Shown: in pieces, positions 1-64,000 of the stretch | How the letters are laid out: each line of letters begins with the position of its first letter | How positions within the stretch are numbered: the stretch's first letter is position 1 | Source: Roseibacillus sp. | GTDB lineage: Bacteria > Verrucomicrobiota > Verrucomicrobiia > Verrucomicrobiales > Akkermansiaceae | NCBI GenBank assembly: GCA_051251855.1 | Contig: JBPOGI010000001.1 | Coordinates: 1,472,001 to 1,536,000 of the forward strand | Reading direction: 5' to 3' | DNA length: 64,000 bases | Position numbers and translations under genes: made by a program | The notes under the pieces: generated by a model | What the model was told of the DNA's origin: nothing | Databases searched by the model: none | Seen by the model: the letters and a program-made list of their open reading frames with translations, nothing else

Positions 1-2
1 CC

Positions 3-542
3 TCCAAAAAGAAAGGCAACTACGGCCACGAACGTATGGCCGGAGTGGTCAAACTTGCGGCAGAAAAAACAAACTGGGGTCAAAAACTTCCCCAAGGTCG
101 CGGCCAAGGAATCGCCTTTCACTTCAGTCACCGTGGCTACGTCACGGTAGTCGCTGAAGTCGAAGTCTCGCCAGAAGGTGAGCTTACCATTCACCGCCTC
201 ACCGCAGCAAGCGATGTGGGACCCATCATGAATCTCAGTGGAGCCGAGAACCAGGTGGAAGGCTCCATGCTGGACGGTCTCAGCACCGCTTGGTTCCAAA
301 AAATGGATATCAAGAAAGGAGCGGTCACCAACACCAACTTCCCCTCCTACCCCGTGCTGCGCATGAACCAATCGCCGTCCGTGGATTGCCACTTCATCGA
401 GTCCGACAACCCACCGACTGGTCTTGGCGAACCTGCCCTCCCTCCCACTGCCCCCGCAATCTGCAACGCCATTTTCGCTGCCTGCGGAGTGCGCGTTCGC
501 AAACTCCCCATCCGCGACAACGATCTCTCTTGGAAAGCATGA
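3..542 (+). CDS. Xanthine dehydrogenase/isoquinoline oxidoreductase-type molybdopterin-binding subunit, C-terminal part (5'-truncated by window edge)
   Basis: Frame is open from position 3 (SKKKGNYGHERM...). Motifs 'DVGPIMN..GAENQVEGS' and 'PTGLGEPALPPTAPAICNAIFAACGVRVRKLP' are typical of IorB/CoxL C-termini. Followed by xdhC- and mocA-like genes. Confidence 0.9.
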   Translation, partial: SKKKGNYGHERMAGVVKLAAEKTNWGQKLPQGRGQGIAFHFSHRGYVTVVAEVEVSPEGELTIHRLTAASDVGPIMNLSGAENQVEGSMLDGLSTAWFQKMDIKKGAVTNTNFPSYPVLRMNQSPSVDCHFIESDNPPTGLGEPALPPTAPAICNAIFAACGVRVRKLPIRDNDLSWKA

Positions 543-1489
543 ATGACTGGCCACTCGTTCTCGGTTTCGCAAAGGAGCATCGAAACCAGCGACTTGCCCT
601 CGCCACCCTTGTGGGGCGTGAAGGCTCGAGCTATCGCATGCCGGGCGCGCGCCTCCTCATTGCGGAAAGCGGCGAGTATTGTGGTTCACTCAGCGGCGGC
701 TGCCTAGAAGAAGCCATCGCTTACCAAGCCCGGGAAGTGATTGCCACCGGAGTACCCCGCACCGACTACATCGACACCCGCCCGCACTTCGGTTGCCCGG
801 GAGTGCTCGAAATCTTCACTGAACCTCTGCCCGACTTCGAGCTCCTAGATAAAATTGATTCTCAACTCCAAAAGCGTATCCCCTTCGCCCTCGCCACCGA
901 CACACTCGGCACCAAAATCACCCCTGAACCCTCCGAAGAAGCGTTCATCGAACAAGTCACTCCACCCATCCGACTGATAGCTATCGGAGGAACCTCCGAT
1001 CTACTGCCCGTTTTTTCCTTTGCCCAAACGCTCGGCTGGCAAAGCCACCGCATCGTCCCAGACCCCCGACTCGCAGCCCAGTGCAACAGCAATTCAGGCG
1101 AGACAATATCCAGCCTCACGCCCAGCGAACTTCTCACTCAACTCCCCCCTGATTCACAAACTGCTGTTCTCGTGATGAGCCATCATCTCACGACCGACCT
1201 CGCCTATCTCAAAGAGCTTTTCCCTGCCAGCTACGGCTACCTCGGCCTCCTCGGTTCCAAACGTCGGCGAGAAACCCTCCTCAATGAACTCGGCGAACTC
1301 GACCTCTTAGGTGACACCGCCGCCATCGCCCGCTTTCACGCTCCCGTCGGACTCGACATTGGCGCCAGTCATCCTAACAGCATTGCCTTGGCCATTGTTG
1401 CCGAAATCCAAGCCGCTCTCTCCCAACGCCAAGGAGGCTTCCTGCGCGACCGCCTTCTCAACATCCACAGCATACCAAGCAGGTTGTGA
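539..1489 (+). CDS. xdhC: XdhC/CoxI family molybdenum cofactor insertion chaperone
   Basis: 'ATLV..EGSSYRMPGARLL', 'GSLSGGCLE', 'GCPG', 'YLGLLGS', 'APVGLDIG....IALAIVAEI'. Start placed at ATG 539 (ATGA overlap with upstream stop), not the ORF-track 290. Confidence 0.92.
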   Translation: MNDWPLVLGFAKEHRNQRLALATLVGREGSSYRMPGARLLIAESGEYCGSLSGGCLEEAIAYQAREVIATGVPRTDYIDTRPHFGCPGVLEIFTEPLPDFELLDKIDSQLQKRIPFALATDTLGTKITPEPSEEAFIEQVTPPIRLIAIGGTSDLLPVFSFAQTLGWQSHRIVPDPRLAAQCNSNSGETISSLTPSELLTQLPPDSQTAVLVMSHHLTTDLAYLKELFPASYGYLGLLGSKRRRETLLNELGELDLLGDTAAIARFHAPVGLDIGASHPNSIALAIVAEIQAALSQRQGGFLRDRLLNIHSIPSRL

Positions 1490-2070
1490 AAATCGCTGCC
1501 GTTATCCTCGCCGCTGGCAGCTCGCGTCGTTTTGGTCAGCCTAAAGCCCTCCTCGAATGGCAAGGCGAAACCCTCCTCCAACGAACTTGCCGTATCGCCC
1601 TCGAATCCGGCCACTCACCCATCCTCGTCGTTACCCAGCCCAACTCCGACGTCGAAATCCCCGACTACGCTCAAGCTCTTAGAAATCCCAAGCATCATGA
1701 AGGAATGGGGACTTCGCTCGCGCTCGCCGCCGAGTTTCTGAAATCCACCGACACCGACGCCTTCACCATTCTCTTCCCAGACCAACCCGCGATTACAGCC
1801 GACAACCTCCTTCAGCTTCAGAGCCAACTTTCCCCACCCCAGACAACCATCGTGCTCTCTGATAGCGGCCAATTTTTGGGCCCTCCCTCGGTCTTCGCCC
1901 GTGATCACTTTTCAGCACTCTCCGAACTCACTGGTGACCAAGGCGGTAAGAATTTGGCGAAAGACTTTCCCACCCAGACGCAATCGGTCTCAAATCCCGA
2001 AGCTTTGTGGGACATCGACACCCCAGAAATCTGGAAAAAATTCAAAGTTTCACAATCAAACTTTCCGTAA
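1486..2070 (+). CDS. mocA: MocA/MobA-like nucleotidyltransferase (probable molybdenum cofactor cytidylyltransferase)
   Basis: 'VILAAGSSRRFGQPKALL', 'GMGTSL', 'DQP', 'GDQGG', 'DIDTP'. GTGA overlap with xdhC. Confidence 0.85.
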   Translation: MKIAAVILAAGSSRRFGQPKALLEWQGETLLQRTCRIALESGHSPILVVTQPNSDVEIPDYAQALRNPKHHEGMGTSLALAAEFLKSTDTDAFTILFPDQPAITADNLLQLQSQLSPPQTTIVLSDSGQFLGPPSVFARDHFSALSELTGDQGGKNLAKDFPTQTQSVSNPEALWDIDTPEIWKKFKVSQSNFP

Positions 2071-2115
2071 TTCTCTCCGTGAGTTTTCGCCCCATTCTGG
2101 AGTAGTTTTAAGAGA

Positions 2116-2667
2116 ATGACACCCAACGATCCAGACGCGGAAACCGAAGATCACTACGAGAGCTTCGTAAAGGTCTTCACTACGCACGAATTGGACCTTC
2201 GTCGCTTTATTCGCTCTCTGCTCCCCACCCAAACCGATGCCGACGACGTCCTCCAACAGACCGCGCTCGTGATTTGGCGTAAATTCGAGCAATACGACCC
2301 CGAAACTCACTTCATGAAATGGGCTTGTGTGATCGCCCGCTTCGAGGCTCTTGCCTATCGCCGCAAAATTGCTCGGGACCGCCTCGTATTTCGCGAAGAT
2401 ATTCTCGATTTGATGGCAGCTGAAGGAATGGATGAAATCGAAGAACGGAGTGCCGAGTCACGAGCGCTTGAGATTTGCCTCCGTGCCATGACCGAACAAC
2501 AGCGCAAATTCCTCACCCTCGCCTACACTTCTGGCATCAAAGTGAAAGAGATGGCGGAAGAGTCCGGCTCCACTGCCGCAGCCTACTACATGCGCCTCAA
2601 ACGCTTACGTTCCCAATTGCAGAAATGCGTGGAGAGAAAACTACTCACCCCCGAAGAACAAGCATGA
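2116..2667 (+). CDS. ECF sigma-70 factor (PVC-type)
   Basis: 'DADDVLQQT..VIWRKF..YD....F.KWA..IAR' (region 2) and a C-terminal HTH 'AYYMRLKRLR..L..C'. Coupled to a FecR-like gene. Confidence 0.92.
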   Translation: MTPNDPDAETEDHYESFVKVFTTHELDLRRFIRSLLPTQTDADDVLQQTALVIWRKFEQYDPETHFMKWACVIARFEALAYRRKIARDRLVFREDILDLMAAEGMDEIEERSAESRALEICLRAMTEQQRKFLTLAYTSGIKVKEMAEESGSTAAAYYMRLKRLRSQLQKCVERKLLTPEEQA

Positions 2668-4355
2668 AGACCAAAGGCTGGAATTCCCTTTCTCCCAAAA
2701 TAAAGGACTGCATCAATCAATATCTCGACGGCACTGTTTCCGCCGAGGACTTTGAGCGGCTTCAAGACGAGATGGCAGATTCAAAAAAACTGCGACGCGT
2801 CATGCGACAGTCTCTTGCATTGGATCAATTCCTCAGCGAGCGCGGCGACGAAGAAGCAAAACGTGCTTCTCTCGAAATATTTTCGCCTTGGTTGGAAGAG
2901 GAGGAAAAGAAACAAGCCCACAGCAAGGTCGTTCGCTTTTCTAACTTCTGGCCAGCCACTCTGGCAGCCTGCCTCGCTTTCGGATTGGGCCTTTTCTTGA
3001 TGAACCTCAGGAACACTCCTCTCACTCCCATTGCCTCCTACAGCCCGCTCAATAGTCAGAAAGAAAAGAACGTCGCCAACGGCTTTGCGGTCGTCAAGAG
3101 CCTCTTCGAAGCTCAATGGAGCAATCGACAATCCGCCATTCGGGAAGGTGACGCTCTGGGTGCTGAAACGATTGAGCTAGAGTCCGGGATTGCCCAAATC
3201 CAGTTCTACTCCGGAGCGACCATGACCTTGGAAGGCCCTGCCCGCATCACTTTGAAATCAGCTTGGGAGGCTTATTGCGAAAGTGGTGCCGTTCGCATGC
3301 GTGTTCCTCCCGCCGCACGTGGATTTCGCCTTAATGCACCTAAAACGCAAATCGTTGACCTAGGAACTGAATTCGGCTTCAAGGTCACCGATGGCCAAGG
3401 GCAAGTCGAGGTCTTCGATGGTGAGATTGCCCTCTCGCATAGTGGCGGCCAAGAGCAGATCCTCGAAGAAGGAGATGCTCTGAACCTCACCAGTAGCGGC
3501 TCTGCTCACAAAATTTTGAAAGGGACCGTTCAGTACCCTGATGCCGAGCGCTTTGGAAAGTTAGTGGCCCAGCAAGAATTAGTGGACTTCAAAAAGTGGC
3601 AGCAGCAGCGTGACGCCCTCGCTGCGGATGAGCGTGTGGCTGCCTATTTCACTTTTGAAAAAGAAAACGGAGTGGGCCTCTTTCCCAACTTGCGAAATGC
3701 CGGCAACCACAATCTTGATGCCGCTCCTATCCTCGCAAATAAAATTGCCGGTCGCTGGCCCCACCTCAAATCAGCCCTCGAATTCCGCCGGCCGGAAGCC
3801 CGTGTTCGCGTTAACATTACCGACAGTTTTGAAGGCTTCACCTTCATGAGCTGGGTTCGTATCGATAGCCTCGACCGACAATATAACGCCCTTTTCATGG
3901 CTGATGGGTATGAAACTGGCGAACCCCATTGGCAGATTCGCGACGATGGCTGCATGATGCTGTCGGTGATGGTCGATGACAGTCGTCGCAGCATCTACGA
4001 AAAAGATGTTTCTGGTTACCACTACGTCTATTTCTCGCCTCCCATGTGGGAACAGAAGATGAGCGGAAAATGGATTCACCTCACCTCAGTCTACAATCAC
4101 AAACAAGGTTACGTGGCCCACTTCGTCGATGGCATTCGAATTTCGGGACAAAAGATCGCGCCTGAATTCAAAGCTCCTTTCCTGAAAATTGGAAATGGAG
4201 AAATTGGAAACTGGGGCCATCCCAATCGGGCGGATGCCAACTATTCCATCCGCAGCATTAACGGCAGCATCGGCGAAATGACAATTTTTAAGAAAGCCCT
4301 TCGACCCAAAGAGATTCTCGAACTTTTCCGTAAAACCAGCGCCCTCCCCCAATAA
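2664..4355 (+). CDS. FecR-like anti-sigma factor with C-terminal LamG/ConA-like domain
   Basis: ATGA overlap at 2664, one TM segment, FecR motifs 'LESGIAQI.F.SGA...LEGPA' and 'IVDLGTEFG...VEVFDGEI'. C-terminal 'FTFMSWVRID...W.HL..VY...FVDG...NG.I.E..IF..AL' is LamG-like. Confidence 0.88.
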   Translation: MKTKGWNSLSPKIKDCINQYLDGTVSAEDFERLQDEMADSKKLRRVMRQSLALDQFLSERGDEEAKRASLEIFSPWLEEEEKKQAHSKVVRFSNFWPATLAACLAFGLGLFLMNLRNTPLTPIASYSPLNSQKEKNVANGFAVVKSLFEAQWSNRQSAIREGDALGAETIELESGIAQIQFYSGATMTLEGPARITLKSAWEAYCESGAVRMRVPPAARGFRLNAPKTQIVDLGTEFGFKVTDGQGQVEVFDGEIALSHSGGQEQILEEGDALNLTSSGSAHKILKGTVQYPDAERFGKLVAQQELVDFKKWQQQRDALAADERVAAYFTFEKENGVGLFPNLRNAGNHNLDAAPILANKIAGRWPHLKSALEFRRPEARVRVNITDSFEGFTFMSWVRIDSLDRQYNALFMADGYETGEPHWQIRDDGCMMLSVMVDDSRRSIYEKDVSGYHYVYFSPPMWEQKMSGKWIHLTSVYNHKQGYVAHFVDGIRISGQKIAPEFKAPFLKIGNGEIGNWGHPNRADANYSIRSINGSIGEMTIFKKALRPKEILELFRKTSALPQ

Positions 4356-4371
4356 CCTGATTTCAAACCTA

Positions 4372-7300
4372 ATGAACTTCAAAACTACTCTCCTAATCGC
4401 TTCCGTCCTTTCGTTGGGACAGGTCGGAGTCAATGCCCAGACTACTATCCTAGGTGGTGCAACCGGCAACGCCGACTTCGAAGCTTCCTCCCCTGCCAGT
4501 GGCCAAGTCCCCTACGACTCTACCAACAACTGGTTCAATGCCAGCGGAGCGGAGACCCTCAACTTTACCCACGACACCCAGATGAACGGAAGCTCTCAGT
4601 CCGCTTCGCGCGGGGGGATGCCTTTTAACAATCGAGCCCAAGTCAACGACACTGGATACACCATCACTGCGGCAGGAAAAGTCTTTACCCTGAGCTACGA
4701 TTTCGGCGCTGGAGGTGGTCTAGCAGGATGGAATGGCGACGAATTCTTGGACGCTTTTCTCTTCACTATTGCCGCCGGTGATACCGTCGATGGCGACCTC
4801 GTCGAAGGTAACTTTACCGAAACATTGGTCACCAATACCTACAACGTAGATCGTGCCAACGATGGTCAATGGACCACCCACACGGCACCTACATATTACA
4901 CCACTAGCGCAGCAGACGTCGGAAAAACCGTTTACTTGGGAATCAAATTTTCCCACGGCACCGGAAACATTCTCTACCCCCGGATCGATGTCATTCAATT
5001 GTCAGTAGTGACTCCGACCCCTCCTCCTTCATCCACCATTCTCGGAGGCTCCACAGGCAACGCCGATTTTGAGGCTTCTACTCCCGCAACCGGAGCTCTT
5101 CCCTTCTCTTCCACCACCAATTGGTTCAATGCCAGTGGCGCGGAAAGCACCAACTTTAGCAATGACTCCCAAACTGCTGGAAGCTCACAGCCCAATTCGC
5201 GCGGCGGGATGCCCTTCGATAACCGCATTCAAGTTAACAGCACGGGCTTTACCATTACTGCCGCCGACGAAGTCATCTCCTTGAGCTACGAATTCGGCGC
5301 CACCGGCTTGGACACCAACTGGACCGGTGATGAAGTGCACAACTCCTTCCTCTTCACCATCGCCAACGGTGATGTTGTCGACGGAGACCTCGTTGAGGCC
5401 GATTTCACGGAAGTCTTGACCACCGACAGTTACAGTATGGATCGGCCTAACAACGACTCATGGACCACTCGTTCGGTTCCCTATTTCTATATCACCACCG
5501 CAGCCGATATTGGAAAGACCCTCTATTTTGGAATGAAGTTCGATCAAGGCACAGGGCCTACCGTCTTTCCCCGTATTGACGTAATCAGCCTCACTATTGG
5601 AACGATTCCCCCACCACTCCCTGCGACAGGCTGGGATGAGTTTGTCACCCAATACGGTCTCACTGGCATTGGCACCGATGACTTTGATGGCGACGGTCAG
5701 GTTGACCTGCACGAGTTTGCCTTCGGAGGAAACCCTACCGATGCGAGTAGCCAGGGGGCCCAACCAGCCATCGAAATCGTTAATGCAGGCAATGAAGCTG
5801 CTTATCGAAATCTTGCTACCAATCACTCCGACCCAGGCATTAGCTATGTTACGGAGTGGAGCGAAGACCTCACCGCTACCATTTGGCAGCGGACTTGGGA
5901 TTCATCGAGCACGGCAGCGACCTCCGACCCTGATTTCAATGAGAAAACTCAGGAGATCTCCACCAGTGGGAAGCCACGGCTTTTTGCTCGCACAATGGTC
6001 ACTCAACCCGATAGACCTAATATTCTTCTCATTCTCGCGGACGATCTTGGTTACGCAGATGTTGGCTTCAACGGTTCCACCGACATCATCACCCCCGAGA
6101 TGGACGTCTTGGCCCAGGACGGCACCATCTTTTCTTCTGCCTACGTAGTACACCCCTTCTGCGGACCCAGCCGGATGGGACTCTTCACCGGCCGCTACCC
6201 GCATGAGTATGGCGGCCCCTTCAACCTCCCGCCTTACAGCTCCGGCGACTACCGCGATCAAGGCACTCCTACCAGCGAGACCCTCATCAGCACGGTGTTG
6301 AAGAATGGAGGCTACTCCACCGGTCTGATGGGCAAATGGCACCTCGGCCATGAACCGCAATCTCACCCCAATGTGAGGGGCTTTGACCATTTCTACGGAT
6401 TCCTGGGTGGCGGCATTCTCTATTTCGGCCCCTATCAAGCCAACAACGCTGCAGGCACGGTGTGGGACTACCGGATCTATCCGCAGGAGAATGGAGTCGA
6501 CGACACCTCGCTCACTGCCAACGATTACATGACCGATGTCCTCTCCCAAAAAGGCATCGATTTCATCAATGCCGAGGCTAGCAACGACGACCCCTTCTTT
6601 TTGATGATGTCCTACAACGCTCCGCATACGGTCCTAGCAGCCAAACAGGAAGACCTTGATGTATTCCCCACTCTCACTGGTGATCGTCAGACCTACGCAG
6701 CGATGGTCTACGCCCTCGACCGTGGCATCGGCGACATCGTCGATACGCTCAAAAGCACGGGTCAATACGACAACACCCTCATCATTTTCCTAAGCGACAA
6801 CGGAGGCCGCACCGACCAAGGAGCCAACAACAGTCCTCTCCGTGGAGCCAAGGGAGACACTTGGGAAGGTGGATTCCGTGTTCCCATGTTCATGCACTGG
6901 CCCAACCGAGTACCAGCTCAAACGACCTACACCCACCCGGTCTCTGCTCTCGATTTTTATCCTACCTTCGCGAGACTCGCTGGAGCAGCCATCCCCGCTG
7001 GCAAAGAGATCGACGGCAAAAATATTTGGGACGAAGTGCTCGCTGGCGAAAGTGCGCGTCCCGGCGAACTCATCTACGCACTGCGCCACCGTCCCGGCGC
7101 CACCAGCCAATACCATAGTGTTGGAGGCCGCATGGACCAATGGAAAGCCTACCGGGATCAGAATTCTTGGAGCCTTTACAATATCGAGACTGACATTGGC
7201 GAAACCACCGATGTCAGTGCACAGAACCCCACCATTCTCACCCAGATGATCGACGACATCGAAGCGTGGAGTAACAGCCACGTCCAACCCCTCTGGTGGG

Positions 7301-7374
7301 ACAATACTAGCCAAGAACAAGTCTGGAACGATAACAACATGCCGCTCTATGACCAAACCTTCTCTCACCCCTAA
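4372..7374 (+). CDS. Multimodular secreted S1 sulfatase: two N-terminal CBM-like repeats + DxDGDG/sorting-like module + sulfatase
   Basis: Signal peptide. Tandem ~190-aa repeats ('TILGG.TGNADFEAS...PRIDVI'). Sulfatase core 'PNILLILADDLG', 'CGPSR', 'GKWHLG', 'SDNG'. Confidence 0.9.
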   Translation: MNFKTTLLIASVLSLGQVGVNAQTTILGGATGNADFEASSPASGQVPYDSTNNWFNASGAETLNFTHDTQMNGSSQSASRGGMPFNNRAQVNDTGYTITAAGKVFTLSYDFGAGGGLAGWNGDEFLDAFLFTIAAGDTVDGDLVEGNFTETLVTNTYNVDRANDGQWTTHTAPTYYTTSAADVGKTVYLGIKFSHGTGNILYPRIDVIQLSVVTPTPPPSSTILGGSTGNADFEASTPATGALPFSSTTNWFNASGAESTNFSNDSQTAGSSQPNSRGGMPFDNRIQVNSTGFTITAADEVISLSYEFGATGLDTNWTGDEVHNSFLFTIANGDVVDGDLVEADFTEVLTTDSYSMDRPNNDSWTTRSVPYFYITTAADIGKTLYFGMKFDQGTGPTVFPRIDVISLTIGTIPPPLPATGWDEFVTQYGLTGIGTDDFDGDGQVDLHEFAFGGNPTDASSQGAQPAIEIVNAGNEAAYRNLATNHSDPGISYVTEWSEDLTATIWQRTWDSSSTAATSDPDFNEKTQEISTSGKPRLFARTMVTQPDRPNILLILADDLGYADVGFNGSTDIITPEMDVLAQDGTIFSSAYVVHPFCGPSRMGLFTGRYPHEYGGPFNLPPYSSGDYRDQGTPTSETLISTVLKNGGYSTGLMGKWHLGHEPQSHPNVRGFDHFYGFLGGGILYFGPYQANNAAGTVWDYRIYPQENGVDDTSLTANDYMTDVLSQKGIDFINAEASNDDPFFLMMSYNAPHTVLAAKQEDLDVFPTLTGDRQTYAAMVYALDRGIGDIVDTLKSTGQYDNTLIIFLSDNGGRTDQGANNSPLRGAKGDTWEGGFRVPMFMHWPNRVPAQTTYTHPVSALDFYPTFARLAGAAIPAGKEIDGKNIWDEVLAGESARPGELIYALRHRPGATSQYHSVGGRMDQWKAYRDQNSWSLYNIETDIGETTDVSAQNPTILTQMIDDIEAWSNSHVQPLWWDNTSQEQVWNDNNMPLYDQTFSHP

Positions 7375-7457
7375 TGAGAGTTCTTCAAGAGCCTCACCCT
7401 AAGATGAGTCTCGATAGCGTGAGAGGCGGATCTCCTCCCTTTCGTAGAAAATATAAC

Positions 7458-10202
7458 ATGCTCTCCAAACCTTTGTTCACCCACTTAGCTCTCATTTGGC
7501 TGACAGCTGGTGGCGACTTTGCGGGCGGACAAACCATCGATTTTGAGAGCCAAATTCAGCCCATCTTCGAAGAAAACTGCAGCGACTGCCATGGCGAGGA
7601 TAAGGTGAAATCGGGCTTTCGGGTCGATCAGCGACCCGTGATGCTCAAGGGAGGTGATTCCGGCCTCAAAGCAATCGTGCCGGGACAACCTGAAAAGAGC
7701 TTTTTGATGGAGGTGATTCAAAAGCCTGATGATCCAGACTATCAGATGCCCCCCAAGGGTGACCCCCTCGCTCCTGAACAAATCGCACTCATCAAACAGT
7801 GGATCGAGGAAGGTGCCCAGTGGCCTGGCCAAATGGAAGCCGTTCTCGACGATGGCTCCGACCACTGGTCCTTTCAAACTGTCGTTCGCCCCCAAATCCC
7901 CGGCGACTCTGCCCAGGTTATCGATGCCTTTCTAAATCGAAAACTCGCCGAAGCAGGAATCACACCTAACGAGCCTGCGACCCCTCCTGTCCTCCTCCGT
8001 CGCCTTGCAATCACCCTCACCGGCCTTCCTCCTACCTTTGAAGAAATCCAAGCTTTCGAAGAAGCCTACGCACAGGATGCCGAAAAAGCCTACTCCGACG
8101 CTGTCGAAAGATTACTGGCCTCTCCTCACTTCGGCGAGAGGTGGGCGCAACACTGGCTCGACGTCATTCGCTGGGCCGAGACCAATGGTTCGGAAGCCAA
8201 TCTCTATCGCAAGAATGCCCACGTCTATCGCGACTACGTGACTCGTTCTTTCAATGAGAACAAACCCTACCACCAGTTCATCATCGAACAACTCGCTGGC
8301 GACCAACTTGGCACTGGCGAAGCTACTGGATTCCTCGTGGCTGGACCTCACGTTCCTGCGGCTACCGTGGGTGCAGAAGCCACCGCCATCCGCCAAGCCC
8401 GCGCCGACCGCTTGGACGAGATGATCAACACCCTTGGCGCGTCTGTTCTTGGCGTCACCGTCAGCTGTGCTCGCTGCCACAATCACAAGTTCGACCCGAT
8501 CTCCATTCAGGACTATTACTCTCTTTCGGCGGTGCTACAGGGAGTCGAATTTGGCGCCCGATTTCCAGAGTACGATCAGGAACACCCCAAGAATAAAAGA
8601 GCTCGTGAAATTCGGGAACAGATGAAGCCTCTCCGCCAAGAGCTCTCTAGCGAAGTCGAATCCTGGGCCGAGAACTGGGGCGGCTTCACAGACTTCCATT
8701 TTCCGGCCACCACCACGAAGAAGGTTCGCTTGGAGTTCGCGCAAAACTCGGTACGGATAGACGAGCTGCAATTTTTCGGACCTCAGAATCCCCGAAAGAA
8801 TCTCGCCTTGGCCTCTGAGGGAACGACCGTCGTAGAGGACGAAACCCTCTCTGGCCCTAACTCAAGAGTGTGGAAGGTCAACGATGGTCAATTCGGCACC
8901 AAAGGCTGGAGTGCCAAAGCTCGAAAAGGTTCTCAAGGTCGACCCTGGATCGAAATAACTTTCCCCCAAGCAGTCAAAATCAACCGGCTACGATTCAGCT
9001 CAAACCGAGAATACTTTTTCGAGACCGATTATCTCACTAGCTATAAGCCCGGAGACTTTCCCGATTACATCCTCAAGGTCGAACAAGACGATGGGTCGTG
9101 GTCACCTTTGGGCAGCACCTCGGATACGGAGCAAGCCTTCAAGACCAATCCTACCCTTGGCCAAACCTTCCAGAAACTGCACGGTCAGATCACACGACTG
9201 CAGGAAGAAGGACCGCAGCCTAGCTTCGTTGGCCGCTTCGTCGAACCAGTCGTCACCAAGGTCCTCCTTCGTGGTAGCCCAGAAACTCCCCGGGATATCG
9301 TTCCTCCCGCTGGGTTCGAGATTATGGATGGAGATTTGGGTTTGGACAACAAGACTCCCGAGTCCGAGAGACGCCTAAAATATGCGCAATGGCTTGTTCG
9401 AAAAGAGCACCCCCTCACCTCTCGAGTGATGGTCAATCGCATTTGGCACCACATTTTCGGTTCGGGCATTGTAGCGACTGGGAGTGATTTCGGTCTCGCA
9501 GGAGCACCGCCAACCCACCCCGAGCTTCTGGACTGGTTGGCAGCCGAATTCATGAATCCCACTCAAAGCGAGCAAGACTGGTCTGTTAAAGACATGATTC
9601 GCCTCCTCGTCAAAAGTGATGCCTTCCGCCGCAGTAGCCACCCCAATCAAGACAGCCTCGCAAAAGACGGCCTTTCGCAACTCCTCTGGCGCTTTCCACC
9701 TCGTCGAGTCGAGGCGGAAGTCATCCGTGATAGTATCCTGCAAGCTTCCGGCAAACTCGATCCCACGCTTGGGGGCCGCAGCTTCCGAATTCACAACGTC
9801 AAAGCCACCTACGCCCAATGGCAGGTCGAGGACAACTACAGTTCCAAGACCTGGAGACGTATGCTCTATCAGGAAAGAATGCGTCGCGTAGACGACCAAA
9901 TATTCACCGCTTTTGACTTCCCTGACTGCGGCCAAGTGCGAGCCAAGCGTCCTGTTTCCACCACTCCCCTGCAAGCGCTCAACCTGATGAACAGTCCCTT
10001 CGTCGTCGACCAATCGAATCATCTCGCCCAACGTGCCATCGCCGAAAGTGGCGACGAAAAAGAAGTTCAAGTTCGTCGCGCTTTTCAACTCCTCCTCGCA
10101 CGCCAGCCGAGCTCGGACGAACTTGCCGCCACCAAAAACATAGACCTTCTTCTCGTCTGCCGCAGCCTCATCAATTCAAACGAATTTTCTTTCCTGCCAT
10201 GA
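7458..10202 (+). CDS. Planctomycete cytochrome c / DUF1549 / DUF1553 (PSD1) protein with inserted discoidin-like domain
   Basis: CSDCH and CARCH heme motifs, 'HWSF', 'HFGERWAQHWLD', 'RVMVNRIWHH.FG.GIV', 'PTHPELLDWLA', 'TTPLQAL.LMN'. The start could instead be ATG 7374, which overlaps the upstream stop. Confidence 0.9.
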   Translation: MLSKPLFTHLALIWLTAGGDFAGGQTIDFESQIQPIFEENCSDCHGEDKVKSGFRVDQRPVMLKGGDSGLKAIVPGQPEKSFLMEVIQKPDDPDYQMPPKGDPLAPEQIALIKQWIEEGAQWPGQMEAVLDDGSDHWSFQTVVRPQIPGDSAQVIDAFLNRKLAEAGITPNEPATPPVLLRRLAITLTGLPPTFEEIQAFEEAYAQDAEKAYSDAVERLLASPHFGERWAQHWLDVIRWAETNGSEANLYRKNAHVYRDYVTRSFNENKPYHQFIIEQLAGDQLGTGEATGFLVAGPHVPAATVGAEATAIRQARADRLDEMINTLGASVLGVTVSCARCHNHKFDPISIQDYYSLSAVLQGVEFGARFPEYDQEHPKNKRAREIREQMKPLRQELSSEVESWAENWGGFTDFHFPATTTKKVRLEFAQNSVRIDELQFFGPQNPRKNLALASEGTTVVEDETLSGPNSRVWKVNDGQFGTKGWSAKARKGSQGRPWIEITFPQAVKINRLRFSSNREYFFETDYLTSYKPGDFPDYILKVEQDDGSWSPLGSTSDTEQAFKTNPTLGQTFQKLHGQITRLQEEGPQPSFVGRFVEPVVTKVLLRGSPETPRDIVPPAGFEIMDGDLGLDNKTPESERRLKYAQWLVRKEHPLTSRVMVNRIWHHIFGSGIVATGSDFGLAGAPPTHPELLDWLAAEFMNPTQSEQDWSVKDMIRLLVKSDAFRRSSHPNQDSLAKDGLSQLLWRFPPRRVEAEVIRDSILQASGKLDPTLGGRSFRIHNVKATYAQWQVEDNYSSKTWRRMLYQERMRRVDDQIFTAFDFPDCGQVRAKRPVSTTPLQALNLMNSPFVVDQSNHLAQRAIAESGDEKEVQVRRAFQLLLARQPSSDELAATKNIDLLLVCRSLINSNEFSFLP

Positions 10203-11794
10203 AAAAATTCTTCGTCCTTCTCGCCACCACGATCATTCCGCTCACCGCAGCGCAAAAGCCGAATGTGTTATTCATCGCCATCGATGATTTACGTCCCGAG
10301 CTCGGTTGCTATGGCTCCCCCATCGCGCAATCGCCCCACCTCGACAAGCTCGCTTCCGAGGGAATGCTCTTCAAACGCGCCTACTGCCAACAGGCCATCT
10401 GCCACCCCTCCCGCTCCAGCCTCCTCTCCGGACTGCGCCCCGAAAGCATGGGCATCGTCCACAACTACATCGCCTTTCGCGAGGGTAGTCCCGATGTCGT
10501 GACTCTACCTCAGCACTTTGCTGCCAACGGCTACGAGACTGTCTATTGTGGAAAAATTTTCCACGGCAAGTGGACAGACGACGAGAAATCGTGGACCCGC
10601 AAACCGCACCACAAAGGACTGGCCCCAGAAATAAAGAAGCCGCAAAAATTCGCTCTCGAAGAAAACAAGAAACTCCAAAACAAGCAGTTCAAAGCCATGT
10701 TCGAGAAGTATGGCGAAGCCGCTCGTCGTGGACTCTCAAGTGGACCGGCCTACGAGGCTGGCGATGTCCCGGACCACTTCTACCTCGATGGCTACAATAC
10801 AGAGCTCGCGGTCGCTACTCTGGCTGACATCGTGGCAGATGAAAATGAAAAGCCCTTCTTTCTCGCTCTCGGCTTCAGCAAGCCTCATCTCAATTGGATC
10901 GCGCCCAAGAGATACTGGGACCTCTACGACCGCGCGAACATCAAACTTGCCAAGCAAACAGAAGCTCCCCAGGGAGGTGCCGCGATGGGACTTCATGCCT
11001 CTTTTGAATTACGAGTGCGCGACCTCGTACCCAACTATGGCCCGTTTGAAGACCAGCTCTCCAAGACCCTTCTTCATTCCTATTATGCCTGTGTGAGCTA
11101 CGTGGATGCTCAAATCGGAAAAATGCTCACCGCTCTCGAGGAATCGGGTCAGCGCGAAAACACCATCATCGTGGTCTGGGGCGACCACGGCTGGCACCTC
11201 GGCGAAATGGGCATCTGGGGCAAGGCCACCAACTACGAAATCGGGACCCGCGTTCCCCTGCTCGCCTGGACTCCTAACATGAAAGCGCGAGGCCAAAAAA
11301 GTGAATCCTTGGTAGAACTGTTAGACCTCTACCCCACTCTCTGCGACCTCGCCGGTCTTCCGATTCCGGAAGTTCTCGAAGGAAAAAGCTTCGCTCCCAT
11401 CCTCGACGACCCAGCGGTTGAGATCAAAGAAGTCGCCATCAGTCAGTTCCCCAATCCTGCTCTGCGCGAATGGGCCGCCAATCCACTTTCCGAAGGGATG
11501 CGCGAAACTTTCTTCGGCCCTCTTATCCGTGACGTCGAGGCCCGTATCATCACGCAACAAGGAGAAAAATGGGACCGCGAATTCTTCGAAAACCATCTCA
11601 TGGGCTATGCCGTGCGCTCCGACCGCTTTCGTATGATTCTCTGGCGCGACATTCGCGACCGCAACGCCGAAGCTACCTTTGTCGAACTCTACGACCACCA
11701 GAACGACCCCACCGAGACCGTCAACGTAGCCTCCCAACACCCCGAAGTCATCGCCGACCTCACCCGTAAACTCAACCAGTCCTTCACCAAATGA
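10199..11794 (+). CDS. S1 sulfatase (iduronate-2-sulfatase-like group)
   Basis: Signal peptide, 'PNVLFIAIDDLRPELGCYG', 'CHPSR', 'GKIFH', 'GDHGWHLGE'. Confidence 0.92.
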   Translation: MKKFFVLLATTIIPLTAAQKPNVLFIAIDDLRPELGCYGSPIAQSPHLDKLASEGMLFKRAYCQQAICHPSRSSLLSGLRPESMGIVHNYIAFREGSPDVVTLPQHFAANGYETVYCGKIFHGKWTDDEKSWTRKPHHKGLAPEIKKPQKFALEENKKLQNKQFKAMFEKYGEAARRGLSSGPAYEAGDVPDHFYLDGYNTELAVATLADIVADENEKPFFLALGFSKPHLNWIAPKRYWDLYDRANIKLAKQTEAPQGGAAMGLHASFELRVRDLVPNYGPFEDQLSKTLLHSYYACVSYVDAQIGKMLTALEESGQRENTIIVVWGDHGWHLGEMGIWGKATNYEIGTRVPLLAWTPNMKARGQKSESLVELLDLYPTLCDLAGLPIPEVLEGKSFAPILDDPAVEIKEVAISQFPNPALREWAANPLSEGMRETFFGPLIRDVEARIITQQGEKWDREFFENHLMGYAVRSDRFRMILWRDIRDRNAEATFVELYDHQNDPTETVNVASQHPEVIADLTRKLNQSFTK

Positions 11795-13278
11795 ACGAAG
11801 CCGAAAACATCTCTGCTCACGGTCGGGAGCTCCTGAGCCGACGCAACTTCATGCGCAATGCTGGCTTTTCGCTGGGAGGCCTGGGTTTAGCTCAACTCTT
11901 GGCGAGCGATGACCCGCTCAACTTTTCCGGCAAACAACCTATCCGACCGAAACTGGATGCCGAGCAACCCTACGCTCCGCGCTCGCCTCACTTTGAGCCC
12001 AAGGCAAAGCGCGTCCTCATCATCTACTGTCCCGGCGCCGTCAGCCAGGTTGACACTTGGGACTACAAGCCCGCACTCACCAAATATCATGGCCAAAAGC
12101 CTCCCGGCATTCCCGCGGTCACCTTCGAAGGCCCCACCGGAAACATCGCCAAGCCCTTCTGGGATTTCAGGCCGCGTGGCGAATGCGGCAAGATGACCTC
12201 CGACCTCCTCCCTCACATGGGCAAACATGTGGACGAGTATTGTTTCATTCACTCTCTCACCACCCAGACCAGTGCCCACCCGCAGGGTGAGAACTTCTTC
12301 AACACCGGCTTCACCATGGAGGGCTTTCCTTCCTTTGGTTCTTGGGTCACCTACGCCCTTGGGTCCGCCAGCTCGGACTTGCCTGCTTTCGTCGCTATCA
12401 ACGATCCCCGTGGCATGGCCCGCTCGGGCAAGAACAACTTCGGCAACGGCTTCCTCCCCGCCGCTTTCCAAGGAACCGATTTCAACGCCAAGAACCCTCC
12501 CGCCAACTTGGCCCGTCCTTTCTCCATGTCTCACGCGGATGACAAGGCCACCAACGAACTCCTCAAGAAGCTCAACAACAAGCATCTCGAACTCTACCCC
12601 GGCGACTCAGATTTGGCTGCTCGTATCGCCAGCTACGAGCTCGCGGGACAGATGCAAACTTCGGTCCCTGAAATAATGGGGCTCGATAGCGAACCCGCCT
12701 CCATTCATGCCGAGTATGGCACCGATAGTGGCACCGTGCTCAAACGTGAATACGCCAAAAACTGCATTCTCGCCCGTCGTTTGTTAGAAAAAGGAGTGAG
12801 AGTGGTGCAACTTTTCAACGGTTCTGATCCTTCGGGCGGAAACGGGATCACGAACTGGGATTCCCATTCAAAAATCAAAGAGACCCATGCCATGCAGGCC
12901 GAAATCATGGACCAACCGACCGGAGCCCTCATCGGCGACCTCAAAAGACGCGGCTTACTCGAAGACACCCTCGTCGTTTGGTGCACCGAATTCGGACGCA
13001 TGCCCTTCTTGCAAGGAAACGGAACCGGACGCGACCACAACCCAGACTCCTTCACCTGCTTTCTAGCGGGAGCCGGGGTCAAAAAGGGCTTCAGCTTTGG
13101 AGAGAGCGACGAATTCGGCTTCAAGGCTGCAATCGAGCCCAAAGAAATTTACGATTTCAACGCCACCATCCTTCATCTCATGGGCCTCGATCACGAGCGT
13201 CTCAGCTATTATCACAACGGTCTCGAACGCCGCCTCACCAATGTTCACGGCCACGTCATCAAGGAAATGCTGGCATAG
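11791..13278 (+). CDS. DUF1501 family protein (PSD1-associated type, Tat-like leader)
   Basis: 'SRRNF' leader, 'AKRVL....GA.SQVDTWDYKP', 'CILARRL.E.GVRVVQ', 'WDSH', 'EFGRMP', 'GRDH', 'ATILHLMGLDH..L'. Confidence 0.9.
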   Translation: MNEAENISAHGRELLSRRNFMRNAGFSLGGLGLAQLLASDDPLNFSGKQPIRPKLDAEQPYAPRSPHFEPKAKRVLIIYCPGAVSQVDTWDYKPALTKYHGQKPPGIPAVTFEGPTGNIAKPFWDFRPRGECGKMTSDLLPHMGKHVDEYCFIHSLTTQTSAHPQGENFFNTGFTMEGFPSFGSWVTYALGSASSDLPAFVAINDPRGMARSGKNNFGNGFLPAAFQGTDFNAKNPPANLARPFSMSHADDKATNELLKKLNNKHLELYPGDSDLAARIASYELAGQMQTSVPEIMGLDSEPASIHAEYGTDSGTVLKREYAKNCILARRLLEKGVRVVQLFNGSDPSGGNGITNWDSHSKIKETHAMQAEIMDQPTGALIGDLKRRGLLEDTLVVWCTEFGRMPFLQGNGTGRDHNPDSFTCFLAGAGVKKGFSFGESDEFGFKAAIEPKEIYDFNATILHLMGLDHERLSYYHNGLERRLTNVHGHVIKEMLA

Positions 13279-13325
13279 AGTCGACACTGGAAACATCAAT
13301 GCAGCGACAAACGCGTTTCTGCCTT

Positions 13326-13347
13326 TAGCCCGACTTTGTCGGGGCTA
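13326..13347. terminator. Hairpin between convergent genes (possible bidirectional terminator)
   Basis: TAGCCCGAC-TTT-GTCGGGGCTA stem-loop with one bulge, between stops at 13278 and 13354. No strong U-tract. Confidence 0.4.
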
Positions 13348-13353
13348 GAAGTC

Positions 13354-16300
13354 CTAATCTTCTGGCAAGGGCGTAGCCCGAACACGGAAGAAGCGCTTTT
13401 CATCACCATCTGCCGACACATCGGGGTAGGTTGCGTTTTCCAAGCCGCCACCGAGAGAAACTGCGGTCACTGAGTCCGTAGCCACGACATCCCAAGACTC
13501 CAAATCATCGCCGGCAACAAGCTCGTAGTTCACGTCAATGGTGTTTTCCGGTCGAGCCACAATCGCTGCTGGGTGAGTCTCCGCCATCTCATCCTCCCAC
13601 CAAACCAATGAAGCATCGATTCGGTCCGCCACTCTCGGATTCGTTCCAAAGGCATACTCCGAAAAGTTATTGCGACCATCGCCATCCGGATCCGCATCCG
13701 GCCCCGAAATCAACGCATCGTCACGCTCTTCAGAGGTAAAGTGGAAATTATCCCAACCATAGTAAGCCTGAGCAAGACTCGCATCTCCAGCTCCCGGACT
13801 CCCCTGCTCCGCTAAACCCATCCCCCAGGACTGCGGACTATCAAATTGGTCGTAGCTGAGACTTTCGACATCTCTCACCACCAACGAACGGCCATCGCCA
13901 TCGCTCGCAGGATACCAGCCATCCTTGTATTCAAAATCCAACACCACCTCACCAACCGGATCGAGCAATTGCAGACGCTCACCGCTGTTAGAAAGCTCTC
14001 CCAGATAGGGTCCCACCACATTGGCGGTCGCGGTCGGATAGCGAACCGAAAAAGCTGCTGGATTGCGGGCCAAGATAATCCGCTCTCCCACCGCCAAAGA
14101 AACATTGGGGAACTCAAACTCAATTCCTTCTCCAAAGTAACAGTCTTCCAGAGCAAGAACTGCGCCTCCAACATTCATCAATTCCAAATACTCAAAATCA
14201 CTCTCATTCACCCCTAACAAAGCCACTGATTCAGCCGCAGTCGGGTCGACAGGATGATACTGAAGTTCCGAAATCCGCAAACCCACTTGAGCTACCGTCG
14301 GATTGGCACCATAGCTAAAACTCGAAATCAATTGCCCGTCGGCATCCCGTAAACTGACGGTCTCACCCCGTGCCGAAAGCTGGCCCTTGTAGTTCCCCTG
14401 CAAGAACCGCTTTTGCCCCGCACGCGGGCCCGAACTGCGACTCCGAAATCCAAACACGTTCTTTGCCACATGCAGGAGCCCCCGATACTCTGCCGCAGTC
14501 GTGCCATTGCCTGCAGGAATGACCACTCCACCCTGAAAGGTATGTTCGATACCTCCGTCGAGCGTCCATCCCGAGATATCAACTGCGGTCGCGAGGTTAT
14601 TTCGCAAAATCACATACTCCGCTTCCTGCGTGCCTTCGGACGGCAGATAGTCCACACTATCAAAAGTCACCGATTGCGAACCCGCGATTTGAGGAGAGTT
14701 CGGAATTGGAGTCCCCCCCGAAAGGCCCTGTCGCTGCATGAGAGGACGATTCGAACTTTGGTCAAAAAGAAAGCTGCGACGTGGGACCAAAAAATCTGAA
14801 ATCACCCGCTCAACTTCTTCTCGTGGTCGATTGTCGAGAAAATCAGGAGGGTTTCCCCACCGCGCATGGTCCCGATCTCCATCGGTCAGCGGAGACGGAT
14901 TCGCCGGATTGGGATCAACCAAAGCCGCTAACTGGCGCATGCGCACCTGATAGGGGCTGTTCGCCTCTCCCGGAGCGCCCAAAATTTCATCCATCGCCGA
15001 GCGCAAGCGTCGAGTGATCATCTGCTGAAACTCAGGCGTCTCATACAAGAGATTATACAGCCGATTGTTAGAAATATTGCCTCGTAACCGAATATCCGAA
15101 ACCATGGCATCATTAAAATAGCCCCCCTGCCCATTGTCGCCATTCCACTTGTGCCCGTGACTCAAATCTACGTCCCACACCATTGGCCTCCAAAGACCAC
15201 TGCGATTAAGGTCATGGTAGAGATAGTAGTTCTTGTGACCGTGATCCATATCCGAGTTCACCTGCCGGGTGACGAGATAATTCACCGCAGCCGGAATATC
15301 GAGATAGTCATAAGCGTAGGTCCGTCGATTTGCGAGAGAACGATTTTCGTCCAATTGTGATGAGAAAAACTCCAAATCACTATTGCCTTCTTCCTGCCGG
15401 GTCTTTTTTTCCACATTCACCGTCGGAACCGAATCGTAGACTTTGTAGAGCGAGCCCTCGGGGTCGAACCCGTTTCGCTCCAACATCCGGTCATCGCCAT
15501 CTTCCATCAAATCCATAACACCGTGAAAGGCACCGTTGAGATGCACTCGAACCGGTTCACAAAAGTGGTCCGGCGTCCCCATCCATCGCCCAATCTCATG
15601 GCAAAAACTATTCCGCGTCTTGGTCTTGTCGGCGTAATTGCTCAGCAAGTTCAGGTCCTTCACCTTGCGCTCGCCATCTTTCCAATCAAAGCGGAAGCCA
15701 TCGTTTGAATCGAAGTCGTAACTCTTTTTGGCGAAAGTTCGTGATGACTGCCCATGAATCTTATGCCCGATGTTGTCGTAAAAATAGCCTCGATAAAGCA
15801 TCGATCCTCGGAACGGCTCGTTCACCGGCCCATCAGCAGGAGCGCCCGCCACGAACCAATCCATCACCTGCAACAGCGTATCGGCTTCATCGGTTCGTTC
15901 AGCAACAGTCCCCAAATATTCGGGCGAATCCAAAGGATCGCGAAAAGCAGGCCATTTCGAGAGATTGCCCTCCGCATCCTGAACCTCAAACCGCCAACGA
16001 AACATCTGGCCATGGGAAATCATATTGGTCGGCAAAAGCGCTGTGTAGACATCATCCCCAGACTCCGCATCAGGTGCCACGCCATCATCCTTCATGACCA
16101 CCGGAGCCAACTCCCCGGCATAGCCAATTCGCGCGATGGCCCGCACTTGAGAAATGACACTTCCAGTCTCTACCACCGTGGCCGAAACAGTCAAAGGCGG
16201 ACTCGAAGACTGCCCCGTAGGTCTGGGCACATCTGGGTCCTGCGGGCTCACTTCCGAGATGAGTGCTCCAGGAGTCACCTCTTGCAACAGAGACCCGGGA

Positions 16301-17361
16301 CTCGGCGTGTCGAGATATCCATACTCACCCGAATCCTGAAAGGCCGTTCCCACAATCTCAGGCAGGGCCAAAAAATCAGAGCTACCCGAAGTTCGGTTTA
16401 GCCCCTGAATTGCCAGTAAGTTCTCTCCCGCCACTAAATCTGAAACATCAAGAGCTGTCTCCGACCACTGCTCCCAATCATTTCTGTTCGCCCAAGACGT
16501 CGCTACCGAGTTGTAAGCCAAACTCGAAGGAGCCCTATGCTCGGCAACAGGATTTGCATCGCCATTAAAAAATGCCACCGCGCCATCTTCAAACTTCATC
16601 CGCAAAGTCAGCGAAGTGAAGAGAGACGGGTCACTCACCTCAAACTTCATCCTCAGCAAGACGGAAGTATTCACGTTTCTCATCTGCGACAGAATATCAG
16701 TCCCCACCAAACCATTGAGCCTCCCCATGGTGTCGTATCCGATTCCGGCTGCGCAAGAAGCCCATGCCGAATCATCAAAGGACGCACTCCGGTTCCAACC
16801 ATTGGCATTGCCATGCCCGAACTGACCCGCTCCGAAATTCGTTCCGGAATACTGATTGGCTGAAGAAGGAATGCGATAGCGACCGGGACTGCCTTGCGTC
16901 AACAAAGTGGTGGTAGTGACCTCCATTCCCCGTCCATAAGAAACGTCGCTGACCTGCTTCGGATACTCGGGCGAAAACTCCTGCACCACCTCCGGCAACC
17001 CATTAGAAGCGGCGGGTTGAAAGAGCCCGAGATACTCCCCCCCTCTCGAAAGCTTAAAATTCGAATGGAGCGGCTGCCCTGCCACACTGCGATTTTTTCC
17101 CGAAGCCCAAACCAACATCGTGCCTCCCGGCTCCAAAGTAGCGGCCGGAAAAGTCCACTTGGAGGGACTACCATCATCATCGGTCAGCCACCAGCCCTCC
17201 ATCTCAACAGCGGTGCTCCCGCTATTAAAAAGCTCAACCCAATCTTCCCTGTCTCCGTCTTCATCACGGATACCACCGTCGTTGTCAGCCAAAAACTCCG
17301 AGATCACGATTTGCCCAGGCAGGACCATCGCGGTGAGCAGAAGAAAAAATAGGGATTTCAT
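13354..17361 (-). CDS. Secreted CotH-family kinase with multiple lamin-tail domains
   Basis: Signal peptide from ATG 17361 (MKSLFFLLL). LTD motifs 'ISEFLADN...DWVELFN', 'EYVILRN', 'ISELQYHP...EYLELMN'. CotH core 'D.DHGHKNYY', 'WDVD'. C-terminal DPDGDG and 'RFFRV'. Confidence 0.85.
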   Translation of the reverse strand: MKSLFFLLLTAMVLPGQIVISEFLADNDGGIRDEDGDREDWVELFNSGSTAVEMEGWWLTDDDGSPSKWTFPAATLEPGGTMLVWASGKNRSVAGQPLHSNFKLSRGGEYLGLFQPAASNGLPEVVQEFSPEYPKQVSDVSYGRGMEVTTTTLLTQGSPGRYRIPSSANQYSGTNFGAGQFGHGNANGWNRSASFDDSAWASCAAGIGYDTMGRLNGLVGTDILSQMRNVNTSVLLRMKFEVSDPSLFTSLTLRMKFEDGAVAFFNGDANPVAEHRAPSSLAYNSVATSWANRNDWEQWSETALDVSDLVAGENLLAIQGLNRTSGSSDFLALPEIVGTAFQDSGEYGYLDTPSPGSLLQEVTPGALISEVSPQDPDVPRPTGQSSSPPLTVSATVVETGSVISQVRAIARIGYAGELAPVVMKDDGVAPDAESGDDVYTALLPTNMISHGQMFRWRFEVQDAEGNLSKWPAFRDPLDSPEYLGTVAERTDEADTLLQVMDWFVAGAPADGPVNEPFRGSMLYRGYFYDNIGHKIHGQSSRTFAKKSYDFDSNDGFRFDWKDGERKVKDLNLLSNYADKTKTRNSFCHEIGRWMGTPDHFCEPVRVHLNGAFHGVMDLMEDGDDRMLERNGFDPEGSLYKVYDSVPTVNVEKKTRQEEGNSDLEFFSSQLDENRSLANRRTYAYDYLDIPAAVNYLVTRQVNSDMDHGHKNYYLYHDLNRSGLWRPMVWDVDLSHGHKWNGDNGQGGYFNDAMVSDIRLRGNISNNRLYNLLYETPEFQQMITRRLRSAMDEILGAPGEANSPYQVRMRQLAALVDPNPANPSPLTDGDRDHARWGNPPDFLDNRPREEVERVISDFLVPRRSFLFDQSSNRPLMQRQGLSGGTPIPNSPQIAGSQSVTFDSVDYLPSEGTQEAEYVILRNNLATAVDISGWTLDGGIEHTFQGGVVIPAGNGTTAAEYRGLLHVAKNVFGFRSRSSGPRAGQKRFLQGNYKGQLSARGETVSLRDADGQLISSFSYGANPTVAQVGLRISELQYHPVDPTAAESVALLGVNESDFEYLELMNVGGAVLALEDCYFGEGIEFEFPNVSLAVGERIILARNPAAFSVRYPTATANVVGPYLGELSNSGERLQLLDPVGEVVLDFEYKDGWYPASDGDGRSLVVRDVESLSYDQFDSPQSWGMGLAEQGSPGAGDASLAQAYYGWDNFHFTSEERDDALISGPDADPDGDGRNNFSEYAFGTNPRVADRIDASLVWWEDEMAETHPAAIVARPENTIDVNYELVAGDDLESWDVVATDSVTAVSLGGGLENATYPDVSADGDEKRFFRVRATPLPED

Positions 17362-17442
17362 CGGCGGGTTGAGATACCTTCCCATGATAAAACACTGTCT
17401 GTGGACAAAAAACCTAACAATGGCGTTTTTCCACTCGGTCAA

Positions 17443-17465
17443 TTCACGCACAAAAAATACGCAAT
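17443..17465. promoter_or_regulatory. Putative dyad operator, copy 1 (divergent CotH / GH2 promoter region)
   Basis: TTC-ACGCAC-AAAAA-ATACGC-AAT; matches the shared 23-bp dyad consensus. Confidence 0.55.
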
Positions 17466-17528
17466 CCAGCCACCTCAATCGACAATCCAAGCTGGTCTCA
17501 CCTCTCTGAGGAAGGCTTCATTGAGGAC

Positions 17529-19856
17529 ATGAAAGCCCACCTCCTTTTCACAGCTCTCCCACTCCTTCATTGTACGACGCTTTCCTTGCTAGCTGAAACA
17601 ATCGACTTCAGTGGTGATTGGAAATTCGAAAAAACGAAAGACGACGCCGATTGTTCCAATCCCGCTTTCGAAGACAGTCACTGGCAAGACGTGAGCCTTC
17701 CTCACACCGCCAATATTGAGCCCCTCGTGGTCAATGACCAATGGCAGGGCGTTTGTTGGTATCGCAAGTCTTTCGATGTTCCATCCGACAAAGCCGGAAA
17801 ACAAGTCTGGCTCGAATTCGAAGCCGCCATGAACGAATCGAGCTTTTGGCTCAATGGCGAAAAAGTTGCCGACCACTTGGGTGGCTACCTGCCCGTCGTC
17901 ATCGACATCAGCGACCAAGTCAAATTCGGCGAAAGCAACACCATCGCCGTTCGCCTCGACAACACCGACAACATCTACTCCGGCCCCAAGCCTCTCGAGC
18001 GTCTCGACTTCAACATGTATGGCGGCCTCTACCGGCACGCCCATCTCACTTACAAGGATCCCCTCCACATCACCCACCCCATTCTTGCCAACAAAGAAGC
18101 GAGCGGTGGCACCTTCCTCACTTTTCCGCAAGTCAGCGCCGAGCAGTCCCAAGTCAAAATCCAAACCCACCTCGCGAACAAGTCAAAGGACAATTCCTCC
18201 TTCCAAATTCGCCACCGCATTCTCTTCCAAGAGCAAGAAGCCGCCACGAGCAAAAAGGAAGACCTTGCTCTCGACTCCGGTCAAGATGCCGAATTTGAAG
18301 AAACCTTCACTCTCAATAATGCAGCCCTCTGGTCCCCGCAGTCTCCTAACCTCCATCACTTGGTCACCGAGGTCGTCGTCGATGGACAAGTTGTCGATAG
18401 CGAAACCACCCGCTTCGGCATTCGGCGCTTCGAGTTCCGCGAGGGCCACAAACTCTTCATCAACGGCGAGAAAACCTTCCTCCGCGGAGTCAATCGTCAT
18501 CAGGAATATCCCTTCGTTGGCTATGCCCTCTCGGACAACGCCCAGTATCGCGACGCCAAGAAAATCAAGGACGGCGGATTCGACTACGTTCGCCTTTCCC
18601 ACTACCCTCATTCGCCCGCCTTCATGGATGCCTGTGACGAGCTCGGCTTGATCACCATGAACGCCATCATGGGTTGGCAATACTTCCTCGAAGACGAACG
18701 CTTCCGCAACTACTGCTACCAGTCCACCCGCCATCTCATTCGTCGCGACCGCAATCGCGCTTCCGTTCTTTGCTGGGAGGCTTCCCTCAACGAGACCAAA
18801 GTTCCCGAGGACTTTCTGGAAGAACTCCATCGTCTCGTTCACGCCGAATTCCCCGGCGACTACGTCTACTCCGCCTCGTGGGACAACCATTGCCACGACA
18901 TTTTCCTGCAAGCACGCCAGCACCGTATTCTCCACAACTTCGAAGTAGACCTCTCCAAACCTTACTCCGTTTCCGAGTATGGCGACTGGGAATACTTTTC
19001 TAACAACGCAGGCTTTCATCAGGACAAAATGAGCAAATCCGAGCGCGCCGCCCTGAGCAGTCGCCAGCTCCGAAGCGCTGGCGAGAAGAAGCTCCACCTC
19101 CAAACCCACAACGTGCAGGAGTCCCACAACGACAACCTCACCACCTACGCCTTCTCCGATAGCTACTGGGTGATGTATGACTACAATCGCGGCTACTACG
19201 ACGACCTCGAAGCCTCCGGCCTGAGCGACATCTACCGTCTTCCTAAATTTGGCTACGACTTCTATCGCAGCCAGCGATCACCCGAGGAAGGGGTCATGGT
19301 CGATATTGCTAGTTTCTGGACCGAACAATCTCCCTTCGACGTCAAAGTCTACTCCAACTGCGACGAGGTCGAACTGGTAATCAACGACAAAACTGTGGCC
19401 CGCCAAAAGCCCGACACCGACGAAGATTGCACCAAACTTAATCACCCGCCCTTCACCTTTCTTTTCGAGGAATTCGAACCCGGCACCCTCACCGCGATTG
19501 CCTTCCGCGACGGAAAAGAAGTGGCCCGTGACAGCGTCACCACCCCGGGAAAAGCCACTCGTCTGGTCGCGTGGTTGGATGAAAGCGGCCGTCCTCCGCA
19601 GGCCGGAGTCAACGACGTGCTCTTCCTCCACCTTGCCGCCGTCGACGACCAAGCGGTCATCGTGCCCACTTTCACCAGCGAAATCGACCTCCAACTCGAA
19701 GGCGACGCCGAAGTCCTCAACGTGGGCCCCATCGTCGCCGAAGCAGGTGTCGCCACCGCCCTCCTGCGTATCGGCAGCGAACCGGGAGAAGTCCGTTTCA
19801 AGGCCAGCAGCAAAGAACTCACCATCATCGAATCCAATTTTCAAACCGGCAAGTAG
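17529..19856 (+). CDS. Glycoside hydrolase family 2 (probable beta-galactosidase)
   Basis: Signal peptide, 'WYRKSF', 'GGYLP', 'YGGLYR', 'LRGVNRHQEY', 'VRLSHYP', 'WEASLNE' (acid/base), 'VSEYG' (nucleophile), 'VYSNCDEVEL'. Confidence 0.92.
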   Translation: MKAHLLFTALPLLHCTTLSLLAETIDFSGDWKFEKTKDDADCSNPAFEDSHWQDVSLPHTANIEPLVVNDQWQGVCWYRKSFDVPSDKAGKQVWLEFEAAMNESSFWLNGEKVADHLGGYLPVVIDISDQVKFGESNTIAVRLDNTDNIYSGPKPLERLDFNMYGGLYRHAHLTYKDPLHITHPILANKEASGGTFLTFPQVSAEQSQVKIQTHLANKSKDNSSFQIRHRILFQEQEAATSKKEDLALDSGQDAEFEETFTLNNAALWSPQSPNLHHLVTEVVVDGQVVDSETTRFGIRRFEFREGHKLFINGEKTFLRGVNRHQEYPFVGYALSDNAQYRDAKKIKDGGFDYVRLSHYPHSPAFMDACDELGLITMNAIMGWQYFLEDERFRNYCYQSTRHLIRRDRNRASVLCWEASLNETKVPEDFLEELHRLVHAEFPGDYVYSASWDNHCHDIFLQARQHRILHNFEVDLSKPYSVSEYGDWEYFSNNAGFHQDKMSKSERAALSSRQLRSAGEKKLHLQTHNVQESHNDNLTTYAFSDSYWVMYDYNRGYYDDLEASGLSDIYRLPKFGYDFYRSQRSPEEGVMVDIASFWTEQSPFDVKVYSNCDEVELVINDKTVARQKPDTDEDCTKLNHPPFTFLFEEFEPGTLTAIAFRDGKEVARDSVTTPGKATRLVAWLDESGRPPQAGVNDVLFLHLAAVDDQAVIVPTFTSEIDLQLEGDAEVLNVGPIVAEAGVATALLRIGSEPGEVRFKASSKELTIIESNFQTGK

Positions 19857-19865
19857 TCCTCAGTT

Positions 19866-21353
19866 ATGATTTTTCCAAAACTCCTCGCCACTCTCGTTCT
19901 CGTTGGCCAACTCGCCGCCAAACCCAACATCGTCTTCATCCTCGTAGACGATCTCGGTCACGCCGACGTGGGCTTCAACGGCTCCACCTACTACGAGACC
20001 CCTCACATCGATGCCTTGGCCAAAGAAGGCCTCATCGTAGACAACGCCTACATGTATCCCACTTGTTCGCCCTCGCGAACTTGTCTCGCCACCGGGAAGC
20101 AGTCCTTCCGCACCGGCGTCTACACCGTTCCGGTTTTGGAAAAGGGAGACGCCCAAGAGAACATCTTCTCCCGCTGGACGGTCGGCGAAGAACACCTCAT
20201 GTATTCCCAGCCCCTCGCGGAAGCAGGCTACAAGTCCATCCACATCGGCAAGTGGCATCTCGTGGGGCCCTATCCCAAGGAAGAATTGGCGATGGAGCAT
20301 CCCTTCCAAGAAAAGCTGACCCAACCCGATCCTTGGGACTTTAGCTGGGTACCTTACCACAAAGAGCATTGCGTGAAGTACTACCCCGAAGGCCGCGGCT
20401 ACCTCAAGAACGTGGCTGGAACCTATCGCGGCGACCCCGCTCTCGAAGTCGATGGCTACCACAACCCCACCGGCGGCTACTTCGCCCCCTTCAGCAATCC
20501 CTTCCTCGAACAAAAACCCGACGACGAGTGGCTCACCGATCGCCTCACTGACGACGCCATTGCCTTCATGGATGAACACAAGACAGGCCCCTTCTTCATC
20601 AATCTACACTACTACACCGTCCATCGCCCCGTGCGCGGACGGGATAAGGAACTCGTCGAAAAATATCTCAACAAACCCGGAGACCCCATCACCGGGCAAG
20701 GATTAACGAAAGGAAAGCGCGGACAAATCGAAGCAGAATACGCCACCATGATCGAGTCCCTCGATGACAACGTGGGACGCTTGGTCGCCTTCCTCGACGA
20801 GAACAACCTTCGCGAAGAGACCCTCATTATTTTCACTTCCGACAACGGACAAAACATCGGACCCAATAAAAAGCTCCGCGGAAAGAAAGGGCACATCTAC
20901 GAAGCCGGCATTCGCGTTCCTACCTGCTTCAACTGGCCCGGAAAAATCGCACCCCGTCACACCGAGACCGCGATCACCTGTCTCGACTTCTTTCCGACCT
21001 TCATGGATTTGGCCAAAATCGACTACGACGGCACTCTTGACGGACACTCGCTGAGAGAACTCTTCAACAAGGATCCCAAGCCCCTGCAAGAACGACCTCT
21101 CTTCTGGCACGTCGCCAGTCGCAACGTCCACGGACCGTGCTCCGTCATTCGCAAGGACAACCACAAACTCATCCAATACCTCATGGACGGAAAACTAGAG
21201 CTCTACGACCTCGTCAACGACGAAGCCGAGAAGAACAACCTTGCAGAGAAGAACCCAGAACTCGCGCAGTCCCTTCTGAACGAGCTGGAAGCCTGGAGAA
21301 AAGAGCACCAAGCTCCGCTTCCCCCCGGCTCCAAGTTGAACGAACTCGAATAG
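19866..21353 (+). CDS. S1 sulfatase
   Basis: 'PNIVFILVDDLG', 'CSPSR', 'GKWHL', 'SDNG', 'YEAGIRVP'. Confidence 0.92.
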   Translation: MIFPKLLATLVLVGQLAAKPNIVFILVDDLGHADVGFNGSTYYETPHIDALAKEGLIVDNAYMYPTCSPSRTCLATGKQSFRTGVYTVPVLEKGDAQENIFSRWTVGEEHLMYSQPLAEAGYKSIHIGKWHLVGPYPKEELAMEHPFQEKLTQPDPWDFSWVPYHKEHCVKYYPEGRGYLKNVAGTYRGDPALEVDGYHNPTGGYFAPFSNPFLEQKPDDEWLTDRLTDDAIAFMDEHKTGPFFINLHYYTVHRPVRGRDKELVEKYLNKPGDPITGQGLTKGKRGQIEAEYATMIESLDDNVGRLVAFLDENNLREETLIIFTSDNGQNIGPNKKLRGKKGHIYEAGIRVPTCFNWPGKIAPRHTETAITCLDFFPTFMDLAKIDYDGTLDGHSLRELFNKDPKPLQERPLFWHVASRNVHGPCSVIRKDNHKLIQYLMDGKLELYDLVNDEAEKNNLAEKNPELAQSLLNELEAWRKEHQAPLPPGSKLNELE

Positions 21354-21468
21354 CTGTAACTCACGAACTTCCACGCCAATATCGACTCAGCGATTCCCTC
21401 TGCCTCCCCCTCGGAGGCTCGCAACATCTTCCTGATCAGCTTGCAGCAAGCGGACTCGGACCATCCCA

Positions 21469-21491
21469 ATCGCGTATATTCCATGCGTAAA
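21469..21491. promoter_or_regulatory. Putative dyad operator, copy 2 (upstream of DUF1800 operon)
   Basis: ATC-GCGTAT-ATTCC-ATGCGT-AAA. Confidence 0.6.
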
Positions 21492-21525
21492 TGGGTATTT
21501 CATCCTTCCACTCAATGGATTAGGG

Positions 21526-24500
21526 TTGAAACCCTTGAAAAACCCGTTTCCGGTTCCTCGCATTTGTTTTGGCCCCAGCCTGCTGACAATTTGTTGCTTC
21601 TCGCTCGCCGTTTCCCGCGCCGAGATCGTCAACTTTACGACTGTTGAGGGCTATGCCGACGGGAGCTTGAACGCCAACTCCAACTGGGACGCTTCCGACG
21701 CCTCCCAATCAACGGTCAATACCAGTGGCACGGGCACAGCCTCGGTCGCAGCCTATCGCGATGCCATTTTCTTACCTGCTCTCCCTATCGCTACAGGAGA
21801 CGTCTTCACCACTGCTATCGACTTCACCTTCACCGGTTCTACCGTTACCGATTACGGGGTTGCCAAGTTCAAGCCCTTCCTCGATGCCAGCTTCTATGCC
21901 TCGGATGCGAGTGGGGAACTGCTGAAGATCGGCTTTGCCCGCAGCGATCAAACCTATGCTCTCAACCTCCAGGCAAATTGGAGAAACGACATCGTTCCTC
22001 CTTTCACGACCGGAAACGCAGTGGTAGGCGGCATCTCCGCACCCAGCGTAGGAATCAATCGCGATGGTGATTTGGAAAGCGACCTCCTCCGACTCACCCT
22101 CGATCTCATTCGGGGCACCAGCGACACGGACTGGTCGTTGACTGCTACTCTCTCCAATCTCGCCAGTGGGAGCCCCATTCAAATCAGCCAACTAGTCGTC
22201 AGCGGCCTCACCTTTCCAACCACGGGAACCCTCGCCGCTGGTTTCGGAGGCGGCCAGAGCGATAACAACGCCAAGGTGAGCAACCGCCTCATTCATCGCT
22301 TTCAGTTTGAAAGAGAGTCCAACACTCCCCCTCCTCCTCCAGTTGATCCACCGCCTACCGGACCGGCGCCAGCGGACTTGAACCAAAACGGTATTCCAGA
22401 TCTTGCGGAACTCACCATTCCTCTCATTGCCCAGTATCCGCCTGCCGGGGACACCGACGGAGACGGGCAATCCAATGCCGATGAACTGGTGGCAGGGACC
22501 GACCCCTTTGATGCCGAATCCACTTTCGGCGAAGTCGCCTTAGCCTACCTGACAGGCACCCCCGACCAAGTGGACTTCACCTTCGCTACGGTGCCGGGAG
22601 TCCGCTACACCATCGAAATTTCCGAAACCCTGGCCGCGAATAGTTGGACCACTCTCACCCCCGAGGTGACTGCCTCCGAACAGGAAACCACCCTCTCCTA
22701 CGATCCGGCCACGCTGCCTATCACGGAAGCTCGTTGCTTTTTCAGGGCTGGGATTCTTCCATCACTCGACAGTGATTCCGATGGTCTCGAAGACGCCCTC
22801 GAACTGTATCTCGGTTTCGGAATCAATAGCGCCGCCAGTGTCCGCGCCGCCAGCGAAGGTGGAGACTATGCGCAACTCTATCAGCTGCTGCACGGGGCCA
22901 ATCCCAACGGTGGATTGATGAATGAAACCACCCCCGGAATTCCTTCGGAGGAGCAAGCCGCGCGCTTTCTCAACCAAGCCACCTTCGGAGCCACCCCTGA
23001 AAAAATCGACGCTCTTCGCCTTTTGGGAAACAATGCCTACGAGTTCTGGATTGACCAACAGTTGGCCCTCCCCGCGAATAGCTTCGCCAGCCCCTACCTC
23101 GACCTCACCAGTGCCCGCCGCCTAACAGACTACAATACCAACGACTGGGACCAGTTTGCACACAAAGTCGACTTTCAGAGCTATTGGGCCGACTACCTGG
23201 AAAATCTCCAAACCGTTTGGATGCGGCTGGCGCTCTTTGCCCCCGACGAACTTCGCCAACGGGTGGCTTGGGGACTGAGCCAAATCTTCGTAGCCGGCCC
23301 CGATTCCTTCTCCCATGCCAGAGGGCAGGCCGAGTGGTACGACACTTGTATCCGCAATGCCACCGGCAATTACCGTACCCTGCTTTTCGAGATCGCAGTC
23401 AATCCCTGGATGGGAATTTACCTCTCTCACGAAGGGAACGAGAAGGCGGACCCAAGCCTCAATCAGCTACCAGACGAGAACTTTGCCCGCGAAATCATGC
23501 AACTGTTCTCCATCGGTCTCTGGGAGCTGAACAACGACGGCACCCGCAGGCTCGACTTCAATAGCAAACCGATTCCGAGCTACACCAACGACGACATTAC
23601 CCAAGTGGCTCGGGTTTTCACGGGCTTGAAGCGTAATTTTTCAGAATTCGGAGGCAATTCGCAGGACATTTTTTCCACCGCGCCCATGCTGATGAAAGAC
23701 AATCTCCACGACAAGGGAGATACGGTTATGGTTGGAGTCTACGGGGTAGCGGAGAAGACCTTTTTACAGAGTCCCTTCTACACTCCCGCCTCGTTACCCG
23801 CTTTTGAGAATGACCCCGGACGCACGGGCATGGATGACGTCAATGACACCATCGATATTCTTTTCAACCATCCCAACACTCCCCCTTTCATCTCCAAACG
23901 ACTCATTCAACATCTGGTAACCTCCAATCCATCGCCTGATTACGTGGAACGGGTTGCGAATGTCTTTATCGACGACGGCACTGGGACGCGCGGAAATTTG
24001 GCTGCTGTTGTGAAAGGCATCTTCCTGGATGATGAGGCCCGTGGTGCTTCCGCCATGCTTGCCAGCAATAGTGGTCGCCTCAAAGCGCCCATGCTCCGGC
24101 TAACCAACCTGTGCCGTATATTTGAGGTCGGAATTGCTACTCCCTCCATAGACGACCTTTCTGGAATCCAAGCTTGGAACCCTTCCATGAGCGCGCTTCA
24201 GGAAGACTTCAAACAGGCTCCCCACCAATATCCCTCCGTCTTCAACTTTTATGAACCTGGCTACAGCCGACCCGGAGAAATCTCCGACAGTGAATTGGTG
24301 AGTCCGGAATTCCAGATTTTGGATTCCGCCTCCTCAATTACGCTTCCGAACCGAATCTGGCAATTTTTCTCCAACGGTCATCTGCACACCCCTCATCCCG
24401 ATGCCGCGGCCACCACTCCCAACACCGACTTTCAATTCTCGGTGCTCAGTACTTTCGCCGATGATACCGACGCCTTGTTAGACAAGCTCAACACCCTCCT

Positions 24501-24651
24501 TTGCCAAGGTCAAATGAAGGCTCTTTCCCGTAGTCAAATCGCGAGTGCCGTTGATGGAGCTTACCCCGCTAGTGCGGCAAACCGGGTGGATCGAATCAAG
24601 CTCGCAACCTACCTGGTCACTATCAGCCACGATGGCGCCGTCCTCAAATAA
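21526..24651 (+). CDS. DUF1800 family protein with N-terminal lectin/CBM-like domain
   Basis: DUF1800 motifs 'AARFLNQATFG', 'LRQRVAW.LSQI', 'MGIYLSH', 'PDENFAREIMQLFSIGL', 'LVTSNPS'. N-terminal domain shared with 27260..29365. Pro-rich linker, DTDGDG. TTG start uncertain. Confidence 0.88.
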   Translation: MKPLKNPFPVPRICFGPSLLTICCFSLAVSRAEIVNFTTVEGYADGSLNANSNWDASDASQSTVNTSGTGTASVAAYRDAIFLPALPIATGDVFTTAIDFTFTGSTVTDYGVAKFKPFLDASFYASDASGELLKIGFARSDQTYALNLQANWRNDIVPPFTTGNAVVGGISAPSVGINRDGDLESDLLRLTLDLIRGTSDTDWSLTATLSNLASGSPIQISQLVVSGLTFPTTGTLAAGFGGGQSDNNAKVSNRLIHRFQFERESNTPPPPPVDPPPTGPAPADLNQNGIPDLAELTIPLIAQYPPAGDTDGDGQSNADELVAGTDPFDAESTFGEVALAYLTGTPDQVDFTFATVPGVRYTIEISETLAANSWTTLTPEVTASEQETTLSYDPATLPITEARCFFRAGILPSLDSDSDGLEDALELYLGFGINSAASVRAASEGGDYAQLYQLLHGANPNGGLMNETTPGIPSEEQAARFLNQATFGATPEKIDALRLLGNNAYEFWIDQQLALPANSFASPYLDLTSARRLTDYNTNDWDQFAHKVDFQSYWADYLENLQTVWMRLALFAPDELRQRVAWGLSQIFVAGPDSFSHARGQAEWYDTCIRNATGNYRTLLFEIAVNPWMGIYLSHEGNEKADPSLNQLPDENFAREIMQLFSIGLWELNNDGTRRLDFNSKPIPSYTNDDITQVARVFTGLKRNFSEFGGNSQDIFSTAPMLMKDNLHDKGDTVMVGVYGVAEKTFLQSPFYTPASLPAFENDPGRTGMDDVNDTIDILFNHPNTPPFISKRLIQHLVTSNPSPDYVERVANVFIDDGTGTRGNLAAVVKGIFLDDEARGASAMLASNSGRLKAPMLRLTNLCRIFEVGIATPSIDDLSGIQAWNPSMSALQEDFKQAPHQYPSVFNFYEPGYSRPGEISDSELVSPEFQILDSASSITLPNRIWQFFSNGHLHTPHPDAAATTPNTDFQFSVLSTFADDTDALLDKLNTLLCQGQMKALSRSQIASAVDGAYPASAANRVDRIKLATYLVTISHDGAVLK

Positions 24652-24666
24652 ACTCTACTTCCCGCA

Positions 24667-26070
24667 ATGAAACGCCGCCAATTTCTCGGACACGCCAACT
24701 GTGCCGCCTTGGGTTCCCTCGGAACGATTAACACCTTGCTCAACCTTCGGCTCATCAACAATGCCATTGCAGCTCCAGCTGACCCGAACGACTACAAAGC
24801 CCTGGTGGTGATCATCCTCGGGGGAGGCAACGATGCCTTTAATATGCTGGTCCCTACCGAGACTTCCGAATACGCCAACTATGCGGCCATCCGCAGCAAT
24901 CTCGCCTTACCTTCGCCGGACCCGATGAACCCGGACGCGCTGCTCCCTCTCAACGTCAGCAACACCCCTGGACGCACCTTTGGCCTCCATAGCGCGATGC
25001 CGAACCTGCAAAGTCGATTCAACGAAGGCAACGCTGCTTTCCTGGCCAACGTGGGAGCCTTGGTGGAACCGACCACGGTTTCGCAATTTAATAACAAGTC
25101 GGTAGACCTACCTCGCTCACTCTTCTCCCATAATGACCAGCAAGACATCTGGGCCAGCACGAGCCCCTTGGAGACAACCAAGACTGGGTGGGCGGGGCGC
25201 CTGGCGGACAACATCATGTCCTGCAATCCGTCCAACAATGTCTCGATGAACATTTCCCTCGATGGAAACAACTTCGCGCTCGTGGGCGACACCTCTTTCT
25301 CCTACGCAATCACACCCGATGGCGCACCGGTGCTCAATGGCACCTCAGGCAACGCGATCGAACTGGCTCGTGGCGACACCGCCAAGTCGCTCGCCGAACA
25401 GCAGCAACGTGAACTCCTACGCAGAGCCTTCAACAACGAGAACAAGCGCGCTTTTGATATTTCCGAACTGTTCAACGATGCCGTCTCCGGGGCTTCGCTG
25501 GGGACCAACTTTGGTAATGCCGACATTGAAGAAAAGCTCGAAGCGGTGGCCAAGACTATCGCCTCCCGCTCAGCGCTTGGCCACAATCGCCAGATTTTTG
25601 CCGTTCCGACGGGAGGCTTCGACAACCACCCCGAACTCCTGAACAAGCAACGCACTCTTCTTGGTCGACTCGACAACGGACTCGATTCCTTTTGGAGCGC
25701 TCTCACCAATCTTGGTCTCACTAACGACGTCACCGTGATTACGGTCTCCGAGTTTGGGCGCACTTTGCGTTCCAATGGACAAGGGACCGATCATGCTTGG
25801 GGTAGCCATGCTCTCATGATGGGTGGGGCGGTAGATGGAGGGAAAATCTTTGGATCCTATCCAGACGACTCCGACTTGACGCTCGGTTCAGGCTTGGATG
25901 TGGGAAGCGGCAACGGCCGTATTTTGCCCACAACGTCTGTGGAAGAGTATTACGCCGAAGCCGCGCTCTGGATGGGCTTGCCATCGGGTCAGTTGGACGA
26001 AGTGCTTCCCAACCTTGACCGATTCTACAGCTATTCGGCGGCCAACCCGCCATTGGGATACTTACTCTGA
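24667..26070 (+). CDS. DUF1501 family protein (DUF1800-associated type, Tat leader)
   Basis: 'KRRQFL', 'DYKALV...L.GGND..N', 'LFSHNDQQ', 'GGFDNH', 'SEFGRTL..NG.GTDHAWG'. Confidence 0.9.
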   Translation: MKRRQFLGHANCAALGSLGTINTLLNLRLINNAIAAPADPNDYKALVVIILGGGNDAFNMLVPTETSEYANYAAIRSNLALPSPDPMNPDALLPLNVSNTPGRTFGLHSAMPNLQSRFNEGNAAFLANVGALVEPTTVSQFNNKSVDLPRSLFSHNDQQDIWASTSPLETTKTGWAGRLADNIMSCNPSNNVSMNISLDGNNFALVGDTSFSYAITPDGAPVLNGTSGNAIELARGDTAKSLAEQQQRELLRRAFNNENKRAFDISELFNDAVSGASLGTNFGNADIEEKLEAVAKTIASRSALGHNRQIFAVPTGGFDNHPELLNKQRTLLGRLDNGLDSFWSALTNLGLTNDVTVITVSEFGRTLRSNGQGTDHAWGSHALMMGGAVDGGKIFGSYPDDSDLTLGSGLDVGSGNGRILPTTSVEEYYAEAALWMGLPSGQLDEVLPNLDRFYSYSAANPPLGYLL

Positions 26071-26077
26071 GTTTTTC

Positions 26078-26581
26078 ATGAAGAAGCTGCCTCTCATTCT
26101 TTTCTCAGCCGCTGGCGTGTTTTTTGCAATCACCCTCTTTCTTTGGAAAAAGGAGAAACCGTCACCTCCGCCGAATGACCTTCAGGCAGAAGAGAACTCG
26201 TCACTTCCTGAAGAAGTCGAAGAGACCAACCCCCAAATCTCCGGCTTCCTACGAAACTACGGTTCCCCCGACCTCCCTCCAGAAAACGACCTCTTGCTGT
26301 TAGGCGACTTGCTGGACCTGTTCCGCACCACTCTGAAGCAGGCAGACAGCCTCCCCACCAGCGGCAACAGGGAAATCGTGAAGGCTCTGCAGGGAAGCAA
26401 CGCCCATCGCGAAGTGTTCCTTCCCTCCGGTTTCACTTTTCTCGACAAACAGGGCCGGCTTCTTGATCGTTGGCAGACTCCACTCTACTTTCACTTCGTC
26501 TCCGCGAGGTCTCCCGAGATTCGTTCTGCGGGTCCGGACCTTCTCCTTTGGACCGAAGACGATCTTTCCAAACTCCCATGA
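26078..26581 (+). CDS. Membrane-anchored protein with GspG/pseudopilin-like C-terminus
   Basis: N-terminal TM from ATG 26078. 'LLDRWQTPLYF....IRSAGPD...WTEDD' resembles the T2SS GspG C-terminal 'DPWG.PY...SAGPDG..T.DD'. Confidence 0.65.
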   Translation: MKKLPLILFSAAGVFFAITLFLWKKEKPSPPPNDLQAEENSSLPEEVEETNPQISGFLRNYGSPDLPPENDLLLLGDLLDLFRTTLKQADSLPTSGNREIVKALQGSNAHREVFLPSGFTFLDKQGRLLDRWQTPLYFHFVSARSPEIRSAGPDLLLWTEDDLSKLP

Positions 26582-27153
26582 CCAAACTCGTCCTAGCCAC
26601 TTCGCTCGCCCTCAGCACATTCGTACTCGGAGTCTCCCTCTATGACGAAACCATCGATGGCGATTTCTCCAACGACTACCTCAACCCCACTTCCCTGAAC
26701 CTGAAAACCGGCTCCAACCAGATTTCCGGCTCCCTGTTCGGAGCCAGCATAGATGTCGATCTCTTCACTTTTCGGCTGGGACCTGGAGAAGCCCTGAGTG
26801 CCATTCGGGTGCTGGAATTCTCGACCTTTGGAATAGGAGGAAGCTTTTTGGGAATGCAAAGCGGTACCCAGCTCTCAGCCAATCCGGCTCTGGGAAACGC
26901 CTTTCCAGACGCGGTAGGAGGACGAGTCTTCACTGCCGCTGATGCGGCCGTCGACCGAGATATTCTCCCATTCGTGGTCATGTTTCCTCCTTTCAACTCT
27001 GTTAATCCTCTCCCTGAGGGAGACTACGTGGTTTGGCTCAATGAGACCGGACAGCCCACTCAATACACCCTCGATTTCGTCGTTGTTCCGGAACCGTCGT
27101 CCCTAGTTCCTCTTGGCCTCAGCGTTTTTTTGTTTCGCCGATGGCGCAAATGA
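26578..27153 (+). CDS. PEP-CTERM sorting domain protein
   Basis: ATGA overlap at 26578, signal peptide, C-terminal 'VPEPSS' + TM + 'RRWRK'. Confidence 0.88.
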   Translation: MTKLVLATSLALSTFVLGVSLYDETIDGDFSNDYLNPTSLNLKTGSNQISGSLFGASIDVDLFTFRLGPGEALSAIRVLEFSTFGIGGSFLGMQSGTQLSANPALGNAFPDAVGGRVFTAADAAVDRDILPFVVMFPPFNSVNPLPEGDYVVWLNETGQPTQYTLDFVVVPEPSSLVPLGLSVFLFRRWRK

Positions 27154-27179
27154 GAGGAACAAACGCTCATTTTGGTCAA

Positions 27180-27202
27180 ATCGCGTATATCAGAAACGCA
27201 AT
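27180..27202. promoter_or_regulatory. Putative dyad operator, copy 3
   Basis: ATC-GCGTAT-ATCAG-AAACGC-AAT, 58 bp upstream of ATG 27260. Confidence 0.6.
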
Positions 27203-27259
27203 TGCCCCTATCTCTCGCCCCCTTTTTCGCAAAATCTTACGGGGTAAATCAAAAAAACC

Positions 27260-29365
27260 ATGAAACCAAAGCTATTTTTCCCATCAACATTGGTCGCCTT
27301 TTCCGTTCTTGGCCTCGCCTTCGCCGCAGCCAATCCTGTTGACTTCACTACCGGTTTCACCGTCGACACTCCTCTCGATGGCCAAAACGATTGGGTCACC
27401 GATGGAGGCGTCACCGTTAATAGCGCTGGCGCGACGGACAATGGCTTCAATTTTGGAATTCTCACGAGTGCCTCGGAAAGCCTCACCAAAGGAGGTTCGG
27501 TCACTTCCACCATCCAGTTCACCTACAGCGTGAATCCTGATGTCAATTCGACATCCCCCCTTCTCAACGTTGGATTCTTCAACAATTCCGATCCTGCCCT
27601 CGCGACAGGAGGCGATGCCGCTGTGCATGATCGACTTAATGCCTCCGTTGTTCGGATTGGTGACGGTCTCCGCATTCGCCTCTATCAGAACTGGGGTAAC
27701 CGAAGCCCAGCCGAAAATGGGGTCGATAATACCTTTGCGCAAACGGGTGGATCGAGTGGAATTGATACTGGACTCGACTCTAATGGAGCCGATCCCATGA
27801 GCATCGATGGCGATGAGGACCTCGACTCGGATGTGTTGGAACTTTCTCTCACCTTGACCGCAGGAGATGACGTCGATAGCTGGACCGCGGTAGCGACCCT
27901 TCGCAACGTGACTTCTGATTTTCTGATTCACACCCATACTCGAACCAACCTCTCGTTCGACGCCCTCGGAACGGCTCTCTATGGCGGCATCGGCTTTGGA
28001 CAAGGTGACGGCAACACTCAGACAACCAGTCGTACCATTTCGGACTTCAGCTTCGTCTCCACTCCTCTCGCCAGCGCGACCGAGTCGGTTGGCTTTATCG
28101 AATCAGAAAACTATTTCGATGGAAATCTCAACGCGAATGGTGACTGGTCCAGTGACGGGGACACATTGAGCGATGCTGCAGGAACCGGGATCGTGACTCT
28201 CGATGGATTCGACGATCACATTTATCAACCTCTCACCGGACTCCATATCGACGGTGCGACCTACCAAGCCTCCATCGATTTCACCTTCACTGATGATGCG
28301 ACCTACACTCCGCCGCTTGCACCCGGTGATCCGATTACCGACGTCAATCCGGCAAACAAGCCGATTCTCAACGTTGCGATTTTCAACCAAGGGAGCTCCA
28401 ATTCAACTTCGGCGGGTTTTGCAATCAGCTTCGCTGACCTCACCTCAAATGTGGTCACCATTGATACCACCACCGACCACGGCTTCGCGGCCGGGCAATC
28501 CGTTTTCGTGAAGGACGTCGACTTCCTAACAACCGATCCCAACGGAACCGTAGTCGTCACCTCGGTGCCAACGACCACCTCCTTCACCTACGCTCTTACC
28601 GGAGCAGATGAAGTTTACACACTCGACGGCAACTCCTACGCCTTCGACCCCAGCACTGCGACACCGCAACTCCGAGCTAGCATCGGGCGCGTTGGAGGCG
28701 ACTCCTATCGGGTCCAACTGCAATCTGGGTGGAATCGCTTTGCGACCAACGTTAACCCTCTCCCCTTCGTTGGTGGAGTGGAACAAGCCGTCGGAGCCCT
28801 CCAAGGCGCACCCATCCCTGCCCTAGACTTGGGGGTTGATCGCACCGCGGCAGTTCCCGCAGCAGGAGACCTCACCAGCGACAACCTACGTCTCAACCTG
28901 ACTCTCGCAGCTGGAGCAACGAACAATACTTGGGAGGCAACAATCGAGCTCTTCAATCTTGATAGTGCCACTCCTAGTGTCCCAATCGCGACCGAAGTCT
29001 ACCCCGACCTCACCAGCTTCACAGCGGAAGAGCTCTATGGAGGCTTCGGCGCTGGACAAAGCGACAATAACGTTAAGATCAGCAACCGCGATGTGGACAA
29101 CTTCAGCTTCGCGGTGACTTATCCCACCACCAGCCAACCGGTAGATATCGAAATCACTTCTTGCTCGTTCGATGGCTCGAATTTCACCGTTAACTTTACC
29201 GGAGCGGCCTCCTCGGACTTCAAGCTCACCTCTTCTCCCGACCTCGTCACCAGTTTCGGCGATACCGGCGAAACGACAACCACGGACGGCTCCGGTGTTG
29301 GCTCCTTTTCGTATGCAGTGACAGGCTCGCCCACTGAGAGTTTCTTCCGAGTAGAGGCCAACTAA
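27260..29365 (+). CDS. Secreted acidic beta-rich protein with two lectin-like repeats and a verrucomicrobial C-terminal 'FFRV' module
   Basis: Signal peptide. Two repeats ending 'GG.G.GQ.D.N.....R....FSF'. C-terminus 'ITS...FTVNFTG...SSPDL...FFRVEAN'. Confidence 0.8.
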   Translation: MKPKLFFPSTLVAFSVLGLAFAAANPVDFTTGFTVDTPLDGQNDWVTDGGVTVNSAGATDNGFNFGILTSASESLTKGGSVTSTIQFTYSVNPDVNSTSPLLNVGFFNNSDPALATGGDAAVHDRLNASVVRIGDGLRIRLYQNWGNRSPAENGVDNTFAQTGGSSGIDTGLDSNGADPMSIDGDEDLDSDVLELSLTLTAGDDVDSWTAVATLRNVTSDFLIHTHTRTNLSFDALGTALYGGIGFGQGDGNTQTTSRTISDFSFVSTPLASATESVGFIESENYFDGNLNANGDWSSDGDTLSDAAGTGIVTLDGFDDHIYQPLTGLHIDGATYQASIDFTFTDDATYTPPLAPGDPITDVNPANKPILNVAIFNQGSSNSTSAGFAISFADLTSNVVTIDTTTDHGFAAGQSVFVKDVDFLTTDPNGTVVVTSVPTTTSFTYALTGADEVYTLDGNSYAFDPSTATPQLRASIGRVGGDSYRVQLQSGWNRFATNVNPLPFVGGVEQAVGALQGAPIPALDLGVDRTAAVPAAGDLTSDNLRLNLTLAAGATNNTWEATIELFNLDSATPSVPIATEVYPDLTSFTAEELYGGFGAGQSDNNVKISNRDVDNFSFAVTYPTTSQPVDIEITSCSFDGSNFTVNFTGAASSDFKLTSSPDLVTSFGDTGETTTTDGSGVGSFSYAVTGSPTESFFRVEAN

Positions 29366-29448
29366 CAACCCTGAAGCTATCGAGGGAATTCTATCCTCAA
29401 CCGCGTATCTTAGGCCCTCGCTTTTTCAAAATCTCTTAAACAATTATC

Positions 29449-30288
29449 ATGCAAAAAAAACTCATCCTCAGCTACCTGTTCGCCGTATCCACCTCGGCAG
29501 GCATTGTGAGCGGAGCGAATATTCTCGTCGATTCCTTCACCGACACCAACGCGAACACCAACAATTTCGCCTACAATGGTCTCGGATGGCATTCGAAGAC
29601 GTTTTGGCAAGATGGCCCAACCGCCGATAGTCTCCAAGCTCGGCAAAACTTCGGCACCGATGGCGTAAATACCTTTGGGATTGCTCAAACGGTGTCTGTC
29701 GCCTCCTTAGGAATCGACGCAACCGACCTGACCTTAAGCTTCGATTGGACTCCCGATGCAACGGCAACCCAAGCGGTCTCCCTTGAACTCACCTATCAAC
29801 TCGTGGCTTGGGATACTGGTGGAGTCGCTCCAGATGCGGCAGATCCGATGTTCTATGGAATGAATTTCAATGGCACCACAATCGGAGGAGGCGTCAACTC
29901 ACCAATGCCAACGGGAACCATCGGGTTTGACCTCATCAGTGGAACCTTCAGCGACCCAGTCACGGTTAGTGGGGGAAGCCTCTTCGAGCATCCATCGACC
30001 GGTCAGCTTTTTCCCAATGGTCCCGTCGTTTCGAGCGCAGCAGGGGTCACGACCAGCTTCAGTCAAAGCTTCTCCTTGGATTTGGGAAGCAATTCGGTTC
30101 TCTCGGACTACGACTACGTTGGCGTTCGATTTTTCATCGGTGATGGCACCGCGAATGCCACAGACCCTGGAAATGATGGTGACGCCCTCATCTCCAACAT
30201 CTCACTGGACGCAGTCGCAGTTCCCGAACCCTCTGCAGCCCTGCTTTCTCTCTGTGCTCTTAGCCTTTTCTTGAGGCGCCGACGCTAA
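29449..30288 (+). CDS. PEP-CTERM sorting domain protein
   Basis: Signal peptide, C-terminal 'VPEPSAALL...RRRR'. Confidence 0.9.
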   Translation: MQKKLILSYLFAVSTSAGIVSGANILVDSFTDTNANTNNFAYNGLGWHSKTFWQDGPTADSLQARQNFGTDGVNTFGIAQTVSVASLGIDATDLTLSFDWTPDATATQAVSLELTYQLVAWDTGGVAPDAADPMFYGMNFNGTTIGGGVNSPMPTGTIGFDLISGTFSDPVTVSGGSLFEHPSTGQLFPNGPVVSSAAGVTTSFSQSFSLDLGSNSVLSDYDYVGVRFFIGDGTANATDPGNDGDALISNISLDAVAVPEPSAALLSLCALSLFLRRRR

Positions 30289-30316
30289 CCCCTCATCTTT
30301 TCGCAGGCAATCCCAC

Positions 30317-30350
30317 TAAAAATGCCATCCCAATTGGGATGGCATTTTTA
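30317..30350 (+). terminator. Rho-independent terminator (perfect 34-bp palindrome, potentially bidirectional)
   Basis: TAAAAATGCCATCCCAA|TTGGGATGGCATTTTTA just downstream of the PEP-CTERM gene. Confidence 0.8.
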
Positions 30351-30454
30351 CTTTCGGATGACGAAGCACCGAAAGAACAGTGACTAAATCCAAAGCATTT
30401 TTAAGCCATTCTAAATCTATTCTTGGTGCCCTCTCGTGCTATCATTTCCGCTCC

Positions 30455-31840
30455 ATGAGAAAAGTCCTTTCGTCTCTCCTGCTATCATTCTCGGTGTCAT
30501 TGGCATGGGCTGAAACCGAAATTAAGAAACCCAATATTCTCATGATCGCGATCGACGATCTCAATGATTGGGTTGGTTTTCTCGACGGGCATCCCCAAAC
30601 CCAGACGCCCAACATGGATCGTCTGGCGGCACAAGGAATGGTCTTCACCAACGCCCATTGCGCCGTCCCTTCTTGCAATCCCTCACGCTCGGCAATCATG
30701 AGCGGAATCGCTCCCTGGATATCTCACCTCTATTCCAATAATCAAGTGATGCGGGAAAGCCCCGTTCTCAAAGACGCCATCATGATGCCGAAATACTTCA
30801 GCAATCACGGCTACTTCTCACTCTCACGCGGCAAGATTTTTCACCACGCCGATATGGAGCAAGATTCCTGGGACCTTTGGAGCGACCAAAAGAAGGACAA
30901 AATCAAAGTCCCTAAAAATGAGCAAACCGACATGACTCCTTACGCGGCGGTCGAGGTTAAGGAGGCCCTCACCTTCGTTCAAAAACCGCAAATCTCGTGG
31001 ACCTCAACCCAGCAACCGAAGGAGCTTTCCAAAGACTACCAGAATGCCATCTGGGCCGCCCAATGGTTGACTGACCATGGAGAGAAAAAAGTGGAACAAC
31101 CCTTCTTCCTCGCCTGCGGAATCTTTCGTCCCCATCTCCCCTTCACCATTCCAGCGGAGTATTTCGAACGCATCAAGTTAGATAAGGTCACCCTCCCCCC
31201 CATCAAGGAAGACTACCAAGGCGTTCCCGCGGTCAAACCAACCACAGAGTATCAGGATGCCAAAGAGCGAGGTCTTCGCGAACAAGTCGTCTGGGCCTAT
31301 CTCGCCAGCATCGCCTACGCTGACGACTGCGTGGGCTGTATCCTCGACGCCTTGGAAGAAAGCCCTTACCGCGACAATACCATTGTCATTCTATGGAGCG
31401 ACCACGGATGGCATGTGGGAGAGAAACTTCGCTACAAAAAAACGACCCCGTGGGAACGAGCCACTCGATCACCGCTGATTATCAAGGCGCCCGGCCACTC
31501 CCCCGGACGCACCACGCGACCAGTAGGCCTCATCGACCTTTTCCCCACTCTCATCGACTTAGCCGACATCCCCGCGAAAGAAGAACTCTCTGGGCGTAGC
31601 CTCACTCCCCTGTTAAAAGACCCCGAGACGAAATGGGAGTTCCCCGCAATTACTCAAGTCGGTAAATCCAGCTACTCCATTCGCTCGGAGCGCTTTCGCT
31701 TCATCAAAAGTACTAAGCGGAACATCGAACTCTACGACTTAGAAACCGATCCGAGCGAATGGAATAACTTAGCCTCCGACCCGGCGCATGCCGAAGTACT
31801 CAAATCGCTCGATGCTCACCTCCCGAATTCGGAAAACTAA
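30455..31840 (+). CDS. S1 sulfatase (iduronate-2-sulfatase/choline-sulfatase-like group)
   Basis: Signal peptide from ATG 30455, 'PNILMIAIDDLNDW', 'CNPSR', 'GKIFH', 'SDHGWHVGEK'. Confidence 0.92.
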   Translation: MRKVLSSLLLSFSVSLAWAETEIKKPNILMIAIDDLNDWVGFLDGHPQTQTPNMDRLAAQGMVFTNAHCAVPSCNPSRSAIMSGIAPWISHLYSNNQVMRESPVLKDAIMMPKYFSNHGYFSLSRGKIFHHADMEQDSWDLWSDQKKDKIKVPKNEQTDMTPYAAVEVKEALTFVQKPQISWTSTQQPKELSKDYQNAIWAAQWLTDHGEKKVEQPFFLACGIFRPHLPFTIPAEYFERIKLDKVTLPPIKEDYQGVPAVKPTTEYQDAKERGLREQVVWAYLASIAYADDCVGCILDALEESPYRDNTIVILWSDHGWHVGEKLRYKKTTPWERATRSPLIIKAPGHSPGRTTRPVGLIDLFPTLIDLADIPAKEELSGRSLTPLLKDPETKWEFPAITQVGKSSYSIRSERFRFIKSTKRNIELYDLETDPSEWNNLASDPAHAEVLKSLDAHLPNSEN

Positions 31841-32033
31841 CCACCTCACGATGCCGGTAGTCGCTTCGTCGGCACAAGCCGACAGCGCTCCCTGGGTATT
31901 GCGGACCAATAAAAAACTATCCTTCTTTCGGAAAGACAGCCCCAGCCTCCGCACGTATCCTAAAGAATCACGCAAACAACTTGCACCCAAATCCGCCAAA
32001 AAACATCCGCACCTGCGCCAAGCTCCTTCAACC

Positions 32034-33287
32034 ATGAATTCCAATCGCCGCACATTCCTCAAAGGCCTCGGTGGAGCCTTGGCGCTTCCCCTGCTCGAAG
32101 CACGGGCTCTTCCCACCACAACCACCCCCACCCGCTTCCTCGTGGTCGGAAACCCCTTCGGCATGCATCCAGACTACTTCTTTCCTAAGGAGTTTGGAAA
32201 AGGCTTCACCCTTCCCAAAACGCTGCAGTCCCTCGAATGGATTCGCGAAAGACTCACCATTCTTTCACACACCGACCACAATATGATCAGTGGCCATGGA
32301 CGGGAAATTTCCTTTCTCAGCGGACTCCTTCCAACCGATAGCCAGACCTTTCCCGAGAAAAACATGTCGCTGGATCAACTGATGGCTCGCCACGCCGGCT
32401 CACAGGTTCGCTATCCCTCCATCGAGGCCGGTCTCGGTAGTGGGATCCGCATGAACTGGACCGCCAACGGGGTTGAGAAGACCCCCTTCACCGACCCTCA
32501 AAAGCTCTACGATCACCTCTTCGTCAACCTCACGGCCGAACAAAAAACGGAACGTCGCAAGCTCCTCGACCGCAACGGCAGCATCCTCGATAGTCTTGGC
32601 GACCAATTCAGCGCCATCGAGAAAAGCTCCAGCCAAGCCGACCGCGAACGACTCGACCAATACCAAACCTCCATCCGTGAGCTGGAGGGCACCTTCGCTG
32701 ACCGCAAAACTTGGATTGGGCAGGACAAGCCCGTCTTCGACATCTCCAACCAGCTTGGCCACTCCGAAGTCACCATCGAAAATCGCTACCATGCCATTTT
32801 CGATATGATCAGCTACGCCTTCGAGACCGACCTCACCCGCGTGGCATCCATCGCCTTTCCCCAGAGCCTCAGCTACTCCGACGTGGGAGGAGTCACCCGC
32901 AGCTACCACGGTTGCACTCACAATGGCAAAATGGAAAACGTCACTGCCGAACTCGTCGCCATCGAGTCCTTTCAAATCGCTCAACTCTCTCGGCTCATGA
33001 AGAAGCTCGATGCCATCAAGGAGCCCAACGCTGATGGCACCCTCCTCGATCACACCATCATCCTGTTCGGCAGTGGCATGGGATACGGAGGAACCCACTC
33101 CAACCGAGACCTGCCCATTCTCGTCGCAGGAGGAGGCTTCCAACATCTCGGCCACGTCGATACGCGCAACGAGAGCGGGCAGAACATGCCCCTCTGCAAT
33201 CTCTACCTCACCCTTCTGCAACGATTTGGGGTTGAGCGCGACCAATTCAATACCAGCACCGGACTTTTTGACCTCAAGTATGCGTAA
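32034..33287 (+). CDS. DUF1552 family protein (Tat leader)
   Basis: 'MNSNRRTFLKGLGGALALPLLE', 'SLDQ', 'LDQYQTSIRELE', 'AFETDLTRVA', 'TLLDHT', 'HSNRDLP'. Confidence 0.9.
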   Translation: MNSNRRTFLKGLGGALALPLLEARALPTTTTPTRFLVVGNPFGMHPDYFFPKEFGKGFTLPKTLQSLEWIRERLTILSHTDHNMISGHGREISFLSGLLPTDSQTFPEKNMSLDQLMARHAGSQVRYPSIEAGLGSGIRMNWTANGVEKTPFTDPQKLYDHLFVNLTAEQKTERRKLLDRNGSILDSLGDQFSAIEKSSSQADRERLDQYQTSIRELEGTFADRKTWIGQDKPVFDISNQLGHSEVTIENRYHAIFDMISYAFETDLTRVASIAFPQSLSYSDVGGVTRSYHGCTHNGKMENVTAELVAIESFQIAQLSRLMKKLDAIKEPNADGTLLDHTIILFGSGMGYGGTHSNRDLPILVAGGGFQHLGHVDTRNESGQNMPLCNLYLTLLQRFGVERDQFNTSTGLFDLKYA

Positions 33288-35766
33288 GCTCATCACCCCT
33301 TTCCTCGCTTGGGTCATCACCGCCACCCTCAGCGCGGCCCCATCTCTTTCCTCTCTGCTGGAGGAAAACTGCTTCGAGTGTCACAACGACAAGAAGAGCA
33401 AAGGAAAGTTCAAAATACTCCACCTAGGCGACGCACCTACGGAAGAGAACCTCGACCGTTGGCTCGACTGTCTAGACCTCGTCGACAGCGAAGAGATGCC
33501 ACCGGAAGAAGACAGTAATCTCTCCGCGCTCGACCGCGCCAGCCTCATCGCCCTCCTGGAAGCGAAACTCGACGAATACAACTCCAAGCCCCGAGTCAGA
33601 AAGCCCGACACCCCTCGACGCCTAAACAACCGTGAGTTCGCCAATAGCGTCCGCGACGCCCTCCTTCTCGAGCACATTGGCACCAACGATCCAGTCGACA
33701 ACCTCATTGCCGACAACCTCTACCACGGTTTCGACACCCACAGTGAAACCCTTGGATTCAGCCGCTTTCACCTGGAACAATACATGGTTGCCATCCGAAA
33801 AATCGTTGACGCCACCATCCTTTCCGGAGAACAGCCCCCAGCCAAACACTATCACATTCCCGCTGAGGACATGCGCCGCGAGCAGCTGCGACAAGTCACC
33901 GTTCGCGATCTCGTCCATAGCGTCAACGGAACCATCGACCTCAGCGATCCTAGTCTTGGTCTCTATTTCGAAACCATGCGTGCCACGCCCTCTACCGGAT
34001 TCTACCGAATCAAGATTCGTGCTGCCGGCATTGATCGTGGCTACTACCCACAAGAAAAAACTGGAATTTGGGATGACGACCCCATTCAGCTCAAACTCGA
34101 TTTCAACAACCTCGGCTTCACCTTCGACCTCCCTGACGAAGAGCCTCAGGAGTTCGAAATCCGCGCGTGGCTTGCCGAAGGAACCCGCCTGCGATTAAGC
34201 AATCCAACCGATGGACTGCGAATGCGCGGCAACGGGAACTTTAAATTTCAAAACGCCATTGCTGGAGAGTTCACCAAAAAGAACGAACCCGAGCGCTATG
34301 CCCGAATCGTGGCAAAAATCAAAAGCTCTGGCGGCAGAGAACGCGTCACTACCCGACCTGATTTCTGGCCCAATTGGGTTGCCTACTGGCGGGGTCCTCG
34401 CCCCCGAGTCTACTCAGCCGAAATCGAAGGCCCTCTCTTCGATAGTTGGCCCCCTCAACGCCAAGTCTCCCTCATCGGCGAGAACCCCTCCGCAGAAAAC
34501 GCCTCCGAAATCCTTCTCCCCATCGCCCAGCGTGCATGGCGCCGCTCTGTCCAACCAAATGAACTCAGCTCCTTCGTCCAACTCGTCCAATCGCGTGCCC
34601 CAAGCATCGGCGACCTCGAAGCAATCAAAGACGGCATCGTCGCAATTTTCGCGTCCCCGTCCTTCCTCTTCATCAATGGACAAAGCAATGAACCTAGCGA
34701 CCACTTTCGCACGAAACTCAGCTACCTCCTACGCAGCAGCCTCCCAGAGCGCGAACTACAAAAAGAATCCCCAGAATCCCCCCTGAATTCCTTCGAGGAC
34801 ATTCTTGCTCACCTCAAGAAGGAGTCCTCCTCCCAGCGCATGGAGGAATTTCTCGACGAGTTCCCCAATGCTTGGTTCGAGCTCGACGACATCAACTTCA
34901 TGTCACCCGATCCCGCAAATTACCCCTACTACCACAAAAAGAAGCTCAGCCAAGACATGGTCGGCGAGGCCAAAACCTTCTTCCGCCACATCATCGAGAA
35001 CAACCTTCCCGTCACCGAGTTTCTCACCGCCGACTACAGCTTCATCAACGCAGACCTCGCCGAAATTTACCAAGTTACAGACATCCCCTCGGATTCGAAG
35101 TTTCGCAAATACGTCTTCACAGACGGACGCCGGGGCGGCCTCTTGGGAATGGGTGCCTTTCTCACCTCCACCGCCGACAGCCTCTCCACCTCACCCATTC
35201 ACCGTGCGGTCTACGTGATGGAAAACTTCCTCGGCATCCATCCCACCCCACCCCCGGCCGACGTCAAGATCACCGAGCCAGATGTACGCCAAGCCAAAAC
35301 TATCAAGGAGATCCTCGCCGCGCACACCTCCGACGTCTCGTGTGCCAGTTGCCACGCAACCATCGATCCCTACGGATATGCCTTCGAGAATTTCGACCCC
35401 ACAGGAGCTTGGCGGGAACACTACACCTTACCTTCGGAAGAAATTCTCTCGGAGGAAGAAACCCCAAAGCGCAAACGCAATCGCCCGAAGATCGTTGCTA
35501 TCCCTATCGATACCAGTGCCCAATTTCGCAGCGGCGACAGCTATCAAGACATCACCGAATTCCGCGCTATTCTTCAAAATGACCTCAACCGAGAACGCTT
35601 CGTTAAGAGCTTTGTCGAGAAGCTCCTTCTCTATTCTAACGGAGCCGAACCCGATACCTCTGACTTCGCCGAAATCGACCAAATCCTCTTAAAGTCCGCC
35701 GCCCACGACTACCGCATCATCGAGACCCTCGCCGCTGTGATCGATAGCCCCTTGTTCCACAATTGA
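33280..35766 (+). CDS. DUF1587/1595/1592/1588/1585 multidomain cytochrome-c-like protein
   Basis: Start ATG 33280 overlaps the upstream stop. CFECH and CASCH heme motifs, 'RRLNNRE', 'RGGLLG', 'TSPIHR', 'IDPYGYAFENFD'. Confidence 0.9.
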   Translation: MRKLITPFLAWVITATLSAAPSLSSLLEENCFECHNDKKSKGKFKILHLGDAPTEENLDRWLDCLDLVDSEEMPPEEDSNLSALDRASLIALLEAKLDEYNSKPRVRKPDTPRRLNNREFANSVRDALLLEHIGTNDPVDNLIADNLYHGFDTHSETLGFSRFHLEQYMVAIRKIVDATILSGEQPPAKHYHIPAEDMRREQLRQVTVRDLVHSVNGTIDLSDPSLGLYFETMRATPSTGFYRIKIRAAGIDRGYYPQEKTGIWDDDPIQLKLDFNNLGFTFDLPDEEPQEFEIRAWLAEGTRLRLSNPTDGLRMRGNGNFKFQNAIAGEFTKKNEPERYARIVAKIKSSGGRERVTTRPDFWPNWVAYWRGPRPRVYSAEIEGPLFDSWPPQRQVSLIGENPSAENASEILLPIAQRAWRRSVQPNELSSFVQLVQSRAPSIGDLEAIKDGIVAIFASPSFLFINGQSNEPSDHFRTKLSYLLRSSLPERELQKESPESPLNSFEDILAHLKKESSSQRMEEFLDEFPNAWFELDDINFMSPDPANYPYYHKKKLSQDMVGEAKTFFRHIIENNLPVTEFLTADYSFINADLAEIYQVTDIPSDSKFRKYVFTDGRRGGLLGMGAFLTSTADSLSTSPIHRAVYVMENFLGIHPTPPPADVKITEPDVRQAKTIKEILAAHTSDVSCASCHATIDPYGYAFENFDPTGAWREHYTLPSEEILSEEETPKRKRNRPKIVAIPIDTSAQFRSGDSYQDITEFRAILQNDLNRERFVKSFVEKLLLYSNGAEPDTSDFAEIDQILLKSAAHDYRIIETLAAVIDSPLFHN

Positions 35767-35806
35767 CTCATGGCTCCATCGCAAAAAATCGCGCGAGCCT
35801 CACAGC

Positions 35807-36562
35807 CTATACTCGTCGACGTCTAACAAGTCCGAGACCGGCACAAATCGCAAGCAGCCCGGTGCCGCTTGGCTCAGGGATGCTGTTAAAGGAAATGTTA
35901 TCAATGGTGTAGGTGCCACCCGTTTGGGCATTGAAGGTCTGCAGGACGAGGGTATCGACCCCGCTCGTCGGAGGCCCTTCACCCTGACCTGAAACATTCT
36001 GGTCATTACCACCGGACTTGGAATTTCCAATCCAAAGCTCATAAGAGTTATTCGCAAGACTGTCGGTGGAGCCATCCGGGGCAGTATAGTCGATAGCCGC
36101 TCCGCTCACATTGAAGTAGTAGTTGATGGTCGTTGAGACCACAATAGTGGTCATATTCAAATTATCAGCAAAATTGGGTACGGGGTTACCGTTTGTCGAA
36201 CGCGCTGCCCCATCGACCATCTGAACAAACAAGGTGGCATTGGCGGTATCACCCGGATCCAAAGGATCGTCCTCAACGCGAAAAGCATCGAAGGTGAAAT
36301 TGCCAACTAACGTTCCTGTGGTCGATTCCAACTCAATTCGATCCGATCCTCCATCGGGGTCTATCACAATGGATCCGCCTGCGTAGGACACTGTTCCCGT
36401 GACGTCCAAGTTCTGACCTGCACCTGAAGTGGTTGTAATGGCACGGTCAACAGCCGCACCATCAGCATCCGGAAACGACTCCGACCAAATGAGGGCAGCA
36501 GTGCCGTGTGAGGTGAGAACCGCGAGGCCTAAAAGGGAGTAGAGAGAAGTTAAGTGACTCAT
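35807..36562 (-). CDS. PEP-CTERM sorting domain protein
   Basis: Signal peptide from ATG 36562, C-terminal 'IPEPS' + TM + 'RRRRV'. Confidence 0.88.
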   Translation of the reverse strand: MSHLTSLYSLLGLAVLTSHGTAALIWSESFPDADGAAVDRAITTTSGAGQNLDVTGTVSYAGGSIVIDPDGGSDRIELESTTGTLVGNFTFDAFRVEDDPLDPGDTANATLFVQMVDGAARSTNGNPVPNFADNLNMTTIVVSTTINYYFNVSGAAIDYTAPDGSTDSLANNSYELWIGNSKSGGNDQNVSGQGEGPPTSGVDTLVLQTFNAQTGGTYTIDNISFNSIPEPSGTGLLAICAGLGLVRRRRV

Positions 36563-36712
36563 GGGGAATCTTTTGGGGTTTTGAAGAAGGGCTTTTCCTT
36601 CAAAACTCACCCTTCAAATTATCATTTGACCAGTCAATCTCTTTTCGAAGTTTGGTAGGGAAATCAGGAATGAAACGAAACTAAACGCCCCAAATGGGCA
36701 GATTTGAGTCAT

Positions 36713-36735
36713 TTTACGTATGTCGTATGCGGAAT
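36713..36735. promoter_or_regulatory. Putative dyad operator, copy 4 (divergent PEP-CTERM / GH110-GH150 operon)
   Basis: TTT-ACGTAT-GTCGT-ATGCGG-AAT, plus an extra half-site-like AATCGCATAC at 36759. Confidence 0.55.
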
Positions 36736-36800
36736 CGCGACTATTCGTGAGTTGGCGCAATCGCATACTTTCTCACTAAGAAAAACCATCAGTTTTCCCA

Positions 36801-38636
36801 ATGAAGTGCCTTTTACCAACCGCCCTCTTTTCGCTGTTTCACTCGCTGAGTGCTGAAATCATCTCCGTAGCCGACCACGGAATCGTTCCTGGCAAAGACG
36901 CCACTTTCGCAGTCAATCGCCTCATCGAATCTCTCGATGGAGACTCCGAAGCGACGATTCAATTTCCAAAAGGTCGTTATGAATTCTTCCCTGAGAATGC
37001 TCTCGAGACTCATCGCGCAGTCTCGAACCATGACAATAGCCTCAAGCGTCTCGCCTTTCCGCTCTTCAATCTCAAGAACGTCACCATTGATGGCAATGGA
37101 TCGGAGTTCATCTTCCATGGCCGCATTTCCCCCATCGCGATCGATGGTTCGGAGAACATCACCCTCAAAAATTTCTCTATCGACTGGAGTCGTTCTTTTC
37201 ACGACGAATACGAAGTCATCGCGCGAGACCTCGAAAAGAAAACCGTTCGGCTGAAAGTTGATCCCGCGAAGTATCCCTTCGCTATCAAACACGGAACCCT
37301 CTTTTCGAAAAAGTATGATTGGGAAGACCGCATGGGTTCGAACATGACCTTTGACCCAAAGACACGTTCCCCCATCTACGACACCAAACGATATAACGTT
37401 AATTTCACCCGCCCTCATCACGCTTCACCTGCAGGAAAAGGCCTCATCGACCTACAAGCCCACTTCAGCAAAGAACCCCCGCCGGTGGGCAGCGTCCTTA
37501 TTTCCTACGGAACTCACCCAACCAGTCGCCTCTGCCCCGCCATGCACCTCGCCAACTCCAAAGACATCCTCATCGAAGGCGTCACTATCTACGAAGCGGG
37601 GGGAATGGGAGTGATCGCCGAACGCACAGAGAATGTGCGCCTGCAGAAGGTGACCGTCACCTCCAACAGCGAGCGCTTGGTCTCTACCCGAGCGGACGCG
37701 ACTCACTTCATTGGCTGCAAAGGACTCATCCACCTGGAAGACTGCCTCTTTGAGCACATGCTCGATGACGCCACCAACGTCCACGGAGCCTACGTGAAGG
37801 TCATGGAAACTCTCGAAGACAACCAACTCATCTGCGAGATCAGCCACTTCCAACAGTGGGGATTAGTCTTTGCAGGCCCAGGAGACGAAGTCGCTCTTCT
37901 CTCACGCGAAACCATTCTTCCGTTTCATAAGACCACGGTGACTGCGGTCAAACCCATCAATGAGCGCCGCTTCCTAATCACTCTCGCTGATATCCCAGAC
38001 AACCTTCCCGACGTTCCCCTATCGGTTGAAAACCTCACTTGGAATCCCGACTTCGTGATGCGCAACAACATCGTGCGTGAAAACCGGGCCCGGAGTGTGC
38101 TCGTCACCACCAAGGGCAAAGTCCTCATCGAGGGAAACACTTTTGCCTCCCAAATGCATGGCATTCTCATCGAGGGCGACAACAACGTTTGGTATGAGTC
38201 AGGCGCGGTCCAAGACATTACCATTCGCGACAATGACTTCATCAACATCGGGTTCGAGGCCACGGATCGCTACCCTCTCTACGTTGCCCCCCTCCTCAAC
38301 GAAACCCAGCGTTTTGGAGAAGGACACTATCACCGCAACATTAAGTTCACTGGCAATCGGGTGAAAAGCTTCAGCGGTCACTTTGTGCACGCCCTGTCGG
38401 TCTCCAATTTGGTCATCGAGGACAACGTGATGGAATTTAGCCGCGACTACCCTGCCACGAATAGCCATCCCGCAATCAACCTCATCTATTGCGACCAAGT
38501 CTCCACCAAGAACAACACCTTCAAAGGCTTCGAAAGAGTTCTTCGCCACACCGTTTCCAATCAATCAACGGCTATCAAGTTTGAAAACAACCCGGGACTC
38601 GAACCCACATTAGTTCCCGCAGAAGCGAAGAACTAG
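36801..38636 (+). CDS. Glycoside hydrolase family 110 (alpha-1,3-galactosidase, beta-helix)
   Basis: 'I.FPKGRY.F', 'SNHDN', 'TIDGNGS.FIFHG', 'ADATHF', 'DDATNVHG', 'NRAR..L'. Confidence 0.9.
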   Translation: MKCLLPTALFSLFHSLSAEIISVADHGIVPGKDATFAVNRLIESLDGDSEATIQFPKGRYEFFPENALETHRAVSNHDNSLKRLAFPLFNLKNVTIDGNGSEFIFHGRISPIAIDGSENITLKNFSIDWSRSFHDEYEVIARDLEKKTVRLKVDPAKYPFAIKHGTLFSKKYDWEDRMGSNMTFDPKTRSPIYDTKRYNVNFTRPHHASPAGKGLIDLQAHFSKEPPPVGSVLISYGTHPTSRLCPAMHLANSKDILIEGVTIYEAGGMGVIAERTENVRLQKVTVTSNSERLVSTRADATHFIGCKGLIHLEDCLFEHMLDDATNVHGAYVKVMETLEDNQLICEISHFQQWGLVFAGPGDEVALLSRETILPFHKTTVTAVKPINERRFLITLADIPDNLPDVPLSVENLTWNPDFVMRNNIVRENRARSVLVTTKGKVLIEGNTFASQMHGILIEGDNNVWYESGAVQDITIRDNDFINIGFEATDRYPLYVAPLLNETQRFGEGHYHRNIKFTGNRVKSFSGHFVHALSVSNLVIEDNVMEFSRDYPATNSHPAINLIYCDQVSTKNNTFKGFERVLRHTVSNQSTAIKFENNPGLEPTLVPAEAKN

Positions 38637-38662
38637 CGGTCGCTCGCGCATCGATTGACCAA

Positions 38663-41518
38663 ATGACCCTCCCCTCACTACTCCGCCCTCAACCAGCGAT
38701 TGCTCTTCTTTTTCAAGGGGTATCATTCGGCGAGGAGTCTCTGAGCAAAGAGAGAGCGTTACTCAGTTTCGACACGGGTCACACCATTAGTCGAATTCGC
38801 TCCGCCCAACAGGGCGAATCTTCCCGCATCGTTGCCAGCAGCTACGAAGGCACGATCCTCTCCTTCTCATTCTCCGGAAAAGTTCATTGGAAGCAGAAGC
38901 TCTCTGGATTCATGAATCGCGACCTCTGGTGCGCGGACCTAACCGGAGATGGCAACGACGAGATTCTCGCCGCAAACGCGGATGGCCACCTCTACTGCCT
39001 CGACGCCGAAGGCAACCCGCTCTGGAAGTTCCGTCCCTCGCAGGCCCCCATGAATAGCGTGGCAACGCTTACACACGAAGGAACCACCGTTGTGGTCTGC
39101 GGAGGTTACGACAAGAACATCTACTGGCTCTCTGCCAAGGGCGAGCCCATCAAGACGGTCCCTTCTTCGTCCTACTCAATTGAAAAAGTCTGGGGCAAAA
39201 AGAGCGAGAAGAAGCTTCCTAACAGCAAGGAGCACATTGCGAACTTCTTACGACCCGCCGAAGGGGAGAATGGACAGGACATACTCGTCCTCCATGCAGC
39301 CATCAACAGCAACTCTGGGAACGGAAGCCTCTATCTCTTTCAACCGCTTGCCGAACATCCCTTCAAGGTCATCAAGAAACCCATTCTCAGGAAGCCCTCT
39401 GGCGACCTCTCTCTCTGTGATACCGATGGCGACGGCATCGAGGAAGTTCTGTTAGGATCCAGCTCAACGTCCAATGACGGGGGCTTCCTGCATATCGACC
39501 TTCAGTCATCAGAGATGGCTCTCAGAAATTTCCAAGACCTCCGAAAGGAAAAAGCCCTCAGAGAAAAAATGAAAGGACTCGCCTATCGAGTCGCGCAAAC
39601 TTTGCCGCTGGGTCCCCCTCCCCACAAACAATTTTTAACCGCCTTTGGTTCCCGATTTGTTCTTTCCCCTGCTGACTTAAATGCGGAGAACACCGAAGTC
39701 ATCGTCAGCCCCTATTCCTTCAACGACATTTGGAAAGACCCTCGTTCTAACAAAATCCTGCTGGCAAGCATTCAAAGTGGCGGCAGTGGGATTCACATCT
39801 TGGACCCTTCGCAACCGGATTGGAAAAACGCACTCGAGAACTTTCAACCCACGGGAAAAATCGCGCGAGTTCTTTCCAACACGCAGCAAGTTCGAGAACA
39901 GCTTCAGCTCGAAGAACGTCCTTCAGTAAAGACCTCAGCTCGCAAAGTGTATTTCCTAACCGAGGCGCTCTCCGGCGAACTCGAACAGCACGCTCTTGAG
40001 CTCGAAAAAGAACACGGGAATCCCGTCTTCTTGCAAGGCCAGCACATGAACAAAGTCGAGGACTGGGACCGAGTCACCGTCACTAGCGAGCTCTATCGCG
40101 AAAAGAGAGACCGCAGAAAAAGCTATGTCCTGTCCCCCGAAGAAGCGCTCGACCAGCTCTCAAATCTCTACCAGACCACCCGCTCAGGAGTCTCTTATTG
40201 GGGAGGCCATGGAAACGACCCCTACATGTTCAGCAGCGAAACGCTCATCAAAGCGCTCGCCAATCACCCCGAGAAGAAGACCGTTCTCATCTACCCAGAA
40301 CTGGAGAAGTGGAATGACGACTTCGCGATGGTGCTAGACGATCACATCTACCCTTTAGCGAGCACCTTCCAAGGCACCGAGAACCGGCTCTACATTCGAA
40401 CCAAGCATGCCTTTTGGCACTCGATTGTCTATGAACCGCTCTGGAGTCGGCTTCTCTCCGGCGAGTTTGCCGACGTCTTTGTCCCGTCCATGGAAGAGAC
40501 CACGGATAAGACGCCCGAGCAAACCGTTCCCAGTCGCGTCGGCATCTGGGCCAGTGGTGCAGTCAATCAATGGGGCTCGCGAGTCGTTCGTGATAATCCC
40601 AGCTTCGACCGCCTACGCCAGCATTCCGATCAGATGCTACCCAATCACTTTCTGCGCAACCAAATCTATCACCTCTCTCTTGGAGCCACCTACCTCAACA
40701 ACTTTGCAATCGATCAGGATTACTTCAGCGTTCTCTACGATCTCATTGCTCAAGGTGTGCTCTACGTTCCCGCACGAAATGAAATCGTGAGCTTTAATCC
40801 TGTCCACCTCGGAATGACCCGCCCTGATCCCTTCTATCTTGATGAAGGAAACAACGCCAAGTGGGTCACCTTTTTTGACGAAGAAGAAGAGGCCGAGAAC
40901 CCCCGCGTCTTTAGCCGCCTCAACGGAACCTGGCCCGGCGCGCCTGTTCACGAATGGGACTACTCCTCATTCGCTGCCGGGGTAAAGGATCGTCGCTTGA
41001 ACTATCTCCCCCCCTTCGAGAATGGTGTCGTCCTCATTGCCCCTGCCCAAAGCGGAAAGTTCGCCAATCCCGATGCCCCTCGAGGTCGCATGGTCGATCA
41101 CCTCCACCCGCTCTACCGCGAAACCATGCACGAGTTCATCACCAATGGCCGCGAATACCTCTCGCCCGATGGCACCGAAAGCTACCCCGCGGACCAACAC
41201 TATCAATCCGTCGCTCAAGCCATTGCCAAAGGCGCCGAGCTGCTTCCTCTCACCGTCGCAGGCGAAGTGGCTTGGACCGTGGCCCAGACCGCACCCGACC
41301 GACTCCGACTCACTGTCATCGATGGCGGCTACCTCAATCCCAGCAGAAAACAGGCAACGATCACCTTCCGAGCCGCCCGCGCCAAGGCCATGACCGACCT
41401 TCTTTCTGGTGAAACCACTGATTTAAAAGGAAAGAATTCGGCGGCAGTGGAAGTCCCTAGTGGGCTCTTCCGTTTCTACGATGTGGAGCTCACCCAACCA
41501 TTCCATCCCAAAAAATGA
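38663..41518 (+). CDS. cglA: Lambda-carrageenase-like endo-hydrolase (GH150, CglA-like)
   Basis: N-terminal 'FDTGHTI..IRS...IVASSYEG...W...LSGFMN.DLW.AD..GDG.DEILAANADG' propeller repeats, 'WGGHGNDP', 'MEET', 'WG.R..RDN..FDR'. About 950 aa, as recalled for CglA. Confidence 0.82.
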   Translation: MTLPSLLRPQPAIALLFQGVSFGEESLSKERALLSFDTGHTISRIRSAQQGESSRIVASSYEGTILSFSFSGKVHWKQKLSGFMNRDLWCADLTGDGNDEILAANADGHLYCLDAEGNPLWKFRPSQAPMNSVATLTHEGTTVVVCGGYDKNIYWLSAKGEPIKTVPSSSYSIEKVWGKKSEKKLPNSKEHIANFLRPAEGENGQDILVLHAAINSNSGNGSLYLFQPLAEHPFKVIKKPILRKPSGDLSLCDTDGDGIEEVLLGSSSTSNDGGFLHIDLQSSEMALRNFQDLRKEKALREKMKGLAYRVAQTLPLGPPPHKQFLTAFGSRFVLSPADLNAENTEVIVSPYSFNDIWKDPRSNKILLASIQSGGSGIHILDPSQPDWKNALENFQPTGKIARVLSNTQQVREQLQLEERPSVKTSARKVYFLTEALSGELEQHALELEKEHGNPVFLQGQHMNKVEDWDRVTVTSELYREKRDRRKSYVLSPEEALDQLSNLYQTTRSGVSYWGGHGNDPYMFSSETLIKALANHPEKKTVLIYPELEKWNDDFAMVLDDHIYPLASTFQGTENRLYIRTKHAFWHSIVYEPLWSRLLSGEFADVFVPSMEETTDKTPEQTVPSRVGIWASGAVNQWGSRVVRDNPSFDRLRQHSDQMLPNHFLRNQIYHLSLGATYLNNFAIDQDYFSVLYDLIAQGVLYVPARNEIVSFNPVHLGMTRPDPFYLDEGNNAKWVTFFDEEEEAENPRVFSRLNGTWPGAPVHEWDYSSFAAGVKDRRLNYLPPFENGVVLIAPAQSGKFANPDAPRGRMVDHLHPLYRETMHEFITNGREYLSPDGTESYPADQHYQSVAQAIAKGAELLPLTVAGEVAWTVAQTAPDRLRLTVIDGGYLNPSRKQATITFRAARAKAMTDLLSGETTDLKGKNSAAVEVPSGLFRFYDVELTQPFHPKK

Positions 41519-42870
41519 AAACTCTCCTCCTCGCCAGCCTCCTCTTTCCTCTTTTGGCCTGCGCCGAAACTTCGCAGCCTAACATCGTCCTTTTTTTCGT
41601 CGACGACATGGGTTGGGACGACATGGGCTATCGCGACAAACTTTACGAAACACCCCATCTCGACCAACTTGCCCAGGAGAGCGTCGATTTTCAACAAGCC
41701 TACATTCCCTGCCCCACTTGCAGCCCCAGCCGAGGTGCCTTGGTCACAGGACAGCACCCCGCCCGCCTCAAGCTCGTCCGCCACATTCCCAACGATCCCG
41801 AAAACGGATTCGACGAATTTGGGCGCTCCGAAAAGAAATTCAATCTCTGGCCCACCGACCCCGCCCAATTCCCCTGCGTCAATTGGCTCAGTCTCGACCA
41901 CCCCACCTACGCCGAGGAGCTGGGAAAACTTGGATACTACAACTTGTTCGTCGGAAAGTGGCACTTGGGCCACGAACCCTACCATCCTGTCAAACAAGGA
42001 TTCGACCGCCAGATTGGCACCTCCAACTTCGGCCACCCCAAGTCCTACTACCCGCCCTATTTCAAGAACGGCCCGGTCTTCGCCGATGAGAAAGAACGCT
42101 ACCTCACCGACAAGCTCACCGACGAGACCGTCTCCTTCATCGCCGACTACGAAAAGGAGAAGCCCTTTATGATTTCGCTCTGGTATTACACTGTTCACGG
42201 TCCCCACGTCGGTCGCAAGGACCTCATTCAGCGCTTCAAGGACAAGGGTATGGAGAAGAAGGAAGCCACCTACGCCGCCATGTGCACCGCGATGGACGAA
42301 TCTGTCGGTCGCGTTCGCAAGGCCCTTTCCGAGAAAGGAATCGCCGACGACACCGTCATCATTTTTCTTTCCGACCAGGGAGCGATGTTCGAGAACAAGC
42401 CTTTCCGCGGAGGGAAACGAAGCGAGACCCTCTACGAAGGCGGGGCGCGCGTGCCCTTCATGATTTCCTGGCCCGGAGTCACCAAAGCTGGACCGAACAG
42501 GCAGGTCGTCGAGTCCACCGACCTCTTTCCCACCCTACTGGAAATCGCTGGCGGCGACCCCTCCGGAGTCAAGAACCTCAACGGTGTCTCCCTCCTTCCC
42601 GCCCTCAAAAACGGAGCTATCGTCGAGCGCACCAATCCCATCATCGGCTACCGCGCCTACGAAGACCTCTACGCCTCGGTCCGCGATGGTGACTGGAAAC
42701 TGCTCGCCTACCGCAGCGGCACCATCAAGCTCTACAACCTCGCCCAAGACATCAGCGAAACCACCGACCTCTCCGAAAAGGAAACCGAAATCACAACCCG
42801 TCTCGTAGAAACTCTCAAGGCGTGGGAGAAAGAAATGCAGGTCGAACAATACTCAGGCGTCCAATCATGA
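41515..42870 (+). CDS. S1 sulfatase
   Basis: ATGA overlap, 'PNIVLFFVDDMG', 'CSPSR', 'GKWHLG', 'SDQG'. Confidence 0.92.
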   Translation: MKTLLLASLLFPLLACAETSQPNIVLFFVDDMGWDDMGYRDKLYETPHLDQLAQESVDFQQAYIPCPTCSPSRGALVTGQHPARLKLVRHIPNDPENGFDEFGRSEKKFNLWPTDPAQFPCVNWLSLDHPTYAEELGKLGYYNLFVGKWHLGHEPYHPVKQGFDRQIGTSNFGHPKSYYPPYFKNGPVFADEKERYLTDKLTDETVSFIADYEKEKPFMISLWYYTVHGPHVGRKDLIQRFKDKGMEKKEATYAAMCTAMDESVGRVRKALSEKGIADDTVIIFLSDQGAMFENKPFRGGKRSETLYEGGARVPFMISWPGVTKAGPNRQVVESTDLFPTLLEIAGGDPSGVKNLNGVSLLPALKNGAIVERTNPIIGYRAYEDLYASVRDGDWKLLAYRSGTIKLYNLAQDISETTDLSEKETEITTRLVETLKAWEKEMQVEQYSGVQS

Positions 42871-44288
42871 AAACCCTCCTCTCTCTTATCCTCCTTCTCC
42901 CTCTGTCCGCAGCGGAGAAGCCCAACATCGTCCTTTTCGTCTCCGATGACCACGGTCTCGATGCCCTCGGCTGCTACGGCAACCCCGTCATCGAGACACC
43001 TAACATGGACAAACTTGCCGCTGAGGGTGTCCGCTTCACCAATGCCTACTGCACCAGCGCCAGTTGCGCCGCCAGCCGCTCGGTCATTCTCACCGGACTC
43101 TACGGTCACGCCACCGGCTCCTACGGTCACGTCCACGACTACCATCACTTCAGCACCTATTCCCACGTCAAGTCTCTCCCCGTCCGTCTCTCGGCTGCTG
43201 GCTATCACACCGCCCGTATTGGTAAATACCACGTCGCCCCCGAGAGCGTCTATCAGTTCGACACCACCCACGAAGCCAACCCCCGCAGCACCGTCGAAAT
43301 GGCGGAAGCCTGCCGCCCTACCATCGCCGGCGACCAGCCCTTCTTTCTCTACTTTTGCCCTGACGATCCTCATCGCGGCGCACCCTTCACCCCCGACGAT
43401 TGGACCGACCCCAACACCTTTGGCAACCGCCCCGAGGGCTATCCCGGAGTCGAAGCCAAAAAATACGATCCTACCAAAGTGATCGTTCCTACCTTTCTTC
43501 CCGACTCCAAGGAATGCCGCGAGGAGTTGGCCGAATACTACCAATCCGTCTCCCGCATCGATCAGGGTCTCGGGAAACTTTTTTCCATTCTCGAAGAAAC
43601 CGGAAAGGCCGACAACACCGTCGTTATCTACCTCTCCGATAACGGCATCGCCTTCCCCGGAGCCAAAACCACGGTCTACGAACCCGGCATCAAGCTTCCC
43701 CTCATCATCACCGACCCCCGCAAGCCTGACCTCAAGGGAAAAGTGAACGAAGCCTTTGTCAGCTGGGTGGACCTCACTCCCACCATCCTAGAACTCTCAC
43801 AAATCGACGAATCCAAAGAACAATTTCAAGGCCGCTCCCTCCTTCCTATCCTTGCCACTCCCAATCCGAAAGGATGGAACGAAGTCTACGCCGCCCACAA
43901 CTTCCACGAACTCACCATGTATTACCCCATGCGCGTGATTCGCATCGATGACTTCAAGCTCATCTGGAACATCGCCCACGGTCTCGACTACCCCTTCGCG
44001 ACCGACCTCTGGGCAGCTTCCACCTGGCAAGCCGTCTACCACAGCGAAGAGCAGCAATACGGCAAGCGCTCGGTGAAGGACTATCTCAAGCGACCACAAT
44101 TCGAACTCTACAACCTCGCCACCGATCCTGACGAAGTGAACAACCTCGCAGAGGATCCCGCTCACTCAAAACAACTCGCATCCCTCAAAGAGAAACTCAA
44201 AGCCTTTCAATTGAAGACCAAGGACCCTTGGCAAATCTCTTGGGGAGACTACGAAACCGAAGTTCAGGGAACCGGAGTCGGCCTCTAA
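42867..44288 (+). CDS. S1 sulfatase (sulfamidase/SGSH-like group)
   Basis: ATGA overlap at 42867, 'PNIVLFVSDDHG', 'CAASR', 'GKYHV', 'SDNG', 'HE...YYPMR'. Confidence 0.92.
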   Translation: MKTLLSLILLLPLSAAEKPNIVLFVSDDHGLDALGCYGNPVIETPNMDKLAAEGVRFTNAYCTSASCAASRSVILTGLYGHATGSYGHVHDYHHFSTYSHVKSLPVRLSAAGYHTARIGKYHVAPESVYQFDTTHEANPRSTVEMAEACRPTIAGDQPFFLYFCPDDPHRGAPFTPDDWTDPNTFGNRPEGYPGVEAKKYDPTKVIVPTFLPDSKECREELAEYYQSVSRIDQGLGKLFSILEETGKADNTVVIYLSDNGIAFPGAKTTVYEPGIKLPLIITDPRKPDLKGKVNEAFVSWVDLTPTILELSQIDESKEQFQGRSLLPILATPNPKGWNEVYAAHNFHELTMYYPMRVIRIDDFKLIWNIAHGLDYPFATDLWAASTWQAVYHSEEQQYGKRSVKDYLKRPQFELYNLATDPDEVNNLAEDPAHSKQLASLKEKLKAFQLKTKDPWQISWGDYETEVQGTGVGL

Positions 44289-44298
44289 CAAAAATAAC

Positions 44299-45771
44299 AT
44301 GATGAAAACTGTATTCGCCCTCCTCCTCTGCTTGAGCCCGCTTCTCACGGCCCAGAACAAGCCTAACATTGTGTGGATCATCCCCGACGATATGTCCGCC
44401 CATTTTTCCAGCTACGGAGAAACGGCCATCGAGACTCCCCACGTCGATCGACTTGCCAAACGCGGAGTCAAATTCACCAACGCCGTGGTCACCGCTCCCG
44501 TCTGCTCAACCTGCCGTTCGGCGTTCATCACCGGAAGGTATCAAACCTCCATTGGAGCTCATCACCACCGGAGCGGACGTGGAGTAGAGAAGATCACCTT
44601 ACCGGATGCTATCAAGCTCGTCCCCCAACTCTTTCAAGAGGCCGGCTACTTCACCACCATTTCCGCTTGGCCAAAGCAGGGAAAAAAACTCGGCAAGACG
44701 GACTATAACTTCGAATGGGACGAGTCAGTCTACGATGGCAATGACTGGTCAGAACGCGAAGAAGGACAACCCTTCTTTGCCCAGATTCAAACGCCCGGTG
44801 GAAAGCTTCGAGGTAGCGACAAGGACTCATGGGAACGCATCCAAGCAAAGGCTGAACAAACCTTCGGCGACCGAACCCCGGATAGCGCGGTCAAGCTGCC
44901 CCCCTACTACCCGAACCACCCCGACCTCATTCGGGATTGGGCCGCCTACCTTGATTCTGTTCGTCTCACGGATCACATGGTGGGCGAAGTGGTGGCTCGA
45001 CTCGAGAAGGAAGGACTCTTGGAGAACACTCTCATCCTCTTCATGACCGACCACGGCATCAGTCACGCTCGCGGGAAGCAGTTTCTTTATGAAGAAGGCA
45101 TCTACGTCCCCCTCGTCATCGCAGGCCCAGGCATCACAGCTAACTCGGTTCGCGAGGACCCAGTTGAGCACATCGATATCGCCGCTCTATCCCTCGGTGC
45201 CGCCAACATTTCTGTTCCCGATTGGATGCAAGCTCGCGACATCCTTGCCAAAGACTACCAACCCCGTAGCGAGGTCTTCTCGGCTCGTGATCGCTGCGAC
45301 GAGACCGTTGATCACCTTCGCTCCGTCCGTACCAAAGACTTCAAGTATATCCGCAACTTTCTTCCCGAACGTCCCTATCTCCAACCATCCGCTTACAAGG
45401 ATGCGAAACAGATCCTCATCGCTCTCAGAGAATGGAACACTGCCGGCAAATTGAATGAGGTTCAAAAAGGCCTCTTCCAAGAAACTCGACCACCGGAAGA
45501 ACTCTACGATCTCAAGAACGATCCCTTCGAAGTGGAAAACCTCGCAGACAAACCCGAGTATCAGGAAAAACTCGGAGCTCTTCGTGCCAGCCTCGATGAA
45601 TGGATGAAGGCCACCAATGACCTCGGTCAAACTCGAGAGCCAAAGAAAATGTTCGAAAGCGACATGAAGATCTATCTCGATACGGTGAAGCGAAGAAAGG
45701 ATTCCCAACACGTGCAAATTCTGGAAGCCAACATCGAACTCATGAGAAAGTGGCGCTCTGAAGGCAAATAG
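44299..45771 (+). CDS. S1 sulfatase (SGSH-like group, atypical CSTCR motif)
   Basis: 'PNIVWIIPDDM', 'CSTCRSAFITG', 'KTDYNF', 'TDHG', 'RDRCDE', 'EELYDL..DP'. Confidence 0.9.
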   Translation: MMKTVFALLLCLSPLLTAQNKPNIVWIIPDDMSAHFSSYGETAIETPHVDRLAKRGVKFTNAVVTAPVCSTCRSAFITGRYQTSIGAHHHRSGRGVEKITLPDAIKLVPQLFQEAGYFTTISAWPKQGKKLGKTDYNFEWDESVYDGNDWSEREEGQPFFAQIQTPGGKLRGSDKDSWERIQAKAEQTFGDRTPDSAVKLPPYYPNHPDLIRDWAAYLDSVRLTDHMVGEVVARLEKEGLLENTLILFMTDHGISHARGKQFLYEEGIYVPLVIAGPGITANSVREDPVEHIDIAALSLGAANISVPDWMQARDILAKDYQPRSEVFSARDRCDETVDHLRSVRTKDFKYIRNFLPERPYLQPSAYKDAKQILIALREWNTAGKLNEVQKGLFQETRPPEELYDLKNDPFEVENLADKPEYQEKLGALRASLDEWMKATNDLGQTREPKKMFESDMKIYLDTVKRRKDSQHVQILEANIELMRKWRSEGK

Positions 45772-45846
45772 AGAAAAGGACCTCAATGGGTCCGAGGTCG
45801 ATTTCTTATCGGCGCGAATCGGAAACACGAAAACTTCTCATCCATC

Positions 45847-46983
45847 ATAAAAAGTAAGCCGGACATTCCCCAGATCGCGATTCAGCTCAATACCATGCAG
45901 TCGTGGAGCCGCTCGATTCTCAAGGGCATCCTTTCCTATGCTCAGGAGGTGGGTCCTTGGCACGTCTGGATTGATGCTTCGGGGAAACACGAATTCCCCG
46001 TAGGTTGGCGAGGTGATGGAGTGATCGCTCGAGTCGATAGCCCCGAAATTGCAAGCTTCCTCAATGACTTGAACCTCCCCGTCGTCGATGTCTGCGACGA
46101 CCCCTCCTCCACATTCCAAGCTCCCAAAATCCGCACCGACGACCGAGTCGGCACCGAACTCGCCGCAGGACATCTCATCGAGCGTGGCCTGCGAAATATC
46201 GGTTTCGTTGGCCCCCAGAACATTGCCAACGCTCAGGTGTATCATCGCCATTTCCTCACTGCGCTGGAGGAACGAGACCTTGAATGCCACTCCCTTCAAT
46301 TCGACAACAACGACCCAGACATTCTAAAGAGCATCACCGAGTGGCTACTCCAAGTTCCCAAGCCCATCGGTATTCTCGCCTGGGGACATGGCTTTGCTCG
46401 CAATGTCATGGACTGTTGCCTGGAGGAGGGAATCTCGGTTCCCCACGATGTGGCCGTCATCAGCGGAAGCTACGACGAACTCTTTTCCCATGCCTGCTAT
46501 CCCTCGCTATCGGGAATCCTTCTCCCCACCGAGACCATTGGCTATCAGGCGGCTCAAGTTCTCCACAAAATGATGCTAGGCGAACCTGTGGAATCCGAAG
46601 TCACCCTCATCCCTCCGCGTGGAGTGATGGCTCAACTCTCGACCGACACCCTCGCCATCGATGATCCCAAGCTCATTCAAGTCATCAACTTCATCCGCGC
46701 CAATGCCTTCGAGCCCATTACCATGGACGACATCTTACGCGAGGTCCCCATGGCTCGTCGTTCGCTTGAACGACGTTTCCGCCAGACCTTTGGGCATTCT
46801 CCTTCCGAAGAAATCCGAAAAATCCGCGTCGACAGAGCTCGCAAACTTCTCGCCGAAACCGATCTACAAATGCAAGAAATCGCCGAGAACTGCGGATATG
46901 CTACCTACAATTACCTGACTCACGTCTTCAAAAAAACCACAGGCAAGACACCACGGGAATATCGCAACCAGTTTCGTTCTTAG
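45847..46983 (+). CDS. XylR-type transcriptional regulator (periplasmic-binding-protein-like domain + AraC HTH)
   Basis: 'SRSILKGI', 'DGVIAR', 'AAGHL..RG', 'VPHDVAVI', 'RRSLERRF', 'IAENCGY'. First ATG is at 45895, but the expected first beta-strand lies upstream, so ATA 45847 is proposed as start. Confidence 0.88.
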   Translation: MKSKPDIPQIAIQLNTMQSWSRSILKGILSYAQEVGPWHVWIDASGKHEFPVGWRGDGVIARVDSPEIASFLNDLNLPVVDVCDDPSSTFQAPKIRTDDRVGTELAAGHLIERGLRNIGFVGPQNIANAQVYHRHFLTALEERDLECHSLQFDNNDPDILKSITEWLLQVPKPIGILAWGHGFARNVMDCCLEEGISVPHDVAVISGSYDELFSHACYPSLSGILLPTETIGYQAAQVLHKMMLGEPVESEVTLIPPRGVMAQLSTDTLAIDDPKLIQVINFIRANAFEPITMDDILREVPMARRSLERRFRQTFGHSPSEEIRKIRVDRARKLLAETDLQMQEIAENCGYATYNYLTHVFKKTTGKTPREYRNQFRS

Positions 46984-47008
46984 TTGCGAGTCCAGACTTT
47001 TTGACCAA

Positions 47009-47031
47009 ATCGCGCACTTTAAAAGCGTGAG
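47009..47031. promoter_or_regulatory. Putative dyad operator, copy 5 (upstream of giant pilin-like gene)
   Basis: ATC-GCGCAC-TTTAA-AAGCGT-GAG. Confidence 0.55.
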
Positions 47032-47120
47032 CTACATATTGCTGAGCCCCAACAGAAATGTATGGTAATTGTAAATTCATGAAATGGTTTCATTTCACAT
47101 TTCAATTCGAATCTTTTCCA

Positions 47121-50100
47121 ATGCAGAATCTTCCCTCAAATCTTCCGCCTCAAAGGGGGTTTTCTCTCATCGTCACAGTCACGATGATGATCCTACTTTC
47201 CTTGATTGCGGTTGGTCTCCTTTCGCTCTCCACCACGGTCCTCCGTTCTTCGGGTCACACCAATGCCGAAATGGTCGCCCGTGCCAATGCTCGTATGGCT
47301 CTCCAAATGGCCATTGGCGAACTTCAAAAAAGCCTCGGTCCCGACACCAGAGTGACCGCCAACGGTTCTATTCTTGAAGGAAGAGAACCAGTCGGAAAAG
47401 GCAATCAACATCTCCTCGGGGTCTGGAACGCGTGGCAACAAAACCCTCTCCAAGTGGGCAACTACGACCAGCAAAAACAAGGCGAACCCAACGACGAGGA
47501 GGACGACTCTGGAGCTCCCCTTCCCAACGGCGGGTTCCACCGTTGGCTGGCATCATCACGCGATGATGCAAACATCTCAGAAGTCAGCTTCATCTCCGAC
47601 ACCCCGCAAGAACCCACTGTTCAGCTCGTTCCCGAGACTCAGGCAGGCCAAGATGAAGTCAGAGTGGCTGCTGTCGCACTGAATTCCGCCGATGGCCGCA
47701 ACTCGGGCCGTTACGCCTGGGCGGTCTTTGACGAGAACCAAAAAGCAGCCCTCAACCCAAGTGTCCCCGACCCTCAACAATCGACCCACACTCCTCTTCA
47801 AACCGTAGCCCTGCAACAAGAACCCGCCTGGGAGAACAGCAACGAGCTCAAAGGAGTGGCCTCTATTCCCCGCGAAGAACGGGAAAAGCTTCTCTCCAAC
47901 AACACCATGAAACTCGCCTCCGTGCCAGACGCCGAGAGGTATTTCCACGACGTCACGGCCTTCTCTTCGGGCCTTCTCACCGACGTTACCAAGGGAGGCA
48001 TGAAGAAAGACTTGAGCCTACTCTTTCAAGACGAGGAACTCCCCAATAGCTTTTCTGAAGAGAAAATCTACCTCTATTCAGGAACCCAAGAAGGTCTCAT
48101 CGACGCGCCGGACCGTGGTGATCATCCCTTCGCTTTTCCCAGCCCCGATCCCAAGTGGAGTCTCCTCCACCAGTTTCACCGCATTCCCCTCGACCACTTG
48201 AATGGAAGCGGCGAATCGGCCCGCCTCTCCTTCAACATGCAGGGCGAAGGCAACGATTCGAGCAACTCGTTCCCTTTCCGCATGCGCAACCTTCGGCCCA
48301 ACACAGAGTATCACGACGCACTTAAGCTTTCGCCGGTGATCTCCAAAGCTCAGTTCATTTTTTCCATCACCTACACCACCTCCAACAGCCTCTATCAGAA
48401 CAGCGCCAACTGGAGAGCGGGCATCTGGCGACATGACCCCCAAGGCGAAAACTCGGAATGGACCGCCTCCGCAGTGATGTATGTCGATCCGGTGATCACC
48501 CTTTGGAATCCCTACGACATCCCCATGGACGTCGAGGACTTTCGCATCTATCTCTATCGCATCCCCCTCGCCTTCGGTTTTAAAAATCTCACCCACAACG
48601 ACTGGCGCACGACCAAGCCCTTCTTCGACTTTGCGGAGATGGGATTCTATCGTCAAAACCGCCAGAGCAATGGCAATGGCGACATCAACCCCATTGGCTT
48701 TCCCCTCGCTATCAAGTCAGAGAACCCCGGCGAACCTCTCGTCCTCCTTCCCGGCGAACACCGGGTCTTCTCAGCCCACAACCGGGTCACCCTTTGGCAA
48801 AGCATTCGCGACAGCAACGCGCCCACTCCGACCCTTGAAATGAAACCCGGATGGAACCCTCCTTCTGAAAATTCCTCCTCCAATGCCGATGTCGGCGGCA
48901 TCGAAATTTCCTATCTCTGCCCTGACCCCGACAACTGGGGACACGGTGCGGAATACATCGGCTACCCCATCAATCCCAACAAACCAAGGGTGGAGCAAGC
49001 TTGGGGAACCCCTCACATTCTTGTCAAACAGGGAGACCAACTGGGCATCACCGTCAAGCCCTCGGTCTCCGATGCCGGCAACTTCGAAACCGTAGGCAAG
49101 CAATCCCTCGACTTCTATCTCCGCTACGGCGAATGGGTTTCCGACGACAAAATCAAGCCCAAGAGCGAACACAAAGAGCACTCCGATTTCGGAGCCATCG
49201 AATTCAACTTCGGTCCCGATATCGAAGAAGAATTCACCCAACTGGATCCGGAAATTCATATTCCGGTTTTTCCTATCGAATCTGACGACATCGATTCTAA
49301 CAAAGCCACTGCTAAGGTTCGCAAAAAACCCTTTCTAGCCGCCACCCTTCATCTCAAGTCGCTCATCGAGGAAAGCTCGTCGGTTACCAATCAATACCCC
49401 TCGAAAGCTTGGCTCCACTCCAACCCCACCCTCATCTATGCCAGCGCGGGGATGGGAGGCGACACCACCAGCCTCGGCGCCCAGCAATATCAATTCACCT
49501 ACGAACCCATCCAAGGCGACTGGCTCGACGGAAACGTGCCCGAAATCGGTATCAACGAGCGCGACCAAGGGTTCGGCGGCCCTTCACCCGGTGTGACCTA
49601 TGGCCGTCCTTTTGCGCCCTTCGTTTCCCTTCCGCGAGAAGCTCCCACTTCGCTCGCTCAGTTCCGGCACGCCCCCCTCAACCAATCCGGCCAACACCCT
49701 TTGCAGGCGCAAGTCCTCGCCAACTCCTTCGCCCACCCCCTCCTCGCCCAGGACAAGGTTGTCGATACTGCCAACAAGAGATTGGACCACTCCTTCCTGG
49801 CCAATCTTGCTCTCTTCGATAGCACTTTCCTTTCCTCCGCTCAAAACGACGACGCTCTGATTGACGCGCTCGACGGCAAAGAAGAACTGCCCAATTCACG
49901 CTTTCAAGTGAGCGTTCCCACTTCGATTTCTGACCCCTCCGGCATTCTCAACGAAGGGGACGACTCCTATCGCAAGTCCGCGGCCTTCCTCTCGGTAGAC
50001 GGCGCCTTCAATGTCAATTCCACTTCCAAACTCGCGTGGATGACTCTGCTCTCAGGCTTCACCGGCGAAGACATCCCCGCCCTCACCGCCATGGATTCGA

Positions 50101-50825
50101 AAGAGTTGGGTGAAGTGAAACGAACCCCTGGCAACCCCCTCTTCTCGCGCTACAACGTGCCTCTCGAGGAAACCCTTGGCGATAATCTGGACGAATTTGG
50201 AACCACCAGCGAAGGACTCGCCTGGACTGGTCAGCGCCGTCTCAACCAACAGGAAATCGAACAACTCGCCGAACAAATTGTCGTCGAAGTCAAACGCCGT
50301 GGCCCCTTCCAGTCGTTGGCGGAGTTTGTTAATCGACGGGCCGAAAAAAGCGAATTGGCACAAGTCGGCTGCCTCCAAGCGGCCATCGACAACAGCGGCC
50401 TCAATGAGGAGGCCGAGCAAAGCGAAAGCCTCGAACTCAGCGGAACCGAACCCGGTAGCGAGTCCTTTGAGAATACCGAAGCAGCCGAAGGAAACTCCAT
50501 GGAAGGAACCCCCGGCTACCTCACCCAAGGCGACCTTCTGCATACCATCGCCCCTATTCTCACCGTGCGCGCGGACACCTTCAAAGTGCGAACCTATGGA
50601 GCCGCTACCGACCGGGCAGGACGAGTCATCTCCGAAGCCTGGTGCGAAGCTATCGTGCAACGCAGCCCCGATTTCCTCGACTCAGCCAATCAAGCCTACG
50701 ACTACCGCAACCCCTCCACGGGAGAATTCGAACTCAGCGAGACCAACCGTAAATTTGGCCGTCGTTTCAACCTCATCTCTTTTCGCTGGCTTCGCAAAGA
50801 AGAGGCTGAACAAACTGTCACGTAG
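47121..50825 (+). CDS. Giant PilX/GspK-like protein (Verru_Chthon cassette protein A-like), paralog 1
   Basis: Prepilin-like 'QRG|FSLIVTVTMMILL', 'ARANARMAL..AIGELQK..GPD.RVTA', 'GRYAW', 'GAFNVNSTS', 'RGPF.SLAEFVNR', 'FGRRF...SFRWL'. Start placed at ATG 47121. Confidence 0.8.
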   Translation: MQNLPSNLPPQRGFSLIVTVTMMILLSLIAVGLLSLSTTVLRSSGHTNAEMVARANARMALQMAIGELQKSLGPDTRVTANGSILEGREPVGKGNQHLLGVWNAWQQNPLQVGNYDQQKQGEPNDEEDDSGAPLPNGGFHRWLASSRDDANISEVSFISDTPQEPTVQLVPETQAGQDEVRVAAVALNSADGRNSGRYAWAVFDENQKAALNPSVPDPQQSTHTPLQTVALQQEPAWENSNELKGVASIPREEREKLLSNNTMKLASVPDAERYFHDVTAFSSGLLTDVTKGGMKKDLSLLFQDEELPNSFSEEKIYLYSGTQEGLIDAPDRGDHPFAFPSPDPKWSLLHQFHRIPLDHLNGSGESARLSFNMQGEGNDSSNSFPFRMRNLRPNTEYHDALKLSPVISKAQFIFSITYTTSNSLYQNSANWRAGIWRHDPQGENSEWTASAVMYVDPVITLWNPYDIPMDVEDFRIYLYRIPLAFGFKNLTHNDWRTTKPFFDFAEMGFYRQNRQSNGNGDINPIGFPLAIKSENPGEPLVLLPGEHRVFSAHNRVTLWQSIRDSNAPTPTLEMKPGWNPPSENSSSNADVGGIEISYLCPDPDNWGHGAEYIGYPINPNKPRVEQAWGTPHILVKQGDQLGITVKPSVSDAGNFETVGKQSLDFYLRYGEWVSDDKIKPKSEHKEHSDFGAIEFNFGPDIEEEFTQLDPEIHIPVFPIESDDIDSNKATAKVRKKPFLAATLHLKSLIEESSSVTNQYPSKAWLHSNPTLIYASAGMGGDTTSLGAQQYQFTYEPIQGDWLDGNVPEIGINERDQGFGGPSPGVTYGRPFAPFVSLPREAPTSLAQFRHAPLNQSGQHPLQAQVLANSFAHPLLAQDKVVDTANKRLDHSFLANLALFDSTFLSSAQNDDALIDALDGKEELPNSRFQVSVPTSISDPSGILNEGDDSYRKSAAFLSVDGAFNVNSTSKLAWMTLLSGFTGEDIPALTAMDSKELGEVKRTPGNPLFSRYNVPLEETLGDNLDEFGTTSEGLAWTGQRRLNQQEIEQLAEQIVVEVKRRGPFQSLAEFVNRRAEKSELAQVGCLQAAIDNSGLNEEAEQSESLELSGTEPGSESFENTEAAEGNSMEGTPGYLTQGDLLHTIAPILTVRADTFKVRTYGAATDRAGRVISEAWCEAIVQRSPDFLDSANQAYDYRNPSTGEFELSETNRKFGRRFNLISFRWLRKEEAEQTVT

Positions 50826-50830
50826 CAATC

Positions 50831-51517
50831 ATGAATCGAACCTACCTCCCCTTGCTCGTGGCCATCTGCTCTTGTCTCAGCATGCCCGCTCAGGATGTAA
50901 AAACCCAGAAAGTCGGCTTCTTCGCTTTCAAAGCTCCCGTTTTTCCCGCCGAAGTTTACCTCCAGATCGGGAAAGGCAAGTTTGAGAAAGTCCGCCTCGT
51001 CGGAGCCAATGCCAGCAAGCCCCTCGCGGTCATCAACAGCAATGACTCCATCACTCTCTATGCCGAACCCATTCTCGATGCCGAGGGTGAAGAGCGCTAT
51101 CCCATCATCGGACGCGTCAAGGTGCAGGCCAGCTGGCCCTCGGCCTTTGTCGTTCTCAGCGGAAAAATGGAGGACGACCAGGTCCGCTACACAGGAACCT
51201 CCTTTCCCATCAGCAAAGACAACTTCCCCAGCGGCAGTATCAAGTTTGCCAATCTCAGCAAGAAACCCATCCGCGGAAAACTCGGCAGAGCAGTCTATAG
51301 CATCGCCCCCGGAAAAATCGAAACTCTTCGCTTCCAAGACCCGGAAGGAACTCTCGTCCCGGTTGTTTTCCAATTTCAAAATAAGGACAAAAGCTGGGCC
51401 CGCATGACCTCCAATCGCTGGCGCGTCCCCAAGGACGGCCACCGCATCATGTTCGCTTACCAAGAACCAGACTCCAAAGTCGTCCGCACCAAAACCATCC
51501 CCATCCGCGACAACTAA
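50831..51517 (+). CDS. Secreted hypothetical partner of the pilin-like gene, paralog 1
   Basis: Signal peptide, 5 bp after the upstream stop, basic and beta-rich, similar to 59563..60336. Confidence 0.75.
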   Translation: MNRTYLPLLVAICSCLSMPAQDVKTQKVGFFAFKAPVFPAEVYLQIGKGKFEKVRLVGANASKPLAVINSNDSITLYAEPILDAEGEERYPIIGRVKVQASWPSAFVVLSGKMEDDQVRYTGTSFPISKDNFPSGSIKFANLSKKPIRGKLGRAVYSIAPGKIETLRFQDPEGTLVPVVFQFQNKDKSWARMTSNRWRVPKDGHRIMFAYQEPDSKVVRTKTIPIRDN

Positions 51518-51614
51518 GTCCAAACTCTTGTTCGCCTCCCCCCGCACAAATCACACAAAAGCCCAAAGCGAGCGAAAGCTTTCCTCTTCAAGAAAAGCAA
51601 CTAGGCTGACAATT

Positions 51615-53600
51615 ATGATTACTCGATTTATTCTACTGATGGCCCTAGTTGTCAGATTGGAAGGCTCATTTGAAGGGCAGTGGGCACTGGAGATGTCAAA
51701 TGGAGATGCCGGTTGGTTATCATTGAAAAAGGGAGCGGATGCATGGCAGGGTGAACTCTGGGTTGTGGGACAGGGCAAGAAGCTGCAGAAATTTTCGGAA
51801 GAGGATGAGTGCTTGGTGTTCTTTAAGAGTCTGCGGGTTGGGCCATCCGAGTTTCCGGGCGGTCCGCCGACCGGTAAGCGCTTGCCTTGTCGTCACGAGA
51901 TTCGACTCAAAGGAAATGGTATTGAAGTCGAGACAATCTTTCCCGAAGAGTCGGGACGAAATGGCAGTCAGATTCATCTCGGGAAGCGCCTGCCAGCGAT
52001 GCCACCCCGACCTGATTTGAGTGTAGTCAGGTTTGGAAGCGAAACCTCCTTATTCAATGGCCAAGACTTGGCGGGTTGGGTGTTAACAAACGACGAACAA
52101 ATCAATGGTTGGAAGGCGGCAGACAGCGAATTGGTAAACGAGACGCCGAAGATTTCCTTCGATCCTTTTTCGAAGTATGGCAACCTGCGGACAATTCAGA
52201 AGTTTGGCGATGGAAAGTTGACGATTGAATTCAATGTGCCCAAGGGAGGGAATAGTGGAATCTATCTTCGCGGGGCCTACGAAGTCCAAGTGGTCGATCG
52301 GGAGAGCAAGATGCAGGGAATCAATGGAGTGGGTGCGGTTTTCGGCCGCGTCGAGCCGACGGAGAATGCAGGCCGCGAAGGAGGTGAGTGGCAGAAATAC
52401 GAAATCACCATTGTTGATAGGCATGCCACCGTGGTTCTGAACGGGGTGACCGTCATTGATAACGAGCCCGTGATCGGCAATACGAATGGAGCCTATCAAT
52501 CCGATATCACTAAAGCGGGACCGCTCTTTCTCCAGGGAGATCACACCGCCGTCAAATATCGTAACATCACCTTTCGTCCTGTGATCGAGAAGCTGAAAGC
52601 AGATGACAAAAACCCGACGAAGAATTTTTCCGAATGGGATAAGAATCAGGATGGCATGGTGCGCAAGGACGAGCTGCCAGAAGAGTATCGGGGTGACTTT
52701 GCGTGGGCTGATTTGGATGACAATGGCGACTGGTCATTGGAAGAGGTTCGGCAGTTCTCAATCTATTGGCCTCGCATGGAGTCGGGCAAAGCGCGTTTGC
52801 CTGAAGGGGTAACGGTGTTAGAGGATGTTCCCTATGTGAAGGACGGGCATGAGCGGCAGAAGCTCGACCTCTATTTGCCAAAGGATGGCGGAACGAAGAG
52901 ACCATTGGTGGTGTGGATTCATGGTGGAGGTTGGAAGACGGGCACCAAGGAGGTCTTGAAGGGACAGGAAAGATTACTGGAAAAGGGTTTCGTGTTAGCT
53001 TCGATCAACTATCGCTTGTCGAGTCACGCGCTCTTCCCTGCTCAACTCCACGATTGTAAGGCCGCGCTGCGTTTTCTGCGCTCCCATGCGGAGAGCTACG
53101 GAATCGATGGCGTTCGAATTGGGGTTTGGGGAAGCTCTGCGGGAGGTCATTTGGCCTCCTTGATCGCTACCAGCGGTAACGTTGAGGAGTTGGAAGGTGA
53201 CATTGGAACGACAGGAGTCTCGAGTTCGGTGCAAGCGGGGGTCATGTATTTTGGCCCCACCGATTTGGTGGCTGCAGGAAAAGAAGAACAAGCGTTGAAG
53301 GAAGGCTCTGCCTTGCGTCGTCTCCTGGGAGGTTTGGCTGGAGAAGAGAAGCTCGCACTCGCTCGACAAGCATCGCCCATCGCGCATATCGATCCCGAAG
53401 ATCCTCCAATGCTCACCTTGCAAGGAACGGCAGATCCTCTGGTGCCAGCTTGGCAGGCGGAGCGTTTCCACGCCAAGCTGCTAGAGTCAGGTGTCGACTC
53501 GCAATTGATGATACAGGAGGGTGCGGGTCACGCATTCTTTGATGGTGAGCAGGAGCTCGCTGCGGTGGTCGCCTTCTTTGAGAAAACTCTGAAGGAGTGA
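51615..53600 (+). CDS. Fusion: DUF1080 (3-keto-disaccharide hydrolase-like) + EF-hand pair + alpha/beta-hydrolase esterase
   Basis: 'LFNGQDLAGW', 'GNSGIYLRG.YEVQ', 'LQGDH...YRNI'; 'DKNQDG', 'DLDDNG'; 'HGGGW', 'GSSAGG', 'QG..D.LV', 'GAGH'. Start placed at ATG 51615. Confidence 0.85.
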   Translation: MITRFILLMALVVRLEGSFEGQWALEMSNGDAGWLSLKKGADAWQGELWVVGQGKKLQKFSEEDECLVFFKSLRVGPSEFPGGPPTGKRLPCRHEIRLKGNGIEVETIFPEESGRNGSQIHLGKRLPAMPPRPDLSVVRFGSETSLFNGQDLAGWVLTNDEQINGWKAADSELVNETPKISFDPFSKYGNLRTIQKFGDGKLTIEFNVPKGGNSGIYLRGAYEVQVVDRESKMQGINGVGAVFGRVEPTENAGREGGEWQKYEITIVDRHATVVLNGVTVIDNEPVIGNTNGAYQSDITKAGPLFLQGDHTAVKYRNITFRPVIEKLKADDKNPTKNFSEWDKNQDGMVRKDELPEEYRGDFAWADLDDNGDWSLEEVRQFSIYWPRMESGKARLPEGVTVLEDVPYVKDGHERQKLDLYLPKDGGTKRPLVVWIHGGGWKTGTKEVLKGQERLLEKGFVLASINYRLSSHALFPAQLHDCKAALRFLRSHAESYGIDGVRIGVWGSSAGGHLASLIATSGNVEELEGDIGTTGVSSSVQAGVMYFGPTDLVAAGKEEQALKEGSALRRLLGGLAGEEKLALARQASPIAHIDPEDPPMLTLQGTADPLVPAWQAERFHAKLLESGVDSQLMIQEGAGHAFFDGEQELAAVVAFFEKTLKE

Positions 53601-53843
53601 GTCACGCTACTTCTTTGTTTGAGACAATCGAAGGACGAAACCACCACGTCGCGCGAGATTGGCGACAGCCAAGACGATAGAGCCTTCGGGAGTTCTCTTG
53701 TAACAAAGGCAAAAAGTAAGGTCCGAGGCCTTTGTGATTTTCTTGAGTCTCAGCCCGTTGGCAAGGTTGAAGCTCGCGCATCTCGAGTTCTCACCCCGAC
53801 AACTCTCAAAAAATAATTGAAGGGAGACGTGACAACAATCACT

Positions 53844-55229
53844 TCAATCCCCTAGCCCATTCTGTATCCGCTTCACTTTCTCTTCGCTCAAATCAAATCG
53901 AGAAAGGACGAGGATCGCCACCAAAATCGCCACACTCGGAACAACAGTGTAGATAATGCGAATCCAGGTCACCGTTCCCTCACTTTGATTGCCACCCAAT
54001 GAGGCGTCGAATCCCGAAAGGTCCAAAACAAACCCCGAAATCACCAAGGCAACTGCGGATCCCACTCGAATCGTGAGCCCGAACACGCCTCCGAACATTC
54101 CTTCTCTTCTCTCGCCCGTGCGCTGCTCCTCCAAATCAACAACATCAGGAATCATCGCCCGCTGTAAGTTCCAAATCGAGGTGAAGGCAAATGCCTGAAT
54201 CAAGTCCGGAATCAAAACCAGCACCGGCAAGACTGGAGTGTAACAAGGCCACTTCAACAAATTTCCAATGAGAGCGATCACAAGGGCCAATATCAGAGTT
54301 TTCTTCTTTCCGAGCAATTTCGAGAGACGGACCATCGTTGGAATTCCTAACAAAGACCCTCCGATAGCCGCATAGCCAGCCATACTCAGGATCATCCCCG
54401 AAGCACTCGACTTCTCTCCTCCGTAGACATGGTAGATAATCGTGTAGTAACCAAGGGGAGCAACCATGGTTGTCCCCACAATCAGAATCGAATTTGCTGA
54501 AACGACGAGCGCGAAGTATCGGTTTTGCAAGGTCTCTCGGGCCGCAATCAGGATCTCGAATCTTCTCTTCTTAATAGGCTTCAGCAACTTACCCTTCTCG
54601 GAAGCCACGAAGCATGGACCCAAAGCCATTGCTAAGATTAAGAAGGCGAATAAAAATCCCGCATAGCGCATTCCCTCCACCGGGTTGTCAAACATCGGAA
54701 GAGCGATGAACCAATAGAGACTCGCAACGAGAAGTCCTCCAACCTTCGCCAAAGCCGCTCGGTAAGCCATCACCGATGTCCGGCCTTGATAATCGGACGA
54801 CATCTCCATCCCCAATGCGTCGTATGGAATCGAGTAGAGAGAATTGCTGAGATACAGCAGCAAGCAGGTGCCCAAGAACCAGACGGCATAAAACTGCTGT
54901 GACATTCCCGCAGGAGCCATCCACATCAGGGCGAAGAAAATCGCGCTCAGTATTCCACCAGCTATGAGCCAAGGGGTCCGTCTCCCGAAGCGGCTGCGTG
55001 TCTTGTCTGACAAATGCCCGACAAAAGGCCCGAGTAGCGCTTCCCCAAGACGAGAAATAGCCAATACCGCACCCACCAATCTCGGGTCAACCCCTAGCGA
55101 ATCGTTAAATATCGGATTCGCCATTTGCCCCACGGAACCATTCAAGGTTCGCTCCGAGGCTCCTCCCCAACCAAAGGCCACTCTGGTCCGGAATTCAGAT
55201 TTCTTCTCGTTAACCACCTCCGCCACCAA
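53844..55229 (-). CDS. MFS sugar transporter, glycoside-pentoside-hexuronide (MelB-like) family
   Basis: About 12 TM segments, 'G..SDKTRSRFGRR.PW', 'IPY.ALG.EM..D...RT', 'M.PDV.D..E..TG.RREG.F'. Confidence 0.92.
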   Translation of the reverse strand: MVAEVVNEKKSEFRTRVAFGWGGASERTLNGSVGQMANPIFNDSLGVDPRLVGAVLAISRLGEALLGPFVGHLSDKTRSRFGRRTPWLIAGGILSAIFFALMWMAPAGMSQQFYAVWFLGTCLLLYLSNSLYSIPYDALGMEMSSDYQGRTSVMAYRAALAKVGGLLVASLYWFIALPMFDNPVEGMRYAGFLFAFLILAMALGPCFVASEKGKLLKPIKKRRFEILIAARETLQNRYFALVVSANSILIVGTTMVAPLGYYTIIYHVYGGEKSSASGMILSMAGYAAIGGSLLGIPTMVRLSKLLGKKKTLILALVIALIGNLLKWPCYTPVLPVLVLIPDLIQAFAFTSIWNLQRAMIPDVVDLEEQRTGERREGMFGGVFGLTIRVGSAVALVISGFVLDLSGFDASLGGNQSEGTVTWIRIIYTVVPSVAILVAILVLSRFDLSEEKVKRIQNGLGD

Positions 55230-55456
55230 AGGAAGGTAGCAATCCGAAAGCAGATTGAAACAAGGAAGCAGACCCTTTTCACCCTCGCATCACTGCTTGT
55301 CCTTGATTCGGCCGCTATGCTTCTTCCTCGACCACGAGGCTTCTGAAGACCATCTACCGCTACCTCACCAAAGAAATGCTAGCATAAACTCGACACTTAA
55401 AACATCGTGTCGTGGCAATCTCCTTTGAGCAACTGAGACCCACCTTAGCTTCACCA

Positions 55457-57535
55457 ATGACTATTCCACTCACATTTATTTTATTCACTTCCTTTGCGAC
55501 CGCGCAGATGAAGGAAGCTCCCGTTTTCACTCCGAACACCACTCTCCCCTACCTCGAAGAGGGAGGTGTTCAAAGCTACTGCATCAATAGTAGCACCGGA
55601 CCTTCTCTCCGCGTGGAGGTCGGCACGAGCCATGACTGGCCATTCGCGACTCTTGTCCCCGAGGGTGGATTCGACTTTTCCGACTATGGTTCACTGAGCT
55701 TTCCTGTCACCAACTCCGGTCATCATCCAGTGCAAGTCTATTGCGTGCTAGAGAGCCAACTTCCCGACAAACCTGAAAGCCTGGTGAAGCGCCAGTTCAG
55801 CATTGAGCTCGACGTTTCAGCAGCAGGCGTCATCACCATTCCTCTTGTCGAGCACACCATGCCTGCCAACCTCAAACGCGAAGACTTCTTCGGCATGCGC
55901 GGCCTTCCCTTTTTTCATATTCATTCGCTGCATCTCAAACACATCACCAGCATCAAGTTCTACCTGAAGGGAGAGAACGTTCCCCGCGCCTTTCTTGTCG
56001 GCCCTTGGCTCCTGAATAGTCCTCCCCGCTCCGGAGACAAACCCAACGGAAGTCCCCTTCCCTTCATCGATGAGTTTGGTCAATATGTTCATCGGGACTG
56101 GCCCGGAAAGACAGGTTCGCTGCAACAAATGCGAGACCTAGCGAGCTCGCAAGCCAAGCTCCTGGATACCACTCCCCCCCCGGCCCCTTGGAATCAATAC
56201 GGTGGCCATAAAGAGGGAACCCAGCACGAAGCGACCGGATTCTTTCGGGTAGCCAACTATGAAGGCAAGTGGATTCTCATCGACCCTGAAGGCAAACCTT
56301 TCTTTTCGCTCGGCGTGGATCATGTGGGCTACTCGGCAGGAACCATCATCAATGAACGCGAGACTTGGTTCGAACAACTTCCTGCTGACGATGAAGAGCA
56401 TCAGCGATTTTACTCCACATGGAAGCCCGACATTCCCAGCTATCACTTCTACGACAAAGACAGCCGCGTCTTCAATTTTCACCGCTACAACATCATGCGC
56501 AAATATGGTGAGAACTGGGAGCAGAAGTTTCTTGAGACCACCGCTCGCCGCCTTCCTGCGTGGGGAGTCAATACTCTCGGCTGTTGGTCAGATCCCAAGC
56601 TCTTCCCTCTCCGCAAGACTCCCTATGTCGGCTTTCTAAAGCCACGGGGCCCAGCCATCGAAGGTTCCTCCGGGCACTGGGGACCCTTTCTCGATGTTTT
56701 TCACCCCGAATTTGCAGCCAGCCTTGAGCGTTTGTTAGCGAGGGAAGTGAAAGCCCAGCGCACCTCTGACCCGTGGATGATTGGGTACTTCGTCGACAAC
56801 GAGCTTTCCTGGGGAGATGCCACCTCATTGGCTCTGGGAACTCTTAAAAGCCCTCCTACCCAGAGGGCCAAGATCGTCTTCATCGCCGACCTGAAAGCAA
56901 AGTATACCGAGATCGCAAAACTCAATTCCGCATGGCAATCTAACTACGCTTCGTGGGAAGCACTCTCTAAAAGCACCACTCCCCCCGCCATCGAGCCCGC
57001 CCGGGCAGACCTCGAGGCTTTTGTCATCAAGCTCTCCAACACTTACTTCCGCAAGGTCGCGCAAGCCCTCGAGAAACACGCACCCAATCACCTCTACCTC
57101 GGTTGTCGGTTCATGAAAGGGGCCGACAACTACCACGCTGTTCAGGCCTGTGCGAAGCACTGTGATGTGGTGAGCTTCAATGCCTATGTTCGCTATCTCA
57201 GCGAAGCTCTTCCCTCTTTTGACCTTGCGGGTAACAAGCCCATCATCATTGGCGAGTTTCACTTCGGAGCCCTCGATCGCGGCATGCTGCACACCGGCCT
57301 CGTTGATGTCGCGGACCAAGAGGAACGGGCCCAAGCCTTCACCCAATACGTCACCGACTGCATCTCCCATCCAAATATTGTCGGCTGCCACTGGTTTCAA
57401 TATGCAGATTCCCCCACCACCGGCCGCCAATGGGATGGCGAGAATTACCAGATCGGATTCACCGACACTGCTGACACCCCCTACCCCGAAATCATCGCAG
57501 CCAGCCGCAAAATTGGAGAGAAACTTTACGAATAG
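55457..57535 (+). CDS. GH50-like beta-agarase/galactanase with N-terminal CBM-like domain
   Basis: 'IDEFGQY...DWPGK', 'YGG...G....ATGFFR', 'W.LIDPEG..FFS.G', 'WG.NT.G.WS', 'IGYFVDNEL' and 'IGEFHFG' (catalytic Glu), 'VG.HWFQY.D', 'DGENY'. Confidence 0.85.
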   Translation: MTIPLTFILFTSFATAQMKEAPVFTPNTTLPYLEEGGVQSYCINSSTGPSLRVEVGTSHDWPFATLVPEGGFDFSDYGSLSFPVTNSGHHPVQVYCVLESQLPDKPESLVKRQFSIELDVSAAGVITIPLVEHTMPANLKREDFFGMRGLPFFHIHSLHLKHITSIKFYLKGENVPRAFLVGPWLLNSPPRSGDKPNGSPLPFIDEFGQYVHRDWPGKTGSLQQMRDLASSQAKLLDTTPPPAPWNQYGGHKEGTQHEATGFFRVANYEGKWILIDPEGKPFFSLGVDHVGYSAGTIINERETWFEQLPADDEEHQRFYSTWKPDIPSYHFYDKDSRVFNFHRYNIMRKYGENWEQKFLETTARRLPAWGVNTLGCWSDPKLFPLRKTPYVGFLKPRGPAIEGSSGHWGPFLDVFHPEFAASLERLLAREVKAQRTSDPWMIGYFVDNELSWGDATSLALGTLKSPPTQRAKIVFIADLKAKYTEIAKLNSAWQSNYASWEALSKSTTPPAIEPARADLEAFVIKLSNTYFRKVAQALEKHAPNHLYLGCRFMKGADNYHAVQACAKHCDVVSFNAYVRYLSEALPSFDLAGNKPIIIGEFHFGALDRGMLHTGLVDVADQEERAQAFTQYVTDCISHPNIVGCHWFQYADSPTTGRQWDGENYQIGFTDTADTPYPEIIAASRKIGEKLYE

Positions 57536-57633
57536 AGAGCTCCTCTTTTTCATTTCCCACAAATTTCCTCGTTAGGTTCGCCCCGCGAAGGAAGTCTTTT
57601 TATGGTAGCATTCTCGCTTGCCACCTAGACCTC

Positions 57634-58272
57634 ATGAAAATCACAACTCTCTCTCTCCTCTTCGCTCTCGCTGCTACCGCAGAAGAGGAAACCACCAAAT
57701 TCATCTCTGGCAGCACTGGCAACGGTGATTTCGAAGCTTCCGAACCCGATGCCGAAGGGGCTCAAGAATGGCAAGACACTCCTCATTGGTTTCACCTCAA
57801 CGGCGTCGAGACCACCGCAGGAAACTTCACTCACGATCAAGGGACCTTAGGTAGTCCGCAAGCCAGCTCCCGCGCTGCTCTTGCCTACAAAGGCCCGGTC
57901 ACAGTCAACGACACCGGATACAAAGTCACCAAAGCTGGCGAAGTTATCGATGTGAGCTATGCCATGGGACGATTTGGAAACGGCTACGACGGCGACGAGT
58001 CACTGCGTGTCTTCTTATTCACTACTGAAAAAGCGATTAACGGTATGCTTGCCAGCGCAGACGTTATCGAAGTCGCCGAAGAAAAAATCGCGGTGCAAGC
58101 TCCTCCTGCTGAAGTTTGGAATACTTATGCTTCCAAAGAACTCTACACCACTACTGCCGACGATGTTGGAAAGACTCTCTATTTTGGCTTCGAACTTGAG
58201 AATAAGTCAGGAGAAGCCGTCTTCCCGAGGGTCGATCTGATTGAAGTTTCGGCGAAAAAAGTGGCAAAATAG
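57634..58272 (+). CDS. Secreted single-domain protein (stand-alone copy of the CBM-like repeat of 4372..7374)
   Basis: Signal peptide, 'SGSTGNGDFEAS', 'VNDTGY', 'FLFT', 'YTTTADDVGKTLYFG', 'VFPRVD'. Confidence 0.8.
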   Translation: MKITTLSLLFALAATAEEETTKFISGSTGNGDFEASEPDAEGAQEWQDTPHWFHLNGVETTAGNFTHDQGTLGSPQASSRAALAYKGPVTVNDTGYKVTKAGEVIDVSYAMGRFGNGYDGDESLRVFLFTTEKAINGMLASADVIEVAEEKIAVQAPPAEVWNTYASKELYTTTADDVGKTLYFGFELENKSGEAVFPRVDLIEVSAKKVAK

Positions 58273-58493
58273 TAATCAGTGAGAAACAGCCTTTCAGCAG
58301 GTTGATTTGGGGCTGAATTTAAACAAAAAATACGTGAGGTTTTAACCACAGCGGAAGTGATCTATTGGAGCTAAGAATCCTTAGGAACGTCTTGGATGTG
58401 AATGAGCGGCAATAGCTACCGAAAAGTAAACCAAACACAACCAATCAGGGCTGTTCTCTCCGAGACAAGCTACTTCACAAACGTAAAAAACTC

Positions 58494-59261
58494 ATGAAAA
58501 AAAATAATATCAAGCTACTCGCAATCCCAAGCGCGCTCACGCTAGCTGCGCTGTCGCAGACGGCCTCTGCTGTGGTCATTTTAGGAGGATCAACCGGCAA
58601 TGCTGATTTCCAAGCCACCACAACCTACCCAAACGGAGGCGGCAATACCGCTCCCTTTTCTAATACTGCTGGCTGGGTAAATATAGGCGGAAGCGAAACA
58701 GGGCCTAGCTTTGGCGCTGCGAATCAACTGAATGCCAGCCCTGATCCCGCGCACGATCCCAAACAAGGTGCCTTCCTGAGCGTTGGTAACGAAGCGGCCA
58801 ACACCACCGGATACACCATCGCTGCTGCTGGCGAAGTCTTCGACACCTCTCTATTCTTGGGTGCCACCGGAGGGTCTGCTGGTTATGGCGATGCTGATCC
58901 AAATGCCCCAGGGAACGGCAACCTTGACGACGAGATGGTGACCATCTTTCTCTTTACCGCACTGGCTCCCGTCGATGACTCCACAGCGCTGGCCAATATT
59001 ACCAGACTGGCCTCGGCGTCATTTGACTTGGACCGATTGGTTTTCGGCACCCAAACTGTCCCGAACTTCTACACCTCCACCGCAGGTGATATTGGTGAAA
59101 CAGTCTACTTTGGCATCGAACTTATCAACCCCACCGGAGGCAATCCCTTCCCCCGTATTGACGTAGTCACTCTTGACGTGACACCTGTCCCAGAGCCAGC
59201 TTCCGCTGCCCTTCTCGGATTTGGAGCCCTCGGATTATTCGCTCGTAGAAAACGCGCTTAG
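58494..59261 (+). CDS. PEP-CTERM protein carrying the same CBM-like domain
   Basis: 'ILGGSTGNADFQA', 'NTTGYTIAAAGEVF', 'FLFT', 'FYTSTAGDIGETVYFG', 'FPRIDVV', then 'VPEPAS' + TM + 'RRKRA'. Confidence 0.88.
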   Translation: MKKNNIKLLAIPSALTLAALSQTASAVVILGGSTGNADFQATTTYPNGGGNTAPFSNTAGWVNIGGSETGPSFGAANQLNASPDPAHDPKQGAFLSVGNEAANTTGYTIAAAGEVFDTSLFLGATGGSAGYGDADPNAPGNGNLDDEMVTIFLFTALAPVDDSTALANITRLASASFDLDRLVFGTQTVPNFYTSTAGDIGETVYFGIELINPTGGNPFPRIDVVTLDVTPVPEPASAALLGFGALGLFARRKRA

Positions 59262-59293
59262 TTCGAACTCGATAATTTCCTCAATTTTAAGAG

Positions 59294-59323
59294 AGCCGAC
59301 TCCAGTATTGGAGTCGGCTTTTT
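59294..59323 (+). terminator. Rho-independent terminator
   Basis: AGCCGACTCCA-GTAT-TGGAGTCGGCT (11-bp stem) followed by TTTT. Confidence 0.85.
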
Positions 59324-59374
59324 CATGTTGGTCGCACTGCTTCTTCCCTGAATTATTCAGAAAAATAAAGTGAG

Positions 59375-59450
59375 CTATGGTCAAAGGGGTCAAAATACAG
59401 AGACCAATATCCCGAAAAGATCTCGGAGGTAACGCCCATTGACCCCATAG
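59375..59450. repeat. Short element with imperfect inverted ends (REP/MITE-like remnant)
   Basis: Left end CTATGGTCAAAGGGGTCAA; right end CCATTGACCCCATAG (reverse complement CTATGGGGTCAATGG). Confidence 0.35.
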
Positions 59451-59562
59451 AACTAGTGCTCCGTATTCCTCATAAATGAATGATAGAATTTTCTATTTTG
59501 AAGGGTTTGATTCAGCTCCCTTTGGTCGTCGAAGAACACTAGGACTATTGGCTAATCCGCTG

Positions 59563-60336
59563 CTACTCTTTCTCGGCAGTCTTTCGCTTCTCAGTTTTGA
59601 AAGCAGGAACATCGTAAAACTTCTTCAGCAGGACAGGACGGTTCTTATCTCCACTATCAAAGGCGAACAAGAAGCTCCGTCTCTCCGGACGGTGACCCCA
59701 CACTGAAGAATAGACCGAATCGATTCTCTTCTGCTTCGCATTTTGAATCCCTAACGACACGTTCACCGAGCCCATCTTGCGACTCCAGGCCGCTCCAGTG
59801 ATCTCAGCGACCTTTCCCGAATCCACCGCTACTTGCGAATTCTTGTCTTGGAAGATAAGAAAGACCTTTTGTTTCGAAAAATTGAAGATGCGATAGTCGC
59901 CCTCCTTTAATGAGCGATCGTCCACCGGGTAAGCTTTCACTCCTGGTGTCTTCGCCTTTTTATTAGGAAAGGCAAAAACCAACAAAGCCCGATCACTCGT
60001 CTTGGGCAATGTCGCCACCACCGCGGGCTTGGGCTTTTCTTTATCCTTTTCCGGTGGGTTCAAATCATTCTTGCTTCGAAAAAATTCCAAACGTCTTGGC
60101 CCCTGATAAAAGACGGGAGGACTAATCCCTTGAGTCCCTGCCGCCAGCTGCACAATTTCGCCGCCATTGCGGTAAAAAAAACCCGGTGAAATCATCCCGT
60201 TAAAGGTGATGGTGATGAGCTCGGTCTTCACGATCTCAGGCTGGTCTTGAGCCTGAACCTCCGAACCGAAGGAAAGAAAGAGCAAGGAAACAAGAGCCCA
60301 CTCGCGGATGCTGCTTTTTAGTTTTACTACTGGCAT
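59563..60336 (-). CDS. Secreted hypothetical partner of the pilin-like gene, paralog 2
   Basis: Signal peptide, directly downstream of paralog 2. 'YRIFNFSKQ', 'SSVW..RP..R..LFAF' align with 'IKFANLSKK', 'SNRW..P...R..FAY' of 50831. Start ATG 60336 or GTG 60378. Confidence 0.75.
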   Translation of the reverse strand: MPVVKLKSSIREWALVSLLFLSFGSEVQAQDQPEIVKTELITITFNGMISPGFFYRNGGEIVQLAAGTQGISPPVFYQGPRRLEFFRSKNDLNPPEKDKEKPKPAVVATLPKTSDRALLVFAFPNKKAKTPGVKAYPVDDRSLKEGDYRIFNFSKQKVFLIFQDKNSQVAVDSGKVAEITGAAWSRKMGSVNVSLGIQNAKQKRIDSVYSSVWGHRPERRSFLFAFDSGDKNRPVLLKKFYDVPAFKTEKRKTAEKE

Positions 60337-60381
60337 AGAAATTTTAGTTACGGAGAACCTGCGGAAGGGTTTCTTCACCCA

Positions 60382-63300
60382 TCAGATTTCTTCTGTTGCG
60401 AGCCAACGAAAGCTCACGACTTGGAAGCGACGACCGAAGTCTTTATTCACTTCTGACTTAAGATCCTTAGTCGCGGTGTAAGAGGCATCGGCAGAATCCA
60501 AATACTCCGATCGTCGCTGAACCGTGGCCTCGCAAACGGCAACAGCCACAACCTTCCCACTCTTATCGACAGACTGTCCCATCGCACGCACCGCAAAGAA
60601 GTCTGAGCGCGGTTGAATGATTGGCGCGAGGGCCTGTAAAACATCACTCTGCAACACATAACCCGCGAACCCAGCCGCAGTCCCCTCATTTCCTTCGATC
60701 GCTTTCGAGAAAAGCGCCCCTTGAGGCTGGTCGGCTTGTTCGCCGACATTGTCTACCAACGATGAATTCAAGGCCTTGTCCAACGCCGCCTGTAAAACCC
60801 CTTTACGCCGATACTCCTCCTGATCCGAGTCAGGATCGCGATTGACAAATTCCGCTAAAGAACGAAACGGTCCCCGTTGTCTGATCTCTTCTACAATATT
60901 CTCCGCAAGCGAATCCAATTCCTCGTCTGTAATTTTCCGGAAACCGCTCCAGAATGATGGTGATGTGGGACTATCGCCCCCAGTCCAACCCACACTCTGC
61001 ATCGGATGACCAAAGCGAGGCAATCGAACACCATCGCCAGTCTCCCAAGAGACCTCGCTGCCATCCTCACTTAGAACTGGCATCTCGAACCTAGCCAAGC
61101 TGGAGAGAAGAGCTTTCCAAGATTCCTTCGACGTCGAGTTTACATTGAAAGCTCCTTTGATACCTATCCTGGCGGAAATCTCGCGATGGCCATTGCCCTC
61201 ATACCCTTCGAGGATTTCTCCAATCGACTCTTCCCGATCAGTAGACATGAATTGATGGCGACGATTGACGAGCTCGATTTCTCTACTCAATAACTTTTCA
61301 ACGGGATAAGCCTCATCGATATCATCTCCTCCCCCTTCGCTGTAATCCGCGCCCAAGGTAGAGAAAAAATTGTCGTCCCAAATCGACTCGTTGACCGAGT
61401 GCGAGATGTCCACCATGCGAAATCCAGGAACACCCGCAAAGTCGTCTACAAATGTTTGCTCGAGAGGAATTCGAATACTGGCGTAGGAATTACCAAACGG
61501 AAAAGCAGGTTCAAATCCATAACGGGATAACTGAGCATGTTGAAATTGGCCTAAGGAAACCAAAGGCGCTCGGGGAACATCGAAAAGAGGCACGTGGGTA
61601 TTTCCTGCTGAGGAGGTAGAAAAACCGCCAAACATGCGATAGCGCCCGTTGGAAAGCGTAGCTTCGGGAAAAGCTCCCGCCTCATCCTGTCCCTCCGCTA
61701 CCAGCCCACGTCCGGGAGGACCTCCATCCCATGGTTCACTGTCATAGGTCCCTCCCAAAAGAGGAGAGATAAAGTGAAAACCGTCTTCTTGGCTTTCGGT
61801 GGTCTCCGAGCCGTCCCAAAGAGGATTCATAGGACCAAAGCGCGGATTACTATCAACCCATGTCCGAATCTGTTGAGAACCAGCATCGCCGCTCGCAGGC
61901 TTTGCGTCCGTCGCAGTTCGGGTGAAGAAGCGCCACGTTCCAATATGATACGGTGTCAAAGCCAACAACCCGACAGGAACTCGGTCAGCAGCAGAAGCGC
62001 CCCCCGTCTTGACCCACGTGCTCACCACCGGTTCGGGTACGACATAGGTATTTCCATTTTGAACTCCCGTCGAATCCCGCCCAGATTCTGTCATCGGCTG
62101 CCAGATATCAGAAATTCGATGAGCGATATTTTGCGCTCCGCCACCCACCGTAATGTAAGATGAAGTCACTCCATCTAAAATATCATCTCCAAAGTACTCA
62201 CGAGTCCGTGGCTTGACCGAATCCTCGAGGTAAGCACCACCGTAGAATACCTCACTACTATCAGGCACAATTATGGGTTCGCCGGGCTCGTCCTGATCAT
62301 TGGTTCCGTCTCCTTGACTTGCCTCGCTGTATACCAAATCGAAGTCAAATCCACCTTCTTCGCTCCATGTTGGCACCAGCTTGTTGACCCGTTCCATATC
62401 AGCCCTCTCACCTACCGAGAAAAGAAGGAACTCTCCTGGCTCAAAATCAATATCTGGAGTCTGCAACAAAAGCCGTGAGCCATCGTTGTCAGCGGTTGCT
62501 ACTCCCCCCCCCTGCTTCCAGTGTTCCCTCATCCAGACGTTCGTTCGGATCCGGCGCTCCCTGGTAAAGTGATGATCTCCCTCTCCACGGATTCTGGGAC
62601 AGTCCGCATTGATTCGAATATGGGGATAAAGAGCCCACTGCACCTGAATGGACTTTGCTTGAATCTTAACATTGTAGGGATTCCAAAAACCAAGCAATGG
62701 CTTCATTTGCAATTGAAGCTGGTTTCCCATGCGCTGAGGATCGGTTCCCGGAATCGGGGCAGGTTTGGCCGCAATTCGAAAGCCCATCTGCATCATGGCA
62801 AGGACTGGTTGCAAGCTTGAGTTCGTATGCTGAATATCGCGAGACCAAGTGCCACTGTCATGATTGCTATAGGGCGCCCAGTCATTGGTCCGAAGGTCTG
62901 ATGACAAGCCGGGGTTGAAAGAAAATGGAGCAGCCGAACCATCGGCCACGTGCTCCCAAAGACGACCAAAGTTATAAAGATTCCCCCAGTTGGGGCCAGT
63001 TTCAAATCCGCGCTCACTACTGGCTTCAGGAGAGATGAAAAACGTTTCCGCATCCTCAATGTCACTAAAATCATAGATAGGAGCCCCCCTCCGCGAAAGA
63101 CGCTTGGCAGTTGGCATCGCTCCCAGGTGCTCGCTCAGCATTTTCGTATTCTCCTGCTGGGAACTATCGAAGACAACCGACAGATCCGCCTTCATTCCCC
63201 CTTTGATCACATTGACTGGCAAACCATAACCACCGAGGGTCAACTCATGACGAAACTTGTTAGAAATCTTACCCGCCCCTTCCTCAGAAAACAGATCGAG

Positions 63301-63999
63301 TGAACCTATGGTAGGTAATCGTTCTTTGTCAAAATCAGGAGAATCAACGAAAGCCAACTCCCCTTGGTCAGCTCCTCCTCCGAACGATTCGAAGAAGGCT
63401 TCCTGAGTCACACTCGCATTGGCCAACCTCTGCTGTTCGGAGGGTTTCTCCGAACCTTTCAAATCCACCCTCGTTTTGGTTCCTTCGTCAGAAACCCACC
63501 AGGCATATCTTCCGAAAACCTTTTCGTCCGCGACAAGGTCCACCAAGGGAACTCTCACTTCGTCTTCCGGCTTGTTTCCCGAGAAGACTACAATTGATTT
63601 GTCGCTACTCCCATTGGGGGTGTGATATCCAGCAGGGTGACTACCCCCATCCAAGTCGTTGTAGCTGAGAGTCTCATTACCACTCACCAACCAAGCGGGT
63701 TCACCGTCCTCAGCTTGTGTCCCCCAAACTCCTGTCCAATGTTGTTCACCGGCAGTCGGACCGAGTAAACCACTTGTTCCCGTTACCCGTTGATCAGGAC
63801 CAGCATACTTTTGCAAAGCTCCAATTGCCTGAATGAGAGCCAGACGCGCATTGGCTTGCGCCTCAAGCTGCGACTGACTGGCAGAAGTGGCCCTGAGGGT
63901 GGCACTGCTTAAACTCAACAATCCCACCGCAATCAACGAAAGCAGCACCATCATTGTGACTGTGACAATCAGAGAAAAACCCGACGGTTGTTCAAGTGC
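60382..63999 (-). CDS. Giant PilX/GspK-like protein (Verru_Chthon cassette protein A-like), paralog 2, 5'-truncated by window edge
   Basis: Frame stays open past 63954 to the edge (ALEQPSG|FSLIVTVTMMVLL). Same conserved blocks as 47121..50825. Confidence 0.82.
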   Translation of the reverse strand, partial: ALEQPSGFSLIVTVTMMVLLSLIAVGLLSLSSATLRATSASQSQLEAQANARLALIQAIGALQKYAGPDQRVTGTSGLLGPTAGEQHWTGVWGTQAEDGEPAWLVSGNETLSYNDLDGGSHPAGYHTPNGSSDKSIVVFSGNKPEDEVRVPLVDLVADEKVFGRYAWWVSDEGTKTRVDLKGSEKPSEQQRLANASVTQEAFFESFGGGADQGELAFVDSPDFDKERLPTIGSLDLFSEEGAGKISNKFRHELTLGGYGLPVNVIKGGMKADLSVVFDSSQQENTKMLSEHLGAMPTAKRLSRRGAPIYDFSDIEDAETFFISPEASSERGFETGPNWGNLYNFGRLWEHVADGSAAPFSFNPGLSSDLRTNDWAPYSNHDSGTWSRDIQHTNSSLQPVLAMMQMGFRIAAKPAPIPGTDPQRMGNQLQLQMKPLLGFWNPYNVKIQAKSIQVQWALYPHIRINADCPRIRGEGDHHFTRERRIRTNVWMREHWKQGGGVATADNDGSRLLLQTPDIDFEPGEFLLFSVGERADMERVNKLVPTWSEEGGFDFDLVYSEASQGDGTNDQDEPGEPIIVPDSSEVFYGGAYLEDSVKPRTREYFGDDILDGVTSSYITVGGGAQNIAHRISDIWQPMTESGRDSTGVQNGNTYVVPEPVVSTWVKTGGASAADRVPVGLLALTPYHIGTWRFFTRTATDAKPASGDAGSQQIRTWVDSNPRFGPMNPLWDGSETTESQEDGFHFISPLLGGTYDSEPWDGGPPGRGLVAEGQDEAGAFPEATLSNGRYRMFGGFSTSSAGNTHVPLFDVPRAPLVSLGQFQHAQLSRYGFEPAFPFGNSYASIRIPLEQTFVDDFAGVPGFRMVDISHSVNESIWDDNFFSTLGADYSEGGGDDIDEAYPVEKLLSREIELVNRRHQFMSTDREESIGEILEGYEGNGHREISARIGIKGAFNVNSTSKESWKALLSSLARFEMPVLSEDGSEVSWETGDGVRLPRFGHPMQSVGWTGGDSPTSPSFWSGFRKITDEELDSLAENIVEEIRQRGPFRSLAEFVNRDPDSDQEEYRRKGVLQAALDKALNSSLVDNVGEQADQPQGALFSKAIEGNEGTAAGFAGYVLQSDVLQALAPIIQPRSDFFAVRAMGQSVDKSGKVVAVAVCEATVQRRSEYLDSADASYTATKDLKSEVNKDFGRRFQVVSFRWLATEEI

Positions 64000-64000
64000 T

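Follow-up and report, generated by a model that had tools for sequence, protein, structure and literature searches.

Marine Verrucomicrobiota play a major part in the degradation of sulfated polysaccharides from algae, and the window analysed here (a stretch of 64,000 nucleotides from a Roseibacillus sp.) combines genes for lambda-carrageenan enzymes with genes for PEP-CTERM, DUF1800/DUF1501 and large pilin-like proteins, paralogues for which we know of no assigned substrate. The question is whether both groups answer to one regulator, as a sequence-only reading had proposed from a 23-bp palindromic, operator-like motif, and, if so, which protein reads the motif and how. From sequence comparison it seems, with a probability of roughly 0.75, that the 23-mer forms the centre of a one-way repeat and is likely the site of an XylR-type activator, which would induce the lambda-carrageenan enzymes as well as nearby surface-protein operons. 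The mechanism class itself (XylR-type activation) is textbook. In the literature searched, neither a transcription-factor motif or regulon for marine Verrucomicrobiota nor a description of this motif was found (supplements, subscription papers and regulon databases, which lay outside the search, may hold it).

The five 23-mers are present letter for letter as reported (at 17443, 21469, 27180, 36713 and 47009), each wholly intergenic, and in the genome of 4,958,744 bases these are the only loci that match the consensus exactly. Gene calls in all genomes were made with simple ORF callers, by which starts and intergenic limits are approximate. Allowing at most two mismatches, the window contains 10 strand-matches versus 1.69 expected, a number reached in 0 of 100 shuffles, and leave-one-out matrices place the held-out site in the top 4, 2, 4, 8 and 13 of 4,958,458 positions. 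When the intergenic DNA of the window was searched for palindromes without a seed, exactly these five sites came back as well (18.8 bits). The control for this search is not decisive on its own, because two of the 26 control windows run (out of 71; mean 15.4 bits) outscore the window, at 20.8 and 19.1 bits (both near-identical dispersed repeats), while one comes near (18.5 bits). The additional half or degenerate sites suggested near 29400, 31967 and 58330 could not be upheld; on their best strands they take ranks 6,460, 28,039 and 1.4 million among 9.9 million strand-positions.

In relatives, the 23-mer turns out to be the junction of two repeats in a polar tandem direct repeat of 37-39 bp with a period of 21, visible in the logo over positions -7 to 31. 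The repeat unit is ~18 bp long, (TG/WT)RCGnAATYRCGYATAT, and the apparent palindrome exists because each unit is itself nearly symmetric. In the self-correlation of the matrix a direct shift of 21 gives the peak (0.74), with inverted alignments lower (0.62 and 0.59), which bears out the caveat, already raised with the motif, that AraC domains bind direct repeats. The other genomes were scanned as 20-kb stretches and with IUPAC patterns, using matrices seeded with the window's own; an unseeded EM run on 169 intergenic regions of relatives recovered the motif as well (log-likelihood 210 versus 87 for one shuffled set). Table 1 gives the sites of the window along with the associated genes.

Table 1. 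Predicted sites, regulator and associated genes in the window.
Feature	Coordinates	Strand	Remark
Site between divergent CotH and GH2 genes	17434..17474, core 17443-17465	.	orientation ambiguous; scores split by matrix
Site before DUF1800 operon	21462..21500, core 21469-21491	+	rank 2 (other-genome matrix)
Tandem direct-repeat, activator-type site (predicted)	27173..27211, core 27180-27202	+	rank 1 of 9.9 million strand-positions (other-genome matrix)
Site before GH110-GH150	36706..36744, core 36713-36735	+	rank 7; rank 3 with -10 term
Weak site before large pilin-like gene	47002..47040, core 47009-47031	+	rank 158; rank 35 with -10
LTD-CotH protein	13354..17328	-	regulon membership uncertain
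GH2 glycosidase, sulfatase	17529..21353	+	
DUF1800, DUF1501, 167-aa protein, PEP-CTERM protein	21535..27153	+	likely operon
701-aa secreted protein outside any Pfam family, PEP-CTERM protein	27260..30288	+	
PEP-CTERM protein divergent from GH110	35807..36562	-	same arrangement in G006
GH110-like alpha-galactosidase, GH150 lambda-carrageenase, three sulfatases	36801..45771	+	Pfam
XylR-type regulator (PBP/LacI-like sensor, AraC double HTH)	45844..46983	+	likely binder
Large protein with prepilin-like N-terminus lacking Glu5, 228-aa partner	47121..51517	+	

The sites differ in how well they are accompanied by a -10 box. A perfect TAnnnT at offset 28 or 29 (best strand) follows two of the five, namely TAGGGT at 21521-21526 for the 21469 site and TATGGT at 47061-47066 for the 47009 site (both offset 29); the 36713 site has CATACT at 36764-36769 (offset 28), and its other strand has TAGTTT at offset 29, pointing to the PEP-CTERM gene at 35807. 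At the 27180 site the sole -10-like hexamer is an imperfect CAAAAT at 27230-27235 (offset 27). No -10 was found at offset 28-29 in either direction from the 17443 site, nor did a generic promoter scan of 17200-17600 give a result. With the matrix from other genomes this site points to CotH (17.2 bits on the minus strand, rank 3, versus 5.6 bits toward GH2), whereas the genus-only matrix gives 9.4 (CotH) versus 11.3 (GH2). In neither of the two divergent regions of the window did a matrix scan find another oriented site. The 47009 site scores lowest of the five (5.8 bits versus 16-21 for the others, matrix from other genomes), and an upstream score at least as high is reached by 43 of 3,675 genes.

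With gaps of 26, -4, -4 and 13 nt, the genes from GH110 onward likely form one operon that continues into the regulator, and conservation, which had been asked of orthologous promoters, is found here in weakened form: a degenerate site is still there in the G006 counterpart, together with TATTTT at offset 28. At the pilin-like promoter the same comparison fails, as G006 keeps the -10 without the site. The link to the pilin-like gene is weak. Its product scores far too low for a Verru_Chthon cassette protein A (TIGR02600; 16.6 bits versus a cut-off of 332.3, N-terminal helix only), and named-family leads all stay below 0.9 (T2SS K/PulK 0.78-0.79). The protein encoded at 27260, which has a 163-aa stretch in common with the DUF1800 protein, had been called lectin-like; it belongs to no Pfam family, and what is left of the label is a weak legume lectin lead (0.80, below 0.9). 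Orthologues of the sulfatase in the GH2 operon carry sites in G158 and G710. The CotH link in the original proposal is ambiguous, its site lying between divergent CotH and GH2 genes, and is not conserved, the G006 orthologue (67%) lying elsewhere, without a site. Among 11 CotH-like, 9 DUF1800 and 9 pilin-like paralogues, the copy in the cluster is the only one with a site within 400 bp. Membership of the regulon is accordingly graded: likely members, with good confidence, are the GH110/GH150 and DUF1800 operons together with the 27260 gene, the GH2-sulfatase genes would probably be included, the pilin-like gene is a candidate just on the favourable side, and for CotH the balance tips slightly against. 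Co-regulation of carrageenan enzymes and surface modules is supported for the DUF1800-DUF1501-PEP-CTERM operon and the 27260 gene, and is weak for the pilin-like gene and ambiguous for CotH.

The sites could be real and the surface modules nevertheless bystanders, inserted behind promoters that were already regulated and without a role in carrageenan use. This would fit with the CotH and DUF1800 links not being seen in G006 (the DUF1800 homologue on C82 has no site), with the 27260 gene having a full-length match in none of five genomes tested (one partial match), and with the expansion of the surface-module families across the genome. However, strong sites are kept before DUF1800 and the 27260 gene (the two top ranks), and of the 24 oriented sites 5 are followed by a PEP-CTERM gene (4 different genes, of which three are related), while such genes account for 12 of the 363 ORFs at these loci. 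In G006 a 30-bit site precedes a lone, small PEP-CTERM gene at a distance from the cluster, a perfect match (C63) that could be taken for a chance hit among housekeeping genes. Since G710 also has a site before a prepilin-type gene, PEP-CTERM and prepilin-type genes appear to recur as targets among relatives, and the bystander explanation is judged unlikely. Considerably bolder, and itself doubtful, is the idea of a Verrucomicrobiota-wide XylR-like clade with one promoter code, which would induce sulfated-galactan enzymes jointly with substrate-dedicated PEP-CTERM, prepilin-type, DUF1800/DUF1501 and CotH-like surface proteins, the latter forming a glycan-capture apparatus that replaces SusC/SusD in these bacteria. 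If true, the motif would give the parts list of this apparatus from nothing more than the genome sequence, unlinked genes included.

As to the binder, the local XylR-type regulator had been put forward, and it is the sole XylR-type (PBP+AraC) gene of the genome (G000); G006 also has one. The gene's first ATG is at 45895, while a conserved ATC at 45844 is the likely true start. The protein contains PF22177, PF13377 and PF12833, i.e. the fusion of a PBP-type sensor with an AraC domain that defines the type, and its best PDB hit, both by profile and by fold, is 4FE4. A scan of the genome contigs with a single protein returned one locus. The motif tracks close homologues: sites of at least 11 bits lie near 10 of 31 homologues with a DNA-binding-domain identity of at least 50% versus 2 of 45 below (Fisher p 0.0025, kin not being independent; regulators sharing >80 of the last 90 residues were collapsed), and the other 21 close homologues have no such site within 6 kb. 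In G158, a 28.8-bit site with TATGAT accompanies a GH150 gene that lies on a different contig from the regulators, which suggests that the motif may act across contigs. The GH150 cluster of G069, a single control genome in which the best regulator homologue reaches 32%, has no site in 60 kb.

The same directional site could be read by another AraC-family protein, of which G000 encodes 14 with the domain, the best candidate being a cupin-type AraC (L200:2652-3572) encoded 2.6 kb past the end of the window, next to 3,6-anhydrogalactose genes. Classical AraC dimers bind repeats with a 21-bp period, and this gene shows the same presence pattern as the motif (G006, 75%; G710, 47%; G158, 44%; not found in G069). 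It was not found, however, in G632 (98% complete), where the 20 kb surrounding the XylR-like gene yet contain 3 oriented sites; in G710 the cupin-type gene and the site-rich cluster with the XylR-like gene are on different contigs, and in G000 neither of the flanking intergenic regions of the cupin-type gene scores above 5.0 bits. A cupin-type binder is therefore considered improbable.

That the XylR-type protein would act as an activator is suggested by the polarity of the element. In 24 single-direction sites, TG at -7/-6 occurs in 15 toward the gene versus 1 away and T29+T31 in 14 versus 2, and CG is present in 23 proximal versus 10 distal units. Of 39 sites from other genomes, 24 have a sigma70 -10 box 28-29 nt past the 23-mer (control offset pairs: mean 2.0, maximum 6), compared with 2 of 24 for away orientations. 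Near-duplicate loci were left out (L066 in matrix scoring, L063 and L066 in the offset count); 13 of the 24 oriented training sites are from G710, without which the results held (-10 at 28/29 in 11 of 23 sites). The promoter-proximal unit is the better conserved one and extends from roughly -50 to -33, where it overlaps the -35. Both the ~37-bp site with two direct repeats and, given these predicted promoters, its position adjoining the sigma70 -35 are as expected for an XylR-type protein. The symmetric operator of a dimeric repressor (LacI/GntR/TetR style) that was originally proposed has in its favour the near-palindromic 23-mer, the inverted self-correlation of 0.62 and opposite-strand scores of up to 10.5 bits at the window sites; its symmetry should be independent of gene direction, whereas flanks and half-site strength are polar relative to the gene and the fixed distance before the -10 is that of an activator, which makes it very improbable. 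Least probable of all is that the motif is itself the promoter of an ECF sigma factor such as 2116, also offered earlier as an ECF or extended -10 alternative: there is an ECF-FecR pair 15 kb away and GGTCAA-N17-CGCAA in the 17443 and 27180 sites presumably resembles ECF -35/-10 spacing, but a sigma70 -10 distinct from the motif stands at a fixed offset after it, the occurrence of the motif goes with the XylR-like DNA-binding domain, and neither 2116 (-10.5 bits) nor its 86% paralogue elsewhere has an upstream site.

In the XylR-type activation preferred here, the AraC double-HTH domains of the protein at 45.8 kb would occupy the repeats when the PBP-fold sensor holds its effector, and the bound regulator would bring RNA polymerase to promoters whose -35 boxes are poor; as the likely last gene of the operon, it would be under its own activation. 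The effector would not be xylose, and is probably a sulfated galacto-oligosaccharide or galactose sulfate. The protein in any case does not look like the xylose regulator proper: of the residues of E. coli XylR, the xylose contacts Trp135, Asp219 and Gln237 have become Q, S and L and Y18 has become W (pairwise alignment), D65 and R139 remain in this protein but vary across 50 homologues, and Pfam annotation of the window shows no xylAB. A directional site at a fixed promoter position provides a cheap definition of the regulon, including unlinked genes (the G158 GH150, the lone G006 PEP-CTERM), names specific surface proteins as candidates for carrageenan capture, and yields a candidate sulfated-sugar biosensor.

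Among known systems, CgrA of Zobellia galactanivorans is likewise an AraC-family positive regulator of a carrageenan cluster, but governs the kappa/iota (3,6-anhydrogalactose) pathway in Bacteroidota, and the parts of that source used here give no binding motif (PMC5698469); the cupin AraC beside the 3,6-anhydrogalactose genes is a gene separate from the XylR-type regulator. The lambda-CarPUL of Pseudoalteromonas distincta U2A also clusters lambda-carrageenan glycosidases and sulfatases, with galactose as end product, whereas the portions of its description consulted mention neither regulation nor PEP-CTERM, DUF1800 or pilin-like partners (PMC12549532). The MUL2 type IV-like pilus locus of Akkermansiaceae is a precedent for pilin-like proteins in glycan capture in the same lineage, and differs from the lineage-variable pilin-like paralogues of the present substrate cluster in being a conserved four-gene locus (PMC13174399).

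The closest likeness is to E. coli XylR with its IA and IF sites (PDB 4FE4/4FE7; 30% identity over 379 aa), which shares the PBP/LacI-like sensor with C-terminal AraC domain. The repeat upstream of xylA has the same 16+5+16 layout with period 21 and a -10-like hexamer 30 nt on, and divergent promoters have separate sites, of which G710 has four such pairs. The repeats here differ in being CG-rich with nearly self-symmetric units, and the likeness is one of layout, not sequence, because with the 39-bp matrix the repeat from E. coli reaches only 1.0 bit. The targets differ too (sulfated-galactan enzymes and surface proteins), as does the number of sites per cluster (a dozen in G710 versus two). 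The sections of PMC3561964 used here describe ~37-bp two-repeat sites next to the -35 with one XylR subunit per 37-bp site, by which the two repeats are not simply explained, and the two dozen natural sites bear on the question of how an XylR dimer occupies a two-repeat site.

All five 23-mers stand exactly where the sequence-only reading had placed them and with the sequences it gave, and all are intergenic under the gene calls made here (86% coding). The consensus proposed with them has no exact match elsewhere in the 4,958,744-base genome, a result that is circular in part because the consensus was derived from the five 23-mers themselves, and non-circular tests were therefore used. With leave-one-out matrices the omitted 23-mer ranks within the top 2-13 of 4.96 million positions, and an unseeded palindrome search yields precisely the five 23-mers at 18.8 bits, exceeding 24 of 26 control windows (26 run from 71). 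The further half or degenerate sites suspected near 29400, 31967 and 58330 fail when scored with a 39-bp matrix from relatives. The control search also returned short, near-identical, internally symmetric intergenic repeats in the same genome, possibly REP-like elements.

Coordinates of the 23-mers and other features (window positions unless a contig or extracted stretch is named; rank of 9.9 million with the 39-bp matrix from relatives)
Position	Feature	Strand	Rank
17443	23-mer, CotH/GH2	-	3
21469	23-mer, DUF1800 operon	+	2
27180	23-mer, 27260 gene	+	1
36713	23-mer, GH110-GH150	+	7
47009	23-mer, pilin-like gene	+	158
45844-45895	KPDIPQ region of regulator
L001 near 2184-2240	KPDIPQ region, relative G006
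21521-21535	predicted -10 to predicted TTG start, DUF1800
47121-51517; 59563-63951	large pilin-like paralogues, each with the gene that follows
2116-10202; 55457-59261	genes with paralogues on C6:515-531 kb
L200:2652-13012	module just beyond window end
L028:12789-13376	lone PEP-CTERM gene, G006 C63
G710:C2:201-238 kb (L144, L145)	four divergent promoter pairs
C9:64-128 kb; C7:512-576 kb; C10:1-64 kb	control-search repeats

In relatives, the window-only pattern (at most one mismatch) gives 4 matches in G710, 2 in G196, 4 in G519, 1 in G349 and 0 in G158; 2, 1 and 1 of those in G710, G196 and G519 fall no more than 25 kb from a close homologue of the regulator (chance 0.0006, 0.024 and 0.28, respectively). 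The GH150/GH110 cluster of G710 holds 11 intergenic sites of at least 10 bits in 36 kb (window matrix; 140 kb scanned). EM without a seed, run on 169 intergenic regions near homologues, finds the motif again and extends it on both sides (its control being one shuffled set with fewer starts). A symmetric matrix built from 43 sites of relatives, with the window matrix as its seed, ranks four of the window sites in the genome's top five and scores 47009 at only 5.8.

The feature is real, but what had been read as the palindromic operator of a dimeric regulator is corrected, from its polarity and a direct shift of 21, to a predicted directional activator site of the XylR type. The logo of the oriented sites is 39 bp long (TGRCGnA-ATYRCGYAT-ATTTT-WTRCGCAAT-YDCGTATAT) and matches itself best at that direct shift (0.74), inverted matches being lower (0.62 and 0.59). 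Among 39 gene-oriented sites from relatives, TAnnnT begins 28 or 29 nt past the 23-mer in 24, where other offset pairs average 2.0 and reach 6 at most; without G710 it is 11 of 23. The polarity of the element is independent of this -10: among the 24 sites with a single gene-facing orientation, an upstream TG splits 15 versus 1 and a downstream T-n-T 14 versus 2 by orientation, and the gene-proximal CG is present in 23, the distal one in 10. The preferred strands of the window sites are unchanged without G710. Following the direct-repeat self-match and the polarity, the apparent palindrome is where two self-symmetric units meet, one at roughly -71 to -54 and the other at roughly -50 to -33.

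The mechanism is of a known kind. PMC3561964 describes XylR of E. coli as an activator whose bound sites, of ~37 bp with two repeats, lie beside the -35. The regulator at 45.8 kb shares 30% identity with XylR along its length, and XylR is its top PDB match both by profile and by fold (model pLDDT 90.8). Upstream of E. coli xylA the best repeat, which we take to be IA, is 16+5+16, also with a period of 21, and is followed in the same register by a -10-like hexamer at offset 30. As with IA/IF of XylR, each direction of four divergent promoter pairs in G710 has an oriented site of its own, the two sites of a pair being opposite in orientation and 44-115 bp apart. Targets include a TonB-dependent receptor and a sodium:solute symporter, and the pairs offer natural material for testing XylR-type looping. 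Three of the six xylose contacts of XylR are lost in the 45.8-kb regulator, so that its effector is probably not xylose; the target genes suggest a carrageenan-derived sugar.

No second XylR-type regulator was found in the genome, and close matches to this one occur in 9 of 401 genomes of the family and in 8 of 401 of the phylum (its own genome counted). Both recognition helices are nearly constant across the close clade. Of 31 homologues with a DNA-binding-domain identity of at least 50%, 10 have a site of at least 11 bits within 6 kb and 21 have none that close; of 45 more distant ones, 2 have such a site. Kin within these counts are not independent. The GH150 gene of G158 has a 28.8-bit site plus TATGAT on a contig other than that of the G158 regulators; the GH150 cluster of G069, a genome whose best regulator homologue reaches 32%, is free of sites over 60 kb. 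The cupin AraC just beyond the window could bind the sites instead, its presence pattern matching that of the XylR-type regulator in four genomes, but it was not found in G632, a genome with sites, and its own flanking regions have none. Near some 43-45% homologues of the XylR-type regulator the motif precedes other enzymes (GH92 in G632), which indicates a promoter code shared across the clade and not confined to carrageenan. In the window genome and in G006 alike, the first ATG of the regulator falls downstream of its conserved first strand, KPDIPQ; this stretch shows synonymous third-position changes between the two genomes and contains no in-frame ATG, GTG or TTG in either. Translation likely starts at a conserved ATC codon, and the 362-364-aa entries in databases are probably cut short.

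Co-regulation of carrageenan enzymes and surface modules is partly supported. In relatives, oriented sites accompany the orthologues of GH110 and those of the sulfatases at 19866, 30494 and 41515. Of 24 oriented sites, 5 are followed by PEP-CTERM genes (4 genes, of which three are related), compared with 12 of 363 ORFs, and one is followed by a prepilin-type gene; G196 has another prepilin-type gene behind a GH110-like gene. The strongest site seen (30 bits) lies 44 nt upstream of a lone 195-aa PEP-CTERM gene in G006, which is convergent with a SelB-like gene in housekeeping surroundings. Among paralogues in the window genome of CotH (11), DUF1800 (9) and the pilin-like gene (9), some possibly operon-internal, only the cluster copy has a site within 400 bp. 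Against this, the CotH orthologue (67%) and the C82 DUF1800 homologue of G006 lack a site (a closer DUF1800 copy, on C140, is cut by the contig end), and the pilin-gene site is not conserved there, its -10 being kept. On neither strand does the 17443 site show a -10 at the usual offset, and a genus-only matrix slightly prefers its GH2 side. The motif, the clade's regulon and its surface-protein tie appear undescribed so far; among the papers listed by full-text literature searches, none describes the motif or a XylR-like regulon in Verrucomicrobiota in its title or the opening of its abstract.

The window is a sulfated-galactan cluster, with GH2, GH110-like and GH150 lambda-carrageenase enzymes and many sulfatases beside LTD-CotH, DUF1800/DUF1501, several PEP-CTERM proteins and a protein of 1,230 aa whose N-terminus is prepilin-like. 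Its PEP-CTERM, DUF1501 and PSCyt content, like the source names of the regulator's homologues, points to a genome of Verrucomicrobiota type. Cupin AraC, an enolase-family enzyme, aldehyde dehydrogenase, GH16 and GH127 just beyond its end likely form an adjoining kappa/iota-carrageenan (3,6-anhydrogalactose) module with this AraC as separate regulator. For the window's ECF sigma, PSCyt/PSD1 protein, GH42-like protein and one PEP-CTERM protein, paralogues of 70-86% identity sit together on C6, which suggests a duplicated block. Two of the nine large pilin-like paralogues, a family without a name in Pfam or Atlas, lie in the window, each followed by a gene of ~230-260 aa. At DUF1800 the predicted -10 places the transcript start a few bases from the predicted TTG start, implying either a leaderless mRNA or a start codon further on.
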